DNA from: a virus
Virus record (IMG/VR): IMGVR_UViG_3300034418_006779
Span: 1-64,000 of that record
DNA length: 64,000 nt
Direction: 5' to 3' (one strand)
Part shown: piece after piece, positions 1 to 64,000 of the stretch
Numbering within the stretch: the first letter of the stretch is position 1
Layout of the letters: every line of letters starts with the position of its first letter
Notes under the pieces: generated by a model
Databases searched by the model: none
Seen by the model: the letters and a program-made list of their open reading frames with translations, nothing else
What the model was told of the DNA's origin: nothing
Translations under genes and position numbers: made by a program

Positions 1-1
1 T

Positions 2-394
2 CTCTTCCTCAGTCATGTCTGCTTCCATAGCTTCCATAACTTGTTTATAGAAATTATCAGTGTTATCTTTCCACAAACAATACAGTGCTTCCCATGTTAT
101 CTCCTTTATGGGGATGTTACAGTAGCTCATAGCTAGTTCAATAAAGCGAGTGTCTCCAAACTCTTGGTCAAGGAGTACCTTAAATTGCACCATCTCCCAA
201 GGACTGGTCTTCTCAGGTACAACAAAGTCTAGACCTACGCCCATCTCTAGCTTACGTCTGCCGTTCTCGTTACCCCATACTTCACAGTGGTGGTCCTGGA
301 ACTTGTCCCATGTCTCATCAATACTATCCCAAACTTGCTGGGGCAGTCCAAGATGAGCAATTACAAATACGAATGGTCTGAATGAATTTTTCAT
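2..394 (-). CDS. hypothetical early protein, 3' end runs off the window (not in ORF track)
   Basis: ATG at 394; frame MKNSFRPFVFVIAHLGLPQQVWDSIDETWDKF... stays open for 131 codons to the window edge; preceded by the same upstream motif as the next two genes. Confidence 0.7.
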   Translation of the reverse strand, partial: MKNSFRPFVFVIAHLGLPQQVWDSIDETWDKFQDHHCEVWGNENGRRKLEMGVGLDFVVPEKTSPWEMVQFKVLLDQEFGDTRFIELAMSYCNIPIKEITWEALYCLWKDNTDNFYKQVMEAMEADMTEEE

Positions 395-419
395 TGTCTT
401 CTGTTTTAAATGATTAATA

Positions 420-439
420 AATGATATTAGGTGCTTGGT
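420..439 (-). promoter_or_regulatory. repeated upstream motif, copy 1 (ACCAAGCACCTAATATCATT on the minus strand)
   Basis: Exact 20-bp match to 753-772; lies about 25-45 nt upstream of the ATG at 394. Confidence 0.6.
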
Positions 440-450
440 AAAGAACTACT

Positions 451-723
451 TTATATCTCCTCCATCATTAACACTCCTCCTAGTACCCAGCTCATTGGTG
501 AGTACCATATTTTGAAGTGGGCGGTGTCTGGTTGGCTACCCAATGTGAGTCCAGGTATGTATTTGGCACATATGGGTTGCCCCACAAACTCTCCATTAAT
601 CACCCCCGCAAAGGGGCGGTTCTCAGTAATGCCGTTTTTCACGACCGTTACCCTTTTACTAAGAGGTAAAAAGGCTATCACTGCAAGGATAGCAATCATT
701 GCAAACAATGGTAATCTTTTCAT
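451..723 (-). CDS. hypothetical protein with N-terminal hydrophobic/signal segment
   Basis: MKRLPLFAMIAILAVIAFLPL; co-oriented with neighbours; A-rich leader. Confidence 0.65.
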   Translation of the reverse strand: MKRLPLFAMIAILAVIAFLPLSKRVTVVKNGITENRPFAGVINGEFVGQPICAKYIPGLTLGSQPDTAHFKIWYSPMSWVLGGVLMMEEI

Positions 724-752
724 CTTTTGTTTTGTTTAGATGATTTAACAAT

Positions 753-772
753 AATGATATTAGGTGCTTGGT
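753..772 (-). promoter_or_regulatory. repeated upstream motif, copy 2
   Basis: Identical 20-mer to 420-439, upstream of the ATG at 723; TGTTTAGATGATT at 733-745 recurs at 1133-1145. Confidence 0.6.
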
Positions 773-784
773 CCTCCTTAGACA

Positions 785-1123
785 TTACTTGTCAGCTTCT
801 ACGTTAGCCAATGCTTCAGCCAACTTCTCCTCTGATTCTACAAGCTCAACCTCGGGCTTTGTGTAGGTCACCTTTTGGGTCACCTCGTTCAATGCCTTCT
901 GTCTTTCGATCTTGTTAGCCTTAGCAATAGCCTCAGCATACAGTGGTGACTTCTCCCAAGTGTCAAAGGCCATAGCCTTAGCAACCTGAGTTGAGTATCC
1001 CATAGACCTAAAGGTAAGATAAGCATTAGCACACTGTGCGCTTGCCCATCCACCAATTGAGTTGTTACCACTAACGATTGTAAATGTCTTGTTTGCTTTG
1101 TTGTGAACGATGATTGTGTTCAT
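785..1123 (-). CDS. hypothetical early protein
   Basis: 112-aa ORF with A-rich leader and shared upstream motif. Confidence 0.7.
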   Translation of the reverse strand: MNTIIVHNKANKTFTIVSGNNSIGGWASAQCANAYLTFRSMGYSTQVAKAMAFDTWEKSPLYAEAIAKANKIERQKALNEVTQKVTYTKPEVELVESEEKLAEALANVEADK

Positions 1124-1335
1124 GATAAATAATGTTTAGATGATTATTCTGGACTGAACTGTGGTTTGTGCCTGGTCCAGACAGACACGAATGAAAGAAC
1201 TGTGCAAGATGGAAAGAACGAGCCACTCAGAATGAGCAGTTTGTATAATATGCCCCCGCTGGAGAATTTCTGGCCTCAGAAGAGGTGGGGGCGAAGAAAA
1301 ACTCAACAATTAACGGGGGTTCCTTGTAGGGTAGT

Positions 1336-1393
1336 CCCTATATATAATTACAAACAAAAATTTTATTTTCAATAGCCCCTATATATAATTACA
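1336..1393. repeat. 17-bp direct repeat CCCTATATATAATTACA x2, 41-bp period
   Basis: Copies at 1336-1352 and 1377-1393, each followed by an AAAAATTTTA tract, in a non-coding block. Confidence 0.8.
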
Positions 1394-1466
1394 CATAAAA
1401 AATTTTACAAAAAAAAATTCTGCGCCAATCGCTTCTGATCTAGGAGAGATCAAACCTTTTTTAAAT

Positions 1467-1497
1467 AAAAACCCTCCATCCGCGAAGCGGAGGAGGG
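1467..1497 (-). terminator. intrinsic terminator for the leftward 1.5-4.8 kb block (GCGAAGC-core hairpin)
   Basis: CCCTCC-A-TCCGC GAA GCGGA-GGAGGG, 11 bp with one bulge; U-tract follows on the minus strand. Confidence 0.65.
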
Positions 1498-1516
1498 CTT
1501 ATTGTAGGATGTAGTA

Positions 1517-1541
1517 AAATTTCCGTCGGGGACGGAAATTT
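1517..1541. repeat. perfect 11-bp inverted repeat with 3-nt loop
   Basis: AAATTTCCGTC-GGG-GACGGAAATTT. Confidence 0.85.
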
Positions 1542-1547
1542 AGGTAC

Positions 1548-1652
1548 TTATAAAAATACAGGCATTAATATGAAACGTGTTATGATTGCTGCAAAGATGA
1601 CAGTACCTAGACCGATCCATAGTATATTAGTTCGTTTGTGTTTATTATTCAT
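1548..1652 (-). CDS. 34-aa membrane peptide (below track cutoff)
   Basis: MNNKHKRTNILWIGLGTVIFAAIITRFILMPVFL; overlaps the stop of the upstream small ORF. Confidence 0.5.
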   Translation of the reverse strand: MNNKHKRTNILWIGLGTVIFAAIITRFILMPVFL

Positions 1653-1755
1653 GATTTTTTAGGCTTCTCCAAAATCTAATGCCATCATGGATTTCTTTAC
1701 CCGCCCATATAAAGCATATCGCTGCTATTCCTATACATATCAGTTGTGCTATCAT
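1645..1755 (-). CDS. 36-aa membrane peptide (below track cutoff)
   Basis: MIAQLICIGIAAICFIWAGKEIHDGIRFWRSLKNHE; ATGA overlap with 1752..2000. Confidence 0.55.
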   Translation of the reverse strand: MIAQLICIGIAAICFIWAGKEIHDGIRFWRSLKNHE

Positions 1756-2000
1756 AGTCTTTCAAATGTTTTAATAATATACTCAAGATCACTATATATA
1801 ATGTCTACTTCAACCAATAAAGGTCTGCTAACTCCTTCTCTGTTAGCAATAAGAAAAGCATCACCAACATTGTCGTATATAATATCAACAACTAGACCTT
1901 CAGGCCATTCACCTTTTTCTTCTCGTTCAACGATGCAATCTGTTAGCCATTTGCTATCTTCCTTATGCTTATCAGTAGTGTAGTATTCTAAATAATTCAT
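1752..2000 (-). CDS. hypothetical protein
   Basis: ATGA-coupled chain of leftward ORFs. Confidence 0.7.
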   Translation of the reverse strand: MNYLEYYTTDKHKEDSKWLTDCIVEREEKGEWPEGLVVDIIYDNVGDAFLIANREGVSRPLLVEVDIIYSDLEYIIKTFERL

Positions 2001-2191
2001 TGCGATTTTACTAAATATTTCATGTAGTCTGCTATCTCTTGCATTTCAGCTAGAGTAAAAAAATCAGTGTTTGGGACAAAGACGTAATCGAATGGTTGTG
2101 CGGATATACATCCTATACAATAATAGTCATCAGTCTTAAACTGCTTGAATACATAAAAGCATCCATCGTCTTTGTCCCATTCAAAAATCAT
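1997..2191 (-). CDS. hypothetical protein
   Basis: ATGA overlap at both ends. Confidence 0.7.
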   Translation of the reverse strand: MIFEWDKDDGCFYVFKQFKTDDYYCIGCISAQPFDYVFVPNTDFFTLAEMQEIADYMKYLVKSQ

Positions 2192-2766
2192 TGTATATCT
2201 ATAATTTCAAATACTTCCTGCTCCTGATCTATAATATATTTACGTTGTAAAACTAGTTCTCTTCCTAGCAACGAAAGTCGGAGATCTTCGTCCATCTCAT
2301 CTATCGAAGCGTCCTCGACTCCGGTATCAGTGCCGTCTTCCTCGGGTTGAGGTTCTTCAGATATCGTAAAGTATGGATCTCCATTTCCATCCTCTAGGTT
2401 CCACTTGTATACAATTCCTTCATCTTCTACCGTATTCTTCTCGTTCATCAGAGCTTCTGTTATCTTATCTATCAAACTTACCTGAGTAGGTTTATTTTCC
2501 AATGCATCCTGTAACTGTTTAAGTTCGTCCAAGCTAAGATTTTCCAAATTCTCTTTAGAATATCTCATAGGGTACTTCATCATAATGTAGTTGATGTACT
2601 GAGCCTTTTGACTCCTCTCTTCCATTAATTTCATTAAGTCTCCCAAAGCTCCCGTAGGTTTTTGAGAGCGAGGTACTAAGAAATCATCAAAATTAATCTG
2701 AGGACGTCTAAAACTATCTATTCTTCTGGCACGAGGTATCTCGTCTCTGTTCAGTGATTCGTTCAT
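2188..2766 (-). CDS. acidic hypothetical protein
   Basis: 192 aa, translationally coupled. Confidence 0.75.
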   Translation of the reverse strand: MNESLNRDEIPRARRIDSFRRPQINFDDFLVPRSQKPTGALGDLMKLMEERSQKAQYINYIMMKYPMRYSKENLENLSLDELKQLQDALENKPTQVSLIDKITEALMNEKNTVEDEGIVYKWNLEDGNGDPYFTISEEPQPEEDGTDTGVEDASIDEMDEDLRLSLLGRELVLQRKYIIDQEQEVFEIIDIQ

Positions 2767-2990
2767 TTTAAAATCATTTTTATTCCACGCTCCAGCATAA
2801 GGTAGTCATTTTCCGTACAAGAAGCGTTTCTTCGTAGCGCCGCCAGGCGCATAGGGTCTCTGTTCTTATCATTAGAGATACAATATTCATCTACAACTGA
2901 ATCATAACCTATTGTTACTATTCTATCTTCAAGTATTTTATGTACATATACCATACCTCCTATAGTACTATTAGTATAATATTCTATCAT
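2763..2990 (-). CDS. hypothetical protein
   Basis: First gene after the promoter at 3033-3061. Confidence 0.7.
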   Translation of the reverse strand: MIEYYTNSTIGGMVYVHKILEDRIVTIGYDSVVDEYCISNDKNRDPMRLAALRRNASCTENDYLMLERGIKMILK

Positions 2991-3032
2991 ATTATTAATA
3001 TTTATATTCCTTTCTTGCCGACCGGGGTCTAA

Positions 3033-3061
3033 AAGATAATAAGAAAATTCTCCTTTGTCAA
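3033..3061 (-). promoter_or_regulatory. sigma70-like promoter TTGACA-17-TATCTT
   Basis: Perfect -35 hexamer, 17-nt spacer, in an intergenic gap. Confidence 0.55.
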
Positions 3062-3079
3062 GTTTTTAAAGGAAAATTT

Positions 3080-3169
3080 TTAACATCCCATCATAAAACA
3101 CATCCCGATTATCACTAAAATTCCATATTGGAAGAAAAACCAACCGTCGTTTCTATCGTTATCACTCAT
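3080..3169 (-). CDS. 29-aa hydrophobic peptide
   Basis: MSDNDRNDGWFFFQYGILVIIGMCFMMGC; ATGA overlap with the upstream ORF. Confidence 0.45.
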   Translation of the reverse strand: MSDNDRNDGWFFFQYGILVIIGMCFMMGC

Positions 3170-3315
3170 ATCATTTCAGGTGTAATATACAACCATCTGT
3201 CCTCTTGGTATATGTTATCCATAGTTAATCGAAGCTTATATCCATCTACCATAATAACAACATGAGGGTCTCCGCTCACTAGGTACAGTCGCTCCCTTAG
3301 TTTTGATGCCTTCAT
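3166..3315 (-). CDS. 49-aa hypothetical protein
   Basis: MKASKLRERLYLVSGDPHVVIMVDGYKLRL...; ATGA overlaps at both ends. Confidence 0.55.
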   Translation of the reverse strand: MKASKLRERLYLVSGDPHVVIMVDGYKLRLTMDNIYQEDRWLYITPEMI

Positions 3316-3575
3316 TTCATATAGTATTTAATGTACCATTTAGCATGGTAGTCTTCGAGTTGATTAGGAAGAAGACCAAATTTTGTAATCATCTCTCTTA
3401 TATATTTAGGGTAGTATTCCTTTCTGAAGGCGTCTTTATGTTCCTTCTTAGCACGATGATACGCTACCCCATATTTCAATCGTAACATCGCTCTATAAAA
3501 CAAAAGAGTCGATACATCCTCGAAATCTGGGTGTACCGACTCGCTATCAAACTCTATAGAAAAATCAAAATTCAT
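3312..3575 (-). CDS. hypothetical protein
   Basis: ATGA-coupled. Confidence 0.7.
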   Translation of the reverse strand: MNFDFSIEFDSESVHPDFEDVSTLLFYRAMLRLKYGVAYHRAKKEHKDAFRKEYYPKYIREMITKFGLLPNQLEDYHAKWYIKYYMK

Positions 3576-3835
3576 TCTTTGATCATAGTGCCATCTTGAA
3601 CTGTTGTGTCATAATCATTTAGTAGACTATCAACTGTTAGGCTATCCCACCGTTCTAGATTCTCTAGACACTCAGGACAATCCATTCCGCCATCGTGGTA
3701 GAATCCATCATCCTCATTAGCCCATCTAAAACCTTCTGCAGTTCCTTCGTAATTGATAGTTCCTAACACTGCTATAGCAGCTATCAAGATTATACCTATG
3801 ACTCCTAAGTAAATCCAGTTAGTTTTCATTACCAA
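3572..3835 (-). CDS. membrane-anchored protein with CxxC
   Basis: N-terminal TM segment WIYLGVIGIILIAAIAVLG; CPEC. Confidence 0.65.
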   Translation of the reverse strand: MVMKTNWIYLGVIGIILIAAIAVLGTINYEGTAEGFRWANEDDGFYHDGGMDCPECLENLERWDSLTVDSLLNDYDTTVQDGTMIKE

Positions 3836-4212
3836 AGTCTTTTAAAGTAATACCATGCCCATCCTATCAAAGGCAGTGATATAAATAATGCGTGTTGATA
3901 TTGTACTTCAGTCCAATAGTTATCTGCTATAATTTTTAGTGCTGTTCCAAAGAATAAGAATGTTATAAATAGGATTAACATCTTTGCTATTTGACCCAGT
4001 CTTTTATGTTTAAATTCGTAATAATTGATGCCGAAGCTCTCTAGCATCATATCCATGGGCGAACCATAGTAAAAGGTATTCTCATAACCAGTTTCAGTCT
4101 TTTTATCTCCAAAAGCAAAGCATTCATACTTACCGTGATTTACTTGAACTGATATGGGATCGCCACACTCTTTATAGTCAATCTTGACTGTTATTTTTTT
4201 CCTGTTGTCCAT
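3829..4212 (-). CDS. membrane protein with two C-terminal TM segments
   Basis: MLILFITFLFFGTAL and ALFISLPLIGWAWYYF. Confidence 0.7.
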   Translation of the reverse strand: MDNRKKITVKIDYKECGDPISVQVNHGKYECFAFGDKKTETGYENTFYYGSPMDMMLESFGINYYEFKHKRLGQIAKMLILFITFLFFGTALKIIADNYWTEVQYQHALFISLPLIGWAWYYFKRLW

Positions 4213-4318
4213 TTATCTCAACTAATTCATATCCACATATGTGACAAGTCATTTGTATAGACTCTATATAATAGTGTGGATTCTTAGGATTTGTACACTT
4301 ATATTTATTTGGGTTCAT
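4178..4318 (-). CDS. 46-aa putative Zn-ribbon peptide, probably on a leaderless mRNA
   Basis: MNPNKYKCTNPKNPHYYIESIQMTCHICGYELV; ATG lies 7 nt downstream of the -10 box. Confidence 0.5.
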   Translation of the reverse strand: MNPNKYKCTNPKNPHYYIESIQMTCHICGYELVEINGQQEKNNSQD

Positions 4319-4324
4319 GTATAT

Positions 4325-4353
4325 AATATACAATTTTCAAGACAGAAAGTCAA
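4325..4353 (-). promoter_or_regulatory. sigma70-like promoter TTGACT-17-TATTAT
   Basis: Both hexamers match consensus at 5/6 with a 17-nt spacer. Confidence 0.55.
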
Positions 4354-4368
4354 TCTCTGTTCATATAA

Positions 4369-4803
4369 TTAAAAAATTTCTTTAACAATGTTAGCAACAA
4401 TGCGGCGATTATGATTAATATTCCTACACTGAGCTTCATAAACTTCTTCTACTTCTTTTGTTTTGTCTAACGTATCTGTTATATATTCTATAGTTGCGTC
4501 CATGTCTTGATACCCATTACATGTCCATACAGGTAAACCAAATGTACAGTATTTCTTATATTGAGTAAGTTCAGTTTCTTCACAATCACATTGTCCTGAC
4601 ATATCTAATGACCGATTCATCTTAAATTCTACAATTAAGGCTGGATCTCCGGAATGGTCTAGTACCAGCATATCAACAAATGCTCGGCCATATTCAGTAT
4701 CTCCCATGTACTTATTGAGGTAAAAGTCGTATTCTGTACTGTCTTTTATCCAATAACCTACTGCAAATACTAGGTCCATTTCTGACGAATAGTGCTCACC
4801 CAT
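4369..4803 (-). CDS. putative PD-(D/E)xK restriction-endonuclease-fold protein
   Basis: E...FVDMLVLDHSGDPALIVEFK...QYKKY motif arrangement. Confidence 0.55.
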   Translation of the reverse strand: MGEHYSSEMDLVFAVGYWIKDSTEYDFYLNKYMGDTEYGRAFVDMLVLDHSGDPALIVEFKMNRSLDMSGQCDCEETELTQYKKYCTFGLPVWTCNGYQDMDATIEYITDTLDKTKEVEEVYEAQCRNINHNRRIVANIVKEIF

Positions 4804-4953
4804 GCGTTTCTAATGTTTAGGAATGAGAATGGTGTATAAGATATAATAGTATTTTTCCACTAAAATGCATTAATTATTAAAAAAATTTTTTAATCTTTTT
4901 GTTTTTTAGTATATTAAAGATAATCTTTAATACAAACAATAATAACAAGAGAA

Positions 4954-5304
4954 ATGGTGAAGTTTAGAGCAAAGTTGGACGATAGGAAATTCTATCTATT
5001 CCTACTAAAGTTACATGGCATTGAGAATATACAACTAACTGAAAGAGAAATACAATTAGCCAGCTATCTCCTTGCTTCTGATATTTATCCATTCTCAGGT
5101 CGAGGGAGAAGGAAGATACTAAAAGAGATGGGGATAACATCAGCAAACTTCTCTATACTTCTTAAAGGATTGACTAAGAAAGGTGTAGTAATCAAAAGTG
5201 AAGATCACAATGATTATTCGTTCAGCACGTTTTTTGATCATTTTAAAAAGAAGTGGGAGAAGAATAGTAAAGTAGAACTTGGATATATAATTACTAAAAA
5301 ATGA
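4954..5304 (+). CDS. winged-helix DNA-binding protein
   Basis: LTEREIQLASYLL...RRKILKEMGITSANFSILLKGLTKKGVV. Confidence 0.65.
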   Translation: MVKFRAKLDDRKFYLFLLKLHGIENIQLTEREIQLASYLLASDIYPFSGRGRRKILKEMGITSANFSILLKGLTKKGVVIKSEDHNDYSFSTFFDHFKKKWEKNSKVELGYIITKK

Positions 5305-5486
5305 ATCTATTTATTTACGCAGTAATGTCAAGACAAGACGAAGAATTGAAACTTCTACACAGCGTTCCGTTTTTAGTTCTTGCTAAGGACAAAGATAACG
5401 CAATAGCAAAGGCAACTCTAGAAGCACAATCCTTGATAGAGGACGGAGGTACGGAGGACTTCGAAATTCAAGTGCGCCCTTTTTAG
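5301..5486 (+). CDS. hypothetical protein ending VRPF; candidate -1 frameshift extends it to 5617
   Basis: ATGA overlap; C-CCT-TTT-TAG at the 3' end. Confidence 0.7.
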   Translation: MNLFIYAVMSRQDEELKLLHSVPFLVLAKDKDNAIAKATLEAQSLIEDGGTEDFEIQVRPF

Positions 5487-5607
5487 ATGAGGAAGAATCC
5501 GTATGGAAGTGTTTAGGAGATAACAGATGGAAATACCTGTCCACAGACACCATGCGCATAAGAAGTTCTTCCGAAATTGATATAAGACCATACAGAGATT
5601 TTACATC

Positions 5608-5862
5608 ATGGACTTAATTAAAAAGGTTTACAATGTCTACGGACTTGTAAGAGCAATCGACAATACTATGACAGCTCTACGAGAACAAGATGACTATGAA
5701 GTTTATCTTGACTCAATCCAAGAAGGAGGAGCTCTGCACTCTCTCGTTAAGATCGCAAGATCATTAGTTGAGAATGGGCATTTAGACGAACTAAGAGATC
5801 TCATTGATGAAGTACAACTAAACGATCATCTACAATGGGAAGACGATGGAGAAATACTATAA
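5608..5862 (+). CDS. hypothetical protein
   Basis: 84-aa ORF within the operon. Confidence 0.7.
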   Translation: MDLIKKVYNVYGLVRAIDNTMTALREQDDYEVYLDSIQEGGALHSLVKIARSLVENGHLDELRDLIDEVQLNDHLQWEDDGEIL

Positions 5863-6154
5863 AGCCGTAGCTGAAAAGCACGGTATTCCACAAGGAACAG
5901 TTCGATATGCTACAAAGCACTTTTGCAGAGAAGCAAAAGACTATTTAAAAGAATGTGATAATAAAGGTGTACTCATCAATGGATTTGGAACCTTACTACC
6001 ACATAAACCTAGCATCGACGCTAAAATCAAGCGATATATTCGTTTTCTGCGAAAGGATGTCGATGAAGCTAGTAAAGAAAGAGCTAGAAAAAAGCTCAAA
6101 ATATATTGGAAATTTCGCAGAAAAATACAACCAGAAAGGTATAAATATTTTTAA
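5846..6154 (+). CDS. IHF/HU-like DNA-binding protein
   Basis: YKAVAEKHGIPQGTVRYATKHF...KGVLINGFGTL fits the HU pattern; typical of crAss-like phages upstream of TerL. Confidence 0.65.
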   Translation: MEKYYKAVAEKHGIPQGTVRYATKHFCREAKDYLKECDNKGVLINGFGTLLPHKPSIDAKIKRYIRFLRKDVDEASKERARKKLKIYWKFRRKIQPERYKYF

Positions 6155-6158
6155 TTAA

Positions 6159-6593
6159 ATGACTACAGCACAATTAAACAAACTGACTAAAAAAGATCTC
6201 GTAACTAAAGTAGAAGAACTACAGAAATCAGTTCAATCTACTCAAGATAAATTGAAGAGAGCACAGAGCTCTAGCAAGAAAGCAGATAATGTAAGAGCTC
6301 TCGGAGAGACTTTTTCACTCAAAGCTGCTGCAGATACTATTGAGAAACTTGACGCACGATGCGAAGTTCTCGGTGACCAAAACACTCGACTTTCAAATGA
6401 ATTGGTAGCTCGCGATGAGTTTATCGAATCAGTACTTGAAAAGTACGCCAAGCTTAAAGAGTTTGTTGAGGGCATCAAGGAGTACATCGAGGAGCGTCAG
6501 CCTTACTACTTCATTTCATGGAGAAAGTATGTTCAGACAATCAAGTATATCTATAACGAGCTAAGAGACCTATTGAGCAAAGACGAAGAGTAA
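6159..6593 (+). CDS. coiled-coil hypothetical protein
   Basis: Heptad-rich 144 aa. Confidence 0.7.
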   Translation: MTTAQLNKLTKKDLVTKVEELQKSVQSTQDKLKRAQSSSKKADNVRALGETFSLKAAADTIEKLDARCEVLGDQNTRLSNELVARDEFIESVLEKYAKLKEFVEGIKEYIEERQPYYFISWRKYVQTIKYIYNELRDLLSKDEE

Positions 6594-6594
6594 T

Positions 6595-7206
6595 ATGGCA
6601 TCAGAAAAAACCATGAACGATTACATCGTGATGGCTAAAGAGGATGCGGCTATTCAAGAAGGAGAACCAAGGGATCAGCATTTTATGGCTGATTCCGAGA
6701 CTCCAGAAATCCTCATCCCTGAAGCTGAGCAGATGAAACAGCACAGAAAAAATCAGGAGCGGGAGATTAAGCTCGCTCACCAGTATAACGATACTATTCA
6801 CACTCTTGATCCTAGGTATTCACAACAGATCACCCCAGTAAATGGGAAGCTTCTTGTAAGAGCTTACGTGATTGATCCTGTTGATGAGAATGGAGTGTTC
6901 GTAGGATTTGGACATATTTATGTTCCTAAGAAAGGAAATGAATATCAGTCTGAGCCAGTCCCTAACCCACTACCATATCAAGTTAGAGCGGTAGTAGTTA
7001 GTAGTGATAATGAAAATTACCAAGCAGGACAAGAGGTTCAACTCCACCCACGAGTAATTCAACTCAAACCATTCAGAGGAACAGAAGCTCTGATTTGTGA
7101 GAACATGTTCGCACGACATGACGCTTCTTTTGATTTTGATAATCCCTATGATCACTTTGGTTATCTTATGGTAAGACCAGGAGATATCGAGTGTATTATT
7201 AACTAA
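6595..7206 (+). CDS. GroES-like co-chaperonin with N-terminal extension
   Basis: ITPVNGKLLVRA...RAVVVS...YQAGQEVQL...YLMVRPGDIECII follows the Cpn10 pattern (P..D.VLV...G.VVAVG...GD.V...YL.....DI.A.I). Confidence 0.6.
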   Translation: MASEKTMNDYIVMAKEDAAIQEGEPRDQHFMADSETPEILIPEAEQMKQHRKNQEREIKLAHQYNDTIHTLDPRYSQQITPVNGKLLVRAYVIDPVDENGVFVGFGHIYVPKKGNEYQSEPVPNPLPYQVRAVVVSSDNENYQAGQEVQLHPRVIQLKPFRGTEALICENMFARHDASFDFDNPYDHFGYLMVRPGDIECIIN

Positions 7207-7213
7207 ACCAATT

Positions 7214-7570
7214 ATGAGACGACTAATTCTAACATTCCTACTCTTGTTGTCTATAGCATTCGCTCAGCAAACAGGAGAACAAACACAGTATTTAAAAGGT
7301 AATGAAGTAGTTCTTGTAACTCCAGAAGAAGGTAAATTATGTCTTTATCAGACTAAACCGTTTGATTATTATAAGATTCATATTTACCAACAACAGGAGC
7401 GTAAGGTTACTTACCAAGTACATAAACCATGGCTCGGTTGTGAGATTAGAGAATGGACATTTGATACTACTAATTATGAACCTGGAAAATATGTTATGAT
7501 GTTAGAATATAGACAACCTCAAATTATAGGACCTAAGAAATGGGTCTACTTACCTTTTATTGTAGAATGA
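7214..7570 (+). CDS. secreted protein: Sec signal peptide plus Ig-like/T9SS-CTD-like domain
   Basis: MRRLILTFLLLLSIAFA|Q; KIHIYQQQERKV...FDTTNYEPGKYVMML. Confidence 0.55.
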   Translation: MRRLILTFLLLLSIAFAQQTGEQTQYLKGNEVVLVTPEEGKLCLYQTKPFDYYKIHIYQQQERKVTYQVHKPWLGCEIREWTFDTTNYEPGKYVMMLEYRQPQIIGPKKWVYLPFIVE

Positions 7571-8043
7571 TTACTCCAAATAATAAAGGTAAGCTACGAA
7601 GAGATGAGGAGATAGATTCTCCTTATATCCTTTTGGTTGAGAAGCACGGGGAGGTGTTTAAAGAACCTCAAGCTTATAAACGAGATGAGGTAGAGATACC
7701 GAAAGGATCGCATTTAGTGGAGATAGATGTAAAGGAAGATACTTCAGTATGTGGAATATTTAAAGATGAATTAGCGACATTTAATGTCATAAACATGTTC
7801 AAGGTAGCTGACTCTATCCAGTATATGGCTAAAGAGAAAGCAGGCTTGTTACCTGAGCACGAACTTGAACAATTTAGTTATCGTAAAAAAGTATGTAAAC
7901 CCTGCCTAGATAATGGCTCTTGTTTGGTATGTGGCTGTAAAACACCAAACAGACTTTATTCCCGGGCCAAATGTGCAGGAGATAAATATCCAAAACTCCT
8001 TAATAAGGAGGATTGGGAAGAGTATAAGAAGACTACCGACTAA
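7567..8043 (+). CDS. IF3 N-terminal-domain-like protein fused to a Cys-rich Zn-finger
   Basis: RRDEEIDSPYILLVEKHGE...GSHLVEID...SVCGI; C-terminal CKPC-x5-CLVCGC-x11-C; ATG at 7567 (ATGA overlap) preferred over 7540. Confidence 0.55.
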   Translation: MITPNNKGKLRRDEEIDSPYILLVEKHGEVFKEPQAYKRDEVEIPKGSHLVEIDVKEDTSVCGIFKDELATFNVINMFKVADSIQYMAKEKAGLLPEHELEQFSYRKKVCKPCLDNGSCLVCGCKTPNRLYSRAKCAGDKYPKLLNKEDWEEYKKTTD

Positions 8044-8131
8044 TCGTTCTTTCCGACGTTCTTTACATCTGAAGATGCAATCTTGCCCATGACTTGTGGT
8101 AAATAAGGGTGTCGGTTAGTCTTCTTGTGTT

Positions 8132-8209
8132 GGGGCGAAGCTATACGGCATAGCACGGGATACGCCATGGCCCGATGATAGTAAGGTTCGAATCCTTACC
8201 GCCCCTCCA
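8132..8209 (+). tRNA. tRNA-like gene with encoded CCA and an aberrant anticodon arm (possibly Gly-GCC)
   Basis: GGGGCG/CGCCCC acceptor stem, GCTA/TAGC D-stem, TAAGG-TTCGAAT-CCTTA T-arm, U73 followed by CCA. Confidence 0.7.
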
Positions 8210-8220
8210 AGCTAAGCACT

Positions 8221-8781
8221 ATGGAAAATAAGATTTTTAAAGTAATTGAGAATAAACCTAGGATTACTCCTGAGGGACTCAACATACCAGAGTTTAAGAA
8301 ACTATGGTACAATGACAAAGATGGAAGAGAAAAGTGGACTGCTCAAGGTGAGCTTGCATATGTCTATCATATGATTGATCCGGGTTCGAGTTATGCGAAT
8401 CTGGATTACGAGCTTAAAGAAGAAACCATTATACAGGATTTTATTCCTAAGAAGAAGCAAGACTATTGGAAACCTAATGAGTGGGTGATAGCAGCAATGG
8501 AGAAATACAAGAAAATGATAGAAACTCCTGCTGTCAGAATGTTGAACTCAGCTCGAAAATTAGCTGACAAATACGCTAAGTATTTTGATAATATCGATCT
8601 CCAAGAGAGAGATGAAGGAGGGAATCTAGTCCATGACCCAGCTAAGGTTATGACTACTTTAAATAAGATTCCCGATATGATAAAAGCAATTAACACACTC
8701 GAAGAAGAAGTGAGGAAAGGAAATCAAAGTAATGATATTCACGTTCGAGGTGGAAAAGAATTTAGTAATATATTTGACTAA
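8221..8781 (+). CDS. conserved crAss-like protein upstream of TerL (candidate terminase small subunit)
   Basis: Helical protein with C-terminal VRGG; position before TerL; function inferred only. Confidence 0.5.
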   Translation: MENKIFKVIENKPRITPEGLNIPEFKKLWYNDKDGREKWTAQGELAYVYHMIDPGSSYANLDYELKEETIIQDFIPKKKQDYWKPNEWVIAAMEKYKKMIETPAVRMLNSARKLADKYAKYFDNIDLQERDEGGNLVHDPAKVMTTLNKIPDMIKAINTLEEEVRKGNQSNDIHVRGGKEFSNIFD

Positions 8782-10346
8782 TGATAGAAAACGGACAAGA
8801 AGCAAGGAAGAAACTCTTGAATGGAGTTAATATCATGGACAAAGCAGTATCTACTACTCTTGGTCCAAAAGGCAGAAACGTAGCAATACAAAAACCAAAA
8901 GGCGTTCATGTAACAAAGGACGGAGTAACCGTCGCAAGCGCTGTCCATTCTTCTGATGCTGTTGAACAAATGGCTATCAATATGGTTAGAGAAGCTGCGT
9001 CAAACACGGTTAAAGGAGCAGGTGATGGGACCACTACTGCTACAGTTATAGCTAGTGAACTTATCAGACAAGGAATGAAATTGGTAGAAGCAGGACACTC
9101 TCCTATCGAAATTATTCGTTCGCTCAACACTTTAAAAGATAGAGTGCTGTTTGATCTAGACCAGAACGCTACTGACATCGAAGATGATCAGGTTAAACAT
9201 ATCGCTACCATATCTGCAAATAATGATGAAGAAATTGGATCGCTTATTGCAGAGGCTATTGAAGCCGTAGGAAAATATGGAATAATCACAGTAGAGGAGT
9301 CCGACTCGATTCATACCGACATTAACGTAACAGAAGGTATGCAATTCGATAGAGGCTACCTCTCTTCAAGTTTTGTTACAGATCCTAGCACATTAATGTG
9401 CGAACTCAAGAATCCCTTGATTCTGATCTATAACAAGAAAATAACACAAGTAAAGGAGATCACTCCTGCACTTGCAATCGCAGCTAAAAATGAACGACCC
9501 CTTCTCATTATATGTGATGGCATGGAGCATAACGCTCTGTCTACCGTTATTGTCAATTCTGACAGAGGCGTGGTACAGTCCTGTGTAGTACAAGCACCCG
9601 CATATGGTGAAATTAGAAAAGAACATCTTACAGATATCGCAACACTCACAGGAGGTAAGTTCATAAATACAGATGAGGCAATGAACGTAGCCAATGTAGA
9701 TCTCCAGATCCTAGGCTCTTGTTCAGCAGTAAAAGTAGGACCGAATGAAACACTTATCCTCGAAGGAGATGGAGATGCTGATGCAATCGCATATCGCGTG
9801 GCGTCCTTACGTAAACTCATTGAACTGGAGCAAAGCCCATATGAGCAAAAGAAGCTCAAAGAGCGTCTTGGCAAACTTGATGGTGGAGCGGCAGTTATAC
9901 GTGTTGGAGCGTCTTCAAATGTTGAACTTAAGGAGAAGCGTGATCGTATTGATGACGCACTTGGTGCAGCAAAAGCGGCTATATCTGAAGGAGTTATTGC
10001 AGGAGGAGGACTTGAAGCTTGGAATCTCGGAGAATCATATTCAGATCCGAATGATTATGGAGCTATACTCATGGAAGCGGCTCTTAAGAGACCCTTTCGA
10101 CTCATTCTTGAGAATGCAGGACTCGATCCCTACCAAGTACTTTCTAAACGACCGAAGCAAACCGATGTTTATAACGCATTGCGAAACGTATGGGTAGACC
10201 CTATGAAAGATGGATTGCTCGATCCTAAGAAAGTATTGCGCTTAGCAATTCAAAATGCAGTATCAGTGGCGTCAATGATTTTGACGACCGAATGTTTAAT
10301 TTATAGTGATGAGAGACCCGAATTACAACAGGCACGGGAACTATGA
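8781..10346 (+). CDS. groEL: group I chaperonin GroEL (phage-encoded)
   Basis: TLGPKGRNV, VTKDGVTVA, AGDGTTTATV, EGMQFDRGYLS, ELKEKRDRIDDAL, DPKKVLRLAIQNAVSVASMILTTEC. Confidence 0.97.
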   Translation: MIENGQEARKKLLNGVNIMDKAVSTTLGPKGRNVAIQKPKGVHVTKDGVTVASAVHSSDAVEQMAINMVREAASNTVKGAGDGTTTATVIASELIRQGMKLVEAGHSPIEIIRSLNTLKDRVLFDLDQNATDIEDDQVKHIATISANNDEEIGSLIAEAIEAVGKYGIITVEESDSIHTDINVTEGMQFDRGYLSSSFVTDPSTLMCELKNPLILIYNKKITQVKEITPALAIAAKNERPLLIICDGMEHNALSTVIVNSDRGVVQSCVVQAPAYGEIRKEHLTDIATLTGGKFINTDEAMNVANVDLQILGSCSAVKVGPNETLILEGDGDADAIAYRVASLRKLIELEQSPYEQKKLKERLGKLDGGAAVIRVGASSNVELKEKRDRIDDALGAAKAAISEGVIAGGGLEAWNLGESYSDPNDYGAILMEAALKRPFRLILENAGLDPYQVLSKRPKQTDVYNALRNVWVDPMKDGLLDPKKVLRLAIQNAVSVASMILTTECLIYSDERPELQQAREL

Positions 10347-12663
10347 TCCTAAAGTTGCAAGAGTATGGGATGACTATGAAACGTCCCATCTACCTTATGT
10401 AGATCTCATAGACAAATCGATTTATGGCGAACTAACTAACGTTGGAACGCGAAATCCTGTTCAAAATCTTGAATGGGATTTTCTCTATTTTGAAGATACT
10501 AGTGTCTTTTCACCAGCAGCTAACTACTTTACAAAAGTAAAAGAAGAAACTGGCACAGGGGAATATTGCCCCTATCTTGAAGGAACTGTTAACTATGTTA
10601 AGTGGTGGAAAGAAGAATGGAGAAGATGTGTAGAAGGATATGAGGTTGGAGGAGTATGGATTCCAGGTGAATTCTATTTCTATCTCAACTATTGTATCAT
10701 TACGAGAGTAATAAATGAAGAATCAGGAGAAGTTGGGGAATTCTTTCCTCGCTTTCTAACAATGGACTTCTACTGGTTTCTCGAGTTAGATGCCTGTGAA
10801 AATCCAGATAAAGCGATAAATAAGCAACACCTTGCTATGGCGAAGTCTCGTCGTCTTGGTTTCTCATTTAAGCAAGCAGCTGGATGTTCTCACAAGTTCT
10901 TTTTCTTTAGAGAATCAACTTGTATCATTGGCTCTGAGTACGGAGAGAAAAGCCGAAATACATTCGAAATGGCACTGACTATTATAGACTTTGTCAACGA
11001 GCATACAGAGTTCCGAACACCTCTTGGAACCAGAAAAGTATCAGATAACGGATGTATTGTAGTAGCTGGAGCCAAAGTAAAGGTACGAGGAAAAGAGTTC
11101 TTTAGAGGTAGAAAATCAAGAATCATTACCGTTTCGTTCCACAATAAACCCGACGCAGCAGCCGGTTATGGAGCTGTCAGAGTTATATTTGAGGAGAGCG
11201 GTATGATAAAACAGTTCACTAATGCGTGGGCATTTACGGAACCAACACTACGTTCCGGGGCCATCAAGAAAGGAGTATGTATTGCTTTCGGTACTGGTGG
11301 TGATATGGATGGAGCAACACGAGATTTTGCCGAAGCCATGCTAGCTCCACAAGCTAGTGAATTCAAAGTGTACGAAAATATTTATGAGTACACTCCTCAG
11401 CTAGGGAGTTCCGGACTATTCTTCGACGCCTTATGGTTTAGAGAGGGTTCAGAGGTTACCCTAAAAGATGGATCTACTCATGTAGGACTAGACAAACAAG
11501 GAAATGCCATCCGCTGGGTTGCCGAACTTTCGTTAAATGCAAAGCGAATTAGGCTGAAGGATGCTACTAAAAAGGCTAAAGCTACCTTTCTTACTCAGAA
11601 CTGTAAGACTTTATCTGAAGCATTCTTGATCTTAGATGGAGCTGTATTTCCAACTGAAGAAGTATCAGACAGGATTAATGTTCTAAGAAACCAAACAGCT
11701 ACCTATAAACCTTACGTTTATGGTAACTTAGTAGAAACAGAAGTGGGTGTTAATTTTAAACCCGATTTAGAATCAAAACTGCTGCCGATGAACTACTTTC
11801 CTCTAGAGGGAAATGAGTCAATGGAAGAATTAAAAGGGTGTGTAGTGCAATACTACGCTCCGCAGACAGTAGATGGGCAAGTACCAGATGATGCCTATAT
11901 TATAGGACATGACCCATATGCAGTAGAGGGGTCGGTACATATTACATCGGGAACATCCCTTGGTGTAGCCTATGTAATGAGAACGAATAAGTATATAAAA
12001 GAGCTAGGATTACCCGGTGTGATTGTAGCCAGTTATATAGGAAGAGAACAAAGATCTGATGATTACAATTATAATCTTTACAAGTTAGCTAAATACTATA
12101 ATGCAAAGATTATGTTTGAGAACAACCGAGGGCAGGTGAAGCAGTACTTTCAGCATAAGCGATCGCTACACATGCTTTGTCAGCCTCCCGGGCATGTTAT
12201 TGACAAACACATTTCAAAATCCACATCAACCACAAGAAAATTTGGATACACAACTGTCAATAAACAATTTAAGGAAGAATTGATAAGATATGTTATCGAC
12301 TGGCTGCTATCCCCAGCTCTAGAAGGCGAAGGGAAACGACTACTAGATACCATATTAGACGAAGCTTTATTACAGGAGATGCTTCGATTTAATTTCGAAC
12401 ACGGAAACTATGACCGAATCATGGCTCTTATTGGATGTATATTATATCTAGAAAACCACAAAATTGAAAAGACTGTCGCACCCAAGCCAAAACCACTAAG
12501 CTTCTTATCAAACAATCCTTATCTATTTGATATAGAAAAATTAAATCATGCAAACAGACATTTTAAAACACAAAATATCTCAACGCAAAAAGCTCGCCAA
12601 CGACGCCAAATGGGGTCGTCAGTACATGGACCACATCTCCCCGGTATATTTGGGGAATTCTAG
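10306..12663 (+). CDS. terL: terminase large subunit
   Basis: KSRRLGFSFK (Walker A), VIFEESG (Walker B), GTGGDMDG, IIGHDPY and NYDRIMA nuclease motifs, all crAss-type. Confidence 0.92.
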   Translation: MMRDPNYNRHGNYDPKVARVWDDYETSHLPYVDLIDKSIYGELTNVGTRNPVQNLEWDFLYFEDTSVFSPAANYFTKVKEETGTGEYCPYLEGTVNYVKWWKEEWRRCVEGYEVGGVWIPGEFYFYLNYCIITRVINEESGEVGEFFPRFLTMDFYWFLELDACENPDKAINKQHLAMAKSRRLGFSFKQAAGCSHKFFFFRESTCIIGSEYGEKSRNTFEMALTIIDFVNEHTEFRTPLGTRKVSDNGCIVVAGAKVKVRGKEFFRGRKSRIITVSFHNKPDAAAGYGAVRVIFEESGMIKQFTNAWAFTEPTLRSGAIKKGVCIAFGTGGDMDGATRDFAEAMLAPQASEFKVYENIYEYTPQLGSSGLFFDALWFREGSEVTLKDGSTHVGLDKQGNAIRWVAELSLNAKRIRLKDATKKAKATFLTQNCKTLSEAFLILDGAVFPTEEVSDRINVLRNQTATYKPYVYGNLVETEVGVNFKPDLESKLLPMNYFPLEGNESMEELKGCVVQYYAPQTVDGQVPDDAYIIGHDPYAVEGSVHITSGTSLGVAYVMRTNKYIKELGLPGVIVASYIGREQRSDDYNYNLYKLAKYYNAKIMFENNRGQVKQYFQHKRSLHMLCQPPGHVIDKHISKSTSTTRKFGYTTVNKQFKEELIRYVIDWLLSPALEGEGKRLLDTILDEALLQEMLRFNFEHGNYDRIMALIGCILYLENHKIEKTVAPKPKPLSFLSNNPYLFDIEKLNHANRHFKTQNISTQKARQRRQMGSSVHGPHLPGIFGEF

Positions 12664-15118
12664 CCGGTGGGAAAGGAACAAACGGTTAGTCTCTGACTAC
12701 AAGCTTTACAACAATGAGATAGATCAGGATGATTTTGTTAGATGGTGTCAGCCTTACGGAATTGACGTAGGTCAGTACCAAGAGGAGGTAATGCCTTTTA
12801 ACAAGATTCCTAACAAAGCCAATATTCTTATTGGTGAAGAGATTATTCGCGGAGAATCCTACAAACCACTCTTGATATCTCAGAAGGATATTATAGAGAA
12901 GACTGATGAAATGAGAAAACTTACTAAAGAGTATGTAGACTCTGAGATAATGAAAGCTATGGAGAAAGCTCGAATGATGATGGGAGAAATTAGTGAAGAA
13001 GAATATCAAGAACTAGAAGAAAGCTATCGTACACAATATACACCTGAAGATCTCAATCATAATGAATTCCTTACTCAAAAAGAGATCTTTGCTTCTAAAG
13101 TTCTAGAGTACGCTAAATATGATCAGAAGATCAAGGCTCAGAAGAACTTAGGATTTAAACACACTATTATATCTGATATGGAGTGTGTATGGGTAGGTAT
13201 CGACAGAGGTAAGCCAATGATTAAAGTTGTCAACCCTCTAAACCTATTCTTTCAAAAAGGTCCAGAAGTGGAGTATATTCAAGATGGAGATTTTGCAGGA
13301 GAGAGACTGTTAATGACTAGATTTGACGTACTAGATAAGTATGGAGATCGCATGTCAAAAGAAGATAGGGATAAGTTTGAGCGTCCGTTCTATACTAGAG
13401 AAGGCGGCTCACTAACTAAGGCAATTGATCCACAGTTTGAAAAGACATTAGATTACCTTACTCCTAGAGCATTTGCATCAGCAGAGAAACTAGATGATGA
13501 AGGCATTGGACAATACGCTTCTGATTTCTCATTCAAGACAACTCTTGATCTTGTAGAGGTTATGCACGTAGAATGGAAAACTCAGAGAAGAGTATTCTTT
13601 TTGACTCGATATAATGACTTCGGAGACGCTGATGTTAAGATCGTAGATGAGCAATTTCCAATTCCTTCAGAAGCTACTAAAGTGAAAATGACCAACAAGT
13701 TTGGAGTAGACACTATCAGATATGAATGGATGGATCCGCTTACACAGACCCCAGTCTTCGCAGAAGAAGTATGGATTCCACGTATCTGGGAGGGAACTAG
13801 AATTGAAGGAGATATCTATCTTGATGTAAGAGAAAAACCTAACCAGCCAATATCTATAGACGATCCTTATCGTTGCGCGAAACTAGGTTATGTGGGTAGA
13901 GTTTATACGTCTACTAATGCTAAATCTATTTCTTTGTTATCTAGAATGCGACCATTTCAGATGATGTACTTTGTCGCAATGCACCAGCTAAGCAAACTAC
14001 TATCACAAAATCAAGGTAAGCAGCTTATTATTGACCAAGCCCAGACACCCAATTTTGATGACGCTTTTGGTAGAAGCGATACAATGATGCAGCTATTTTA
14101 CCAGTCAAAGGGTTTGATATTCATTAACTCTATGAGCAATAGTCAAGGAGGAGCAATGCCTTCTAATAGAGGTGCTGCTGTAGACGCAGTAGATATGTCG
14201 ACGACAGCTGACATTCTAAATCTTACTGCTCTGTGTGATTGGTTAGATGAGCAAATCGGACAGTCCGCAGGAATATCAAAAGAGCGCGAAGGCCAGATCC
14301 AAAAATACACTAACGCTACTGATAATCAGCAGGCGATAGCCCAATCTTCATACATTACAGAAGTATACTTTAATCTTCATAATGAGCTGTGGGCGCATGT
14401 GATGAATCAATACCTTTCGGTATTTACTACGTGGGCTAAGAACTGGTTCGAGATGAACCCAGCTCAGAAAGAAATGATGCTTCAGTATGTATTAGACAAT
14501 GGTTCTATTCAAATGCTCAAGATAGATTCAAAGTTCTTAGAAGCTTCTGAATACGGAATCTTCATCGAGGTTGGATCTTCAGCAGAAGAATACAAGTCTA
14601 AAATGGAGCAATACATCCTACCTCTGATCCAGAATCAAATGGAAGGTGCAGAAGTAGTATCTGAAATTCTTAAAGCAAGAAGAGATGGTACATCGCCTGA
14701 AAAGATTCACCAAATGATTCAAGTACTGACTGATAAATACCAGCAGCGTAGAATGGAAACTGAGCGGGCTCAGACAGAACGTCAGCAGGAAATGCTTAAG
14801 GCTCAAGAGCAATTGGCTCAACAAGAACACGAAAGAGATCTTGAGAAGATTATGTTGCAAGAAGAACTTCAGAAAGAGCGTGAGATTGCAGTTAATACAA
14901 TCAAAACCTTCTCTTGGAATCCTGATAAGGATATGAACGAGAACAGCGTTCCTGATGTTGTAGAGGTAGCAAACCTTCAACTTAAAAAAGATTTCGAGGA
15001 AAGTAAGCTTAAAATGGACAAAGCTAAATTAGAGCAGCAGAAGAAAGAACATGACGATAAAATGAAGCTCGAAAACAAGAAATTAAAACAAGCAAAATCC
15101 ACAAAATCTAGCAGCTAA
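12548..15118 (+). CDS. portal protein
   Basis: 856 aa after TerL; NKIPNKANILIGEE, VWIPRIWEGTRI, GISKEREGQI; long C-terminal coiled coil. Confidence 0.9.
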   Translation: MQTDILKHKISQRKKLANDAKWGRQYMDHISPVYLGNSSRWERNKRLVSDYKLYNNEIDQDDFVRWCQPYGIDVGQYQEEVMPFNKIPNKANILIGEEIIRGESYKPLLISQKDIIEKTDEMRKLTKEYVDSEIMKAMEKARMMMGEISEEEYQELEESYRTQYTPEDLNHNEFLTQKEIFASKVLEYAKYDQKIKAQKNLGFKHTIISDMECVWVGIDRGKPMIKVVNPLNLFFQKGPEVEYIQDGDFAGERLLMTRFDVLDKYGDRMSKEDRDKFERPFYTREGGSLTKAIDPQFEKTLDYLTPRAFASAEKLDDEGIGQYASDFSFKTTLDLVEVMHVEWKTQRRVFFLTRYNDFGDADVKIVDEQFPIPSEATKVKMTNKFGVDTIRYEWMDPLTQTPVFAEEVWIPRIWEGTRIEGDIYLDVREKPNQPISIDDPYRCAKLGYVGRVYTSTNAKSISLLSRMRPFQMMYFVAMHQLSKLLSQNQGKQLIIDQAQTPNFDDAFGRSDTMMQLFYQSKGLIFINSMSNSQGGAMPSNRGAAVDAVDMSTTADILNLTALCDWLDEQIGQSAGISKEREGQIQKYTNATDNQQAIAQSSYITEVYFNLHNELWAHVMNQYLSVFTTWAKNWFEMNPAQKEMMLQYVLDNGSIQMLKIDSKFLEASEYGIFIEVGSSAEEYKSKMEQYILPLIQNQMEGAEVVSEILKARRDGTSPEKIHQMIQVLTDKYQQRRMETERAQTERQQEMLKAQEQLAQQEHERDLEKIMLQEELQKEREIAVNTIKTFSWNPDKDMNENSVPDVVEVANLQLKKDFEESKLKMDKAKLEQQKKEHDDKMKLENKKLKQAKSTKSSS

Positions 15119-15208
15119 GCAGACCTGTATGTTTAAAACAGGTATGTTATAGATGTGCAAAATAACCACAAAACCAAATTTTTAAAATATTTTTTTAATA
15201 AATACATT

Positions 15209-16354
15209 ATGGATAATAACAACCCAAAGTTTGGATTTGAGATGGTAGATGACAATAATCCTTTTGGGGAGGGCGGCTTCGCGGTCGAACTTCCCGAGGA
15301 CATGGACATCACACCTCCTGCTGATGATTCTCAAGATCCTCCACAAACGGAGCCTATTGACGAACCTCAGGACCCTCAAAACGTAGCTGATCCTGCCCAA
15401 GACACTCCCCCTGTCGACGACAATGATCCTACTCCTCCAAACGACGACACTCCAGATGATGCTGGAGATTATAGTGATCTCTTCAAAAATCACTTTCAGC
15501 TTTTGCAAAAAGCCGGATTGGTTTATGATGATTCATTGCAATTAGATGAAACAGCATCAAATTTTGAAGAAGTTCTATTAAAGAATGAGATGGCCCGTAA
15601 CAATATGGTAGCCGCTCAACTACTCGAATCTCTACCAGAGAAACTTCGAGCCATTGTAGATTATGGGTTAGACGGCGGAAAAGATCTAGACCAATTTTTT
15701 CAAGCCGAAAAACGCATAGAGGAATTTAACTACGATGTTAGTAAGCCCGAGGAGCAAGAGATTCTCGTTAGAGAGTATCTAAAATCTAAAGGGAATAATG
15801 ACTTCGCAGTGAATGCCATTGTTGACCGCCTTAAGGATGACGACAAACTTGCCGACGAAGCAAACACTGCTTTTCAAACTATGAAGCAGGCTTTTGAACA
15901 GGAAAGACAAACTCTTTTAGAAAACCAAAAAACAGCGAAACAACAACAAGAGCAGCGCAATAGAGAAAAGCACGAAGGTGTTGTTACCTATTTAAAGGCT
16001 CAAGACAAATGGACTTCCAAAGCTCAGGAAGAAGTTTATAGCAAGATTTATAAACCTGATGAGCAATACAGTGGTAATTCGTACGTAGGTGCAGTAATGA
16101 GCAAGATTTACGATACCCCCGAATTTCTTGTCCAATTTACAAAACTTATTACTGACCAGTTCGATTTTGAGAAAGGATTCAATTTGGAGAGTACCCAAGA
16201 GACTCAGAATAATATCAAGACTGGTATTAGGAATCAATTAGGTGCTTTACTCCAACAGAGTTCTACTCCAACTAATTACAGTAACAAACAGAAAACACAA
16301 ATTGATTGGTCTAACACAGAAGCGGCTTTACCAGGATTAGACAAATGGTATTAA
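15209..16354 (+). CDS. scaffold-like protein preceding the major capsid gene
   Basis: Acidic Pro/Asp-rich N-terminus then coiled coil; lies between portal and MCP; ATG at 15209 preferred over GTG at 15155. Confidence 0.7.
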   Translation: MDNNNPKFGFEMVDDNNPFGEGGFAVELPEDMDITPPADDSQDPPQTEPIDEPQDPQNVADPAQDTPPVDDNDPTPPNDDTPDDAGDYSDLFKNHFQLLQKAGLVYDDSLQLDETASNFEEVLLKNEMARNNMVAAQLLESLPEKLRAIVDYGLDGGKDLDQFFQAEKRIEEFNYDVSKPEEQEILVREYLKSKGNNDFAVNAIVDRLKDDDKLADEANTAFQTMKQAFEQERQTLLENQKTAKQQQEQRNREKHEGVVTYLKAQDKWTSKAQEEVYSKIYKPDEQYSGNSYVGAVMSKIYDTPEFLVQFTKLITDQFDFEKGFNLESTQETQNNIKTGIRNQLGALLQQSSTPTNYSNKQKTQIDWSNTEAALPGLDKWY

Positions 16355-16376
16355 GCCGTTAAAATTTTAATTAACG

Positions 16377-17912
16377 ATGACTAAAAGTAACGGACAATTA
16401 GCGGTTCAGTATTACCAAGGATTTGGTGGTAAGTCTTTCGACTCGAACCATTACGCTGACGCTTTCCGTGGTAGCGCTCCACATCACTTTGGTATGCAGG
16501 TATCTAAAATCTTTACCGCTATCAATAAATATGAGCACCGCGTACTTAACAACTTGACCTATGGTCGTGGAATGTACGAAGTGATTCAGGACGATGTGTA
16601 CAAGTGGACTATCGCAGGAGACTCTCTCGTAGAATTCAGAATTACAGAACTGCTCGAATCAGGTAACAATTATCCAGGTCGTGGACTCCAAGAGTTCCGT
16701 ATCGCCGTGGATAAAGGCTGGATGGGAAAACCAGTCATGATTCAGTTCGAGGATAACAGTATGCCTCGCGCTCAGATTATGGAAGATCCTATTAAAGTAG
16801 GAGATTCTTACTACTATACATTGAGACTTGAAACAGACGATCCAAACGTATGGCTCGATCCTGCTAACATTCAGGTTGGAAAAGTTGTTATCGACGCCGG
16901 TACAGCGATCCAGAACGAGATGAACCAAGACGCTGCTGGCGGATACTACGGTTCTCAGATGGATCTCCAGTGCCAGATTGGTGCGGTAGCTCGTGAGTTT
17001 TCCATCACAGACAAAGTTATCCGTAAGGAGCTTGCTGCTGTACGCGAGAAGCGTAACTTGAATTCTATTCCTCAGCATTCTCGTACTTCTGAAGGATATG
17101 CATTTGCTATCCGTCAAGGAGACAAGATTATTCCTCGTGGTGCATTCATCACTATGGCTGAGGCTCACCTACTTGAAGCGACTGACATGGATATTGAGGT
17201 ATCTATGAAGTTTGGTCGTAAGAGTAGATTCCAGGACCCTACTACAGGATACGTTCTGAAAACCGCTCCGGGTTGGAGACAGTTGGTTCTCGATGGCCAC
17301 GTATTTTACCAGAATGGTTCTTTGACTGCTCAGCAGCTTGAGGACTACTTGCATGGTATTTTCCTACATCGTGTTGGTGCCAAAGATCGTAAGATCAAGT
17401 TGGGCACTGGGGAAGGAGGACGCCGTATGTTCCACCAGATTCTTTCTGATGAGGCAAACAGCTTCATGACTCTCGATACCAATTACATTGGTAAAGCGTC
17501 ATCTCCTTGGAACAGTAATGCTTTGTCATACGGATTCCAGTTCACCAAATTTATCGCTACTAACGGTATTGAGGTTGAGTTGATCCACGATCCTATGGCA
17601 GACGACCATCACTGGTGTAAAACTAAGCACCCAGACGATCCTAAATTCACAGTTGATTCTTTCCGTTTCGATATCTACGATTTCGGTGAGACAATGAGCT
17701 TGGGAAGCAACATGAAAATGGTAATCGAAGAAGGTGTAGATCTCTACGCTTATGTTGCCAACGTTGTTGATCCTAAAACTGGCGCTGTGAATAACGGTAG
17801 TCGCGTGGCTAGCTTTGACAAAGGTGTAAGCATCCGTCGTGAGCGTTCTGGTTCACTTTGGATTTGTGATACATCTCGTTGTGGTTCTATCATCTACGAC
17901 CCAGAAGCATAA
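16377..17912 (+). CDS. major capsid protein (crAss type)
   Basis: 511 aa; YKWTIAG, TGEGGRRMFHQ, YGFQFTKF..NGIEVELIHDPM.D; codon usage suggests high expression; synteny. Confidence 0.88.
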   Translation: MTKSNGQLAVQYYQGFGGKSFDSNHYADAFRGSAPHHFGMQVSKIFTAINKYEHRVLNNLTYGRGMYEVIQDDVYKWTIAGDSLVEFRITELLESGNNYPGRGLQEFRIAVDKGWMGKPVMIQFEDNSMPRAQIMEDPIKVGDSYYYTLRLETDDPNVWLDPANIQVGKVVIDAGTAIQNEMNQDAAGGYYGSQMDLQCQIGAVAREFSITDKVIRKELAAVREKRNLNSIPQHSRTSEGYAFAIRQGDKIIPRGAFITMAEAHLLEATDMDIEVSMKFGRKSRFQDPTTGYVLKTAPGWRQLVLDGHVFYQNGSLTAQQLEDYLHGIFLHRVGAKDRKIKLGTGEGGRRMFHQILSDEANSFMTLDTNYIGKASSPWNSNALSYGFQFTKFIATNGIEVELIHDPMADDHHWCKTKHPDDPKFTVDSFRFDIYDFGETMSLGSNMKMVIEEGVDLYAYVANVVDPKTGAVNNGSRVASFDKGVSIRRERSGSLWICDTSRCGSIIYDPEA

Positions 17913-17927
17913 TCACAAAAATAAATA

Positions 17928-19016
17928 ATGACTTTAGATTACTTATCTAACATAGAAGAGAAACTAAAGAGCAGTACGACCGGGCCCAAAGGACCTGGTC
18001 GTGTTGCTATTATACGATCAGTTTTTCGCCCCTCCGCTCAAGGAAGACATAAAAGGACATTACATAACGGGCAGTTAGCTGAACAGAATCGCGCTATTGG
18101 TGCGGCAGTTCATTTTAGTCCTTCTCTTTCAATCAGCAGGAGACAACTTAATACAGGTTTTTGGGAGACCATTGAAAATCCCTATAAAACAGCGTCTTAC
18201 GAACAATCAGAACTTCCTACTATTTGGAAGGAACGCGAGATCTGGAAGAGAGAAAAGATCACCATTCAAGAATATCTTGAGATTAAATATGGTAAAGATC
18301 CTGGTTTCTTCACTTCACAACCAGCAGACCTATGGGGTCAGCGTAAATCTACAAAGCCCACATACCTTCAATCCTTTCGTTATCCACTACCGGATGGCGC
18401 AACCGTCCTTAACTTGGACAATGAGAAGGATGAAATTATGTATTTGCTAGCATTGAAGTCTTCCAAAATTGCTAACTCCTCTGCAGAAGTTAATCCGCTA
18501 AAGCATACTCACTACGTTTCTAAAGTAAATGAAGGAGAGTTAGCTAAAGCTAAAAAGACTGAAATGTACGAAGACGCTATCTATCGTCTACACAAAATTA
18601 AGAATGAGTATGATTCTGAAACAGTTAAACGTTTTGCAATCAATCTTAACTTGGTTAAAGACGATGACGTAGCTCCTCGCTCTCTTAAGAATAAGTTGAG
18701 TGACTACTTGAATGACAAACAGTACAAAGAGGAAAACATTAAAACGTTCTTCGATTTGTATGAAATGTTTGAAGGCAATGAGAATGAGAAATATAGATTC
18801 GAAACTATGTATCTCGTTAAAACATTAGCTAATAAACGTATTATCACGGTAACAAAAGGAAGCTACACTTGGGGTAACGCTCCAGATCAATCTGTACAAA
18901 AGCTGGGCATTTCTGAAGCATCTGTTATAGAGTTCCTCATGGATCCTGATGCTCTAGAATGGAGAGAAAAACTCTGCGAAGAACTAAAGTCAAAAACTGG
19001 AATAGTTTTAAATTAA
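17928..19016 (+). CDS. conserved crAss-like protein downstream of MCP
   Basis: DGATVLNLDNEKDEIMY...SSKIANS motif; synteny. Confidence 0.65.
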   Translation: MTLDYLSNIEEKLKSSTTGPKGPGRVAIIRSVFRPSAQGRHKRTLHNGQLAEQNRAIGAAVHFSPSLSISRRQLNTGFWETIENPYKTASYEQSELPTIWKEREIWKREKITIQEYLEIKYGKDPGFFTSQPADLWGQRKSTKPTYLQSFRYPLPDGATVLNLDNEKDEIMYLLALKSSKIANSSAEVNPLKHTHYVSKVNEGELAKAKKTEMYEDAIYRLHKIKNEYDSETVKRFAINLNLVKDDDVAPRSLKNKLSDYLNDKQYKEENIKTFFDLYEMFEGNENEKYRFETMYLVKTLANKRIITVTKGSYTWGNAPDQSVQKLGISEASVIEFLMDPDALEWREKLCEELKSKTGIVLN

Positions 19017-19017
19017 A

Positions 19018-19752
19018 ATGCAAATAGAGTTATTACATTGGACATTCAAACGAAAGCTAGATAAAATAGCTTCGGGAGAATATCGAGACTTCAATCAAGC
19101 TGAAATTGACTCATTTCTTAATGAGGCAATAAACATCTTCGTTGAAACCAGATTTACTGGTAACAATGTCAAAGGAACCTCAGTGGAGCAAGATCAGCAG
19201 AGAATTGATGAACTCTCTACCCTAGTGGTAAAGTCTCCATTAACTCAGCCGATGTTAACTCCTTATAGTTCCAATACAGATTTTGGAATTTACGAATTTA
19301 GATTAGGTGATCTTGCATTTGATTACCGCCATTATTTAGGTTCAAAAGTAAAAGTAAAAGACTGTGATACTCTCTTTGAAACAAAGATAGTGTCTCATAA
19401 TCAAATAGCTAGATTTCTTCAGAATAGTACTTGGTCTCCTTCATCTAAATGGATGAGGACATTACTTACTTTTGGCGAATCTACAACAAGTGATGGATCT
19501 TCGATCTTTGTTTATACAGATAAAGTATTTGAAATCGAAGGTTTATATCTGGATTATCTTCGTAATCCTGCAGAAGTCGCGGTATCCACGTACAATGATA
19601 TTGACGGAAACCCCAAGACCAAAACAGAATGTGATCTTCCAGATGAGTATCACGAACAAATTGTTGATATCGCTGTGAAATTAGCAGCTGGTGTCATCGA
19701 GAATACTATAGGCTATCAATTAGCCGAAAATCAAATTAAAACAAATAATTAG
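19018..19752 (+). CDS. tail ring/connector protein
   Basis: EIDSFLNEA...EQDQQRIDELSTLV...YLRNP...CDLPDEYHEQIVDIAV. Confidence 0.7.
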   Translation: MQIELLHWTFKRKLDKIASGEYRDFNQAEIDSFLNEAINIFVETRFTGNNVKGTSVEQDQQRIDELSTLVVKSPLTQPMLTPYSSNTDFGIYEFRLGDLAFDYRHYLGSKVKVKDCDTLFETKIVSHNQIARFLQNSTWSPSSKWMRTLLTFGESTTSDGSSIFVYTDKVFEIEGLYLDYLRNPAEVAVSTYNDIDGNPKTKTECDLPDEYHEQIVDIAVKLAAGVIENTIGYQLAENQIKTNN

Positions 19753-19754
19753 CA

Positions 19755-21194
19755 ATGGCTTTAATGAATAACACATTCAGCATGCAGCCTCGTCCAGAGA
19801 ATATTCTGGTCGCTAGCGCCGACTCTGCACTTGCTTCTGGTACATTGGTTAACTCTGCTACAGGTGTAGTTAACTTGGCCGACGGACAAATCGGTTTGGT
19901 ATCTGCTAAGCACGGACAAGGAGTCGCTTATAATACTTTTCTAACAGCTGGACAGACTGTGTCTGATGCGCGTTTCGTACGCTTGGTACAAGGAACTCCT
20001 GGTTCTGCAGACCTTCGTACTAACAAAGGCAACCCAGCTAATGATCTACCTTACGTTCAATCTCAATTGATTGATGGTAAGTCTCCTGTAGTAGTTACAG
20101 GTAAGGTAGCTACCGTTCCTTCTTATTCAGCTTGGATGATTGGTGACGTAGCTGCTAACAACGGTTCTATCAGCACTGCTGATAGTACTGAATATTTGAT
20201 GCACATCGCATTTACAGGCGTAAGAAACGATCGTGAGTTTTCCGTATCTGGAATTGAAACTCTCCCTGTTTCTTATACTACTCCTAATTATACAGCACTC
20301 GGCCTTACATCTGGCCAAGCTCTTGATCAGCTGATCAAAAATGTTGCTTATCAAACAAACGTAAACTCTCGCATGTTGGGTGCAACTCAAGCTGCTGGAG
20401 ATCGTGGTAATCGTAACATCCTCGCTTTGGCTATCAATGTTGGTGGTGGTGCCGGTGTTACAGGTACTCCTGTAACTACTGCTGGTCAGCAGTCTGTAAC
20501 TGTAGAGGACATCTCTACTGGTGCAGTGAGCAGCATCGCTGTATACTATGACGGTACTAACACTTACAGTGTTGACGTAGATGCTACAATGCAGCAGACC
20601 TTTGTAAACCTTATCGCTAACAGTACTCCACTGATAAATGCTTCAACAGTAGAGGTTATCAACCTCGCTACTGCCGGTGCTGCAGCTAATGCAGACGCGT
20701 TTATCCTGATTGGTACTGATGCTGAAACAGCTAGCGTAGTAGATACAGAGGAGCGTGTTAAAACTCGCATCCATGTTGGATTGGAGTACAACTTCAACTC
20801 TCTCAATCCTAATAAAGAAGAAGCTTCTGTAGCTTATGAAGGTGCTGGACAAGGCCGTAAATGGTTGCTCCGCTCTGACCGCTACAATCAGTTGAATCAG
20901 TACACTCAGCAAAACCAGCCGAGAATGGAGTACTTCATTGATCCTCCTAAGTACGTCGATGCAACTAAGAACTATAACGTATTCATTATTGAGAACGTTC
21001 GTGAGAATAACGTAAATTACTCTCACACAGCTTACAACCCTAGCAGAACTATCCTGTTGGTAGAAAACACTGGCACTCTTGGTACAGGCCTTTCTAACGT
21101 TGTAACTTCTTTGAACGCGATTGTAGATCCATGGTTGGATTCTGCAGAAACAGAATTTGTATTGAAAGCAGGTGGTGCGAACATCTTCGCATAA
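19755..21194 (+). CDS. abundant structural protein (auxiliary capsid/decoration-like)
   Basis: Ala/Thr/Gly-rich, codon usage like MCP, followed by a terminator; YEGAGQG and YVDATKNYNVFII. Confidence 0.6.
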   Translation: MALMNNTFSMQPRPENILVASADSALASGTLVNSATGVVNLADGQIGLVSAKHGQGVAYNTFLTAGQTVSDARFVRLVQGTPGSADLRTNKGNPANDLPYVQSQLIDGKSPVVVTGKVATVPSYSAWMIGDVAANNGSISTADSTEYLMHIAFTGVRNDREFSVSGIETLPVSYTTPNYTALGLTSGQALDQLIKNVAYQTNVNSRMLGATQAAGDRGNRNILALAINVGGGAGVTGTPVTTAGQQSVTVEDISTGAVSSIAVYYDGTNTYSVDVDATMQQTFVNLIANSTPLINASTVEVINLATAGAAANADAFILIGTDAETASVVDTEERVKTRIHVGLEYNFNSLNPNKEEASVAYEGAGQGRKWLLRSDRYNQLNQYTQQNQPRMEYFIDPPKYVDATKNYNVFIIENVRENNVNYSHTAYNPSRTILLVENTGTLGTGLSNVVTSLNAIVDPWLDSAETEFVLKAGGANIFA

Positions 21195-21218
21195 TCACAC
21201 ATAATACTCAATATTATA

Positions 21219-21253
21219 GGGGTCTGAGGTCGGTTTCCTCCGGCCCCTTTTTT
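21219..21253 (+). terminator. intrinsic terminator
   Basis: GGGGTCTGAGG-7nt-CCTCCGGCCCC followed by TTTTTT. Confidence 0.8.
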
Positions 21254-21266
21254 AATTATAAAAGAA

Positions 21267-22229
21267 ATGATTAAGACACCAAAAGCTAGAAACTTTGTAA
21301 GACGATGGGTTGACTCTACTATTTTCGTAGATGGTACGACCACAACTTCTCACAGAGTTACTAACCGCACTGCGAATAATGTCAGTCTTTACGAATTCAT
21401 TCTTGCATATCTTTCAAGAGAAAGCATGTGTGATAACTACACTGGGTCAATTATTAGTGATTCAGAAGTTTATATTCCTGCGTCCGCATTTCTAACTTCT
21501 GCTACAAGTAGTAGAACTAACAACAGAAATATTGATTTATACGCGGCTATAAACACTGTAGTAGCAGATGGAGACATATGCGACTTACCATTTTCAATAA
21601 ACGCAGACACTTATACAGTGGACTTTCTTAAAACTCTTTATTTAGATTTGAGATTAGATTCTACTGAAATAAGTAAGCCGTTCTTGGCAAGACCTCAAAA
21701 CATTCGTAGAAAGAATCCTAATGATGCTATTTCAATGAAGACTCTGATTGACAATTACGCCAAAGATATACTTGGAATAGACTCTCTTCCTACAGCCACG
21801 ATCACCCTTGATTACCTTGACCCAAATCAAGTAACAGTTACAATGACAGGCCTTAAATCTGATGGAGTTACTCCTATGGGAGCTGGGGATAAGTTTTATA
21901 TGTGGGCAACATTTAATGGATTTACTTATGCATTCAATAGTGGAAATGCAATAGAGTGGGGCGATGCTTTTACAATATCAGGACCATACCCAAGCGACTG
22001 GCAAATATTAGGTAATTTTTTAGCGGCATCGTCTATTGAAGACATTGGCGGAGGAAATGTAGGATTAGCAGACGCTTTTCAATTTTCAAAAAACGTCGGT
22101 GGATACGCAGAATATATTCATCCTATTACATTTACATATCGTGTATATGAAGATTTTGGATTACCGACTGAAAAATTTTCATACAGAATTTCCGATACTG
22201 TTCCAGTATTAGCAGGAGGAACCCGATAA
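21267..22229 (+). CDS. putative virion (head/tail fibre-associated) protein
   Basis: Position in the structural module; loosely repeated N-terminal units. Confidence 0.5.
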   Translation: MIKTPKARNFVRRWVDSTIFVDGTTTTSHRVTNRTANNVSLYEFILAYLSRESMCDNYTGSIISDSEVYIPASAFLTSATSSRTNNRNIDLYAAINTVVADGDICDLPFSINADTYTVDFLKTLYLDLRLDSTEISKPFLARPQNIRRKNPNDAISMKTLIDNYAKDILGIDSLPTATITLDYLDPNQVTVTMTGLKSDGVTPMGAGDKFYMWATFNGFTYAFNSGNAIEWGDAFTISGPYPSDWQILGNFLAASSIEDIGGGNVGLADAFQFSKNVGGYAEYIHPITFTYRVYEDFGLPTEKFSYRISDTVPVLAGGTR

Positions 22230-22240
22230 TATCAATTACT

Positions 22241-23206
22241 ATGTTACAATATTATGACTTTACGATTAGTAAATCGACAACTTGTGATCTTACCATTTGT
22301 GACTTGATTGATACCCAATCGGCACCTTCTGGCTCAAACGAGATCACATACGATTTAACTCCACCAGCTTCTCAAGCTGCAGAGTTTACAGAGATAACTT
22401 CTATAGAAGTATCAAAATTTAATGCTTGCGACGATTCATTCACTGAGATTGATTTTACTATTCTTCCTTTGAATGAAGAAGTAGGTACTATGACTTATAA
22501 TGTAAGTATTGGTACAGGATCAGGGGGATCGGATGAGGAACAACTAATATGGGCTAACGCTGGTATATCAGCTGATCTAGATAATATAACTAGCTATCAG
22601 TTAACAGTAACTAGGGGGTCTACAGTTCTATACGATATAGATTTCGATACTCCATCTACTACACATACTCACACTTTTCAAGAAGTCATCGGCCAGAACC
22701 CTTCTGTTTTTCAGGAGGATGATGAAGTTCGTTGGGTCATTACATATAGTAATGGTGTAACAACTACTGGTAAATGGGATTTTGGCTCAGTTGGAGCAGG
22801 AGATGTCGGTGACCCGTCAGATCCAGTCTATGATACTATGACTGTAGATAGCTCTAATGTGTATACATTGGACGCATCCGATTGTTTAGAGCTCATCACT
22901 GATCTTGATTCATTTGGAGATTGGGATGGGATATGGTCAGTTAGACTAAAAGTAAATTATACTGACGCTAGCGGTAATGCCAGACATATAATCACTACTC
23001 GATGTGCATTCGTTGATTGCGATAATGAGTGTGATGCAGTAAAGGAGATAGCAGAGCTACTCTCTACCGATCCAGACAAAGCTACAGAGCTTGCTTTTAC
23101 TAAGCAAATGCTAGAATGGGCAATGGATTGTCATCAGTGTTGCGCAGCATGTGACGCACTGTATTTATATAATAATAGAATCAAAGGTAATTGTAAGAGT
23201 TGTTAA
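22241..23206 (+). CDS. tail hub-like structural protein with Cys-rich C-terminus
   Basis: DGIWSVRL...CAFVDCDNEC...CHQCCAAC...CKSC. Confidence 0.55.
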   Translation: MLQYYDFTISKSTTCDLTICDLIDTQSAPSGSNEITYDLTPPASQAAEFTEITSIEVSKFNACDDSFTEIDFTILPLNEEVGTMTYNVSIGTGSGGSDEEQLIWANAGISADLDNITSYQLTVTRGSTVLYDIDFDTPSTTHTHTFQEVIGQNPSVFQEDDEVRWVITYSNGVTTTGKWDFGSVGAGDVGDPSDPVYDTMTVDSSNVYTLDASDCLELITDLDSFGDWDGIWSVRLKVNYTDASGNARHIITTRCAFVDCDNECDAVKEIAELLSTDPDKATELAFTKQMLEWAMDCHQCCAACDALYLYNNRIKGNCKSC

Positions 23207-23388
23207 TCATGCTTTACACACTAAAATGTGAATTTGTTGATCGTATGCAAAAGTATGTGAATTACTTTGTATATGGTACAACTAAATGTTCATTGCCTAC
23301 AGAATTGTACGCAATGATTAAACTATTAGAGTGGGAGGATGATTGCACCGATGTTGACATACCCTGCAATTACGAAAAATATTTATAA
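23200..23388 (+). CDS. small Cys-containing tail hub partner
   Basis: Coupled to neighbours. Confidence 0.5.
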   Translation: MLIMLYTLKCEFVDRMQKYVNYFVYGTTKCSLPTELYAMIKLLEWEDDCTDVDIPCNYEKYL

Positions 23389-23390
23389 TT

Positions 23391-23945
23391 ATGTGTAATG
23401 ATTGTATTACTAGAGATGAGGTAAAGAGCCTCATGTCTTCGTATGGGACTCCAGTAGGAGCTCAGCTCTTTGTTGGGGCAGCGGAGTTACAATATTTTGA
23501 TTCAACAGGAAAGGGTTTAGCTAATTCAGCATGGAGATGTTGGGCTATTCAAAACGGTAGTAACGGAACAGAGGATGCCAGAGGTAAATTCTTCGTAGGA
23601 TATAGCTCCGGGGATTCTGATTTCGGTACAGCAGATGGTACAGGAGGGTCTAAAACATTTACTCTTGATGCTGCTAACCTACCGGATCACCAGCACCACA
23701 TTTTCGATACATCTGCTAACGGAACAGATACAGCAGATTTAACTACTTCGTTAGACGATCATAACAGCGGAACTTCAGCTGCCTATATTCAAGTAGGTAA
23801 TGATCAGACTAGCGGTGCTCCAACTGCATACCCAGGTGCTAAAACAGGTTACCCTGTGGAAACCAATGGGACAGCTAAATCACACATTCCTCCCTTTATG
23901 GTACGTATTCCAGTTGAGAAGATCTGTGCCGACTATACACTTTAA
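23391..23945 (+). CDS. tail collar/short fibre protein
   Basis: PVG...W...NG.NGT.D.RGKFFVG...GTGGSKTFTL...NLP.H.H...HIPPF collar motif. Confidence 0.75.
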   Translation: MCNDCITRDEVKSLMSSYGTPVGAQLFVGAAELQYFDSTGKGLANSAWRCWAIQNGSNGTEDARGKFFVGYSSGDSDFGTADGTGGSKTFTLDAANLPDHQHHIFDTSANGTDTADLTTSLDDHNSGTSAAYIQVGNDQTSGAPTAYPGAKTGYPVETNGTAKSHIPPFMVRIPVEKICADYTL

Positions 23946-23966
23946 GAACTACAAAATAAACTAATC

Positions 23967-24191
23967 ATGAAATACCAATTTAATTTAACACCTGCTCAAC
24001 TCAAGTTGATTGTTGATGCGCTTCAAGCAAAATCAAATGAGTTCAACGGATTTGCACAACTAATGGTTCAAGCTGCTCAAGCTCAAGAGGCTGCTCTTAA
24101 TGCAGCACCAAAAACCATTGAAGAAGTTGTAGAAACTGATGAAGAGATTACAGAAGTTGAGGAGCAGGAAACAAAAAACGAAACTGAATAA
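23967..24191 (+). CDS. small protein, possibly a fibre assembly chaperone
   Basis: 74 aa helical protein with acidic tail, directly before the fibre gene. Confidence 0.5.
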
Positions 24192-24202
24192 TCTCATATA
24201 AA

Positions 24203-27200
24203 ATGAGCCATCCTTTTTATTTTTTAGATGAAAGCAGCATTTTTAAACGCAGAAATGCGTTGGATGCTGATGGTAATATTAATATTACCGAACATATTAT
24301 TGATCTGATTGATCAATATGCTCCTACGGGTGGCGGAGGAGGCGGTGATACTTCAATTATGACCGTCAACCTTAATGGTACAGTAACGCATGATGATGGT
24401 ACTGGAAATTTAACTGTATTCCAATCTGGTTGGACTACGGTTACTGATAATCTAGATGGAACGGCAACCTTTGAGTACCCTAACGGTACTCAGGTTGACC
24501 TGACTCTAGACCAAGTATTAAGTGTTAATAGTCAGACAGGTAATGTAACATTGACTACAGATAATATATCCGAAGGGGTAAGTAATCTGTATTTCACTGA
24601 TTTACGAGTATCTAGTAACGCCGATGTCGGCGCTAACACTACTGCTAGGCATACCCACAGTAATAAAGCTATATTAGACTCAATTACTTCTGTGGGATCG
24701 GGAGATATTATAACATCTCTCGAAAGATCCAAACTTTCAGGCATTGAATACAATGCTAAAAACAACACCGTATCAAATCTTGGCAGCGGGGCAGGACTTT
24801 ATAAACAACAGACTGGTTCAGACTTTGAGTTTAAAACTCTTACGGGTAGTGGGCTAATCAGCATTGTTAGTGGGTCTAATACCGTTGACGTTACTACATC
24901 TGCCGAAGCAAACACTGCTTCTAATATAGGTGCAGGAATTGGAATTTTTAAACAGAAGTCAGGAGTAGATTTAGAACTTCGTTCCTTGAATGGAGCAGAC
25001 TCTAAAATCACAGTGGCTCTTGATGGAACGGATAACATTGATATTGGTTTTGGTACAGTAAACCTAAATGATATAGCAGATATCGACGACTCTGCTAAAG
25101 CAAATGATTACGTACTTACATATAATAGTACATCTGGTGACTGGGAAGCAAAGGCTAACCCCGGCGCTACTGTAACAGCATCTTATGGTACTATTACAGA
25201 TGGTACTAATCCAACAACTGCTGTTGGAACAGACACGTTCAAACTGATGTCTAGCGACTCCACAGTAACTATTGTTACTGAAAATGATAATGGAGCACAT
25301 GGAGATCATGCTAACTTTACTGTCAATCAAGCAAATATTAACTCAGCCTCTATCAATAACGACGCTGGGTTTATTAGTGGTGTGGCTTGGGGTGATATTA
25401 CTGGGACTTTGTCTAGTCAAACTGATTTACAAAGTGCGCTGAATGGAAAGTCCGACACTTCTCACACGCACGCTTCTTCAGTTATCACTTATGATAACGG
25501 GGTCAGCGGTCTTACTGCTACTAATGTTAAGGCTGCGATAGATGAGCTAGCGGTCGATTTTCATACTCATGCTAATAAAGCTGTTCTAGACGGTATCTCT
25601 TCTGGGGATATTACAAACTGGGACACAGCATTTGGATGGGGAGATCACTCAGCTCAAGGTTATCTAACAGCCATGGCTGTATATAATAGCGATTCTTTAG
25701 TTAGTACAAGAACTAAGCTTAACTTCTATAATGGAACAGCCACTACCGCCGTCGTTACAGATGACGGAGGAACAGGAAGTGCTGATATAACATTCAACGT
25801 TGTTCCGGGATCAATTAATACCGGAGACTTGAACAATAATGCTAACTTTGTAACTCAAACTGAGTTTGATAACAACTTAGCAGGAACAAATAACACAACT
25901 TCTTTCACGCCTACGCTTGCCCATCACCCTGCTACTAAAGCATGGGTTGAATCTCAGATTACGGCTAGTACAGGAATTGACAATATCTCCGAAGCTGATG
26001 ATACTGATATTACTACACCATCCACAGGGCAAATACTCATTTATGATGGTACGGACTCTTGGGATAATGTATCAATGTCTGGTGGAGCTACTATTAACTC
26101 CTCAGGAGTTGTTACTCTTACTAACAGTTCTGTTACAGGACAACAACTTACTGGACTAAATGTGGCTTCTGGTGGTTCCATCACAGGAACAGATACTATC
26201 AAACAAGCTTTTGGTAAACTTTCTCATGATCAAAGCGACTTAATTACTCTTAGTGGAGTATCGAGAGGAGCTACAGACTTAGCTACTTTTACAGGAACAA
26301 CAATTCCTGATAATAGAACTATAAAAGAAGCTATACAAGATTTAGAAACGGCTGTAGAATCCGCCGCTGGCGGAGGGATTACTGCTGCATATTCATTTAT
26401 GACAGACGGTGCAACTACATCTACAGCAGCAGGAAATGATACTTTTGAGTTTAGATCAGCTAACAACGCTATCACAGTAGCGGTTACTAATGATGATGCA
26501 ACATATAATGATAACTTATTACTCACATTCAATGTAGGTAATGTAGATCATGACTCACTATCTGGCTTTGTAGGTAACGAACACATCAATCACGGAAGTG
26601 TTAGTATCACTGCTGGTACTGGACTTGACGGAGGAGGAGATATTACAACATCAAGAACTCTTAACATTTCAACAACTGGAGTGTCTGCTAATTCTTATGG
26701 AGCAGCAGGAACAGTTCCTACGTTTACAGTTAATGCGCAAGGTCAGTTGACCACTGCGTCTGATGTTGCTATCTCAATTACTGAATCACAGATTAGCGAT
26801 CTCCAGTCTTATGCTTTAGCATCACATACTCATTCAGGATTTAATAGAGCAACTTCTGCTTTAACCGGGGCAGATGTATTTGATGATTTTATTGTAACTA
26901 ATGGAATTACTACTGGTATTTCTACTAGAACAATGACATTAGCTGATCTTGGTTATACAGGAGATACTAATGCAAACGAATATACTCACCCAACAGGTGA
27001 CGGTAACTTACATGTTCCAGCAAATAGTACAACCAATGCCGGCAAGGTTCTTACTGCTAGTAGTACTGCCGGAGTATATACATGGGAAACTCCTACATCT
27101 GGGGTAACTGACCATACATTACTAAGTAACATTGGTACAAACACACATGCTCAGATTGATAGTCATATTGCAGATTCAACAATTCACTTTACGCAAGCTG

Positions 27201-30200
27201 CGATAAGTATTACTGAATCTCAAATTAGTGATTTACAAGACCCAGTTACTTTAGCGGGAACACCTGATTATTTAACATTATCAGGACAAGAAATAACACT
27301 TGGTCAAATTGACCTTGTTGCTGACGTTACTGGAAATCTGCCAGTTGGTAATCTTAACTCTGGAACAGGAGCTACAGGTTCTACATTTTGGGCAGGTGAT
27401 GGTACATGGAAAGCTGTTGATGCTTTTACCATGACAGTTGGTGGCGACGCTGGATCAGACCAGACAGTAAATAGTGGAGACTTGCTCGATATTACTACTG
27501 GTACTGCAATCACTACTACGGTATCTAAGGCGTTAACTACTGTTACTCTCGATATTGATCTTGACGATACTGCCGTGACTCCCGGATTATACGGAGGAGC
27601 TTCTCAAGTAGCAACTTTTACAGTTGACCAACAAGGAAGACTTACTGCCGCCGGAAACGCGAGTATTGATCATGGAAGTATAACAGGGTTAAGTGACGAC
27701 GATCACACACAGTATGCTTTACTTGCTGGACGAGCTGGAGGACAAACGCTAATTGGTGGAACAGGAGTTGGAGACAACTTATTATTCCAAACCACTTCAA
27801 ATGCATCTAAAGGATCGTACAGATTCTCAGAACTAACAACTAACGGGTTTGTTAAAACGACAGGGGCTAATGGAACATTAAGTGTTTCAGCAAATGTTGA
27901 TTTAGCAAGTGAAGTCACCGGCAATTTACCAGTGGGTAATTTGAACAGCGGTTCTGGAGCAAGCTCCTCTACATTTTGGAGGGGAGACGGTACATGGGCA
28001 GCACCTTCATATCCGTTTAGTAACTTTACTTTAGGGAGTGATAGCGGTGTTGATGTAACAGTTAATGACGCAGACTTAATAGACGTAGTAGGCGGAACTG
28101 GCATTACAGGAACGGTATCTAAAGCAGCTACAACTGCAACAGTTAGTTTAGCGCTTGATGATACGTCTGTAGTTGCAGGAAACTACGGATCTGTTTCGCA
28201 ATCACTAAATATCACAGTTGATGCTCAAGGTAGACTTACTGGTGCTACAGCTAATAATATATTGATTGCCTCAACACAAGTTACAGACCTTCAAGAGTTT
28301 GTAGAAGATACAATGTCTACTACAATAACAAGTGCTGATAGTACTATTTCTACATCATATGATGATGGTGCCGGAACACTTAGTCTAACAGTCAATGAGG
28401 CTCTTGTAGACCATAACTCTCTTAATAATTTAACAACTGGTGATCCGCATACTCAGTACTCACTGATTGCATCTGGAGCAGGCGCTCCTGTAACAACTCC
28501 TTCAAGAGTTGGTTTGATATATGTGGATACAACAGGAGATGAGATTTATATCTCGGACGATACTACTGCATCAGGAGATTGGCAAAATGTAAGTACTGGT
28601 GGAGGTGGAATATCTACTATTGCTGCCGCAACTGATACTGACATCACAACTCCTCTTACTGCTCATATGTTATTATATGATGGTACGGATAGTTGGGATA
28701 ATGTTGCCATGTCTGGTGACGCTACCATTGCAAATACTGGGGCAGTAACATTAGCTAACTCTGGCATAACACCCGGAAGTTACGGATCAACATCCTTTAT
28801 TCCTACTTTCACAGTAGACTCTAAAGGTAGATTGACTGCTGCTGGAAACTCCTCATTAGAACTTTGGAAAACAATTATTGCTGATTCTGGTAGCAACCAT
28901 AATGCTGGTGGAAATGACACTCTTGAATTGGTTGGAGGAGATGCTATATCTACTGCAAATACATTTATTGGTAATCATACAACTACTTTTAATCTTGACA
29001 TAGCTAAGCAAACAGAAGCATCTAGTGTTGACGGTGCGCTTGACTGGTTAGTATTAGAAGCCGCTGGTGGTACAGTTTATAAAGTACACCCTGACGATCT
29101 TGGCGCTGGAAGTGGACTAAACAACGTAGTTGAAGATACCACTCCTCAACTTGGTGGAGAACTAGATGCGTTATCTAATCCTATTACTAATCTTGATCAT
29201 ATTGGTTTTGATCTTGCCGCTGCCTATACAGTAGGGCAAGGCGAATTAGCATGGAACGCTGATGAAGAAACATTAGACCTTGGACAAAACGGTGCTACAT
29301 TACAGATAGGACAAGAGATACACTACCATGTTAGAAATAATTCTGGCGTTGATATTTCTGATGGAGAAGCTGTAATGTTTACAGGAACAATTGGCGCAAG
29401 TGGGAGAATAACAGTAGCCGCATTTGATAACGACGGAGTTACTTCTCCTGAGTATTTTATAGGAATTGCTACTGAAGATATTACGAACGGAACAGATGGA
29501 AAAGTAACACACTTTGGTAAAATTCGAGGTATTGATACCACAGGAACTCCTTATAGTGAGTCTTGGTCAGACGGAGATTTAATTTATGCTGATGCTACTA
29601 CTCCGGGCGCGCTTACTAATGTACAGCCTTCTGCACCTAGTATGAAAGCAGCTGTTGCATTGGTTATTTATGCAAATGCTACTACTGGTTCATTATTTGT
29701 AAGATCAGAGGTTAATGAAGGAATACACGATTTACATGATGTAAATATTACATCTATTGGGGACAATGAAATTCTTACATATGATAATGCTTCAAGTACG
29801 TGGATCAACGAAACACTTGCGGAGGCAGGAATATCAGCAGTAGGACATACTCATGCTACAAGTGATATTACTTCAGGAACATTTGCCGATGCTAGAATAT
29901 CTTCTTCCTCTGTTACACAACACGCAGGAGATATTAATATCGGTGATTTAGGAAATGTTAGCGCTACCGCAGCATCTCCTAGCGAAGTATTAACTTGGTC
30001 GGGGTCTAACTGGTATCCAGATTTAGTAGCAGCTTTAGGCGTAACGTTTGATAATACTACTTCTGGATTAACTGCAACTACAGTACAAGCAGCTTTAGAT
30101 GAAATTGATGGTAACGTTGATGGACTTGTAAGTGATGCTGTATATGGAGTAAGCTGGAATGGAGTAACAACTATAGCAGCCAGTAAAAATGCTGTGTACG

Positions 30201-30748
30201 ATAAAATAGAAGATGTTGTCGGAGATGTGTTTAATAACACATTAGCAATAGGAGCGTCTGGCGGAGCTAACCTTGGTTCAATGACTAATCCTATTTATAC
30301 TGATAACTCTAATGTAAAATCATTACTTGAAGAAGTTGCTGATGAGGCGACTACTGAAAGATTATCCATATACTGTGTAGATGGTGCAACAGATGTTGAT
30401 ACGGCAGGAGATGGAAATGGATATATTTTAATACCAAATGGTGTAACAGGAAATATTATTGAAGTAGGAGCAAGTTTTGTCACTGCTGGTACAGGTGATA
30501 ATACTGGTACAACTGATATACAAATTGCAAGAATAAGAAGCGGTAGTTCTGTAGATGTTCTTTCAACAAAACTGACAATAGACGCTACTGAAACCAATTC
30601 TTCTACTGCTGCTACAGCCGCAGTAATAAATACAGCAAATGATGACGTTCAAGAGTGGGATATGCTTAGAATTGACATAGATGCAGTGTCGTCTGTGACA
30701 ACTGGAAGTATGCCTGAAGGACTCTTGGTTTACGTTATAATTAACTAA
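24203..30748 (+). CDS. long tail fibre protein (2181 aa)
   Basis: G/T/S/D-rich; [19 protein letters not shown] motifs, four YG...TVD..GRLT repeats, duplicated modules. Confidence 0.85.
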
Positions 30749-30753
30749 TAACA

Positions 30754-31194
30754 ATGACTAAACAAGAACTTTTAAACAAGCTTGATACTAACCCTTTGAT
30801 TGTGGAAAAAGGCTCTCTTGTTCTTAGAGATACAATTAATGGTGTTAAAAAATACACCATTGAAGTCCAGATGGCAGATATTAATGGTAAAAGGACCCTA
30901 CGTTCCAAAACATATATCGTATATATTAATGATGAAGGAGGGGTGAATGAATCTGCTTATTTGGATAAAGAGCTTACGGAAGCTATTCCAAAAGATCTAA
31001 TTTCATATCTCAATGCTAATTTTGTAACATATGAAATTATGGATATGTTGATTGAAAATAAATATTATTCTATAAAAGGAATAATTAAAGAAAATGATGG
31101 TACATTCTCTAACAAGATGTACATTATATGCAAGGAGAGTGATAACTCGATTAGTCATGGAGAATTAAAAGATTACGGAAATGGCGTGGTATAA
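30754..31194 (+). CDS. hypothetical tail-associated protein
   Basis: Between the fibre and lectin genes. Confidence 0.6.
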   Translation: MTKQELLNKLDTNPLIVEKGSLVLRDTINGVKKYTIEVQMADINGKRTLRSKTYIVYINDEGGVNESAYLDKELTEAIPKDLISYLNANFVTYEIMDMLIENKYYSIKGIIKENDGTFSNKMYIICKESDNSISHGELKDYGNGVV

Positions 31195-32251
31195 TGAATC
31201 ATGGACATATCGTGTTAAGATAATAATTCAGTCAAGTCAAATAAATTCTGATTTGATTGATTTTCCTGTATATCTAAGAGGAAGTGATTTCGGTGCTTCT
31301 GTATATATAAACGCTAAGTCAGCAGCAGAGGATTTTAGATTCACTAAAGCTGATGAGACTACAGAGTTACCTTTTGAAATTGTTAGTTATAATAGTGGTA
31401 CAAATGAGTTTGAAATCCATGTTAAAGTAGATTTCATCAGTAATTCTTCTGACACGATCATTTATTTGTATTATGGAAACGCTGGCGCATCTGCTTATGC
31501 TGTTACAGATACATATGGTAGAAATGCAGTGTGGTCTGATTATGTATTGGTTACTCATGACGGAGGAGCTACAGTTGATTCAACAGGCACTCATACATTA
31601 ACTGCTAACGGAGGGTTAGTATCTGGAGGAGTTTCGTCACCTACTGGTTCAGGAACAAACTACAGTAGTGTTAGTAAATATGTAAATATAGGAGCCAACA
31701 ACCTTAATATAAATAATGATTTTACAATAACTACTTGGTTAGATATAGATACGGATAAAAATCAAAATGTTATACTTGCATCGGGAAACAACATAGTAAG
31801 TCCTCCGGGGTATTGGATGTTTATAAATAGGACATCTGTTTCTAATGGATTATCTATGCAATTAGACAATGGTCCTGGCGGAGCACTTTTTGCACCAGAC
31901 GGTACTAACACTGTTGCTGCGTCTGATGGATGGAAAAAAGTTGCTATTGTAAGAAACGGAAACGACTACGAATTATTTATAGACGGGGCATCTGTTGATA
32001 GCAAAACTGAAACTATATCTGGACTCAACGCCGTTGATGATATACTAATTGGAAAACTTAATTATGGTACATCCGTCTATTTAGAAGGCTCACTGTCTGA
32101 GTTAAGATTAATACAGGATACTAAATCATCAGATTGGATTACTACAGAATTTAATAATCAAAACTCCCCGTCTACTTTTTATTCAGTAGGTGCTGAGGAA
32201 ACAAATGGTGGAGGACCAACGTTTAAACCAAGAGTAAATTGGTTTATGTAA
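31181..32251 (+). CDS. DUF2341-like + concanavalin A/LamG lectin domain protein (receptor-binding candidate)
   Basis: DFRFTKADETTELPFEI...IYLYYGN; DFTITTW...WKKVAIVRNG..YELFIDG...LEGSLSELRL. Confidence 0.75.
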   Translation: MAWYNESWTYRVKIIIQSSQINSDLIDFPVYLRGSDFGASVYINAKSAAEDFRFTKADETTELPFEIVSYNSGTNEFEIHVKVDFISNSSDTIIYLYYGNAGASAYAVTDTYGRNAVWSDYVLVTHDGGATVDSTGTHTLTANGGLVSGGVSSPTGSGTNYSSVSKYVNIGANNLNINNDFTITTWLDIDTDKNQNVILASGNNIVSPPGYWMFINRTSVSNGLSMQLDNGPGGALFAPDGTNTVAASDGWKKVAIVRNGNDYELFIDGASVDSKTETISGLNAVDDILIGKLNYGTSVYLEGSLSELRLIQDTKSSDWITTEFNNQNSPSTFYSVGAEETNGGGPTFKPRVNWFM

Positions 32252-32946
32252 TGGAAAAGTGGATAATTATCATGCTAACAACTTTTTTGCTCATTTCGAT
32301 GAAGATGTGTTCTAATAAGAACGATCACATTCAATCTATTATAGATTACAATACTGTACGAGTAGATTCTTTTAAGAATGAACTAGAACAGATGGAGTAT
32401 CGGATTTATGCGAAAGACCAGACTCTTGATAATCTGAGAAAGATTAATGGAAAGAAATACTATGAACTGAAAAAAGATTTAAAAGTGAGAGACATCAAGA
32501 TTAAAAACTTGGTGTCCCTTACTGAATTTCAAGCCAAGTTTGGCGGGAAAATAACAATAGAGAATACATTCAAGCAAGATACTATGTATCTGTATTTGCC
32601 TATTGATGATATTGTAAAATTTGATGATGGATATTTATCTGCTGATCTCATGGTTGAGAACCAGAAGCTTGTACTACCTTATACATATAAGCCCGGAGAC
32701 ATCTTTATAGATCAGTATTACAAACGACCCGGCTTTTTAAAGTCGAAACAACTAATGACATCTATTAGATTTCAAAATCCGAATGTAGATGTTGTTAATA
32801 CTGACGTAGTTGTAAATCAACCCGAACTTAAATTTGTTATGGGTATAGGTGGAGGCGGGTCAGTTATATCACATGACGGGCAAATATTTTTAAAACCAAG
32901 CTTGGGGATATATGCATTGTATCCCTTAATAAAAATACAAAGATAA
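32251..32946 (+). CDS. spanin-like lysis protein
   Basis: N-terminal hydrophobic segment followed by Cys, a coiled coil, and a C-terminal Gly-rich amphipathic segment; TAATG coupling. Confidence 0.5.
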   Translation: MEKWIIIMLTTFLLISMKMCSNKNDHIQSIIDYNTVRVDSFKNELEQMEYRIYAKDQTLDNLRKINGKKYYELKKDLKVRDIKIKNLVSLTEFQAKFGGKITIENTFKQDTMYLYLPIDDIVKFDDGYLSADLMVENQKLVLPYTYKPGDIFIDQYYKRPGFLKSKQLMTSIRFQNPNVDVVNTDVVVNQPELKFVMGIGGGGSVISHDGQIFLKPSLGIYALYPLIKIQR

Positions 32947-33293
32947 TGTTACAACTACTACAAGCAACAGAGGGACTTACTCTTCTTGAGTCTTTAACTG
33001 TTTATGGACCATTAGGTGTATGGGCAGGTGTAGCGACTGTTGGCTGCTATGTATTATACAAACAAAATCAAAAGCTTCATGCTGACGCTAAAGACGCAAT
33101 GATAAAAGTAACAGAACTCGTGACCAAAACACTGTCTGCTATACAGATGAGTGAAAAGAATACCGGGAAAATCAATGAACTGTTATTTGTGTTAGAAGAC
33201 ACCAAACATCATTGGAAAGGCGTTCCTGATTTGAAGTCAAAGATTGAGGCTTTGATCACAATACTTGAAATGAAAAATAATGGAATGGCTTAA
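32946..33293 (+). CDS. putative holin (one TM segment + coiled coil)
   Basis: YGPLGVWAGVATVGCYVLYKQNQKL, BhlA-like layout; sits in the lysis cassette. Confidence 0.55.
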   Translation: MLQLLQATEGLTLLESLTVYGPLGVWAGVATVGCYVLYKQNQKLHADAKDAMIKVTELVTKTLSAIQMSEKNTGKINELLFVLEDTKHHWKGVPDLKSKIEALITILEMKNNGMA

Positions 33294-33891
33294 CCGACTT
33301 AGGTATAAATTAGGGATGTGGTTCTTCGGAAAGAGGATCATGCGTCGCGCGTATAAAATGACACTAGGCGATGCTATCGATTCTTTATTAGAAGAATTAG
33401 AGAATCCAGATAATACATTTGCTAAACTATCTCATAGTAGATATTCACATCAACTATACGATATGTTCATCAAGACTCCCTTTCTATTGACACTACTAAT
33501 AGATGTCAAAACTAATATTCTTGATTGCTCGTCTACGTGGATGAAATATGCAGGGTGGTCAAAAGAAGAAATGTTAGATAAAACATTTTTAGATTTGCTC
33601 CATCCTGATGACAAGAATCGGACAATTGCTGGGCATAAAAATGTAGAAGATTTAGATACCTCTTCTGTATTCGAAAACCGATATCTTTGTAGAAACGAAA
33701 CTCGGTATTCATATGAAGAAAATGGTGAACATTGGATATGGGTAGAGTGGCAAGTTAATGTTGATTACAAGAACGATGATACTCATCGTATTTGTGTGGC
33801 AAGAGTAGTTAATCCTAATACACCTAAATTTAACTTTTTACAAGAACAATACAGTAATGACAAGAAAACACCAGCTCTTACGCCAGCGTAA
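33280..33891 (+). CDS. PAS-domain protein
   Basis: TPFLLTLLIDVKTNILDCSSTWMKYAGWSKEEMLDKTFLDLLHPDDKNRT...FENRYLCRNE...WIWVEW...ICVARVV. Confidence 0.85.
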   Translation: MEWLNRLRYKLGMWFFGKRIMRRAYKMTLGDAIDSLLEELENPDNTFAKLSHSRYSHQLYDMFIKTPFLLTLLIDVKTNILDCSSTWMKYAGWSKEEMLDKTFLDLLHPDDKNRTIAGHKNVEDLDTSSVFENRYLCRNETRYSYEENGEHWIWVEWQVNVDYKNDDTHRICVARVVNPNTPKFNFLQEQYSNDKKTPALTPA

Positions 33892-34048
33892 GAAAGACCG
33901 TCGATATAAGTTAATGAAACAATGGGGCGGAGATTGGACTCTAATGAAAAACAACCATGTACCTACAAAGATTACTAAGAACACTTCAGGTAATACCCCA
34001 ATCACCAAAACAACAGCCCTCAACGATGCCATACTTATCAAACAATAA
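33857..34048 (+). CDS. small basic hypothetical protein
   Basis: Fills the gap between the PAS and endolysin genes, overlapping both. Confidence 0.35.
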   Translation: MTRKHQLLRQRKKDRRYKLMKQWGGDWTLMKNNHVPTKITKNTSGNTPITKTTALNDAILIKQ

Positions 34049-34445
34049 ACCAGAAGACTTTGATAAATACTTTAAAGAATCTGAGTTTAACATCGACGGA
34101 GTAACAGTTTACGACAAGATGGATCCACTAATGATCTATCTTCTTGTACAGCTTAGAAAGAACACGGGACTTCCTATAGTTCCTACCTCCACTTACAGGA
34201 GCCCTGAAAAGAACAAGGCAGTAGGTGGTAGTAAATATTCAAGACATTTGAAAGGTCAGGCAGTAGATTTCATCTGTGACAATTCTTCTGACAGAGCTAT
34301 CTTCGTTAGAGAAGCTCTATTACTAGGATTAACAGTAGGAGTTATGAAGACGGCTTTGCATGTAGATATGCGCGCTTATGATAACTCTAAGAGAAAACTT
34401 AATCCTGATAAAGTTATACTCTTCCATTATTACGGAAGATACTAG
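34026..34445 (+). CDS. endolysin, Zn peptidase M15A family
   Basis: STYRSPEKNKAVGGSKYSRHLKGQAVDF...LHVDMR; ATG at 34026 preferred over 33957. Confidence 0.88.
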   Translation: MPYLSNNKPEDFDKYFKESEFNIDGVTVYDKMDPLMIYLLVQLRKNTGLPIVPTSTYRSPEKNKAVGGSKYSRHLKGQAVDFICDNSSDRAIFVREALLLGLTVGVMKTALHVDMRAYDNSKRKLNPDKVILFHYYGRY

Positions 34446-34471
34446 AATTATTTTGTGGTTAGTGGTTCTTG

Positions 34472-34514
34472 GCTGGTGGTTGGATGATTTCATTTAGCTG
34501 CCAGCTTTTATTTT
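34472..34514 (+). terminator. intrinsic terminator after the lysis cassette
   Basis: GCTGGTGGTTGGATG-ATTT-CATTTAGCTGCCAGC (G-U-rich stem) followed by TTTTATTTT. Confidence 0.6.
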
Positions 34515-34539
34515 ATTTGGATTTTTCGTATATTTTGTT

Positions 34540-35280
34540 ATGGATATTTTAAATTTAAACGAGTGCTTTAACGACTTAGAGTTTACCGAATCAACTCACA
34601 CGTACACAAGAAACGGACAGACACTTCCTTCTGTTTCTAAAAAGATAAAGACATTTTACGAGCCCTTTAATGCTAAAAAGATAGCACCTCTCTACGCCAG
34701 AAAGCATGGTTTAAAGACTGCGGACGTATTAAAAATGTGGGCTAAGACAGGAGACGTTGCCTCAACCAAGGGAACTGAGTTCCATGATTGGGGAGAGCAG
34801 CATGCTAAATACATTAAAGTTGGTATTAAACCTGTATATGAAGACCTTGATTATATGAAGAAAAATGGACTAGCTTTTTGGGATGAATTAGATCCTAAGT
34901 ATGAGATAGCCGCATTAGAGTTAAGAATGTATCATGAGGAGTTCAGCTATGCTGGAACAGCAGATATTATTCTTCGCAACACAGAGACAGGTAACTACGT
35001 TATAGCAGATTACAAAACAAATAAAGATCTATTTAAGAACTACAAAGGCAAAACAATGAAGATGCCTTTCGAGCAGATGCTTGATTGTCCAATGAGCAAA
35101 TACGAGATACAGCTTAGCTATTATCAGATGATGTTAGAAGCTCAAGGAGTAACAGTAGAAGACCGTTGGATTATTCATGTTGATCTCGAAGACACATATA
35201 AAATATATAAAACACCAGACCACACTTCTACGCTCATAGAATACCATGAGCATAAGGAGTTATATGATTGGTTATCATGA
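34540..35280 (+). CDS. PD-(D/E)xK (RecB/Cas4-like) nuclease
   Basis: HTY...SVS...GTEFH...E...YAGTADII...IADYKTNK...YEIQLSYY. Confidence 0.85.
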   Translation: MDILNLNECFNDLEFTESTHTYTRNGQTLPSVSKKIKTFYEPFNAKKIAPLYARKHGLKTADVLKMWAKTGDVASTKGTEFHDWGEQHAKYIKVGIKPVYEDLDYMKKNGLAFWDELDPKYEIAALELRMYHEEFSYAGTADIILRNTETGNYVIADYKTNKDLFKNYKGKTMKMPFEQMLDCPMSKYEIQLSYYQMMLEAQGVTVEDRWIIHVDLEDTYKIYKTPDHTSTLIEYHEHKELYDWLS

Positions 35281-35957
35281 CTATTAATGAAATGATCTCT
35301 CAGTTGAGAGAAACCCTTAGGTCAAGAACAGATGATTCTCACTATAGCGATCAGTACTTGTACGAGCTTGTGAAATCATTTAGAGCTGTTCTGCTTAAGC
35401 AGCGTGCTGAAAAGCACAAACCAATCTCTAAATTTAATTATCAGAAATTCTGCGTCGAACTAGAATGCGTATCCGCTTCTGATTGTATCGACTGCTCAAA
35501 GGATATTTCTTGTAATGTACTTAGGTCTACGAAGAAACTCCCAGTTTCGATTCATGGCAGGAACAAAGATTTACTCCGAGTTCGTTTAATGAATGGGGAA
35601 CAGGTAAGCTATGTTTCAGATTACACAGAGTTTAAGACTCTGCAATATTCTAAGACAAGAAAAAATAAAATGGCCTATACAATGACCAATGGTTATTTAG
35701 AGATATATGGTAATGACATACTAAAGTATGTTGTTGTTGAAGGACCTCTTAGTGATCCAACAGACTTAGTCGAATGGACTACTTGCGGTACTACAAACAC
35801 CGAGTCTTGTTATGATATTCGTAATGATGAGTTTCCAATGGAAGAAAGTATATTTCCTACAGTTCGAGATATGATCTACAAAGAATTGAACGTATCAATA
35901 AACTTGATGGATGACACAAAGAACGACTCAACAACCGACAAACAAAATCAAATCTGA
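35277..35957 (+). CDS. tail ring protein
   Basis: MTINEMISQL...DDSHYSD...RAVLLKQ...LRSTKKLP...EFPMEES; crAss ring-protein pattern; ATG at 35277 (ATGA overlap). Confidence 0.65.
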   Translation: MTINEMISQLRETLRSRTDDSHYSDQYLYELVKSFRAVLLKQRAEKHKPISKFNYQKFCVELECVSASDCIDCSKDISCNVLRSTKKLPVSIHGRNKDLLRVRLMNGEQVSYVSDYTEFKTLQYSKTRKNKMAYTMTNGYLEIYGNDILKYVVVEGPLSDPTDLVEWTTCGTTNTESCYDIRNDEFPMEESIFPTVRDMIYKELNVSINLMDDTKNDSTTDKQNQI

Positions 35958-36492
35958 TTCTCAGATTAATTCAAAAAGATACTCAATAAAGGATTCTTTC
36001 TCTACATATAAATATAGAGCAAGAGATATTGATAGTTACTTAGACGGTACATATGGAAGTCAGGGTTATGTAAAGAAAGAAGAAGCCTCTGATGGGAAGC
36101 TTTCACTTACTTACAAACAATATAACTCTGTTATAAAAGATGTATTCGAAGAAGCTTGGAAAGATATTACTCAGGGTAAGATGGTAGAAATTCCATATCT
36201 TGGATCTATAGGATTCAACAGATGGAAAGTGAAACGAAAGATTGTGGACTTTAAACAGACTAGAGAATTGTATGGAGAGTGGAATAAAAACAATCCGGAT
36301 GATAAGAAAGTAGTCTACGTAAAGAATATTAACACCCGTGGTTGGGGAGCAATGACCCGATGGAGAAAACCAAAATCTCCTAGAGATCTTAGCTTATACA
36401 AGTTTGTATTTGTTAGGAAACGAAAGGAAGAGCTGGCTAAGATGTTGAAAAAGAATCCTTCAAATATTTATAATTACGAAATAATAACATGA
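35911..36492 (+). CDS. IHF-like protein of the crAss tail module
   Basis: YKQYNSVIKDVFEEAWKDITQGKMVEIPYLGSI; lies just before the tail tubular gene. Confidence 0.65.
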   Translation: MTQRTTQQPTNKIKSDSQINSKRYSIKDSFSTYKYRARDIDSYLDGTYGSQGYVKKEEASDGKLSLTYKQYNSVIKDVFEEAWKDITQGKMVEIPYLGSIGFNRWKVKRKIVDFKQTRELYGEWNKNNPDDKKVVYVKNINTRGWGAMTRWRKPKSPRDLSLYKFVFVRKRKEELAKMLKKNPSNIYNYEIIT

Positions 36493-37376
36493 CTCCTATT
36501 AGACAAAACTATGTTAGCATAAGGTCTGTGTTACCTTATATAACAATTCCAAGATCGGAGTGGGAGGAAGACGTAGCTATTGAATATGCTGCTCAAGCAT
36601 ACGATACTGCTCTTGGTATTAAATCAGCAACATATGATGCTAAGGTTACTTTGATTAAGATCGAGAACTACAAAGGTAAAATGCCTAGTGGTTATCGTCG
36701 AATTGAAGCCGTAGCATATATGTGGGATCAACCAACGGACGATGAGGTCCAAGGATTTGAAGAGACAGTGGAAACAGATCCATTGACTCTTAACCCTATT
36801 AACGATCCTACCTACACTTACAACCAAGAACATATCGAGCGTATTCAATCTCAAGGTATTGTAAACAACTATAATTTGTACACTGGATTATGGGAAGCCA
36901 TCCTTCAGCAACAAGGATTTACAATTCTGAGACCCATTGATGATATATTTACAAGAGGTAGACATTGTACTTGGTGCCCAAATCTTCAATCTACATGTGA
37001 TGATACTTATACTATTCAGAAAGATGGAACTATCATTACCAGCGTAGAAAGCGGGTATTTATGTATAGCATATCTATCTGAACCGTATGATGAAGACGGC
37101 GATCTCCTAATCCTAGATGATTCTGATGTGCAGAATGCGCTAGCTACATATGTCATGTTCAAGCTTTGGGAAACCAAAATGCATCTGCATGAGCAGAATG
37201 CGATGAACATTAGACTTATGTATCTGAATGAATGGGAAAGACTCGCTATGAAAATCAAAGGAAAAATCAATTTAAAAACTCTAGACAGTAAAGCTATTTC
37301 AGCTTACCGACACCGTTTTCACCACATGGTCACTAGATCGACCAATTGGAATGATAACTATGGAATACCAGTATAA
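36489..37376 (+). CDS. tail tubular/ring protein (P22 gp4-like)
   Basis: YVSI...IENYKGKMP...IITSVESGYLCIAY...DEDGDLLILDD. Confidence 0.75.
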   Translation: MTPIRQNYVSIRSVLPYITIPRSEWEEDVAIEYAAQAYDTALGIKSATYDAKVTLIKIENYKGKMPSGYRRIEAVAYMWDQPTDDEVQGFEETVETDPLTLNPINDPTYTYNQEHIERIQSQGIVNNYNLYTGLWEAILQQQGFTILRPIDDIFTRGRHCTWCPNLQSTCDDTYTIQKDGTIITSVESGYLCIAYLSEPYDEDGDLLILDDSDVQNALATYVMFKLWETKMHLHEQNAMNIRLMYLNEWERLAMKIKGKINLKTLDSKAISAYRHRFHHMVTRSTNWNDNYGIPV

Positions 37377-40300
37377 TGGAAAATCAATCGACAACAAAAC
37401 AGAGTGCTAAGCGTCCTTATAATCTGAACACAGATTTAGCTAGTTGGGCGCAAGACGAGACAATGGCTACCATGATTATTAATGGGGTTATTAACCCTGA
37501 TCAAGAGCGTGGTTATGGATTGTCTAATGAGCCAGGTACTCAAACATGTTATGCGCTAACTAGCGGGTATGAACCATGTGGTCATATCAATGTTGACGAT
37601 GGAGGGGTTGTAGTATTCTCAACTAATGGTACTAATTCAGAGATTGGCATAGCTAGAGATTGCAACTATACTGCGCTAGTTAATAACACATGCATGGGGT
37701 TTGATACAGCTTACCCCATCAAAGGAACGTTTCGCATGCGTAATGGATGCGAGAAAAACATCTACTTTGTGGATGGAAATAATGTAGATAGACACATTAA
37801 CCTGGATAGACTTGATGATTATCAGAGTTCTCCGGGGGTATGGGATTGTGATACAATGACATTATCAGCTACCTTTAGCGTAGCTAGTGTAATTGATATA
37901 GAGGTTCAGGATTCAGGAGGATCCTTACCCATCGGTACCCTCAGAGTATCTTTTAGATATAAAGATAGTTCAGGCAATACTACTCCTGTATTTCTTATAA
38001 CTAACCCTATTATAATTTATGATGAAGGGTCTAATACTGATTATAATAATATAACGGGGGGCTATGATCAAGCATCTGGAATAACAGATTTTGTCACTAG
38101 TAATAAGTCGGTAATATTAACTTTGCAAGACTTGGATACTAGCTATGATACTCTTGAAGTACTGGCCACTCATTATATTACCGGAGACGGAGTTACCACT
38201 GCAAGTTATATTGTAGGAGAGCAAAGCATTAATGGAACTGATTGGACATACACATATTCTGGACTTGGGGTAGGAGCGATAAGTATTGACACAGCTGAGA
38301 TACAAATAGATCCAGTAGTATATCCTACATCTAAAGCTATTACTCAATTCGATAATAGGCTACTTAGAGCGAATGTATGTTCTCATGATATAGATTGGAA
38401 AGAGTTTCAAAAAGAAGCTAATGATATTGCAGTACTATATGCTGCTGCAGAAGAGAACGCATATGATGTATCAAATGATAGAAATGCTAAGAATCCAGTA
38501 ACTCCTCGTGGATTTATGGCTGATGAGATATATGCACTAGGGATTAGATGGATTCTTAATGATGGAACTTTTGGACCAGTGCTTCATATTCCAGGTAGAG
38601 AAGCTGATTCAGATGCCCGTATTAATATTACTACAGGTAACTCGTTTACCCATATTAGAAATCAAGTACCTGGAGGTGGTGATTGGGATACTCAAGATCT
38701 TGATGTAGTAGCAAGTATTACAGATGCAACCACTCAAGTACTTGAAGAAGATGTACATCATTTAGGATTTAGTGCTGGACAAGATCTTCCTAGATGGAAA
38801 GTATATAATACTGCACAACCGCTTGCACCTGGAAACCCGTTGTCTGGCATAATGGGATATCATGAATCCGCAACAACGTATCCTGATACGAGAGATTGCA
38901 ATGATGTACCTATATATCCTCATGATGATTTGGGAGGAGGTAGTTATGCAATGCATAACATTAGACATCACAGAATGCCTGATTCAAATCTAGTACATCC
39001 ATTTAATGGAGAAGATTTGAGATACTTTAGTATTGCTTTATCTAATATTTCTGTTCCAGCAGCTTATTCAGATGAGGTTCAAGGATATCAAATACTTGTT
39101 GGCAAATCAGAAAGAACTGTGTTGGCAAAAGGCATCTACACCTACGCGTTGGAAGCAGAAGTGCTTTCTACACCCCAAGATGTTTATTATCAACCAATGC
39201 CTTTCTACCAACAAGGTACAAGTGATTACAGACATAATTCTGAAACATCTGCGGACACTTCCATTAAGGCATTAGACTTTGGTTGCTTCGTAGGTCCTGA
39301 GTTTCTTTATGCTAATGAGTTTCCAAATGGAGCCTATGTAAAATTTGAAGGCACCGTGCAAGGGGACACGACCGTTGTTAGAGAATATGACAATGGTTCA
39401 GGAACTCCTCCAAATAGAACTGACATTGGATGGAAATCTGAATGGGATACATTTGCTAATCCATCGTGTGCGAATAGAACCATCGATAATTCTATAGCGC
39501 TTGGGTATGATAGAGTATTCGAGGGCTTTAGTCAATCAGGAGAAATTATTGATAATAGGGGACAGCAACAAGAAATTATCTTTTTTAAATTAGTAGACGA
39601 TGTCATAGATTATGCGTCTTCGGATACTGTTGCTTTTGGAGCAACCGGAAGTACCGCTGTCAATTATTATTGGTATGCAAGTATTAAAAACACGAATGAT
39701 GTATATTCTGATTTAGATGCAATTGTCTATGAAGCAGCAGATGATCAGTTTAATGATGCTGCCTTTGGTGCAACCGTGATTCAAAAAGGAGATACTATTA
39801 TTGCACCCTTTGTGCATAAGAAAACAGTAAACTCAGCAGGGGCATATGATGATCTTGTAGGAGGTTCGGACTTTCGAGAAGAGTATTCCGCATCATTTAC
39901 AGTAATGCCATGTGAGTCACGTATTAATTTTGCATTAGCTCATGAAGCATCAGATGTATTTGTTCTTAATAAAAACATTGATGAAGTAAAATTTCTTGAA
40001 GCTGTTATTGAAGATCGTGATGAAGATGGATTTGATGAATCCAACTTTGATGAGCACACTACTTTGTACAATCCAGATATGCATATAACGGAGCAGCTTA
40101 AACCTGCATTCCCTTCATATGTTACAGATTGTTCTGGATGCTCAAATTGCTTTCCTAATATGATAGTATATTCAGGAGTTGCATCTCAAGAAAATGTAGA
40201 CGCTTATAAGATAACTCTTGCTAATAACTTTACTCAAACTGAAGGAACTAGTGGTGAGATTACTGAAATGTTTTCCGCAGGAAGATCTTTGCTTCTTAGA

Positions 40301-41584
40301 ACAGAAGGATCATTATTCGAACAGACACCGAGTGCTGCCTCACTTAAAGGAAGTGGTGTCGATGTGTATTTAGGTACGGCTAGCTTCTTCTCATTACCGG
40401 CTAAAGAGATTATTAAAACAGCCTATGGGTATGGAGGATCTCAAGATAGATTTGATTTAATAGAAACCCAATTCGGTATATTTTATGTAGATAGAAATCA
40501 AGGTAAGGCATATCAATTTATTAATGGACAACTAGATCCCATATCTGATAGAGGAATGAGCAAGTTCTTCAAGAAGTACCTACCTTCTGATTTAATCAGA
40601 GAACTAAGGGCTCAAGGAATTGACTACAGTCTCAGAGATGCTATATGTGATGATAATGGACTAGGAGTCCAAACAGCATACGATCCTTTTCACGAAAGAA
40701 TAATCTTTAACGTTAAGGATTACTACCCAACCTTTAACTGGACCATCTATGATGACCAGGTATCATATAACGAAGGAGATCATGTTTTTGACACTTCAGA
40801 TAATAAATTCTATTTCTTCGATCAGTCCGTTATTAAGACTGGTATGCTCTTTACTCAGAAAGACAAGTTCGAGAACCGTAGTTTCACTATATCATATGAT
40901 CCTAAGGAAAAGAAATGGGTAAGTTTCCATTCTTATAATCCTCAGTGGATGTATAACAATGATGAGAAGTTGTTCTCATTCTTAGATAATCAAAACTATG
41001 AGCACTTGCATAGGAATAGGTACACTAATTTCTATGGTACACGCTATCCGTTTGTTGTAGAGACAACACATTATAGCCCGCAGAGTTCTACTCTTGAAGC
41101 TATTAACTGGCACACAAAAGTAGATGAGTATGACACAAGTAGAGAAAGGTTTAAGGCAGTAGACGACGTTACATTCGATAACTTTATTGCATATACACAT
41201 GAACAGTCTTCTGGCTCAACTACTATAAATGTTAAAGGACGAGACGATGCTTATATGACTTACGCTATAGATGAAAGTATGGCAGAGAAAGTAGATCAGA
41301 ACTGGAGAATGGGTAGAATTAGAGATAGAGTTATAGACCACACACTTCCTCTGTTCACTAGTTCGTGGACTGATACTGAATATTACAACCAGTACAATAG
41401 TAGCGGGCAAGGGTACAGGGATAAGATGCCATACAGTTCTGCATATTCTACATCAATATCTCAATATGATTTAGCAATGCTAAGAGACAAAGACCACTTT
41501 GTACGACTTTCGTTTAATCCTGAGAATGATTATCGAATCACCATAGATTATATCAACACAAAGAAAAAACATTCGTTCCGATGA
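37376..41584 (+). CDS. tail stabilization/muzzle protein (P22 gp10-like)
   Basis: 1402 aa; LNTD, NEPG, IYFVDGNNVDRHINL, DNRLLRAN, GFMADEIYALGI, SFTISYDP...WVSFHSY. Confidence 0.85.
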   Translation: MENQSTTKQSAKRPYNLNTDLASWAQDETMATMIINGVINPDQERGYGLSNEPGTQTCYALTSGYEPCGHINVDDGGVVVFSTNGTNSEIGIARDCNYTALVNNTCMGFDTAYPIKGTFRMRNGCEKNIYFVDGNNVDRHINLDRLDDYQSSPGVWDCDTMTLSATFSVASVIDIEVQDSGGSLPIGTLRVSFRYKDSSGNTTPVFLITNPIIIYDEGSNTDYNNITGGYDQASGITDFVTSNKSVILTLQDLDTSYDTLEVLATHYITGDGVTTASYIVGEQSINGTDWTYTYSGLGVGAISIDTAEIQIDPVVYPTSKAITQFDNRLLRANVCSHDIDWKEFQKEANDIAVLYAAAEENAYDVSNDRNAKNPVTPRGFMADEIYALGIRWILNDGTFGPVLHIPGREADSDARINITTGNSFTHIRNQVPGGGDWDTQDLDVVASITDATTQVLEEDVHHLGFSAGQDLPRWKVYNTAQPLAPGNPLSGIMGYHESATTYPDTRDCNDVPIYPHDDLGGGSYAMHNIRHHRMPDSNLVHPFNGEDLRYFSIALSNISVPAAYSDEVQGYQILVGKSERTVLAKGIYTYALEAEVLSTPQDVYYQPMPFYQQGTSDYRHNSETSADTSIKALDFGCFVGPEFLYANEFPNGAYVKFEGTVQGDTTVVREYDNGSGTPPNRTDIGWKSEWDTFANPSCANRTIDNSIALGYDRVFEGFSQSGEIIDNRGQQQEIIFFKLVDDVIDYASSDTVAFGATGSTAVNYYWYASIKNTNDVYSDLDAIVYEAADDQFNDAAFGATVIQKGDTIIAPFVHKKTVNSAGAYDDLVGGSDFREEYSASFTVMPCESRINFALAHEASDVFVLNKNIDEVKFLEAVIEDRDEDGFDESNFDEHTTLYNPDMHITEQLKPAFPSYVTDCSGCSNCFPNMIVYSGVASQENVDAYKITLANNFTQTEGTSGEITEMFSAGRSLLLRTEGSLFEQTPSAASLKGSGVDVYLGTASFFSLPAKEIIKTAYGYGGSQDRFDLIETQFGIFYVDRNQGKAYQFINGQLDPISDRGMSKFFKKYLPSDLIRELRAQGIDYSLRDAICDDNGLGVQTAYDPFHERIIFNVKDYYPTFNWTIYDDQVSYNEGDHVFDTSDNKFYFFDQSVIKTGMLFTQKDKFENRSFTISYDPKEKKWVSFHSYNPQWMYNNDEKLFSFLDNQNYEHLHRNRYTNFYGTRYPFVVETTHYSPQSSTLEAINWHTKVDEYDTSRERFKAVDDVTFDNFIAYTHEQSSGSTTINVKGRDDAYMTYAIDESMAEKVDQNWRMGRIRDRVIDHTLPLFTSSWTDTEYYNQYNSSGQGYRDKMPYSSAYSTSISQYDLAMLRDKDHFVRLSFNPENDYRITIDYINTKKKHSFR

Positions 41585-42345
41585 GCAGTGAAATAATGTC
41601 AAAAATACTTCCATTTGCTAGCACTGCTGCAGGATTTATACCCGGTGTAGGACCTCTAATGTCCGCCGGGCTTTCTGTCTTTGGCAACATGGCAATGGAA
41701 GAGAATCAAAGAAAACAAGAATGGCAGGCCAATCAGATTATGAACAGGCAACAACGTAAGGTTAATTACACCGAACAGCTAGATAATGTGTTCAGATCTG
41801 GAGGGCAGATGAAAGGATTTCAGAATCCTCCTAAATATAGAACAGCAGATGTTCTTCGTATAGCACCAAGAACTGGAAATAGACCAAACAAAGATGGCTC
41901 TAATTCTACACATCTCATGTCATACGCAGAGATGAATGGAAAATTTGTAGCATACCCAACACTGTTTCAAAACAAGAAAGGCGAATGGTATGAATTAAGT
42001 GATGATAATGACTGGGCTGCAATGAAAGAAGCAGAGAAAAGAGGAGAACTGTTTGAGTTTAATGATGAACGCTCCGCTGAGAGTTTTGCAGGAGGCAGTT
42101 GGAAAGCAGATTCTCTAAAAAAGAAAGAATACCAGAGCGGTGGTAAAATGACCTCTACTTATAATCAAGGAGGAATGCTATTTAAACAATACGATTTTAA
42201 ATCTCATGCAAAAGGAGGTGGTAAAATTGATATGAATGGTAATCCCAACCCATGGGGTAGAGCTGAACTAGAGAAACAAGAAAATGCTTTTAAGTTACCA
42301 GACGGTAATTGGTATATATTTAGCGACCACTTAAAATTTAAATAA
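41581..42345 (+). CDS. internal (cargo/ejection) protein, N-terminal part
   Basis: Gly-rich hydrophobic N-terminus, repeated [FY]xxGG motifs, H..GG...AELE..E...YIFSD.L. Confidence 0.65.
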   Translation: MSSEIMSKILPFASTAAGFIPGVGPLMSAGLSVFGNMAMEENQRKQEWQANQIMNRQQRKVNYTEQLDNVFRSGGQMKGFQNPPKYRTADVLRIAPRTGNRPNKDGSNSTHLMSYAEMNGKFVAYPTLFQNKKGEWYELSDDNDWAAMKEAEKRGELFEFNDERSAESFAGGSWKADSLKKKEYQSGGKMTSTYNQGGMLFKQYDFKSHAKGGGKIDMNGNPNPWGRAELEKQENAFKLPDGNWYIFSDHLKFK

Positions 42346-43325
42346 TGTATAAACAATCAAACTATAAAGGTTTAACGTTCGCTGAAGTTGCCTCAAAGAT
42401 TAATAACAAGTATCGTAATAGAGCAGATTCTATTACTCAAGATACAATGAAAATTGAGTTTAGTAACTTAGCAAACAAAAACGACGTGACTCGTCAAGCC
42501 TCTCCTGAATTTAAGCAGGGAGGTGAGATGTACCGTAACGGAGGAGAGAAAGGGCTTCCTCCTGGTTGGGCAAAGACTGTTCAGCCTGGATTTATCAGCG
42601 AAGACACATGGAATAGTTATGAGCAAGCAGGACTTGACGCTATGAGTAATATAACTCCTCAGACAATCTCTACTGGAGGTGCCGCAGATAAAAAAAGATT
42701 TAGTCTACCTAAATTTGACTTTAATCTTAAAAGCAATTTTAGTCAAGGAGATCAAATGAATCTCTTAGCAGGAGCACTCAAGTCTGCATACTATACAAGT
42801 CAAGCTAACAGACCTGTAGCAGCTCCTAGATTTAACACAGGCTTTGACGAAGCTAAGAGTCAGATCAATCAGATGAGACTATCTACTCAAGCAGAACAAA
42901 ACCAAAGGGTTAGAAATAGGAATGCTTACATAAGAGGTGTTGAGCAGAACGCTCCTAACGCTGCTACTAGGCTTTCTAATCTTCAGGGTATTTACGCTCA
43001 AGATGACATGAATACTTCGATGATTAGTCAAAAGCAGCAACAGCTTCAGAATCAAGTTAGAGAGCGACTTGGTCAATTGGCAATTAGTCAAGGACAAGAT
43101 CGTCAGCAACAACTTGCTTATAGAGATGCTGCCATAGCCGAGAGAGACAAGTTCAAACATACAGGAGCTAACCTGGGAATTGACCAGCTAGCCAAAACAG
43201 GGAACACAATGAACCATTACCGAAACTTACAAGAGACCCTTCAAATGATAAAGGACCTACCCTCTGATTTTGATTATGGCACGTTGTTTAACCTAGGAAT
43301 TAGATTTGCAAATCCAAATGGCTAA
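42345..43325 (+). CDS. internal (cargo/ejection) protein, C-terminal part
   Basis: TFAEVASKINNKY; [FY]xxGG motifs; Gln/Ala-rich coiled coil. Confidence 0.65.
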   Translation: MYKQSNYKGLTFAEVASKINNKYRNRADSITQDTMKIEFSNLANKNDVTRQASPEFKQGGEMYRNGGEKGLPPGWAKTVQPGFISEDTWNSYEQAGLDAMSNITPQTISTGGAADKKRFSLPKFDFNLKSNFSQGDQMNLLAGALKSAYYTSQANRPVAAPRFNTGFDEAKSQINQMRLSTQAEQNQRVRNRNAYIRGVEQNAPNAATRLSNLQGIYAQDDMNTSMISQKQQQLQNQVRERLGQLAISQGQDRQQQLAYRDAAIAERDKFKHTGANLGIDQLAKTGNTMNHYRNLQETLQMIKDLPSDFDYGTLFNLGIRFANPNG

Positions 43326-46300
43326 TATTACACCGGGGTCCTTTGTGGCCCCTACTCAAGTAGAACATAGACTGTATCAGCCTAATTTTGAAATGATGCT
43401 GAAGTCTATCCAAGCTAACCAGAAGTTCTATGATGCTAGTATGGCAAAGGTGAACGAGGTAGTAGATGTATTACCTGGGGATGTTACTGAACGAGATGTG
43501 ATAGCTAAAGGATTTAGTGATAGAAGCGAACAAGTAACCGATGCTTATATGCAAGATGTAGGTAGAGGATCTACTAACATGAGACAACTCATTAGAGACA
43601 TTGAGAAGCAAAATAGACCTGGTGGAAAATATTTTGAATGGAAGAAGAAATATCAAATGTGGTCTGAGCACCAAAAGACTCAGAAAAAGAGATTAGACGA
43701 AGGAAAGATTAGACAATCTCAGTATTGGGATAGTGTAATGAAGCCTATTCAAGGGTACAAGACCTTTGGTGAAGATGGATCTATTAATCCATTGAACCTA
43801 ATGGGAAGCGCTGACGCTACTGACTTTCATAAAATGGCTATGGATTTAGTCAAGGAAAAGGAAGCTCAGCTTACAGAGACTTGGGGGAAACCTCAACGTA
43901 TTGGGGGCAATATTGTATGGGCACATGATACTGTTAATGAAATTAGATATGATGATCTCATGCAAGAGGTTAGTGCTGCGTTAATGGCTAAGGGAGTAGA
44001 AACAGGAGAGTTAGGGAGCGAGTTTGATTTTCAGTTCCGAAATGATGCAATGAAACAAGGCTTGGCTGCTACATATAGAAATCGTTATAATAGTCGTAGT
44101 GCAGAATTGCTCGAGCAACTTGCTCAAATAGATGCAGGACAAATACCTGACAGGTACGCTCAACAATTAGCAGGATTAACTCCAGGAAGCAAGGCTTACA
44201 CAAAAGCTCTCACAGACTTAAGAACCAGTATAAGCAGGCAGCAGCAGCAGGCACAGGCCATCGTCACCGATTTCGATACCAAAGACCCAGACGATAAAGC
44301 TGGGCTAGCGCAGTCAATGTGGACTTCCGATTACATTAGAAACATTGCTGATCCTTATGTAGGAATTAAAGTTAAGCGTGATGTTACTAGAGATTACAAG
44401 ATCTTTAAGGACCATGAATATAGCTGGCAACAAAAAAGAGCTTACTACAAGTGGCAAAAAGAGCAAGATATTCAATCTGCTATTGAAGCAACTCGCGAGA
44501 TGGGTAGAACAGTTAGAAATACTATGATTGATACCACAGCTGCTATGTATGGATTCAGCGGTAAGAATGCTAGAACAGATGTTGATCCTTATCATTCTGT
44601 ATTAGTAAGAGACAAGACTATTCTTGGCGCGTGGCAAAAACATAGAGCAAAATTTGCGGCTGATACTCAAAGTAGAGATGCTGCAGAAAAAGCAGTTATG
44701 GCATTCTTGAAAGATAATCCTAACTTGATTATTAATGGAATGACTGGAGAGAACTATAGAAAGCTCATACAAAGTGAAGCCGGTTACCAACAGATGGGCG
44801 ATCGCAAGAAATTATTCATGCAGAGAGTCGCTCCTGTTTTGGACTTATTTGTAAACAAACAACAAGAGAATTTTATATACAGAGAGTACCAAAACCCGGA
44901 CACTCAGAGAAGCGAAACTCAACTAGTTGTTGGAAAATTTGATGGTACTGGAGGCTGGGAAAGAGGTAACATGTCACAGAGACCTCTCAAAGTACATGAT
45001 CCTGAAACAGGAAAATGGGTTGATATACCTACAACGGATGCACTGGTAGAAAACTACACTCAAACTATTAAAACTGCTTCAGGTAAGAAGAAAAGTGGAT
45101 TTATAAGTGGGAGAGTATTAGGAACAGTTGGTCCTATTAACGCAGCTGGATTACCCACAGGAGATTTTATTAGTTTAACTAGGTCTGACGGAACTGAGAT
45201 CATCGTACTTGCTCAAGATAAAACAAGAGAGCAGAGCCGAGAACTTCAAATTATTAGTGACTTAGCAGAAGCTCAATATAGTCTACGTGCCGTAGAGAAG
45301 GATTGGACGATTATTGAAAAAGATAAGAACGGAGATCCGGTGGAAAGAAGATACACAATGCTCGCAAGACCCATTGTTTCTGTAGACGATAGCGGTTTAA
45401 GTACTGAGACAACTCAAAGTATGACATATGTCAATGTAGAGATTTATGATGAAGACGGAAATTTTGTATCATCTAGATCATTAGATGATATGGCTAGAGA
45501 GATTGAAAACACATCTCCTTATGCTAGAACTGAGAAATTGAACGAAGCATTTACATATCAACGTCAAGGTGATGGTAGAATGGGAGAGCAAAAATATGGA
45601 ATAAACACTACTCCTCAGTATGAATATTATGATCGAGCATTCATAGAAAGTAGAAGGAGGGCTAATCCAAGATTATTTAAGCCAGAAGAAAGACCTAAAG
45701 ATAATTTAGGCGATATCTGGATGACTCCTGATCAGAGATATATGGCTAATCGGATGAACCAATCAAGACCCTCATCGACTCCTAGACCTATTAAACCTAT
45801 CAAGCACGTTGATGCAGGTAAAGACATGACTATAATGCCTATATCCAGTTTAGATGGAGATAGTTTCACAGGAAAAGATATTTTAGATGTAAGTTCTGGT
45901 GATATAGTGTTTACAATTATTAAACCAGATCAATTTGATAATAAATGGACTGCACTATATAATGACTCTGCAGGTAGGTTACAAAGGATAGAAGCGAACG
46001 AGCTCTCAGATATACAAATAAAAATAAGAGGTTTATCGAATAATAAATCTAATAGTATTCCAAGAACTTCCAATGCTCTCGATACATTAGGTACTTCTAG
46101 TACTAGTAATACTTCTAGTTCTAGCAGCAGTTCTGGTAGAACTAAAGGCAAAAACGATTATAAAACAATATCTAAAGATGATATTGTTGATAATAAAATT
46201 AAGACGACAATTAACGGTGACGATTTAATAATTCATGCACCAGTTGGTGGCGCTTCCAGTGAGCATCCTTATTGGACATATGTATGGATTAATGATACTC

Positions 46301-46362
46301 CTCATTATGTACAAGGTGTTACTCTTGCTGAATTAAAACTACAAATAGAAAAAATAAAATAA
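43318..46362 (+). CDS. large internal (cargo) protein
   Basis: About 1014 aa between cargo 1 and the RNAP gene; ATG at 43318 preferred over TTG at 43306. Confidence 0.7.
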   Translation: MANITPGSFVAPTQVEHRLYQPNFEMMLKSIQANQKFYDASMAKVNEVVDVLPGDVTERDVIAKGFSDRSEQVTDAYMQDVGRGSTNMRQLIRDIEKQNRPGGKYFEWKKKYQMWSEHQKTQKKRLDEGKIRQSQYWDSVMKPIQGYKTFGEDGSINPLNLMGSADATDFHKMAMDLVKEKEAQLTETWGKPQRIGGNIVWAHDTVNEIRYDDLMQEVSAALMAKGVETGELGSEFDFQFRNDAMKQGLAATYRNRYNSRSAELLEQLAQIDAGQIPDRYAQQLAGLTPGSKAYTKALTDLRTSISRQQQQAQAIVTDFDTKDPDDKAGLAQSMWTSDYIRNIADPYVGIKVKRDVTRDYKIFKDHEYSWQQKRAYYKWQKEQDIQSAIEATREMGRTVRNTMIDTTAAMYGFSGKNARTDVDPYHSVLVRDKTILGAWQKHRAKFAADTQSRDAAEKAVMAFLKDNPNLIINGMTGENYRKLIQSEAGYQQMGDRKKLFMQRVAPVLDLFVNKQQENFIYREYQNPDTQRSETQLVVGKFDGTGGWERGNMSQRPLKVHDPETGKWVDIPTTDALVENYTQTIKTASGKKKSGFISGRVLGTVGPINAAGLPTGDFISLTRSDGTEIIVLAQDKTREQSRELQIISDLAEAQYSLRAVEKDWTIIEKDKNGDPVERRYTMLARPIVSVDDSGLSTETTQSMTYVNVEIYDEDGNFVSSRSLDDMAREIENTSPYARTEKLNEAFTYQRQGDGRMGEQKYGINTTPQYEYYDRAFIESRRRANPRLFKPEERPKDNLGDIWMTPDQRYMANRMNQSRPSSTPRPIKPIKHVDAGKDMTIMPISSLDGDSFTGKDILDVSSGDIVFTIIKPDQFDNKWTALYNDSAGRLQRIEANELSDIQIKIRGLSNNKSNSIPRTSNALDTLGTSSTSNTSSSSSSSGRTKGKNDYKTISKDDIVDNKIKTTINGDDLIIHAPVGGASSEHPYWTYVWINDTPHYVQGVTLAELKLQIEKIK

Positions 46363-46369
46363 AATTATA

Positions 46370-49300
46370 ATGGCTGAAACAACTCAAAATACAAACCCAG
46401 TATTTGATAAAATATTACAGCAAAATAGAGCGCAGGCACTCCACGGAGCGTCTGCGTCTAAAGGTTTAGGAACAACTCTAGTAGACGGTCCAATCTACAC
46501 AGGATACGACGATCCTAGAATGAGCCTACTCACCCAATCGGGGTGGGAACAAGCACGGAGAGCAATCGGAGGTGGACTAACCTTGGGTGCTTTAGGTGCT
46601 ATGAAGAACACATATCAATTCGCACATGATATTGGTAACTTCTTCGAAACAATGTTTAGTTCTGATAAATCTATGTCAGATTTATTGGATATGGAACAAT
46701 ACTCTCAATCAACGATCGCAAAGAACTTAGGAGAGATCATTGATGAGAAGAGAGAAGCATTTGCAATCCATAAAGCAGATCCCAATGATGTGTTTGATTG
46801 GGATGATTCAGGATTTTATTGGCAGTCAGTTCAAGGAATCCTAGACTCAGCGGTACAGTTTGCTCTTCCTGGTGCAGGGGCAGTAAAGGCTGTAGGGGCT
46901 ATTCAAAAAATACCTAGACTATTTAGCTACTTCAAGAAAACAGAGAAGTTAGGACAAATGCTTACAGCAAGTAAGAGTGGACAACAGATCGCCAACTCTG
47001 TTGGTTCAGGTCTTTTAAGTAACCATATAGAAGGTACTTCTATGGCTTCAGAGATCTACAACAATACCATGAAGAACTTTGAGAAAGATATTCAGAAGTA
47101 TAGAGATAGTGAGGGTAGAGAAGGAATTTCTTTAGAAGAAGCTAAAAGGAGATCAGCATTCTCTGCTAACTCATTTAGAGAATGGAATAGACTCATGTTC
47201 TTTACTGACGCAGTTCAGTTACATGGTCTATTTAAAGGAAAAGGTTTCACACGAAATTTATTAGATGCCAAAGGATTTAAAGAAAGTGTAGGTAACTTAA
47301 CTAAGTTCAATACTAAAAACCCAATTTATGGTTTCCTTAAGCAAGGAGTAACAGAGGCCGGGGAAGAGATTGTACAAGGAATTAGTCAGCGTCTTCATGA
47401 AGATATGGCTAAAGGAGTAGACACCCCTATTGGGGAAAGACTCCTAGATTATGTCACTGATTCAGAGTTACTATATGAAGGATTCTTAGGATTTTTTGGC
47501 GGCGGCCCTCAAAAAATAGCCACCCAGTTTGCACAAGAAGGAGATGCAGTTCTTACTGGTAAGTTTTTCACTAAAAAGTACTGGAATGATAAGAATGCCA
47601 TGTACAACCAACAGCAGGAAATAATCAAGGAAACTAATGATTATTTTAAAAGCGAGTTAGGAAGACAAATGGTAGGACATAATATTGCTGCCGATGCTGT
47701 TATTGCGGGCCGTCCTGAGTTAGGGGAGATTGCCACTAATCGTGAGTTCTCTCGACTAGCTACAATGCATTTTGAAGCTGGTACAACCGAGGTGTTCGAA
47801 CAACACCTAGATGACATTGCTAACAACGCAGAGTACCGAAAGGAGAATAAATATAGTGACGATGATGCGGCTAATGCCAAAGAGTTACTGAAAGAGTTAG
47901 ATCGTTTAGAGCAGCAATGGATGAAGACATCCCGATATGCTGTTGACGACAAACATCAAGTAAGACTCTTCGAGACAAACAATATCATCAATAGCCTAGA
48001 GAAGCTGGTTGGATCCCAGCAAGAACATATAGATAAGCTAACGCAGAATCTTAATGAAACTATTATAGACGATGCTGTTGAAGCAGCCAATCTAAAAATT
48101 AGTAATGAGAAGAAGGACGCACTTCGTAAAATCTTATCTATAGATGAGCAAGGCAAGCTTAGAGCTCCAGTAGATGAGCTGGCTGAAGCTGATTTACATC
48201 CTGCTCATGCTAAAGCTGTAGCTGAGGTATTCGATACTCAATCTCAAGTAACAGATTTAAAAGACCAGCAAGCTATTCTTGATGAAATGAATAGTAAGTT
48301 GAGAGACGCCAAAAAAGATAGGGCTAACTATAACTCTTTTGGATATCGTAAATCTTATATTGAACATAAGAAGAGGCAGGAAAAAAGGCTGAAGGATAAG
48401 ATTAAAAGAGAGGAAGCTGCTGAAAGAAAACAACGACGTGCAGATAAAAAACTAAAGAGAGCTGAGACAAGTAAAAAGCTTAAAGGAAAAGCTAAGCAGC
48501 TTGCTAAGAAAGGAGAACTTAAGAAAGAAGCTAAGAAGATAATGGATAAGGCTGCTACTAAAGCTAAGCTAGCTCCTGAAAATAAAAAGTCAGAACCGTT
48601 ACAGACTGTTGATCCTGCAACTAAACAACCAGTCACACCAACTCAACCTACTCCTAATGAATATATAGGAAAAGAGAGAGGAACGCTGCTGGCAGAGAGA
48701 AGTAAGAAAGAAGCTGTACTGAGTAGTAGCAAACCTGAAGAAATAATGCCTGTACTAGACGTACTAGCAGAGATAGGAGATGCGCTTGAGGAGCTCAGAG
48801 CTCAGCCATTTCAGCATAGTGGTAAATATGAATTTGCCCCACCAGCACATATCAAAGATGCTCTGGATGAGATGATCAATAGATCTAAGAGAATTATTCT
48901 CAATGAAGATACTAATGAGTATGAGCTGAAAGATGAGAACGGGAAGGTTGTCAGAACTTACAAAAGAGTAAGTAATGTTAGCAATCCTGACTATGATGAT
49001 TCTAATAAGTATGCTCATCATGCTACTCAGATTGGTTCAGCACTAGACTTGATTGCTAGAGATTTCTTTTCAGGCAATCTCAAGGCTTGGGACACATACT
49101 TAGTTGCAGACAAATTCGATAAGACTAAGAGTTATCCAGTGTTTAAAGGCAAGAAAGAGTTTGAACACTATCTTCATCAACTGGAAGATCTGAAGCTTGT
49201 TCTTAAAAGTAAAGGGCAAGTCATTATTGATCCAGGAATTGTAGATGGGAAAACATCTGAGTTTAAATTAGCTGATGATGAGAATGGAGTAGCTGGAACT

Positions 49301-52300
49301 GTTGACTTAATGACTTATGACAAAGAGGGTAATGTTTATATTTATGACCTCAAGTCGATGAGAAGCAACAAACTAGAAGGGAATGACTATTACTCCAGAA
49401 CACACGGGAGAAAGAAATCGGATGCAGAAACTCACCAAGACCAGTTATCACTTTACCGCATTCTGTTAGCAAACAGCACTGGACTTTTGGCTGCTGAATT
49501 AGCAGTAATTCCAACAGTAGTTGGGGGGTACAATCCTGACGGAGAAGTAAAAGTTCCAAGCACTGTTAACATTCTAACCAAAAGATTTGGTCCTGATGTT
49601 ACTAGTATGGTAGACTTCTTTGTCTTCATGGATCCAAAAGATTCAGTGAGTGGTATTGAACTTAGTCCTTTGAGGACATTCATTACAACTCCACCGTCAA
49701 CTCCTATCCAAGTTCCACCATCTACTCCACAAGCATCTGAAGAGGAAGCAGAGGCAAGAGCTGACTTAGCAGCTGTTGTAGGTCTTACTAATAAGATTGA
49801 CGCAGAGCTAAGAAAGATTGATCAAGACCAAGAATTTCATGCGGATGCCGAGGAAGATCTACTTGAAGGGTTGACTAAGAAAGAGAAGGAGATGCTATCT
49901 AAAATTCGTAAGAAGCATTCTTCTTTTTGGGTGGGGTCTAGAGAAGAATTAGCTAAGCTAGTTGGGACTAAACAGAAGAAGGTTGATGAGTTCATTGAAA
50001 AACTCGAACAGAAAGGATTTCTAGAGTTCAACGATGAGACTGTTGTACTAACGCTTTCTGATCTACCGGCACGCTTTGCTGCTAGGAATGGATTCTCCGC
50101 AATCATTGAAGCTGCTGAAGATAACTTCAACGGAGTTATTGCACGAATTAGAAAGAGACTAGAGAAAGGAGAGGATTACCAAGTTGAGTTTGCTGATCTT
50201 ATTAACTTCATTCAGCATCAGTTGGAAGCAGTTAATAGCGCTATCTCCGAAAGACAATATGACATGTATGAGATGCTTTACTTGCATTATGTATTTGTCA
50301 ATAAGTCAAGAGACTTCCAGAAACCCCAAATTCCCAGCTACGAAGAGTGGTTAAAGCAATCCATTGTTCCTGGAGCAGATGTTAAGATTGATGACCAGTA
50401 TGATGAAAATACAATAGATGAAGTTAAGAACATGTCTGACTTCATCAAGCGATTCTTTGAACTTCCTGATAAGAAATTAGGAGAGCAGGGAACGAAGGCT
50501 GCTGTAGATAAGGTTGCTTACTTAGCTCGTGAATATTTTAACGAGGCTTTAACGTCAGAGGGATTCAGTGCTCAAGAGATTAGTGATAGTCTAAATGAAG
50601 GAAAAGTTCACCCGGATGTTTTCAATAGAAAGAAGCTTCTCCCCGGCACAAAGCTCAAGATTAAAGTTAACCATAATTATACTGGAGTAACTAAGTATCA
50701 TCCTGAGCTGATGGGAGACCTCCCTACACAAGAGACGCCTCAAGGAAGAGTAGTGCAGTGGAGCGATTTTATCGCTAAGTATCCACAAGGTACTTTAGAG
50801 TATAACATGTTTGTCCCTCTTGAGATCAGAACTGAAGATGATAGACTGATCGGATGGTACCACACCGTAGGATTTGCTACTAAGCATACTATCAAAATCA
50901 AAGATGGCCAGACTTCTGATGAAGCGGTCGAGGAAGCAAGAGAAGCAGTGATAGACGCTCGTGACATTATTCTGAACAACTTAAACTCTCAAGGAGAATT
51001 TGATGCAGGAGGACAATTACAAATTGAAGAGACTAGCATAGGTCAGTTACTTCGACCAGAGAATAAGAATAGAGTACGTGCTTCAGAAGGAATAGAAGAA
51101 GATCTAGACATTGTGGTTGGTCGTATGACTGGTCAAAAAGCTAGTTTGCGTACAGGACCTAGTGATAAGGAAAGGGTTCAGCAGAACCGTGTCCATAGAA
51201 TGAAAGGGTTTAAAGTCATTCGCGGCCTAACGTACCTGATGTTCCCAGTAGGAACTAAGGAAATTAAAGTAGGTAAGAAGAAAACAAAACGAACTGTGAC
51301 TACATTCGCTCCTGTTCCTTTGTACAAACACAAGATGGGAACAACCAAAGCTAATGAGGAAGATCAATACAGTGATATCAGATCGTCCATTGCTAAGGTA
51401 ATTGAGCTATTCATCGACACTAGTAATGAAAACAACATGCCTCTGATCAGAGAGTTTGAAAAACAAACCGGATATAATCTGAGAAAATGGGAGCATGTTA
51501 AAAAGTACTTGGAGCAGTTTCTCTATGACAGAACTATTCCAGCTGAGTACACTGAGATTATTGACTTCATCAAAGACTCTAATCTAGACGATAGTAAAAT
51601 GGTATTTGCTCTAAAGTTTAGAGAAGACAGTAATGACAAGAGAGCACAGTTAGTTCTTGGAAGTAAATTATCTGCAGACGGAAGCCAGTTCATTAATCTT
51701 AGAAGAGGAGATCAATTCACAGAGCAGCACAGGGCGCTCATTGAGAAGCACCTTAAAGCTATGTTCTTTAACACATCTCTTGCAGCAGTTAAAAACAATA
51801 AACCAGTCTTTATAATTAAGAAAGGCAAGGTTGAGCAGATCGCCAAAACGTACAAAGAGTTTGTAAAAAGCACATCAGATGTTCCTTTTATTGGGATGAA
51901 GTATACTGATGAGAATGGTGAAACTCAGCATACATACACAGCACAGAGATTGTTGTTAATGAACTCAGATTCTATCATGGACTACACTGCTCCTGAAACA
52001 TCTGCTACTGAGGCAAAACAGGAGACGGTGGAACAGCAACGTGCTAAGCATGAGCTTACGTATAAGCCTAATCGATTGAAGCAAAAGATTGATAAGTATC
52101 AGTTTGAAAGGATTGCTAAGAGACTTAAAGAACTGCGCTCTAGTGATGCTACGCTTGCTTTATACAATCAGTTAGTAGATGTATACAGAGGTATTCATGA
52201 TCAGATAATCATTGCCAAGAGTCATAATGTTGATGTTGGTAACTTTATCTCAGGAGACTTAGAGACAATGGTTGATCCTTACATGGAAGAAGGACTAGAT

Positions 52301-55300
52301 GTTTTCACACAAGAAGAACTTACTGGTTTGATCTCCTATGTTCAAGAGTACTTTGCTGGTACTGAGAAAGCATCTCTATTGGATTTGATTGACTACCAGA
52401 ACAAGATCATTCGCCCTGCTCAAGATGTCGCTAAAGCTGTTGAGACCCGACACGCATATGGTATTGAGTTTATGGATTCATTATCTTATGAAGCTGCTAA
52501 AGAACTTAGCAACTTGGTTAGTGATATGAAGAAAAGGTACAACGAAAACGATGAGGAAATCAAGCCCGATGATGTAGGTAAACTCGTTATGCTAATGACC
52601 AAAGGTCTTAAAACCAGCATAAGTTCTGCCAACATGACTAAGCTTAAGACTTATTTAATAGATGTAATTCATGACAGAGCAATGTCAGTTGAAGAAATCT
52701 ATACAGCAACAGAGTCTTATACCATTAGCCCATATGGAGAAGAAGATATTAAAGCAGTGGAGAAAGAGTTTAAGGCAGAAGAGTCTACCGGGGCAGTCAG
52801 CGCCGTAAACCCACCTTCTGACGAACAAGAGGCTGCGGACTTGGCAGAGCTAGATGCTATTAGAGCTATGTTCCCTAACTCAGATGATGAATCTGCTAGC
52901 CTATATGGATTTACTCCGGCTCAGCAAAAGTTTGTAGACACTCATTATGTTGAAGGAGTTGATGTACTCAATCAAGGAGCTTTCATTAAGAACATGTTAG
53001 CTGAATTGTTTGATAAAGTAATCTATAATCCTAAGGGAGTTAAAGTGAAGTTGGAAGAGTATGTTCCTCAATTAAAGTACAATACTGTTAACATGAGGAA
53101 AGATCTTCGAAGAAAAGCAGCTGCTATTCATGAGCAGATCAAAAGCAAGTATGATGCGGATACCTACAGTATGCAACAAGCAGCAAAAGATCCTGATAAT
53201 GCAGCACAGTTCAGCGAGATTCTTCAGCTTGATGCCAGAGCGAAAAAGCTTGACTTGATGATAGCTGGTTGGGACAAAATAGAAGGATTGTTATATGAGA
53301 GACTTACTAACACTGCCGGGTTTAAAATGTCAAAGGACAAATCAGCTCGTAAAGAAGTTGACCTAGACACTCCTGCCGAACATGAGGGAGAGAATGTAAG
53401 CTCTGATGAGGAAATGACCGAGTCAGATTTCTCAAAGAAGAAATTTGATTCTCTTGTTGGTGAAGTAGATCCTAAAGCTAGTGCATCTCCCTTGCTTAAG
53501 ATGTTCTTGTCCACTATTCCTAGAAGTGAGATTGATCCAGAAACCGGAAAAGCTATTGGAGGATTTAGTTGGTATAAAGGAACTGAATATGTAGACTTTG
53601 ATAAGGTGTGGGGATTCTTGAAAGAGACTCTAGCAAACAAGTGGTCTGACCGTAAGGCAATGATTGAGGAGTTAGAAAACTATACTACTTCTCATCCGTA
53701 TGTTCAACACATCATTGACTTGCTACAGCGTGACAAAACTCATGCTGCTACATTACAGCCTAGGATTTTAGCAGAACTACAGAACGATCCAGCATATTTT
53801 ACTAAGTATACAAACGAGCAACTAGAGAAGATGTCTTGGGACCGAGCAAACTATCGGGTCCAGAAACAAATGCAATTAGCTAGACAGCTTATCGTAGCCG
53901 TTCGTTCTACTGCGATCAATATGTACATGGTGATGGCTTACTCCAACTTGACAGGAGGAGACAGCTATAGTAGATATAAAACTATCCCGGCTAACAGGAA
54001 TAAGGTGGACAAAAAGGTTAGAGATCAATGGACTATTAACCTAAAACAAACTGCTTTGTACTCTCCTAAGTCAGAGTTTGATGCTACGTTATATCCTAAT
54101 ACATCTAGAATAGACGCACTGTTTAACAAGTATGATAATCAGTATCGTAAAACTTTAGATCATCTTGTAGGTTTCCTATCTGAGATAGGAGTTACTCTAT
54201 CTGACGAAGTAATAGCTGACATCATTAAATGGGATGGTAACATTCCACTAAGTGGGGGAGAGTGGGTAGAAGCTGGAGAATTATTGTCAGTATTGCTCAG
54301 TGATAAAGGACTTCGTCCTAAAATGGTTAACAATCTACCTCTAGCAGCATCCAACCCTCTTAACGATGGATATATTCAGAGTCTATCCCGTCTACAAGCT
54401 AAGCATGAACAAGGTCTAAGACCTCAGTCAGCAAGGATTAACAATAAATCTATTTATGAGTATACGACTACTCAGTTTAATGCGGACCATTTAAGAGAGC
54501 TACAAGAAGATGGAGATATGATTGCAAACTTCTCAAAGTCTCATTTCTCTGCTAAGTCACTATGGCTTCAAGATTCTTATGATCATACAGGAGGAGTAAT
54601 GATGATCGATGAGGAAACAGGTCAACCTGTATCTACTGGTTTAGGTCTTCATGAAATGGAGTTCTTTACCGTATCGCTTAATCCATACAAAGAAGATTGG
54701 CAAACAAGTTCTGGTAACCCGGTTCCATTACAGGATCGTAATGAGTTACAGCATGAACTTACAAAGATTGCTCACTTCCAAGAAGGATTTGAAGGCGGTT
54801 CCGAGTTTCAAACATATGAAGAAGGAGAACCTGTTAGACGTAGACGCACTAGTCTGTTTTATCCTACTAACTCTAACAAAGAGAGGGCTACAGGCTTTAG
54901 AGGAATCAAGGCTATTGTCAGTTCTTTTTATGGACAAGAGAATCGAATTGTGCTTACAGACGAGACTCTTGATGTCGCGATGGAACAGTTAGTGGAACCT
55001 GAGTTTAACAGAATTGTAAAGATTCAGTCTCTAATTGCTGCAGGGGACACTCCTAGAATTAAAGCATATGCTCACGGAGGACAGATGTTTCACTTTATTC
55101 CATCTCTTAATAATATGGAAGAACTTTGGGATGAATTTGGACAACTGAATACAGAGGCATTAAATGATCCTAAGATTCAAGAACTAGTTAGAGATCGAGT
55201 TAGTAAACATTTAATTAAACTAGGACAGAAGAAATATAAATTCTGGAAAAAGGCTGGTATCGGAGCTACTAAAGAAATCGAAACTAAGAGTGGTAACACT

Positions 55301-58300
55301 ATTAAGAAGCATTTTCAGGGGCTCGACAAGTTCTACATGCACAAGATGTTTGGAGCCAACAAGAACATGACTGATCAACAAAGAGAGTTGGCCATTCAGA
55401 AAGCAGCTCTTGATATGGAGATCAACTACATGATTGCAAATGCAAACATGTATATGTTATTTATTGGTGACCCAGCTTTGTATTTTAAACCTAGCATGAC
55501 TAAGGATCTCATCAAGAAATATCCAGACCCTATTGATTTTATCAGGGCGTATCATTCTGAGGTTAACGATGAGTATAGAATCAATGTGGTCAAAGATACA
55601 TTCGATAATGCTGGTAAACGTCTAGCAGGGGATATTGCTCCTGGATATGAGTTAGCAGATACAGCTAACCCAGATTTTGCAGATGATCTTGAGATTAATT
55701 ATATGTTCTTAGGCGATGTTAAAATTGCTAGTGTAGAAAAAGAATACTTAAAACGATTAGGATTGGGAGATGCCTATGATGGGCTCGAAGGTGCAGATGG
55801 TCAGGAGTATACTCACTGGTCAGAGCACTTAAAAATACTATATCATTTGGGTAGACTGACAGATGATGATTATGAGAGAATTACAGATAAACTAGACAGA
55901 GGTGAAGACCTGAATGATTCAGATTTGAAGACTGTTCTTCAGCCAATGAAACCTGTTTATGTTAACAACAGATGGGATGAGGGATTAAGTACTTACATCA
56001 GAACCTATGTTAAAACGTCTGCATTCCCTCTACTTCCACAGCTGACTCGTGATCTCGAAATAGATAAGCTAACTCAATTTTTAGAAGAAAGATACCAAGA
56101 TCCAGAAGCACTGACAATACATCGCGTTCCTATGATGTCTGGTACTAAGGTTGGTGGATTTAGCGATGCCGTTGAGTTCATGAATGCAGATGGTACATTT
56201 AAGACATCGGAAGAATTGGCAGAGGCCGGAGCCTTTAATCAAGATCTACACGTGATTACTGTACCTCGCCAAGGATTTAGAATTCAGCAAGATGTTCCTT
56301 ACAAAGAAGATAAAGATGAGATCAACCGTGTATCGCAGGCTGCTAAACTTTTGGTAGTAAACATGATGGGGCAGAAAGGATTTGAACCCAAGAGGTTTAT
56401 TATAGATAATAGAATCTATGACCTCGTTCCTTCTATTAGAGAGTTCTTCATTGATGATGAAGGCAATGAAATAGACCATGACTTCTCAGGAGAGGATATG
56501 AATAAGATCTATAATGCCATATTCAAATATCTGTATGAGGAAGACATGAGAGGATTCGTAAACGAATTCATGGAAGAGAATGGAGAAGACCTCGACTGGA
56601 ATAAAGTAAAGGATGTAATTAGAGACGAGGCAATAGCACGTAACTATCCACCAACAATGGTGGACGCTATTGATATGTTTGATGATGTAGCATTCTTGAA
56701 GTTCTCACCATACGCTCTACAGTTTCAAGCCTTGCTTAACTCTATTGTTAATAACAGAGTGTTGAAGAAAACAATGCCAGGCCACTCATACGTACTTGGA
56801 TCAGAGGAAGGATTTAGAATTCAGGAAGGACTTACAGAAGATAATCTTAAGAATACTGAGATTATCTATACTGGTTCATTCAATGGTAAATATCTACAAC
56901 CCGCTAGATACTTGACAGTAGAAAATGCTAATGAAAAAGAAATTGCTGATGCTAGAAAGGAGAACAGAATTCTTAAAGAGGAGAAAGATGGTGTAGAAGT
57001 AGAATACATTGTAACCGAAAAAGGTAAAAAAATTATGAGGGGAGATCAAGTATTTGTAGCTCCTAGATTTAAAATTGAAGATAAAAACGGGAAAGAGCGT
57101 TATATTGATCTTAGAGAAACTTATTCAGATGGTACATATAAGTGGTTGAACAAGGACAAGAACGGAAGGCTTACTCTCAAGAAGAGTAAATTCTCTAAAC
57201 AAGCTCTTGAGATGTTTGGAATGCGTATCCCTAACCAGGGTCCTAACTCCACAGCATATATTGAGATTGCAGGGTTCTTACCTAAGAAGATGGGGGACTT
57301 GATTATTGCACCTCGTGACTTCACAGCTCGAATGGGTTCTGACTTTGACGTTGATAAACTGTACTGTTATCAATATTACTATTCTGTTAACAAGTCTGGT
57401 AAGATTGTGGCTTATAAAGGAAAAAATGATAAGAAGAGATTAAAAAATGCATTGGTGAATGTTCACATGACTATTACTAGTAACCCGGATGAGAATGTAC
57501 AGAAAGCTATCAGTACTCCATTGAATGAGTGGAGACTTGGTGAGATTGGTAATACCATATTAGGATTCAGAGAGAAGAGATTTTCTGAAAGAGATCCTGA
57601 GACTGGCGAAGTTATTCCAGCTAATGAATCCTTTAGTGGAATATCCTCTGAGTATCAGAGAACTAAGTATCTCAATGCTCGTGCTGGTAAGATTGGTGTA
57701 GGTGTATTCTCTCAGGATTCAGTATTTAATGCTATGCTGCAGCAGCATAGAGTTACCTTAATGAGACAACAAACTGACGATTCTTGGGATGACCATTTCG
57801 AAAAGTTTGGGGATCAGGACTCGAAGCTAATGTACACAACGGACACTACTGATGGAACACTAACTAAGATGGAGGTTATCTCTGCTTGGCAGTCTGCGGC
57901 GGTGGACGATGAAACATTACAGATTCTTTATAAGCTGAATGTTAACTCTACTACTATGCCGGTTGTTAGGTATATGAACCAGATTGGTTTTGTTGAGGAG
58001 ACTCCATGGTTCTTGACTCAAGATGCTATGTTTGACTACTTAGACTTTTTGAACCAAGGTATGAAAAGAGCTGATGCGGTTAGTGCAGTATTTAAAAAGT
58101 ACAACATCAAATTTCCTGATGAAGCTGAAAAACTGAAGGAGTTTAAGAACGATTTATATGAAGAAGCTAATGAAATTGGATTAGATAAACTCAAGCACAT
58201 GGTTGAGAATGGCCCTGACTCTGATGATTATACTCCAGAAGAGTATGCTAGAATTCAAGGAGCACTGTTCTATAAGTTTCTAGACTTCACTAAGAAAGGC

Positions 58301-61300
58301 GAAGACATTGGAGACTTACAGCGTAGGCTGGGTCGTGATACCAAAACAGTTGGTAAGAACTTGATTGAAACTTTGGAGATTCTTAAGCCAGCGGAGAATA
58401 AATCTAAGATGTATAAGATGGCTAATGAAGAGAAGTTATTTAATGAGACAATTCCTGGTTGGATTTACATGAATGCTTTACCATTGGCTCTTAAGTTTGA
58501 TGATATATTTCAAGTACAGTCACCTCTTATAGAAGAAGTATATTCGTTCTTAGATGACGCTGTACGCTGGACACTACCCAATGATACTCGTGAGAAAATC
58601 TACAAACATATGATTTCTTACTTTTTCTCACTACCTAAATTTGGTATGTTTGATGGAGACGTTGTGTCAGCTAGAGAAAGACTATTTTTTGACAGCAGGG
58701 TAACAAATGGAATGCTGTGGGATAGAATGATCGAGCAACAACTGCAAGGATTGAGAGATAAAATCTCTTCTCGATTTGTAGTAGGAGAGACTACTGATAA
58801 TCAAGCTATTGAGTATGTAGCTGCCTCAGATACTTACATTATCTCATCGGCTCTTGATCTAAACGCTGTTACATCTATGATGGATAGAGCAGCTATATTT
58901 GATGAGAAATCTACTAAGAACAGCTTTATCATTAAGCATTGGAACAAACCTACTAAGAAAGAGCGAAACAAAGCAGTTAATACAGACGGGAAGAAAGGAC
59001 GGTTAGAGTCTACTTTTAATAGTGACCCTACTCAACTTCAGAAGTTTGTAGTAGCAGCAAAAATATATTCTTTGGCTAATCAATCAGAGAAAATTGAAGC
59101 AGCTCATTTTAAGTACGCGTTGAATAACTTCATTAAACTAGCGCAAGCTAGAGATGTGAATCCTGTGAATAATATGTCATTGGCATCTATTTTCTCAAAT
59201 ATTATGTCACATGATTATGTTAGGAACAATCCTTTCTTGATTGGTATGACCGCAGACATTAATGAACAAGGAATTAGTAAGCTAACTTTCAATGCTACCG
59301 AAGGAACGTTAATGAACGAGCGAGTTTATAGTGAGGCTTTTCTAAATCTATTTAATGACGTACGCCAACCTGTGTTAGGAGTATTCAACGGAATACGATA
59401 TACGCCCAAGTTATTAGGACAGGAATTAATTAAGTATGCTATGCTCTCCGGTGCTAAACAGGAAGCGATTGAATTTACTAAATATATTCCGCCAAGTATT
59501 CTATACAATCTCCCTCTTGCTTCTCCAGATGGTAGAACAATAGGTGACGAGGTTAGTAACGCTTCACTTAGAGATCTAGACATGTTCCAGAACTTTAAGT
59601 ACCAGTTCCTACAGCACATGTCAGAGCATCTGATCAAGGTTAGTTCTTACTCAATGGATCTTGACAACTACGTTAAGAAAGGTAAGAAGTTTAACCATAA
59701 AGAAGACCTACTTCCTGCTGTTATTGATAAGTCCAGAATTAACTTCAAGGATAACAATATCAAAACAGAAGAGGGTGAGTTCTTCATTCCACATGCTTTT
59801 GTTACTGAAGAGGTAGCTACTAAAAAGATGGTAGTATATGTCAGTAACAGAAATAACAAGTACCATAAGGTAGATAGTCTTGGAGTATTCGGTATGAGAG
59901 AGTATGATCCTAGTAAGCAGTTTGCTGCGTCAACAGTGAACCATGCGGCTAATACTACTACTCATGTAAACTTTGCTGATAACTATAGTGATGATCTTGT
60001 TAAGTGGGAGAAAGCTCAAGTACTCAAACCTATGGAAGTAGAGGAGTTTGAGAGACTCATAGATGCAAACTTAATGAGTGAGACAGCTACTCCTAGTATG
60101 GCCGAAGTTATTACTGCAACTAAGAAGTATACTAAGTTTGACTTTGAAAAGAGTATGCTTGAAACCTACGCTCAGATGGCAATTCTAACTGGTGTAGAGT
60201 TTAGTGTTAATCAACCTGTTGAAGGAACTTCAAGATATGATAATGAAACATATTATGATCCAGCATCTAACAGAGTTAACATCAACAAAGACACTCTAGA
60301 TAAAGTAACTGAGATCTTAGGCTCGAAAGGAGAAGCGTTTAAGTACTTGCTGATGCACGAGCTGGGTCACGCCTTTACTAAAATGTTTATTCATAAACAT
60401 CCTTCACATCGCTTGACCATTCAGATCAAACAACTACAACAAGAGTTTGTTAGAAACTTGGATAAAGAATCTGATGCATGGAAAGAATTGGTAGAAGAAA
60501 ATGCTTACATTGAAAATACTCTTACTGACATTCATGAGTTCATAGCTTACGCTATGAGCGATAACAAGTTCCAGAAAGTACTTGCCGGGATGAAGAGAAA
60601 GAACGAATCAATGTTGAACAAGTTCTTCCGTTTGATCAAAGGGATCATAGGAGATTTGGCTAGAATGTTGGGAGTTAAAATCAATGACACTCTCTTGGAA
60701 ATCACATTAACTAATGTAATGCAGATGCAATCTCTGTACGCAGCTTCCGTTTCGGATGTAGATCCGGATACTGGAGTCTCAGCTTTTGAACAACTTACAG
60801 AGGGATCTAATGCAGGAATAGTAATTTATGAGATGGATGGAAAGATGTATGAGTTCACTCTTGATGGAGTAGGCGTTCCGATTAGTTATCGTAGAGGAAC
60901 TGATCTAACTAACCTACAAAGTCCTCGTTCGTACACAGGAGATAGATTAGTAGCAAAAACTAAGGAGCTCTATTATGATGCTCTCAAAGATGGAGCTATG
61001 ATTCTAGGTAAGACTACTGAGTCTACTCAAATGAGTTCAGAAATAAGCAAGAGACCTAGCATTGAAGAGACCATTGCTGCGATGGATAGAGCAGGTAGGA
61101 TCGAAAGAGATAGCGAAGGAAATTTGACAGATGTTAAAGCACTTAACGGTAAGTCATCTAAACTTTTCCATTCTCTTACTGAGATTGTTCCTGACGCTGA
61201 GCAAGCTCTTAGAGAGTATGCTAATGTAACAGCGTATAAGGGTGATTGGGATCAACTAGAACTAGACTCCAATGGGGAACCTGATTTGGTTGAACTAAAT

Positions 61301-64000
61301 GACATGGACGATGTTTCGTTCTTTGCTGCTTCTTCTAAAGGGAATAAAGGCGGTGCGGTTACGTATCAGTTCTTTATTGATAGTTTTAATCGTAGAAAAA
61401 TTAAGCTTGAGCGTGAGATGAATGTACTCTCTAAGGAGAGAGATCACCATGCCACAGCAATTGATAGAAAAGCATTCATTGAACTTCGAGTTCGTCAGAT
61501 TCAACAGGCAATTAATATTCTTAATGGACGGATAGAGCTCTTAAGACCTTTGACTAAGATTAGGAGTTTGAAAACCGAATTGAATAAGGATGTTACTATA
61601 CTGGAGAATTTAATTGGAGCTAATAAAAATCCAACTCTTCACGATTTAGAATTAGCTAGAGAGATTATTGAGTTTTGGAAAGTAGTAGGTAACTACTCAG
61701 GAGAAGAACATCCGTTCTTTGATGAGTCAGAGTTGATATCTATTAGAGAGCAGAAGCCCCCTAAAGGAAAGCGAATGAACGCCATGCAACAAGAGCGCAC
61801 GAAGCAGACTTTAGATAGAGCTATAAGTAATATGCAGACTTACCAAGGTATTCTACTTAGCAGATACAAAGACATTATTGATGATAGGAATAAGAAAACT
61901 TATGGAGCAGATCATGATATTAATTGGAATGACTTTATTAAAGATGTATCTGGAGTTGAAGCTCAGTTCTTAGATATTTCTCAAACAGATAATGAAGTAC
62001 TTCATCTATTGGGTGAGGCTGTTAAGGATGCTAACTGGAGAGCTAAAGTAGAATCGAATAAGATTGTAGCAGAAGTTGATGAAATGTTAGACAAACTGAG
62101 AGACTGGGCGAGCACAAGAGATGTAAGTTTGAATGAGGCTTTCGAAAGTTTGGCACAAACATTCTCTAATGACCATGATGAAAGAACCGGTAACTTGGTT
62201 GAGTTCGCTACATACGAATGGAGAAAAGAATTGCTACGTAAGAGACGATGGGCACAGCGACAAGGTACAATTGACGCAAGAAGTGCGGCAGAGTTCTCAC
62301 GCTTTGGTACCACAGGATTTGAAACAGAAAACGTACAGATATTCGACGACTCTCGTTATAGGGTGGAACAAGCCTATAGAGATAAAATGAATGATTTGTT
62401 TGGTGAGGAGGTTGCTCAAGATTTGTCTAACCAGGCTCGGGCATTAAGAGGTGAGTTTAGACGAGCTAAAGATGGATTTATCAGATTCTTAGATGGATTA
62501 ACTCTTACTACTGAGCAACGGGATCTTAGAATGAAGATGTGGGAATTTGAAAACGATCCAGAAGTTCATAGGAATATTTTAAAACACGGATACGTTAATA
62601 CAATTAAAGCAAACCAAATTGCTAAGATTAAAACAGGGAAGAAGTTTAAGTTGAGAAACGAAAAGAACTTCTTACCTATAGTAAGTGGTAAGTTTGTACT
62701 GACTGTTCCTAAATCTGCAGATCATGTAGATAAAAACTTCAAACGTTTATATAAACCTGAGAATAAACCTCTCTTGGATATGTATAAGTACGCAATAGAT
62801 AAGATTAATGAAATAAATGATTATCTTCCTGCGTATAAAACTAGGAATCTTCAAGAGAATACTCTCCCTTACATGTTACAGACTCATATCAATGAGTTCT
62901 GGCACGATCGTAAAAACCATGGTATGATCCATGCGAGTAAGGCTATCTGGGATCGCTTCCTTGTAGAAACAAGGCAAAGTAATTTTGATGAGGAATCATT
63001 TAGAATGAAAGATCCAAACGGCCAGCTGTCTGATGAGATTCAGGTTAGGTATATTAGAGGTAGAAAGAAGATTGATGACCATATTGACTTCAAAGTTACC
63101 GAATGGTTAGTTAACCAAGGAGATAGGAAGAAAGATGATGCTTATAAGAAAGACTTACAAGAGGTAAGAGCTGCTGCTGAAAGAGAGATCATAAATAAGT
63201 TGTCTGAAAAGCAAAGCTTTGACTTAGGACAAGTACTTAAAGCGTATGCTATTTTTGGTCTTAACTACAAGCACAAGGCTGCTACTGAGGATCTTGTACG
63301 AGCTGTAGGGTATGTTGTTGACAAATCCGATGAGGCTCCTACACTAGATGGAAGTGCCGCACCTGCTGGTGGGCGTATGAGAAATATTAAGACTATGGTA
63401 GATTCATACAAAGATTCTTTCTTTAACTATCGTCCTATAGACAAAAACTTTGTTAGTAAAAAGAAAGAAGTTCTCACTCAAGATGAGAAAAAAGAACGTG
63501 AAGAGATTAAAGGGTTGATAGACACATTGAAAGATGACATTGTTCAGATGGGTGCAGACATGAAGAACGATAAGCTTACTAAGAAAGAGAAGCGTGCATT
63601 GAAAAATAAGATTGACGACTATGAAGATAGAATCAGCCGTCTTGAAGATCAGTATGCTAGAATTGGTGGAAAATTTAAGAGCGCATCTTATATTGATTTG
63701 TTACTTAGATACACTCGACTCAAAGGTATGGCGTGGAACGTCCCTGCGGCGTTTAGCAACATTGCTTTTGGACTTGTAGCAGGCATGAATCAAGCAGCTG
63801 ATGGACGAGTCTACGGCGACAACGAATACTTCACAGCGCTTTCGATTGCACTCAATGGGGTAGGTAGAAACTGGAGCTTTGGTAAAAAGACAATATTGCA
63901 TAAAGCAGATGTTAGCGAGAAGATTAGAAACGCAATGGACCATCTTGATATCTTAAAAGAGACTAAGTATGAGATCTTTAGTAAGAGTAAAGAAGGTACC
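46370..64000 (+). CDS. giant virion RNA polymerase polyprotein, 3' end beyond the window (at least 5877 aa; absent from ORF track)
   Basis: ATG at 46370 (MAETTQNTNPVFDK). In the same frame: ADGQEY (55793), LQPMKPVY, MRIPNQGPNS (57221), MGSDFDVDKL (57332-57361). Still open at 64000. Frame spot-checked at many points, not codon by codon. Confidence 0.9.
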   Translation, partial: MAETTQNTNPVFDKILQQNRAQALHGASASKGLGTTLVDGPIYTGYDDPRMSLLTQSGWEQARRAIGGGLTLGALGAMKNTYQFAHDIGNFFETMFSSDKSMSDLLDMEQYSQSTIAKNLGEIIDEKREAFAIHKADPNDVFDWDDSGFYWQSVQGILDSAVQFALPGAGAVKAVGAIQKIPRLFSYFKKTEKLGQMLTASKSGQQIANSVGSGLLSNHIEGTSMASEIYNNTMKNFEKDIQKYRDSEGREGISLEEAKRRSAFSANSFREWNRLMFFTDAVQLHGLFKGKGFTRNLLDAKGFKESVGNLTKFNTKNPIYGFLKQGVTEAGEEIVQGISQRLHEDMAKGVDTPIGERLLDYVTDSELLYEGFLGFFGGGPQKIATQFAQEGDAVLTGKFFTKKYWNDKNAMYNQQQEIIKETNDYFKSELGRQMVGHNIAADAVIAGRPELGEIATNREFSRLATMHFEAGTTEVFEQHLDDIANNAEYRKENKYSDDDAANAKELLKELDRLEQQWMKTSRYAVDDKHQVRLFETNNIINSLEKLVGSQQEHIDKLTQNLNETIIDDAVEAANLKISNEKKDALRKILSIDEQGKLRAPVDELAEADLHPAHAKAVAEVFDTQSQVTDLKDQQAILDEMNSKLRDAKKDRANYNSFGYRKSYIEHKKRQEKRLKDKIKREEAAERKQRRADKKLKRAETSKKLKGKAKQLAKKGELKKEAKKIMDKAATKAKLAPENKKSEPLQTVDPATKQPVTPTQPTPNEYIGKERGTLLAERSKKEAVLSSSKPEEIMPVLDVLAEIGDALEELRAQPFQHSGKYEFAPPAHIKDALDEMINRSKRIILNEDTNEYELKDENGKVVRTYKRVSNVSNPDYDDSNKYAHHATQIGSALDLIARDFFSGNLKAWDTYLVADKFDKTKSYPVFKGKKEFEHYLHQLEDLKLVLKSKGQVIIDPGIVDGKTSEFKLADDENGVAGTVDLMTYDKEGNVYIYDLKSMRSNKLEGNDYYSRTHGRKKSDAETHQDQLSLYRILLANSTGLLAAELAVIPTVVGGYNPDGEVKVPSTVNILTKRFGPDVTSMVDFFVFMDPKDSVSGIELSPLRTFITTPPSTPIQVPPSTPQASEEEAEARADLAAVVGLTNKIDAELRKIDQDQEFHADAEEDLLEGLTKKEKEMLSKIRKKHSSFWVGSREELAKLVGTKQKKVDEFIEKLEQKGFLEFNDETVVLTLSDLPARFAARNGFSAIIEAAEDNFNGVIARIRKRLEKGEDYQVEFADLINFIQHQLEAVNSAISERQYDMYEMLYLHYVFVNKSRDFQKPQIPSYEEWLKQSIVPGADVKIDDQYDENTIDEVKNMSDFIKRFFELPDKKLGEQGTKAAVDKVAYLAREYFNEALTSEGFSAQEISDSLNEGKVHPDVFNRKKLLPGTKLKIKVNHNYTGVTKYHPELMGDLPTQETPQGRVVQWSDFIAKYPQGTLEYNMFVPLEIRTEDDRLIGWYHTVGFATKHTIKIKDGQTSDEAVEEAREAVIDARDIILNNLNSQGEFDAGGQLQIEETSIGQLLRPENKNRVRASEGIEEDLDIVVGRMTGQKASLRTGPSDKERVQQNRVHRMKGFKVIRGLTYLMFPVGTKEIKVGKKKTKRTVTTFAPVPLYKHKMGTTKANEEDQYSDIRSSIAKVIELFIDTSNENNMPLIREFEKQTGYNLRKWEHVKKYLEQFLYDRTIPAEYTEIIDFIKDSNLDDSKMVFALKFREDSNDKRAQLVLGSKLSADGSQFINLRRGDQFTEQHRALIEKHLKAMFFNTSLAAVKNNKPVFIIKKGKVEQIAKTYKEFVKSTSDVPFIGMKYTDENGETQHTYTAQRLLLMNSDSIMDYTAPETSATEAKQETVEQQRAKHELTYKPNRLKQKIDKYQFERIAKRLKELRSSDATLALYNQLVDVYRGIHDQIIIAKSHNVDVGNFISGDLETMVDPYMEEGLDVFTQEELTGLISYVQEYFAGTEKASLLDLIDYQNKIIRPAQDVAKAVETRHAYGIEFMDSLSYEAAKELSNLVSDMKKRYNENDEEIKPDDVGKLVMLMTKGLKTSISSANMTKLKTYLIDVIHDRAMSVEEIYTATESYTISPYGEEDIKAVEKEFKAEESTGAVSAVNPPSDEQEAADLAELDAIRAMFPNSDDESASLYGFTPAQQKFVDTHYVEGVDVLNQGAFIKNMLAELFDKVIYNPKGVKVKLEEYVPQLKYNTVNMRKDLRRKAAAIHEQIKSKYDADTYSMQQAAKDPDNAAQFSEILQLDARAKKLDLMIAGWDKIEGLLYERLTNTAGFKMSKDKSARKEVDLDTPAEHEGENVSSDEEMTESDFSKKKFDSLVGEVDPKASASPLLKMFLSTIPRSEIDPETGKAIGGFSWYKGTEYVDFDKVWGFLKETLANKWSDRKAMIEELENYTTSHPYVQHIIDLLQRDKTHAATLQPRILAELQNDPAYFTKYTNEQLEKMSWDRANYRVQKQMQLARQLIVAVRSTAINMYMVMAYSNLTGGDSYSRYKTIPANRNKVDKKVRDQWTINLKQTALYSPKSEFDATLYPNTSRIDALFNKYDNQYRKTLDHLVGFLSEIGVTLSDEVIADIIKWDGNIPLSGGEWVEAGELLSVLLSDKGLRPKMVNNLPLAASNPLNDGYIQSLSRLQAKHEQGLRPQSARINNKSIYEYTTTQFNADHLRELQEDGDMIANFSKSHFSAKSLWLQDSYDHTGGVMMIDEETGQPVSTGLGLHEMEFFTVSLNPYKEDWQTSSGNPVPLQDRNELQHELTKIAHFQEGFEGGSEFQTYEEGEPVRRRRTSLFYPTNSNKERATGFRGIKAIVSSFYGQENRIVLTDETLDVAMEQLVEPEFNRIVKIQSLIAAGDTPRIKAYAHGGQMFHFIPSLNNMEELWDEFGQLNTEALNDPKIQELVRDRVSKHLIKLGQKKYKFWKKAGIGATKEIETKSGNTIKKHFQGLDKFYMHKMFGANKNMTDQQRELAIQKAALDMEINYMIANANMYMLFIGDPALYFKPSMTKDLIKKYPDPIDFIRAYHSEVNDEYRINVVKDTFDNAGKRLAGDIAPGYELADTANPDFADDLEINYMFLGDVKIASVEKEYLKRLGLGDAYDGLEGADGQEYTHWSEHLKILYHLGRLTDDDYERITDKLDRGEDLNDSDLKTVLQPMKPVYVNNRWDEGLSTYIRTYVKTSAFPLLPQLTRDLEIDKLTQFLEERYQDPEALTIHRVPMMSGTKVGGFSDAVEFMNADGTFKTSEELAEAGAFNQDLHVITVPRQGFRIQQDVPYKEDKDEINRVSQAAKLLVVNMMGQKGFEPKRFIIDNRIYDLVPSIREFFIDDEGNEIDHDFSGEDMNKIYNAIFKYLYEEDMRGFVNEFMEENGEDLDWNKVKDVIRDEAIARNYPPTMVDAIDMFDDVAFLKFSPYALQFQALLNSIVNNRVLKKTMPGHSYVLGSEEGFRIQEGLTEDNLKNTEIIYTGSFNGKYLQPARYLTVENANEKEIADARKENRILKEEKDGVEVEYIVTEKGKKIMRGDQVFVAPRFKIEDKNGKERYIDLRETYSDGTYKWLNKDKNGRLTLKKSKFSKQALEMFGMRIPNQGPNSTAYIEIAGFLPKKMGDLIIAPRDFTARMGSDFDVDKLYCYQYYYSVNKSGKIVAYKGKNDKKRLKNALVNVHMTITSNPDENVQKAISTPLNEWRLGEIGNTILGFREKRFSERDPETGEVIPANESFSGISSEYQRTKYLNARAGKIGVGVFSQDSVFNAMLQQHRVTLMRQQTDDSWDDHFEKFGDQDSKLMYTTDTTDGTLTKMEVISAWQSAAVDDETLQILYKLNVNSTTMPVVRYMNQIGFVEETPWFLTQDAMFDYLDFLNQGMKRADAVSAVFKKYNIKFPDEAEKLKEFKNDLYEEANEIGLDKLKHMVENGPDSDDYTPEEYARIQGALFYKFLDFTKKGEDIGDLQRRLGRDTKTVGKNLIETLEILKPAENKSKMYKMANEEKLFNETIPGWIYMNALPLALKFDDIFQVQSPLIEEVYSFLDDAVRWTLPNDTREKIYKHMISYFFSLPKFGMFDGDVVSARERLFFDSRVTNGMLWDRMIEQQLQGLRDKISSRFVVGETTDNQAIEYVAASDTYIISSALDLNAVTSMMDRAAIFDEKSTKNSFIIKHWNKPTKKERNKAVNTDGKKGRLESTFNSDPTQLQKFVVAAKIYSLANQSEKIEAAHFKYALNNFIKLAQARDVNPVNNMSLASIFSNIMSHDYVRNNPFLIGMTADINEQGISKLTFNATEGTLMNERVYSEAFLNLFNDVRQPVLGVFNGIRYTPKLLGQELIKYAMLSGAKQEAIEFTKYIPPSILYNLPLASPDGRTIGDEVSNASLRDLDMFQNFKYQFLQHMSEHLIKVSSYSMDLDNYVKKGKKFNHKEDLLPAVIDKSRINFKDNNIKTEEGEFFIPHAFVTEEVATKKMVVYVSNRNNKYHKVDSLGVFGMREYDPSKQFAASTVNHAANTTTHVNFADNYSDDLVKWEKAQVLKPMEVEEFERLIDANLMSETATPSMAEVITATKKYTKFDFEKSMLETYAQMAILTGVEFSVNQPVEGTSRYDNETYYDPASNRVNINKDTLDKVTEILGSKGEAFKYLLMHELGHAFTKMFIHKHPSHRLTIQIKQLQQEFVRNLDKESDAWKELVEENAYIENTLTDIHEFIAYAMSDNKFQKVLAGMKRKNESMLNKFFRLIKGIIGDLARMLGVKINDTLLEITLTNVMQMQSLYAASVSDVDPDTGVSAFEQLTEGSNAGIVIYEMDGKMYEFTLDGVGVPISYRRGTDLTNLQSPRSYTGDRLVAKTKELYYDALKDGAMILGKTTESTQMSSEISKRPSIEETIAAMDRAGRIERDSEGNLTDVKALNGKSSKLFHSLTEIVPDAEQALREYANVTAYKGDWDQLELDSNGEPDLVELNDMDDVSFFAASSKGNKGGAVTYQFFIDSFNRRKIKLEREMNVLSKERDHHATAIDRKAFIELRVRQIQQAINILNGRIELLRPLTKIRSLKTELNKDVTILENLIGANKNPTLHDLELAREIIEFWKVVGNYSGEEHPFFDESELISIREQKPPKGKRMNAMQQERTKQTLDRAISNMQTYQGILLSRYKDIIDDRNKKTYGADHDINWNDFIKDVSGVEAQFLDISQTDNEVLHLLGEAVKDANWRAKVESNKIVAEVDEMLDKLRDWASTRDVSLNEAFESLAQTFSNDHDERTGNLVEFATYEWRKELLRKRRWAQRQGTIDARSAAEFSRFGTTGFETENVQIFDDSRYRVEQAYRDKMNDLFGEEVAQDLSNQARALRGEFRRAKDGFIRFLDGLTLTTEQRDLRMKMWEFENDPEVHRNILKHGYVNTIKANQIAKIKTGKKFKLRNEKNFLPIVSGKFVLTVPKSADHVDKNFKRLYKPENKPLLDMYKYAIDKINEINDYLPAYKTRNLQENTLPYMLQTHINEFWHDRKNHGMIHASKAIWDRFLVETRQSNFDEESFRMKDPNGQLSDEIQVRYIRGRKKIDDHIDFKVTEWLVNQGDRKKDDAYKKDLQEVRAAAEREIINKLSEKQSFDLGQVLKAYAIFGLNYKHKAATEDLVRAVGYVVDKSDEAPTLDGSAAPAGGRMRNIKTMVDSYKDSFFNYRPIDKNFVSKKKEVLTQDEKKEREEIKGLIDTLKDDIVQMGADMKNDKLTKKEKRALKNKIDDYEDRISRLEDQYARIGGKFKSASYIDLLLRYTRLKGMAWNVPAAFSNIAFGLVAGMNQAADGRVYGDNEYFTALSIALNGVGRNWSFGKKTILHKADVSEKIRNAMDHLDILKETKYEIFSKSKEGT

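Follow-up and report, generated by a model that had tools for sequence, protein, structure and literature searches.

A probable homologue of the IF3 N-terminal domain fused to a virus-only Cys-rich domain in a crAss-like phage

Features of the locus

The DNA under study (the window) comprises positions 1 to 64,000 of a 109-kb virus record in IMG/VR (IMGVR_UViG_3300034418_006779). The gene of interest encodes a 158-aa protein with two domains, an N-terminal domain resembling that of translation initiation factor 3 (IF3-N) and a Cys-rich C-terminal domain. These are called the N-domain and the C-domain, and the coordinates of the features are listed in Table 1. The reading frame ends with the stop codon TAA. 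Its start overlaps the end of the preceding signal-peptide gene in an ATGA, and translational coupling between the two genes via this overlap is likely. One database gene call used an alternative upstream ATG at position 7540; the start at 7567 is preferred because the orthologues share the N-terminus M-I-x-P-N.

Table 1. Features of the locus and of its surroundings, in positions of the window.
Feature	Position	Strand	Description and basis
Upstream ORF	7214..7570		Signal-peptide protein
ATGA shared by the stop of the upstream ORF and the start of the CDS	7567..7570	+	Read from sequence
CDS, 158 aa	7567..8043	+	IF3-N-like domain and PHROG-13610-type Cys-rich domain; ORF list, sequence, orthologues
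N-domain, residues 10-66	7594..7764	+	Probable divergent IF3-N (β-grasp) homologue; hhalign, shuffles, Pfam in orthologues, AF2, Foldseek, VIA-align
C-domain, residues ~67-158	7765..8040	+	Predicted helical zinc-knuckle domain, virus-only family; PHROG 13610, AF2
Cys cluster C110-x2-C113-x5-C119-x2-C122-x-C124-x11-C136	7894..7974	+	Presumed Zn site; sequence, 92-sequence alignment
tRNA-like gene	8132..8209	+	Called Gly-GCC, non-canonical anticodon arm; ARAGORN
GroEL	8781..10346
TerL	10306..12663		PHROG 6681
Major capsid protein	16377..17912		Crass_capsid
Endolysin	33957..34445		M15_3

Five close relatives of the 158-aa protein were found in metagenomes, with identities of 61-69%. The codon comparison was made with the locus L115 (69% identity), which was the sole distinct relative with DNA from the viral and metagenome scans. 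Over the whole gene, nonsynonymous differences were far rarer than synonymous ones (pN 0.21, pS 0.89). The N-terminal 66 codons gave a pN of 0.26 and a pS of 0.69 (dN/dS ~0.16); the C-terminal part gave a pN of 0.18, and its synonymous sites were saturated. The gene is therefore real and conserved, and both of its halves are under purifying selection.

The phage is crAss-like, and the window includes genes for a Crass_capsid major capsid protein, GroEL and TerL. A megablast search with 8 kb against the cultured phages gave no match. The host is probably a member of the Bacteroidota. These bacteria initiate translation without Shine-Dalgarno (SD) pairing, in a manner that is poorly understood. 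An SD-like 4-mer was present at 2 of 40 gene starts in the window, against a background of 15%, and the regions upstream of the starts are A/T-rich.

Sequence similarity of the N-domain to IF3-N

The N-domain is very probably a true, divergent homologue of bacterial IF3-N. The window protein had no match in Pfam at E ≤ 1, and the whole protein had none among the PDB sequences at E ≤ 10. Nor did the Pfam IF3_N profile match any part of the virus record at E ≤ 10. When the N-domain was compared with E. coli IF3 by BLASTP, a single match of 19 residues (E 0.06) was returned, which is too weak alone. In the orthologue P0002, IF3_N was the only Pfam family matched (E 1.3e-4, 22.5 bits, profile positions 2-59 of 70), and in the orthologue P0005 it was the best one (E 9e-3, 16.6 bits); both scores are under the Pfam gathering cut-off of 26.9 bits for IF3_N (PF05198).

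An alignment of IF3-N was built from 41 infC genes, all of them from Pseudomonadota. Our own IF3-N HMM, run with the filters off, scored 16.3 bits for P0002, 15.7 for P0005, 10.2 for P0003 and 7.6 for the window protein, and its alignments to the phage proteins were colinear and nearly full-length. Moreover, an alignment of six phage N-domains was compared as the query with our IF3-N alignment by hhalign. The match had a probability of 86.7% (E 4.4e-6, score 32.7, 26% identity) and spanned 57 ungapped columns, which pair residues 10-66 of the window protein with residues 13-69 of E. coli IF3. As controls, 200 column shuffles scored 10.6±2.3 with a maximum of 18.9, and the reversed alignment scored 8.7.

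The N-domain was also searched for in other proteins. A word-indexed search with residues 1-70, which is insensitive here, recovered only its own cluster and no stand-alone or otherwise fused N-domain. A feature-based Atlas search with the N-domain gave no usable match.

Predicted structure of the N-domain

The N-domain was modelled with AlphaFold2 from the six-sequence alignment; residues 10-70 had pLDDT values of 80-88, and four strands were formed. In the model the N-domain has the β-grasp fold of IF3-N, with a four-stranded sheet packed on α1. DSSP assigned a helix of only three residues (about one turn) at α1, and the length of the region is retained.

A Foldseek search of 350,542 PDB chains placed the IF3-N entries 6o6d and 1tif at ranks 1 and 2, with weak values (E 0.23 and a TM on target of 0.56 for the former, E 0.42 and 0.51 for the latter), and two further IF3-containing entries were in the top ten. 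VIA-align, a method independent of Foldseek, was run against 48,161 chains. Ranks 2-4 were taken by 1tif_A and 5me1_Y (Z 6.1, 2.7 Å rmsd, 61 residues) and by the human mitochondrial IF3, 6rw4_8 (Z 4.2). The chain at rank 1 (Z 6.6) is one that we take to be a trypanosome mitoribosomal assembly chain. After the IF3 chains, the next chain was an unrelated one with a Z of 3.1, followed by other β-grasp folds with Z values of 2.3-2.8. The evidence from structure and from sequence is partly dependent, because the model itself was derived from the sequence.

The original prediction had aligned this region with IF3-N by eye. The resemblance proved to be real by the hhalign match and its shuffles, by the Pfam matches of the orthologues and by the fold searches with the model; similarity to IF3-N was thus present at the level of both profile and structure.

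Residues retained and lost in the N-domain

Eighteen IF3-N columns, each at least 90% conserved in our 41-gene set, were compared between IF3 and the phage clade. The clade retains N16 (as N or D), I19, L26, G31, L53, V54, E55, V64 and C65 in the IF3 numbering; the retained core in the window protein is N/D13, I16, L23, G28, the L-V-E-I strand and V61-C62. These columns are mostly those of the hydrophobic core and of turns. R25, G35, A42, A46, P58, A60, P62 and P63 are absent from the clade, and D52 is changed to N or H. The alanines of α1 and the PP motif of IF3-N are gone.

In IF3, the residues R25, Q33 and R66 touch the elbow of the initiator tRNA at G19, Ψ55, C56 and A57, and their mutation lowers the fidelity of initiation (PMC9723500). 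R25 is invariant in IF3. The counterparts of these three residues in the window protein are L22, V30 and G63. Across the six phage sequences, the R25 column reads L/T/L/L/L/I, the Q33 column V/V/V/S/N/gap, and the R66 column G/G/G/S/G/I. Since all three are replaced, the canonical contact with the tRNA elbow is unlikely to be preserved in the N-domain. A second site of IF3-N lies on the 30S platform near uS11 (PMC8266586). The N-domain stops where the linker helix of IF3 would begin, and the Lys-rich linker is absent.

The C-domain belongs to a virus-only family

No Pfam match to IF3_C (PF00707) was found in the window protein; residues 67-158 correspond instead to PHROG 13610, which is matched by residues 74-156 (E 9e-13). 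An exhaustive profile search returned 851 cluster representatives (50% identity) at E ≤ 1e-3, of which 214 reached E ≤ 1e-10. The match is confined to the C-terminal part (profile positions ~63-155) in nearly all of the 851, and most are 85-150 aa in length; the commonest form is a stand-alone protein of ~95 aa. Among cultured phages, the carriers were only 29 Flavobacterium psychrophilum phage records and two records of the Cellulophaga phage phi14:2, so a Flavobacteriia-type host is also indicated for the window phage. The proteins FpV4 gp06 and phi14:2 gp112 are stand-alone C-domain proteins of ~100 aa.

In an alignment of 92 C-domain sequences, R106, C113, C122 and C124 are invariant, and E101, Q102, C119 and W150 are nearly invariant. 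The family signature, E-Q-x3-R ... C-x5-C-x2-C-x-C ... W, is present in the window protein. The Cys knuckle is rich in Lys and Arg, and its cysteines presumably bind zinc, judging from their arrangement in the sequence. The original prediction had described the C-terminal half as Cys-rich and as replacing IF3-C. All six cysteines of the cluster in Table 1 are present, and IF3-C is indeed missing where the Cys-rich part stands; however, this part is an independent and widespread phage domain, and not a bespoke replacement.

AlphaFold2 modelled the C-domain from the 92-sequence alignment with a pLDDT of 89 and a pTM of 0.76, as a long helix, a helical hairpin, the Cys knuckle and a last helix. 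No similar fold was found for this model in the PDB (best VIA Z 3.4; Foldseek E of at least 1.8), and one uncharacterised phage protein in BFVD resembles it with a TM of 0.8. Weak matches to Pfam DUF6171 (PF19668) occurred in 6 of the 92 relatives (best E 7.8e-4), and the C-domain of the window had none. An Atlas search with the C-domain returned virus clusters only, which are named 'hypothetical'; DUF6171 was present in 12% of one cluster.

Several assignments of the C-domain were rejected. An HNH endonuclease is disfavoured by the lack of a conserved His or Asn, and the fold matches were at noise level. With the WhiB-like Fe-S proteins, the domain has in common only the C-x2-C-x5-C spacing, and no homology. 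A TerS identity had neither fold nor HMM support. A strict Cys-motif pattern placed 79 of 154 C-domain members; an N-terminal extension of at least 35 residues was present in 14 of these 79, and only the clade of the window protein scored against IF3-N.

Genomic context of the C-domain

Fourteen IMG/VR loci were retrieved by the C-domain pattern. At 11 of them, which represent eight distinct layouts, the C-domain gene lies on the same strand as, and 0-3.5 kb upstream of, an ORF of 695-818 aa. This ORF was TerL of PHROG 6681 in all nine loci tested (the eight layouts and the window). TerL is usually directly preceded by an ORF of 184-215 aa in the position of TerS, which matched phrog_16390 in four of seven tested. 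The C-domain gene of the locus L130 directly abuts TerL. FpV4 shares this arrangement, with the gene order gp06, gp07, the endolysin gp08, gp09 and TerL gp10, and the C-domain gene is one gene from the endolysin. All of the loci share one TerL family, and their synteny may therefore mean common descent only.

A Peptidase_M15_3 gene lies directly downstream of the C-domain gene in L117 and L118. The 246-aa ORF of L117 was rejected as a fusion of the two, since it represents two adjacent genes in different frames; P0140 is a true fusion of a C-domain and Peptidase_M15_3. A C-terminal DUF1573 Ig-like domain was found in six of the ten longest C-domain members scanned. A link to lysis is not valid locally in the window, because its own M15_3 endolysin is 26 kb from the 158-aa gene. 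A complex prediction for the C-domain and this endolysin scored 0.00 ('no answer'), which weighs neither way.

The neighbouring tRNA-like gene

ARAGORN called a tRNA-Gly(GCC) with an encoded CCA downstream of the 158-aa gene, in agreement with the tRNA-like neighbour of the original prediction, though the Rfam tRNA model (RF00005) had no match there at E ≤ 1. The sequence folds as a cloverleaf in which the anticodon stem encloses 11 nt. Alternatively, it could form a 7-nt loop closed by A·G and U·G, with C33 and not U33. In L115 the syntenic position (6540-6612 of that locus) likewise holds a cloverleaf; its acceptor stem differs in sequence with the pairing intact, its anticodon loop has 8 nt and its T loop 9 nt, and the Rfam tRNA model did not match it either. 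A true tRNA-Ile(AAT) (43.4 bits) is additionally present in L115, just upstream of the 158-aa-gene orthologue. A functional link between the tRNA-like gene and the protein is not claimed, because two sequences are too few.

Comparison with known proteins

To our knowledge, IF3-N has hardly been described other than as one half of IF3. The phage N-domain shares with it (PF05198; 1tif, 6o6d) the β-grasp fold in the model, a colinear and ungapped profile alignment, and the motifs N-E-x-I, L-V-E-I and V-C-x-I. Unlike IF3-N, it lacks R25, Q33, R66, the alanines of α1, G35 and P62/P63, and its α1 is shortened to about one turn; unlike IF3, the whole protein has neither a Lys-rich linker nor IF3-C, and it is fused to a phage zinc domain.

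Complete IF3 genes have been described in huge and jumbo phages (PMC7162821, PMC7824862, PMC11895373). By tblastn, IF3 was matched in 60 phage records, and in 35 of these the match covered at least 80% of the protein. The IF3 of these phages and the N-domain would both be phage-borne derivatives of infC. However, the former are complete two-domain proteins that align to 89-100% of E. coli IF3 with 40-74% identity, whereas only a strongly diverged N-domain is present here, in a crAss-like phage of ~100 kb that does not belong to the jumbo phages.

The closest described counterparts of the C-domain are FpV4 gp06 (YP_009594062) and phi14:2 gp112 (AGO48990), which have a homologous domain with the same Cys/Arg/Trp signature and, like the C-domain of the window, are encoded upstream of terminase genes. 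They lack an IF3-N-like domain, and they are annotated as hypothetical only. DUF6171 might be a distant likeness of the C-domain, to judge from the weak matches of the relatives, and not of the window protein. Searches of Pfam, the PDB sequences and the literature did not turn up the architecture of an IF3-N-like domain and a Cys-rich domain without IF3-C, in line with the original prediction, which had not recognised it from described proteins. Likewise, no account of a protein with IF3-N alone joined to a different domain was found in the literature searched.

Possible functions of the fusion protein

We tentatively favour the possibility that the IF3-N fold has been exapted as a binding module on a late-acting, zinc-stabilised interaction protein, and that it is not the working competitor of IF3 that had been proposed. 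The C-domain (~90 aa, with a Cys4(-6) knuckle) would be the ancestral, conserved and function-defining part of the protein. An N-terminal β-grasp domain from bacterial IF3-N would have been grafted onto it in a small clade that includes the window. The fusion protein would then act late in infection, in the packaging and lysis neighbourhood, with the exapted N-domain serving as an adaptor. Both the late timing and the adaptor role are inferred. The associations with terminase, endolysin and Ig-like domains are less readily explained by a translation factor than by a zinc-stabilised interaction module that acts late.

The protein might instead be a ribosome-directed factor, which we consider unlikely. 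As a cut-down IF3, it would still dock through the N-domain on the Bacteroidota 30S platform near uS11, or at the tRNA elbow, and tether the zinc module there as a new activity; it would displace or modulate the host IF3-N, or remodel the platform that controls SD-independent initiation, and so bias initiation towards phage messages, an outcome that is equally unlikely. The aberrant tRNA-like RNA next to the gene might belong to such a system. The homology of the N-domain to IF3-N is specific, and the domain, with its IF3-N core motifs, is under purifying selection, so that it could still dock at the platform, where IF3-N has a site besides that for tRNA (PMC8266586). The window genes are nearly all SD-less with A/T-rich leaders, and in Flavobacterium johnsoniae the formation of 30S complexes on an SD-less mRNA was strictly IF3-dependent (PMC9976891). 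Phages are also known to carry IF3 genes (PMC7162821; the 60 phage records). The tRNA or tRNA-like genes that flank the gene in both relatives with DNA fit a role in translation or RNA biology at least as well as the favoured one. However, the three tRNA-elbow residues have become L, V and G, the α1 helix and the PP motif are degraded, and the C-domain occurs elsewhere with terminase, endolysin and Ig-like domains, not with translation genes. The phage protein also lacks IF3-C. It is IF3-C that carries most of the activities of IF3.

A role as a packaging or late-gene accessory is also rather improbable. The zinc domain would bind DNA or terminase, for pac-site recognition, as a TerS partner or as a late regulator, and the N-domain would be an extra module for binding nucleic acid or protein. 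The position upstream of a TerS-position ORF and TerL in all nine loci, the abutting genes of L130, the basic knuckle and the invariant Arg are all consistent with this role; the fusions to M15 peptidase and DUF1573 Ig-like domains are hard to reconcile with DNA binding, and the C-domain resembles neither TerS nor HNH nor the known DNA-binding zinc fingers above noise. The loss of the tRNA-elbow contacts also speaks against the proposal that the N-domain binds the adjacent tRNA-like RNA or the phage tRNAs for processing, protection or delivery, which is very improbable. In the window, the cloverleaf with its aberrant anticodon loop does immediately follow the gene; at the syntenic position in L115 (69% identity) it recurs with a changed acceptor stem that still pairs, and L115 has the extra true tRNA just upstream. 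However, these observations come from two independent sequences only, tRNA genes are common anyway in the intergenic gaps of crAss-like phages, and the C-domain genes of the other retrieved loci had no such neighbour in a non-systematic scan.

Significance

That a diverged IF3-N is maintained by purifying selection in a fusion with an unrelated phage domain would indicate that this fold is reusable. If ribosome binding is true, the protein would be a compact phage tool for manipulating initiation in the Bacteroidota, and also a natural separation-of-function variant of IF3-N. Moreover, the C-domain family comprises at least 851 clusters (50% identity), so that hundreds of phage genes would be annotated once its function is assigned; FpV4 and phi14:2 provide cultivable models.

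Gene neighbourhood of the IF3-N-like/zinc-knuckle gene

The tRNA-like cloverleaves of the window (8132-8209) and of L115 (6540-6612), a relative with a 69 %-identical orthologue, are syntenic, each lying directly 3' of the IF3-N-like/zinc-knuckle gene. Their acceptor stems are unlike in sequence and are paired in both; the anticodon loops are aberrant, with 11 nt in the window and 8 nt in L115. Neither cloverleaf matched the Rfam tRNA model.

Immediately 5' of the gene, L115 encodes a genuine tRNA (5914-5988; Rfam 43.4 bits) whose AAT anticodon (Ile) is unusual. In the window, this position is filled by an ORF (7214-7570) with a signal-peptide-like segment at the N-terminus and a weak match to DUF3244 (E 0.0018); its translation is probably coupled to that of the gene at 7567-8043.

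Fusions and gene neighbours of the zinc-knuckle domain

In six protein clusters (P0016, P0082, P0101, P0135, P0142 and P0143), the otherwise stand-alone zinc-knuckle domain is part of a fusion protein that ends in a DUF1573 Ig-like domain. One further cluster, P0140, joins it to a Peptidase_M15_3 endolysin domain in a single polypeptide. The zinc-knuckle gene also lies directly 5' of a Peptidase_M15_3 gene in the IMG/VR loci L117 (~6000-6796) and L118. The window endolysin of this type (33957-34445) is directly preceded by a PAS-domain protein gene (33280-33891; PAS_3, E 3e-7).

In many loci, a 184-215-aa ORF is located directly 5' of the large terminase gene TerL (PHROG 6681). It belongs to the uncharacterised family phrog_16390 in four loci, and this phrog_16390 ORF is a candidate small terminase subunit; the window ORF had no match in PHROG or Pfam. 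In one relative, L122, the zinc-knuckle gene and TerL are separated by an inserted gene (5708-6793) for a homing endonuclease of the GIY-YIG/HNH type.

ORFs directly preceding TerL in the window and in IMG/VR loci
Locus	Coordinates	Length
L123	4165-4746	
L124	8004-8555	
L125	2308-2910	
L127	4826-5377	
Window	8221-8781	186 aa

Giant proteins, translation starts and probable host

Two very long window ORFs, one of 2,181 aa (24203-30748) and a single ORF of >5,877 aa that continues past the window end (46370-64000), encode predicted giant proteins of a kind carried by crAss-like phages.

A Shine-Dalgarno-like motif was found at 2 of the 40 window start codons, against a background of 15 %; the leaders are A/T-rich with A at -3, which is the Bacteroidota style of initiation. 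These start-site features, with the motif almost always absent, support a Bacteroidota host for the phage.

What the first reader, a model, noticed from the sequence alone, without database searches (positions are those of the whole stretch)
46370..64000. Hidden ORF of at least 17.6 kb: single-chain virion RNAP polyprotein of at least 5877 aa
Seen: one frame from ATG 46370 to the window edge carries both double-psi-barrel halves (ADGQEY/QPMKP/KTSAFPL at about 55.8-56.0 kb; RIPNQG and GSDFDVDK at 57.2-57.36 kb). About 3000 aa lie upstream of these motifs and more than 2000 aa downstream. The track omits it, consistent with no stop codon in the window. Known: crAss-like phages package a DFDxD-type RNAP related to eukaryotic RNAi polymerases, often encoded among several large adjacent genes. 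Inference: here those genes are fused into one multi-enzyme chain that must be packaged and ejected.
Basis: partly seen in the sequence, partly recalled or inferred. Interest (0 to 1): 0.75.

Follow-up and report, generated by a model that had tools for sequence, protein, structure and literature searches.

The report
Fully fused crAss-like virion RNA polymerase
This is a real 6,255-residue gene of an uncultured crAss-like phage that joins its particle-borne RNA polymerase and the two partner proteins, which related phages encode separately, into one chain; such fusions are already described, so it is an ordinary though very large member of a known class.

Summary
The open frame is real. It starts at ATG 46370, runs off the window, and ends at TAA 65135-65137 of the 109-kb contig. 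It encodes 6,255 aa (714 kDa). All five quoted motifs sit at the stated coordinates.

The middle of the chain matches the solved virion RNA polymerase of Cellulophaga phage phi14:2 (PDB 6VR4, E 1e-17), including DFDVD. The N-terminal third matches phi14:2 gp078 (the paper's gp67). The zincin-like region and the C-terminal 1,345 aa match gp076 (gp65).

It is not new. [quoted passage not shown] I found 305 RNAP-bearing proteins of 3,440 aa or more, four of them longer than this one. At least ten independent assemblies carry the same intact frame.

Added here:
- Gene boundaries shift among close relatives.
- The chain holds a PD-(D/E)XK nuclease-like cassette.
- It has only 2 cysteines, against 58 expected.
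- Split relatives carry their almost only cysteines exactly at the split ends, and fused ones lack them. This suggests an untested disulfide tether.

This scan has already noted both the fusion and the cysteine rule on other DNA.

The parts
46370..64000 (+). Giant ORF, 6,255 aa in full. It runs off the window and ends at TAA 65135-65137 of the contig (locus L001).
   Evidence: intact in at least 10 independent assemblies
46517..48169 (+). N1 block (aa ~50-600), the conserved head of the chain. It contains the Gly-rich motif GFFGGGPQ at aa 374. It is homologous to the N-terminal part of phi14:2 gp078 (the paper's gp67).
   Evidence: BLAST-shared with about 70-83 of 119 giant relatives. hhalign to phi14:2 gp078 63-672, probability 91.7%, E 7.6e-7. 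ESM Atlas finds only unnamed phage clusters, one carrying LPD22 in 12% of members.
48317..48529 (+). Lys/Glu/Arg-rich charged linker (aa ~650-720), the start of the variable insert.
   Evidence: 55-65% charged residues in 40-aa windows. The region is not conserved in relatives.
48842..49549 (+). PD-(D/E)XK nuclease-like cassette (aa ~825-1060). Motifs: GTVD (D at about aa 979), YDLK (aa ~992-995), QLSLY (aa 1025-1029).
   Evidence: Pfam PF12705 gives E 0.0014, 19 bits, below the cutoff of 22. Homologue P0278 passes the cutoff in the aligned stretch. ESM Atlas: 27 of 30 nearest clusters are PDDEXK_1 phage clusters, score 0.96. The motifs are conserved in P0003, P0005 and P0277-P0279.
49835..50056 (+). 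Probable winged-helix DNA-binding domain (aa ~1156-1229).
   Evidence: A cluster of weak HTH family hits (PF25212 E 2.6e-4, HTH_Crp_2, TrmB, LexA_DNA_bind), all below Pfam cutoffs. It is the only part of the single-sequence fold that reaches pLDDT 60-72, with H-H-E / H-H-E-E order.
50387..52219 (+). N3 block (aa ~1340-1950), the conserved region ahead of the RNAP module.
   Evidence: Shared with about 35-44 of 119 giants. hhalign to Fpv1 gp33 1310-1799, probability 98.7%, E 3.6e-16.
52682..52930 (+). Junction J1 (aa ~2105-2187), an acidic linker. In relative P0004 the gene starts here ('MAC...').
   Evidence: P0004 (4,212 aa) aligns to aa 2187-6240. Junction alignment. Population variants differ at aa 2171-2172.
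52928..60049 (+). Virion RNAP module (aa ~2187-4560), homologous to phi14:2 gp077 (the paper's gp66) and Fpv1 gp33 1968-3442.
   Evidence: PDB 6VR4 E 1.2e-17. blastp to Fpv1 gp33 E 7e-79. PHROG 16227 E 5e-64.
55793..56032 (+). First barrel motif cluster (ADGQEY, QPMKP, KTSAFPL; aa 3142-3221).
   Evidence: Aligns to gp66 residues about 960-1050, N-terminal to the Connector at 1095-1238.
57185..57394 (+). Second barrel with the catalytic DFDVD (aa 3658-3662) and RIPNQG (aa 3619).
   Evidence: Aligns to gp66 1323-1392, which includes DFDID 1361-1365. The pattern G.DFD.D is present in 118 of 119 giant relatives.
60080..60544 (+). Zincin-like metallopeptidase domain (HELGH at aa 4663; candidate third ligand Glu in 'HEFIAYA' at about aa 4720).
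   Evidence: blastp to phi14:2 gp076 242-355, E 6e-4. Pfam Zn_peptidase E 0.0026, below cutoff. The pattern HExxH...EF is conserved in 101 of 119 relatives.
61097..61102 (+). Junction J2 (between aa 4910 and 4911). The closest relative is split into two genes exactly here.
   Evidence: P0003 ends '...IIDQNCR' and P0137 starts 'MCRTSRND...'. Both abut this chain's '...MDRAGR|IERDS...'.
61100..64000 (+). C module (aa 4911-6255; runs to contig base 65134), a large all-helical domain set. It is homologous to Fpv1 gp34, the C part of phi14:2 gp076 (gp65) and gut-crAss gp49-type proteins.
   Evidence: 692 representatives at E<=1e-3. HMM hits Fpv1 gp34 at E 5.8e-53 and phi14:2 gp076 at E 1e-41. AlphaFold2 with a 53-row alignment gives pLDDT 82.7 and pTM 0.83. 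Foldseek BFVD: phi14:2 S0A048 E 4.7e-18, TM 0.53. No informative PDB match.

Best explanation
The ORF is the fully fused form of the 'RNA-polymerase block' of cargo proteins of crAss-like phages. From N to C it holds: a gp67-like head (N1 and N3 blocks) interrupted by a lineage-specific insert carrying a PD-(D/E)XK nuclease-like domain and a winged helix; the two-barrel, DFDxD-type DNA-dependent RNA polymerase; a zincin-like metallopeptidase domain; and a 1,345-aa all-helical tail module (gp65/gp49-like). By homology with phi14:2 and crAss001, whose separate versions are found in virions, I infer the following. The 714-kDa chain is made late, stored in the capsid, and threaded partly unfolded through the tail ahead of or with the DNA. 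It then refolds in the host, where the polymerase transcribes the early genes. The other modules are delivered at the same time. Shown here: the gene is real, its modules are homologous to the split proteins, catalytic motifs are conserved, and the fusion is stable in a natural population. Inferred: packaging, ejection, enzymatic activity, and whether the chain is ever cut. I lean (about 55%) to the chain staying in one piece through packaging and ejection. The reason is that split relatives carry their almost only cysteines exactly at the facing ends, as if they re-create one covalent thread.
For: Real, stop-free frame of 6,255 codons, intact in at least 10 independent assemblies with 0-16 substitutions. 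RNAP: 6VR4 E 1.2e-17 over both barrel regions, DFDVD aligned to DFDID. N1 matches phi14:2 gp078 at hhalign 92%; N3 matches Fpv1 gp33 at 99%. The zincin region matches phi14:2 gp076 and HExxH...E is conserved in 101/119 relatives. C module: HMM E 1e-41 and 6e-53 to phi14:2 gp076 and Fpv1 gp34, Foldseek E 5e-18. Collinear relatives show every partition: P0003 = aa 11-4910, P0004 = aa 2187-6240, P0005 (6,493 aa) full length. Summed lengths are similar whatever the partition: 5,398 (phi14:2), 5,997 (Fpv1), 6,102 (crAss001), 6,216 (P0003+P0137), 6,255 here. Context is crAss-like: TerL, portal and MCP families, synteny with Fpv1 gp30-gp34, last gene before the strand switch. The phi14:2 proteins are annotated as virion proteins by MS/MS. 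crAss001 gp47/49/50 are detected in virions and assigned to a capsid cargo zone. The literature states that the three proteins are fused in some phages. Cysteine rule: 2 Cys against 58 expected; 64/70 stand-alone C modules have Cys in the first 6 aa; 80/82 giants without a C module have Cys in the last 6 aa; 0/54 full fusions have either. The same holds in phi14:2, Fpv1 and crAss001. On an RNAP-core tree there are at least 14 changes of the fused/split state, and all 6 well-supported independent pairs go the same way, p 0.03.
Against: There are no virion data for this uncultured phage. Pfam hits for the nuclease, winged-helix and zincin parts are all below the curated cutoffs. N1 does not detectably match Fpv1 gp33, and N3 does not match phi14:2 gp078, so the N-module orthology rests on one profile match each plus position. 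The presence of a conserved zincin-like domain fits the published guess that the polyprotein is cleaved. The disulfide reading of the terminal cysteines is untested, and the chain here has two internal cysteines (aa 3666 and 6119) of unknown meaning.
Confidence: 0.88

Rival explanations
1. A true polyprotein. The chain is translated whole and then cut, probably by its own zincin-like domain, into gp67-, gp66- and gp65-like products, either before packaging, inside the capsid or after ejection. In that case the fusion only changes gene expression, not the mature proteins.
For: Drobysheva et al. consider cleavage likely. Iyer et al. argue that zincin MPTase domains in phage polyvalent proteins can act autoproteolytically, as inferred for P1 DdrB. 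HExxH...E is conserved in 101/119 relatives. J1 is an acidic, variable linker.
Against: The zincin-like domain is equally conserved in phages whose genes are already split, such as phi14:2 gp076 and Fpv1 gp33, so it is not specific to fused forms. The N4 virion RNAP, which also carries such a domain, is packaged unprocessed. Split relatives carry cysteines only at the facing ends, which suggests selection for joining rather than separating the modules. No conserved cleavage motif was seen at J1 or J2.
Confidence: 0.35
2. An artefact: two or three real genes joined by an assembly error, a sequencing error that removed stops or shifted the frame, or a decaying pseudogene.
For: The gene is extraordinarily long, and the closest relative P0003 is split at J2.
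Against: At least 10 independent assemblies from two sources carry the same frame with only 0-16 substitutions. A relative at 31% identity (P0005, 6,493 aa) is collinear over 5,931 columns, and dozens of other full fusions exist. The junction residues align without gaps to both split partners. Catalytic motifs are intact.
Confidence: 0.02
3. A non-packaged intracellular enzyme complex: the chain is a middle or late transcription and DNA-processing factory that never enters the particle.
For: Nothing here shows packaging directly. The chain contains DNA-acting domains (nuclease, winged helix).
Against: The homologues in phi14:2, Fpv1 and crAss001 are virion proteins by proteomics. The gene sits at the end of the structural block, after three other cysteine-free cargo-like genes. 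Cysteine avoidance at 1/30 of the genome background is shared with those cargo proteins, not with the other proteins of the genome.
Confidence: 0.05

Closest known systems
Cellulophaga phage phi14:2 RNAP block: gp67 - gp66 (virion RNAP, PDB 6VR4) - gp65 (zincin-like). GenBank tags are Phi14:2_gp078, gp077 and gp076. (Drobysheva et al., bioRxiv 10.1101/2020.03.07.982082; Nature 2021)
   Same: Same order of modules. The RNAP core aligns over both barrel regions with DFDxD (E 1e-17). The N1 block, the zincin region and the C module are each homologous to the corresponding phi14:2 protein. Position is the same, at the end of the structural gene block. Cysteines are nearly absent.
   Different: phi14:2 has three genes (1,797 + 2,180 + 1,421 aa); this phage has one (6,255 aa). 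The chain here has an extra ~500-aa insert with a PD-(D/E)XK-like domain and a winged helix. phi14:2 has cysteines at the facing termini (C1797 | C3...C2179 | C3); here there are none at the junctions. Identity in the RNAP core is only about 23-25%.
Flavobacterium psychrophilum phages Fpv1/FpV4 (Fipvunavirus): gp33 (4,401 aa, 'virion structural protein') + gp34 (1,596 aa)
   Same: These are the nearest cultured relatives (about 27% identity over the RNAP). The N module, RNAP and zincin are already fused in gp33. gp34 is the C module. Synteny with the upstream tail gene gp30 is shared.
   Different: Fpv1 is still split at J2, with Cys4400 of 4,401 in gp33 facing Cys3 of gp34. The window's chain is fused there and lacks both cysteines.
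Fused 'huge polyprotein' forms of the crAss-like RNAP block (Yutin et al. [quoted passage not shown] 2021, PMC7886860)
   Same: This is one of them. 305 RNAP-bearing proteins of 3,440 aa or more were found, and 54 of those examined carry both the N1 and C modules.
   Different: Nothing categorical. It ranks 5th in length among the 120 best hits (longer ones: 7,385, 6,802, 6,633 and 6,493 aa). Many relatives carry a helicase, intein, YbiA or ART cassette; this one carries a nuclease cassette.
Bacteroides phage crAss001 cargo proteins gp47, gp50 (RNAP) and gp49 (Bayfield et al. 2023, PMC10172136)
   Same: Summed length is 6,102 aa (694 kDa) against 6,255 aa (714 kDa). gp49-type proteins share the C-module fold (Foldseek hit to a gut crAss 'putative RNA-polymerase subunit'). 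These proteins are found in virions and are thought to be ejected partly unfolded.
   Different: crAss001 has three genes, with gp47 on the opposite strand to gp50 and gp49. Terminal cysteines are present (C2339 of 2,341 | C5...C2404 of 2,412 | C5).
Phage N4 virion RNAP gp50 (~3,500 aa; Schitoviridae) and the 'polyvalent protein' concept (Iyer et al. 2017, PMC5512222; N4 structure, PMC13434306)
   Same: It works alike: one giant chain combining an N-terminal region, a polymerase, a zincin-like MPTase and a C-terminal region, stored loosely folded in the capsid and ejected to transcribe early genes. N4 vRNAP is packaged unprocessed.
   Different: It is not a family member. The N4 core is a T7-like single-subunit RNAP, whereas this chain is a two-barrel enzyme. 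No N4 chain appeared in the PDB sequence search.
Cyanopodophage A4 ejection proteins gp27-gp26 (PMC12002296)
   Same: This is a solved precedent for a head-to-tail disulfide (Cys1715-Cys5) between ejection proteins encoded by neighbouring genes. It is the arrangement suggested for the split relatives of this chain.
   Different: The proteins are unrelated. The chain in this window has no terminal cysteines, because the joints are peptide bonds.

Membership tests
crAss-like virion two-barrel RNAP (phi14:2 gp66 family) | Catalytic DFDxD motif in the beta'-like double-psi beta-barrel | tested here: met
   DFDVD at aa 3658-3662 aligns to DFDID 1361-1365 of 6VR4 chain A.
crAss-like virion two-barrel RNAP (phi14:2 gp66 family) | A second (beta-like) barrel in the same chain, upstream of a Connector domain | tested here: met
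   Sequence level only. aa 2914-3265 align to gp66 782-1084, which ends just before the Connector at 1095-1238. The fold of this part was not predicted.
crAss-like virion two-barrel RNAP (phi14:2 gp66 family) | Significant sequence similarity to characterised members | tested here: met
   6VR4 E 1.2e-17. Fpv1 gp33 E 7e-79. PHROG 16227 E 5e-64.
crAss-like virion two-barrel RNAP (phi14:2 gp66 family) | Present in the virion and active in early transcription | not testable with these tools
   The phage is uncultured. This is inferred from phi14:2 and crAss001.
Fused three-protein RNAP-block polyprotein of crAss-like phages | gp67-like module in the same ORF, upstream of the RNAP | tested here: met
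   N1 profile against phi14:2 gp078 63-672: hhalign probability 91.7%, E 7.6e-7, 527 columns. Plain HMM search and BLAST found nothing, so support is moderate.
Fused three-protein RNAP-block polyprotein of crAss-like phages | gp65-like zincin domain and C module in the same ORF, downstream of the RNAP | tested here: met
   blastp aa 4660-4781 to gp076 242-355. C-module HMM E 1e-41 to gp076. Foldseek E 4.7e-18.
Fused three-protein RNAP-block polyprotein of crAss-like phages | Uninterrupted frame that is reproducible, not an error | tested here: met
   At least 10 independent assemblies. Collinear distant full fusions.
Fused three-protein RNAP-block polyprotein of crAss-like phages | Cleavage into component proteins (the literal meaning of 'polyprotein') | not testable with these tools
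   Proposed but not shown in the literature. No cleavage motif was seen at the junctions.
Polyvalent proteins (Iyer et al. 2017) | Several unrelated enzymatic or DNA-binding domains in one phage polypeptide, with a zincin-like MPTase as hub | tested here: met
   RNAP, PD-(D/E)XK-like, winged helix and HExxH...E zincin-like domains. Relatives swap in helicase, intein, YbiA, ART-PolyVal and 2OG cassettes.
Polyvalent proteins (Iyer et al. 2017) | Large polyvalent-protein-associated (LPD) domains | tested here: inconclusive
   There is only an Atlas lead (LPD22 on 12% of one neighbouring cluster) and weak Foldseek rows to LPD-containing proteins (E about 7e-4).
N4-like virion RNAP (Schitoviridae gp50) | T7-like single-subunit polymerase core | tested here: not met
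   The only PDB sequence match at E<=1 is 6VR4, and no N4 vRNAP chain appears. The catalytic motif is the two-barrel DFDxD. The chain works like N4 vRNAP but is not a member.
Disulfide-tethered ejection-protein chain (A4 gp27-gp26 type; proposed for split crAss cargo proteins) | Single cysteines at the facing termini of consecutive cargo proteins | tested here: not met
   This chain has no cysteine within 130 aa of either end or at J1 or J2 (Cys only at aa 3666 and 6119). The feature is present in its split relatives and in phi14:2, Fpv1 and crAss001.

The most novel reading that the evidence does not exclude
In crAss-like phages the RNAP cargo block works as one covalent thread of about 5,400-6,300 residues, however the genes are cut. 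Where the genes are split, single cysteines at the facing termini tie the proteins head to tail by disulfides. Where they are fused, as in this 6,255-aa chain, peptide bonds do the same job and the cysteine pairs are gone. If so, the chain here is packaged and ejected uncut. Split phages could release their modules by reduction in the host cytoplasm, whereas this phage must either use its zincin-like domain or work as a single 714-kDa enzyme. I did not find the tether described in the crAss papers I could search. The scan has noted the same rule on many other genomes, so it is not new to this scan.
Probability: 0.5. Interest if true: 0.65.

Novelty: new member of a known kind. Interest (0 to 1): 0.32.

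Why it matters
As a gene it is ordinary for its group. It adds one more very large example (rank 5 of the 120 best relatives) of a fusion that the phi14:2 RNAP paper already mentions.

Its value is as a comparison point. This chain, the relative split at J2 (P0003 + P0137), the relative split at J1 (P0004) and the fully fused P0005 together form a natural series. In that series the gene boundaries move, while the total length and module order stay the same. The cysteines appear and disappear exactly with the breaks.

That makes two open questions about crAss-like phages directly testable. One is whether the three RNAP-associated cargo proteins travel as one physical thread. The other is whether the conserved zincin-like domain ever cuts it. 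The series also shows that this scaffold carries exchangeable enzyme cassettes (a nuclease here; helicases, inteins, YbiA and ART elsewhere) that would be delivered into the host with the DNA.

Tried and rejected
- **Whole-chain domain scans.** Pfam found only one sub-threshold winged-helix hit. PHROGs found only the RNAP family 16227.
- **N-module searches.** Plain BLAST and HMM searches of the N module against phi14:2 and Fpv1 proteins gave nothing. Only hhalign linked N1 to gp078 and N3 to Fpv1 gp33. N1 against Fpv1 and N3 against phi14:2 stayed negative.
- **Stand-alone N modules.** A search for these found only 3 proteins, all matching the nuclease cassette rather than N1 or N3.
- **Single-sequence AlphaFold2 of aa 800-1260.** The model was unusable (pLDDT 37.6), so I ran no fold search on the nuclease cassette.
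- **C module against solved structures.** The profile search found only coiled-coil noise. Foldseek PDB had no match at E<=0.001. VIA-align wide gave only generic helical hairpins, Z<=8.3. This is inconclusive and is not evidence of a new fold.
- **Fetching a split relative's DNA.** So the adjacency of P0003 and P0137 in one genome is inferred from the junction alignment, not seen. Adjacency was seen directly in phi14:2, Fpv1 and crAss001.
- **Other scans of the ORF.** No internal DNA repeats. No excess of promoter- or terminator-like sites in its last 4.8 kb. No strong transmembrane-like segment; the best is aa 6109-6125, KD 1.56.
- **Literature.** The Yutin 2018 paper could not be read under the id I tried (PMC5736458), so the fusion statement rests on Drobysheva's citation of it.
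- **Rejected readings.** Assembly artefact (independent copies exist), alternative genetic code (no stops to reassign), and intein or intron content (no such Pfam hits in this chain).
Full report
**Observation.** The window holds one + strand ORF from ATG 46370 to the window edge, 5,877 codons with no stop. The window is bases 1-64000 of a single 109,078-bp contig. There the frame continues to TAA at 65135-65137, giving a protein of 6,255 aa and 714 kDa. The other two forward frames hold 415 and 925 stops. A stop-free run of this length has a chance of about 4e-184. The protein's 90%-identity cluster has 19 members. At least ten of them are full-length 6,255/6,256-aa copies from separate JGI and ENA assemblies, differing from the window's copy by 0-16 residues. 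The frame is therefore real and is kept in a natural population.

**Context.** The + strand block upstream encodes a GroEL-like chaperonin, TerL, portal and major head protein families. The head protein's database matches are crAss-like phages: Flavobacterium FpV4 group, Bacteroides crAss001 group, Cellulophaga and IAS virus. The 1,402-aa protein at 37376-41584 matches Fpv1 gp30. It is followed by three small-to-medium ORFs without any cysteine and then by the giant gene. After the giant gene the coding strand switches. This is the layout of Fpv1 and phi14:2.

**The polymerase.** A phmmer search of aa 2801-4200 against all PDB sequences finds one protein, chain A of 6VR4, the virion RNAP gp66 of phi14:2 (E 1.2e-17). 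One stretch aligns to gp66 782-1084 and carries the ADGQEY/QPMKP/KTSAFPL cluster. The other aligns to gp66 1323-1392, with DFDVD on DFDID. In the published structure the two double-psi barrels are joined by a Connector at residues 1095-1238, and DFDID is at 1361-1365. PHROG 16227 (a 4,401-position profile, 'virion structural protein') matches at E 5e-64. Fpv1 gp33 residues 1968-4340 align to aa 2327-4778.

**The fusion.** phi14:2 has three genes in this block: GenBank gp078, gp077 and gp076, of 1,797, 2,180 and 1,421 aa. The RNAP paper calls them gp67, gp66 and gp65. Fpv1 has two genes, gp33 (4,401 aa) and gp34 (1,596 aa).
- **C-terminal part.** A profile built from this chain's C-terminal 1,345 aa plus 45 stand-alone homologues hits Fpv1 gp34 (E 5.8e-53) and phi14:2 gp076 (E 1e-41), collinearly. 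An AlphaFold2 model of aa 5056-6255, made with a 53-row alignment, is confident (pLDDT 82.7, pTM 0.83). It matches the predicted structure of phi14:2 gp076 (E 4.7e-18, TM 0.53) and a gut-crAss 'putative RNA-polymerase subunit'.
- **Zincin region.** The HELGH region (aa 4663) aligns to phi14:2 gp076 242-355.
- **N-terminal part.** Two blocks are shared with most giant relatives: N1 (aa ~50-600) and N3 (aa ~1340-1950). hhalign links N1 to phi14:2 gp078 63-672 (probability 92%). It links N3 to Fpv1 gp33 1310-1799 (probability 99%).

All three phi14:2 proteins thus have their counterpart in one chain, in the same order.

**How unusual it is.** It is not very unusual. [quoted passage not shown] 2018. 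They also write that the gp65 orthologues carry a zincin-like protease domain. Yutin et al. 2021 speak of giant proteins making up the transcription apparatus, with boundaries that vary among close relatives. A search with the RNAP core among proteins of 3,440-10,947 aa returned 305 hits. Among the 120 listed, four are longer than this one (7,385, 6,802, 6,633 and 6,493 aa). The C module has 692 representative relatives. Of the best 149, 81 are shorter than 1,800 aa and 58 are 3,000 aa or longer.

Close relatives show every partition:
- P0003 (4,900 aa, 46% identity) covers aa 11-4910.
- P0004 (4,212 aa) covers aa 2187-6240.
- P0005 (6,493 aa) is collinear over the full length.

phi14:2 is cut before the zincin domain, while Fpv1 and P0003 are cut after it. 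The summed length stays within 5,398-6,255 aa.

**Extra content.** Between N1 and N3 this lineage has an insert of about 500 aa more than most relatives. It begins with a Lys/Glu-rich linker. It then holds a PD-(D/E)XK nuclease-like domain at aa ~825-1060, supported as follows:
- Pfam PF12705 is just below its cutoff (19 against 22 bits).
- The homologue P0278 passes the cutoff in the aligned stretch.
- 27 of 30 nearest ESM-Atlas clusters are phage PDDEXK_1 clusters (score 0.96).
- The D...(D/E)xK...QxxxY motifs are conserved in six relatives.

A probable winged helix follows at aa ~1156-1229, with only sub-threshold hits. In relatives the same scaffold carries PIF1/RecD-like helicases, inteins, YbiA, ART-PolyVal, 2OG-oxygenase or phosphatase domains. 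The nuclease cassette sits elsewhere in some of them, for example inside the C module of P0278. This fits the polyvalent-protein concept of Iyer et al. 2017, in which a zincin-like MPTase is the commonest hub domain. Catalytic signatures are kept: G.DFD.D in 118 of 119 relatives and HExxH...EF in 101 of 119.

**Cysteines.** Prompted by earlier notes of this scan, I tested cysteine content. The chain has two cysteines (aa 3666 and 6119), against 58 expected at the genome's 0.93% (Poisson about 1e-22). The three ORFs just upstream have none.

In relatives, the almost only cysteines sit at the ends created by gene splits:
- 64 of 70 stand-alone C modules have a Cys within the first six residues, and none has one at the C-terminus.
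- 80 of 82 giants lacking the C module have a Cys within the last six residues.
- None of 54 full fusions has either, and their median cysteine count is zero.

The junction alignment shows P0003 ending '...NCR' and P0137 starting 'MCR...', abutting at one point of this chain, between aa 4910 and 4911, where this chain has no cysteine.

Cultured phages obey the same rule:
- **phi14:2:** gp078 has only Cys1797 (its last residue), gp077 has only Cys3 and Cys2179, and gp076 has only Cys3.
- **Fpv1:** gp33 has only Cys4400 of 4,401, and gp34 has Cys3.
- **crAss001:** gp47 has only Cys2339 of 2,341. gp50 has Cys5, Cys2404 and one internal Cys. gp49 has only Cys5. This holds although gp47 lies on the other strand.

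On a FastTree of the RNAP core (120 rows), the fused/split state at J2 changes at least 14 times. All six well-supported independent pairs show the C-terminal cysteine changing in step (sign test p 0.03). FastTree branches deserve caution.

A solved precedent exists in cyanopodophage A4, where Cys1715 of gp27 is disulfide-bonded to Cys5 of gp26. The phi14:2 RNAP preprint does not mention cysteines. The crAss001 atlas reports disulfides only in tail and portal-vertex parts. The scan has recorded this rule on many other genomes. My tests agree with it, and this window supplies the case in which both joints are peptide bonds.

**Mechanism.** Shown: the gene, the homologies, motif conservation and population stability. 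Inferred from phi14:2, crAss001 and N4: the chain is made late and stored in the capsid. The crAss001 capsid cargo zone was estimated to hold about six copies each of the three RNAP-associated proteins, which sum to 694 kDa per set. The chain is then pushed partly unfolded through the tail and refolds in the host, where the polymerase transcribes the early genes. Whether it is cut is open. The published guess is cleavage. The zincin-like domain is just as conserved in split phages, N4 vRNAP is packaged unprocessed, and the cysteine rule points to selection for continuity. I therefore lean slightly to an uncut chain during packaging and ejection.

**Verdict.** Its main use is as the fully fused reference point in a natural series of split and fused relatives.

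Noticed in passing
window 8781-10346 (+): A 521-aa GroEL-like chaperonin (PHROG 5725, E 9e-137) is encoded directly upstream of the large terminase. A phage-borne chaperonin beside genes for several giant proteins may be worth a look.
   Followed up: no
window 774-886 and contig 108966-109078: The last 113 bases of the contig repeat window bases 774-886 exactly, not the contig start. So this is not a simple circular-overlap signature. It could be a dispersed repeat or an assembly end effect.
   Followed up: no
window 41581-46362 (+): The three consecutive ORFs just upstream of the giant gene (254, 326 and 1,018 aa) contain no cysteine at all and have no PHROG match. Their position and composition suggest further cargo or ejection proteins, comparable to Fpv1 gp31 and gp32, which also have no cysteine.
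   Followed up: partly
window 24203-30748 (+): A second giant ORF (2,181 aa) in the structural block has no PHROG hit at E<=1e-5 and a single cysteine (aa 2058).
   Followed up: no
contig 65138-65257, just beyond the window: By eye, a GC-rich hairpin followed by a T-run (…GCCTAAGCATCCCGTAAGGGGTGCCTAGGCTTTCTTGTTTTT) lies about 60-100 nt after the giant gene's stop. It is preceded by a second copy of AAAAAAAAGCCTAAGCA. It is probably the terminator of the late operon.
   Followed up: no
L001 aa 354-444 and aa 2171-2172 (window about 47429-47701 and 52880-52885): The few substitutions among the ten population copies cluster in the N1 block (aa 354-444) and in the J1 linker (aa 2171-2172). The RNAP and C modules are almost invariant.
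   Followed up: partly
In this chain it is in the N module. In P0278 it is inside a stand-alone C module. In P0277 and P0279 it is near the C-terminus of 2,300-aa proteins whose only cysteine is the last residue. It behaves as a mobile cassette within the cargo scaffold.
   Followed up: partly
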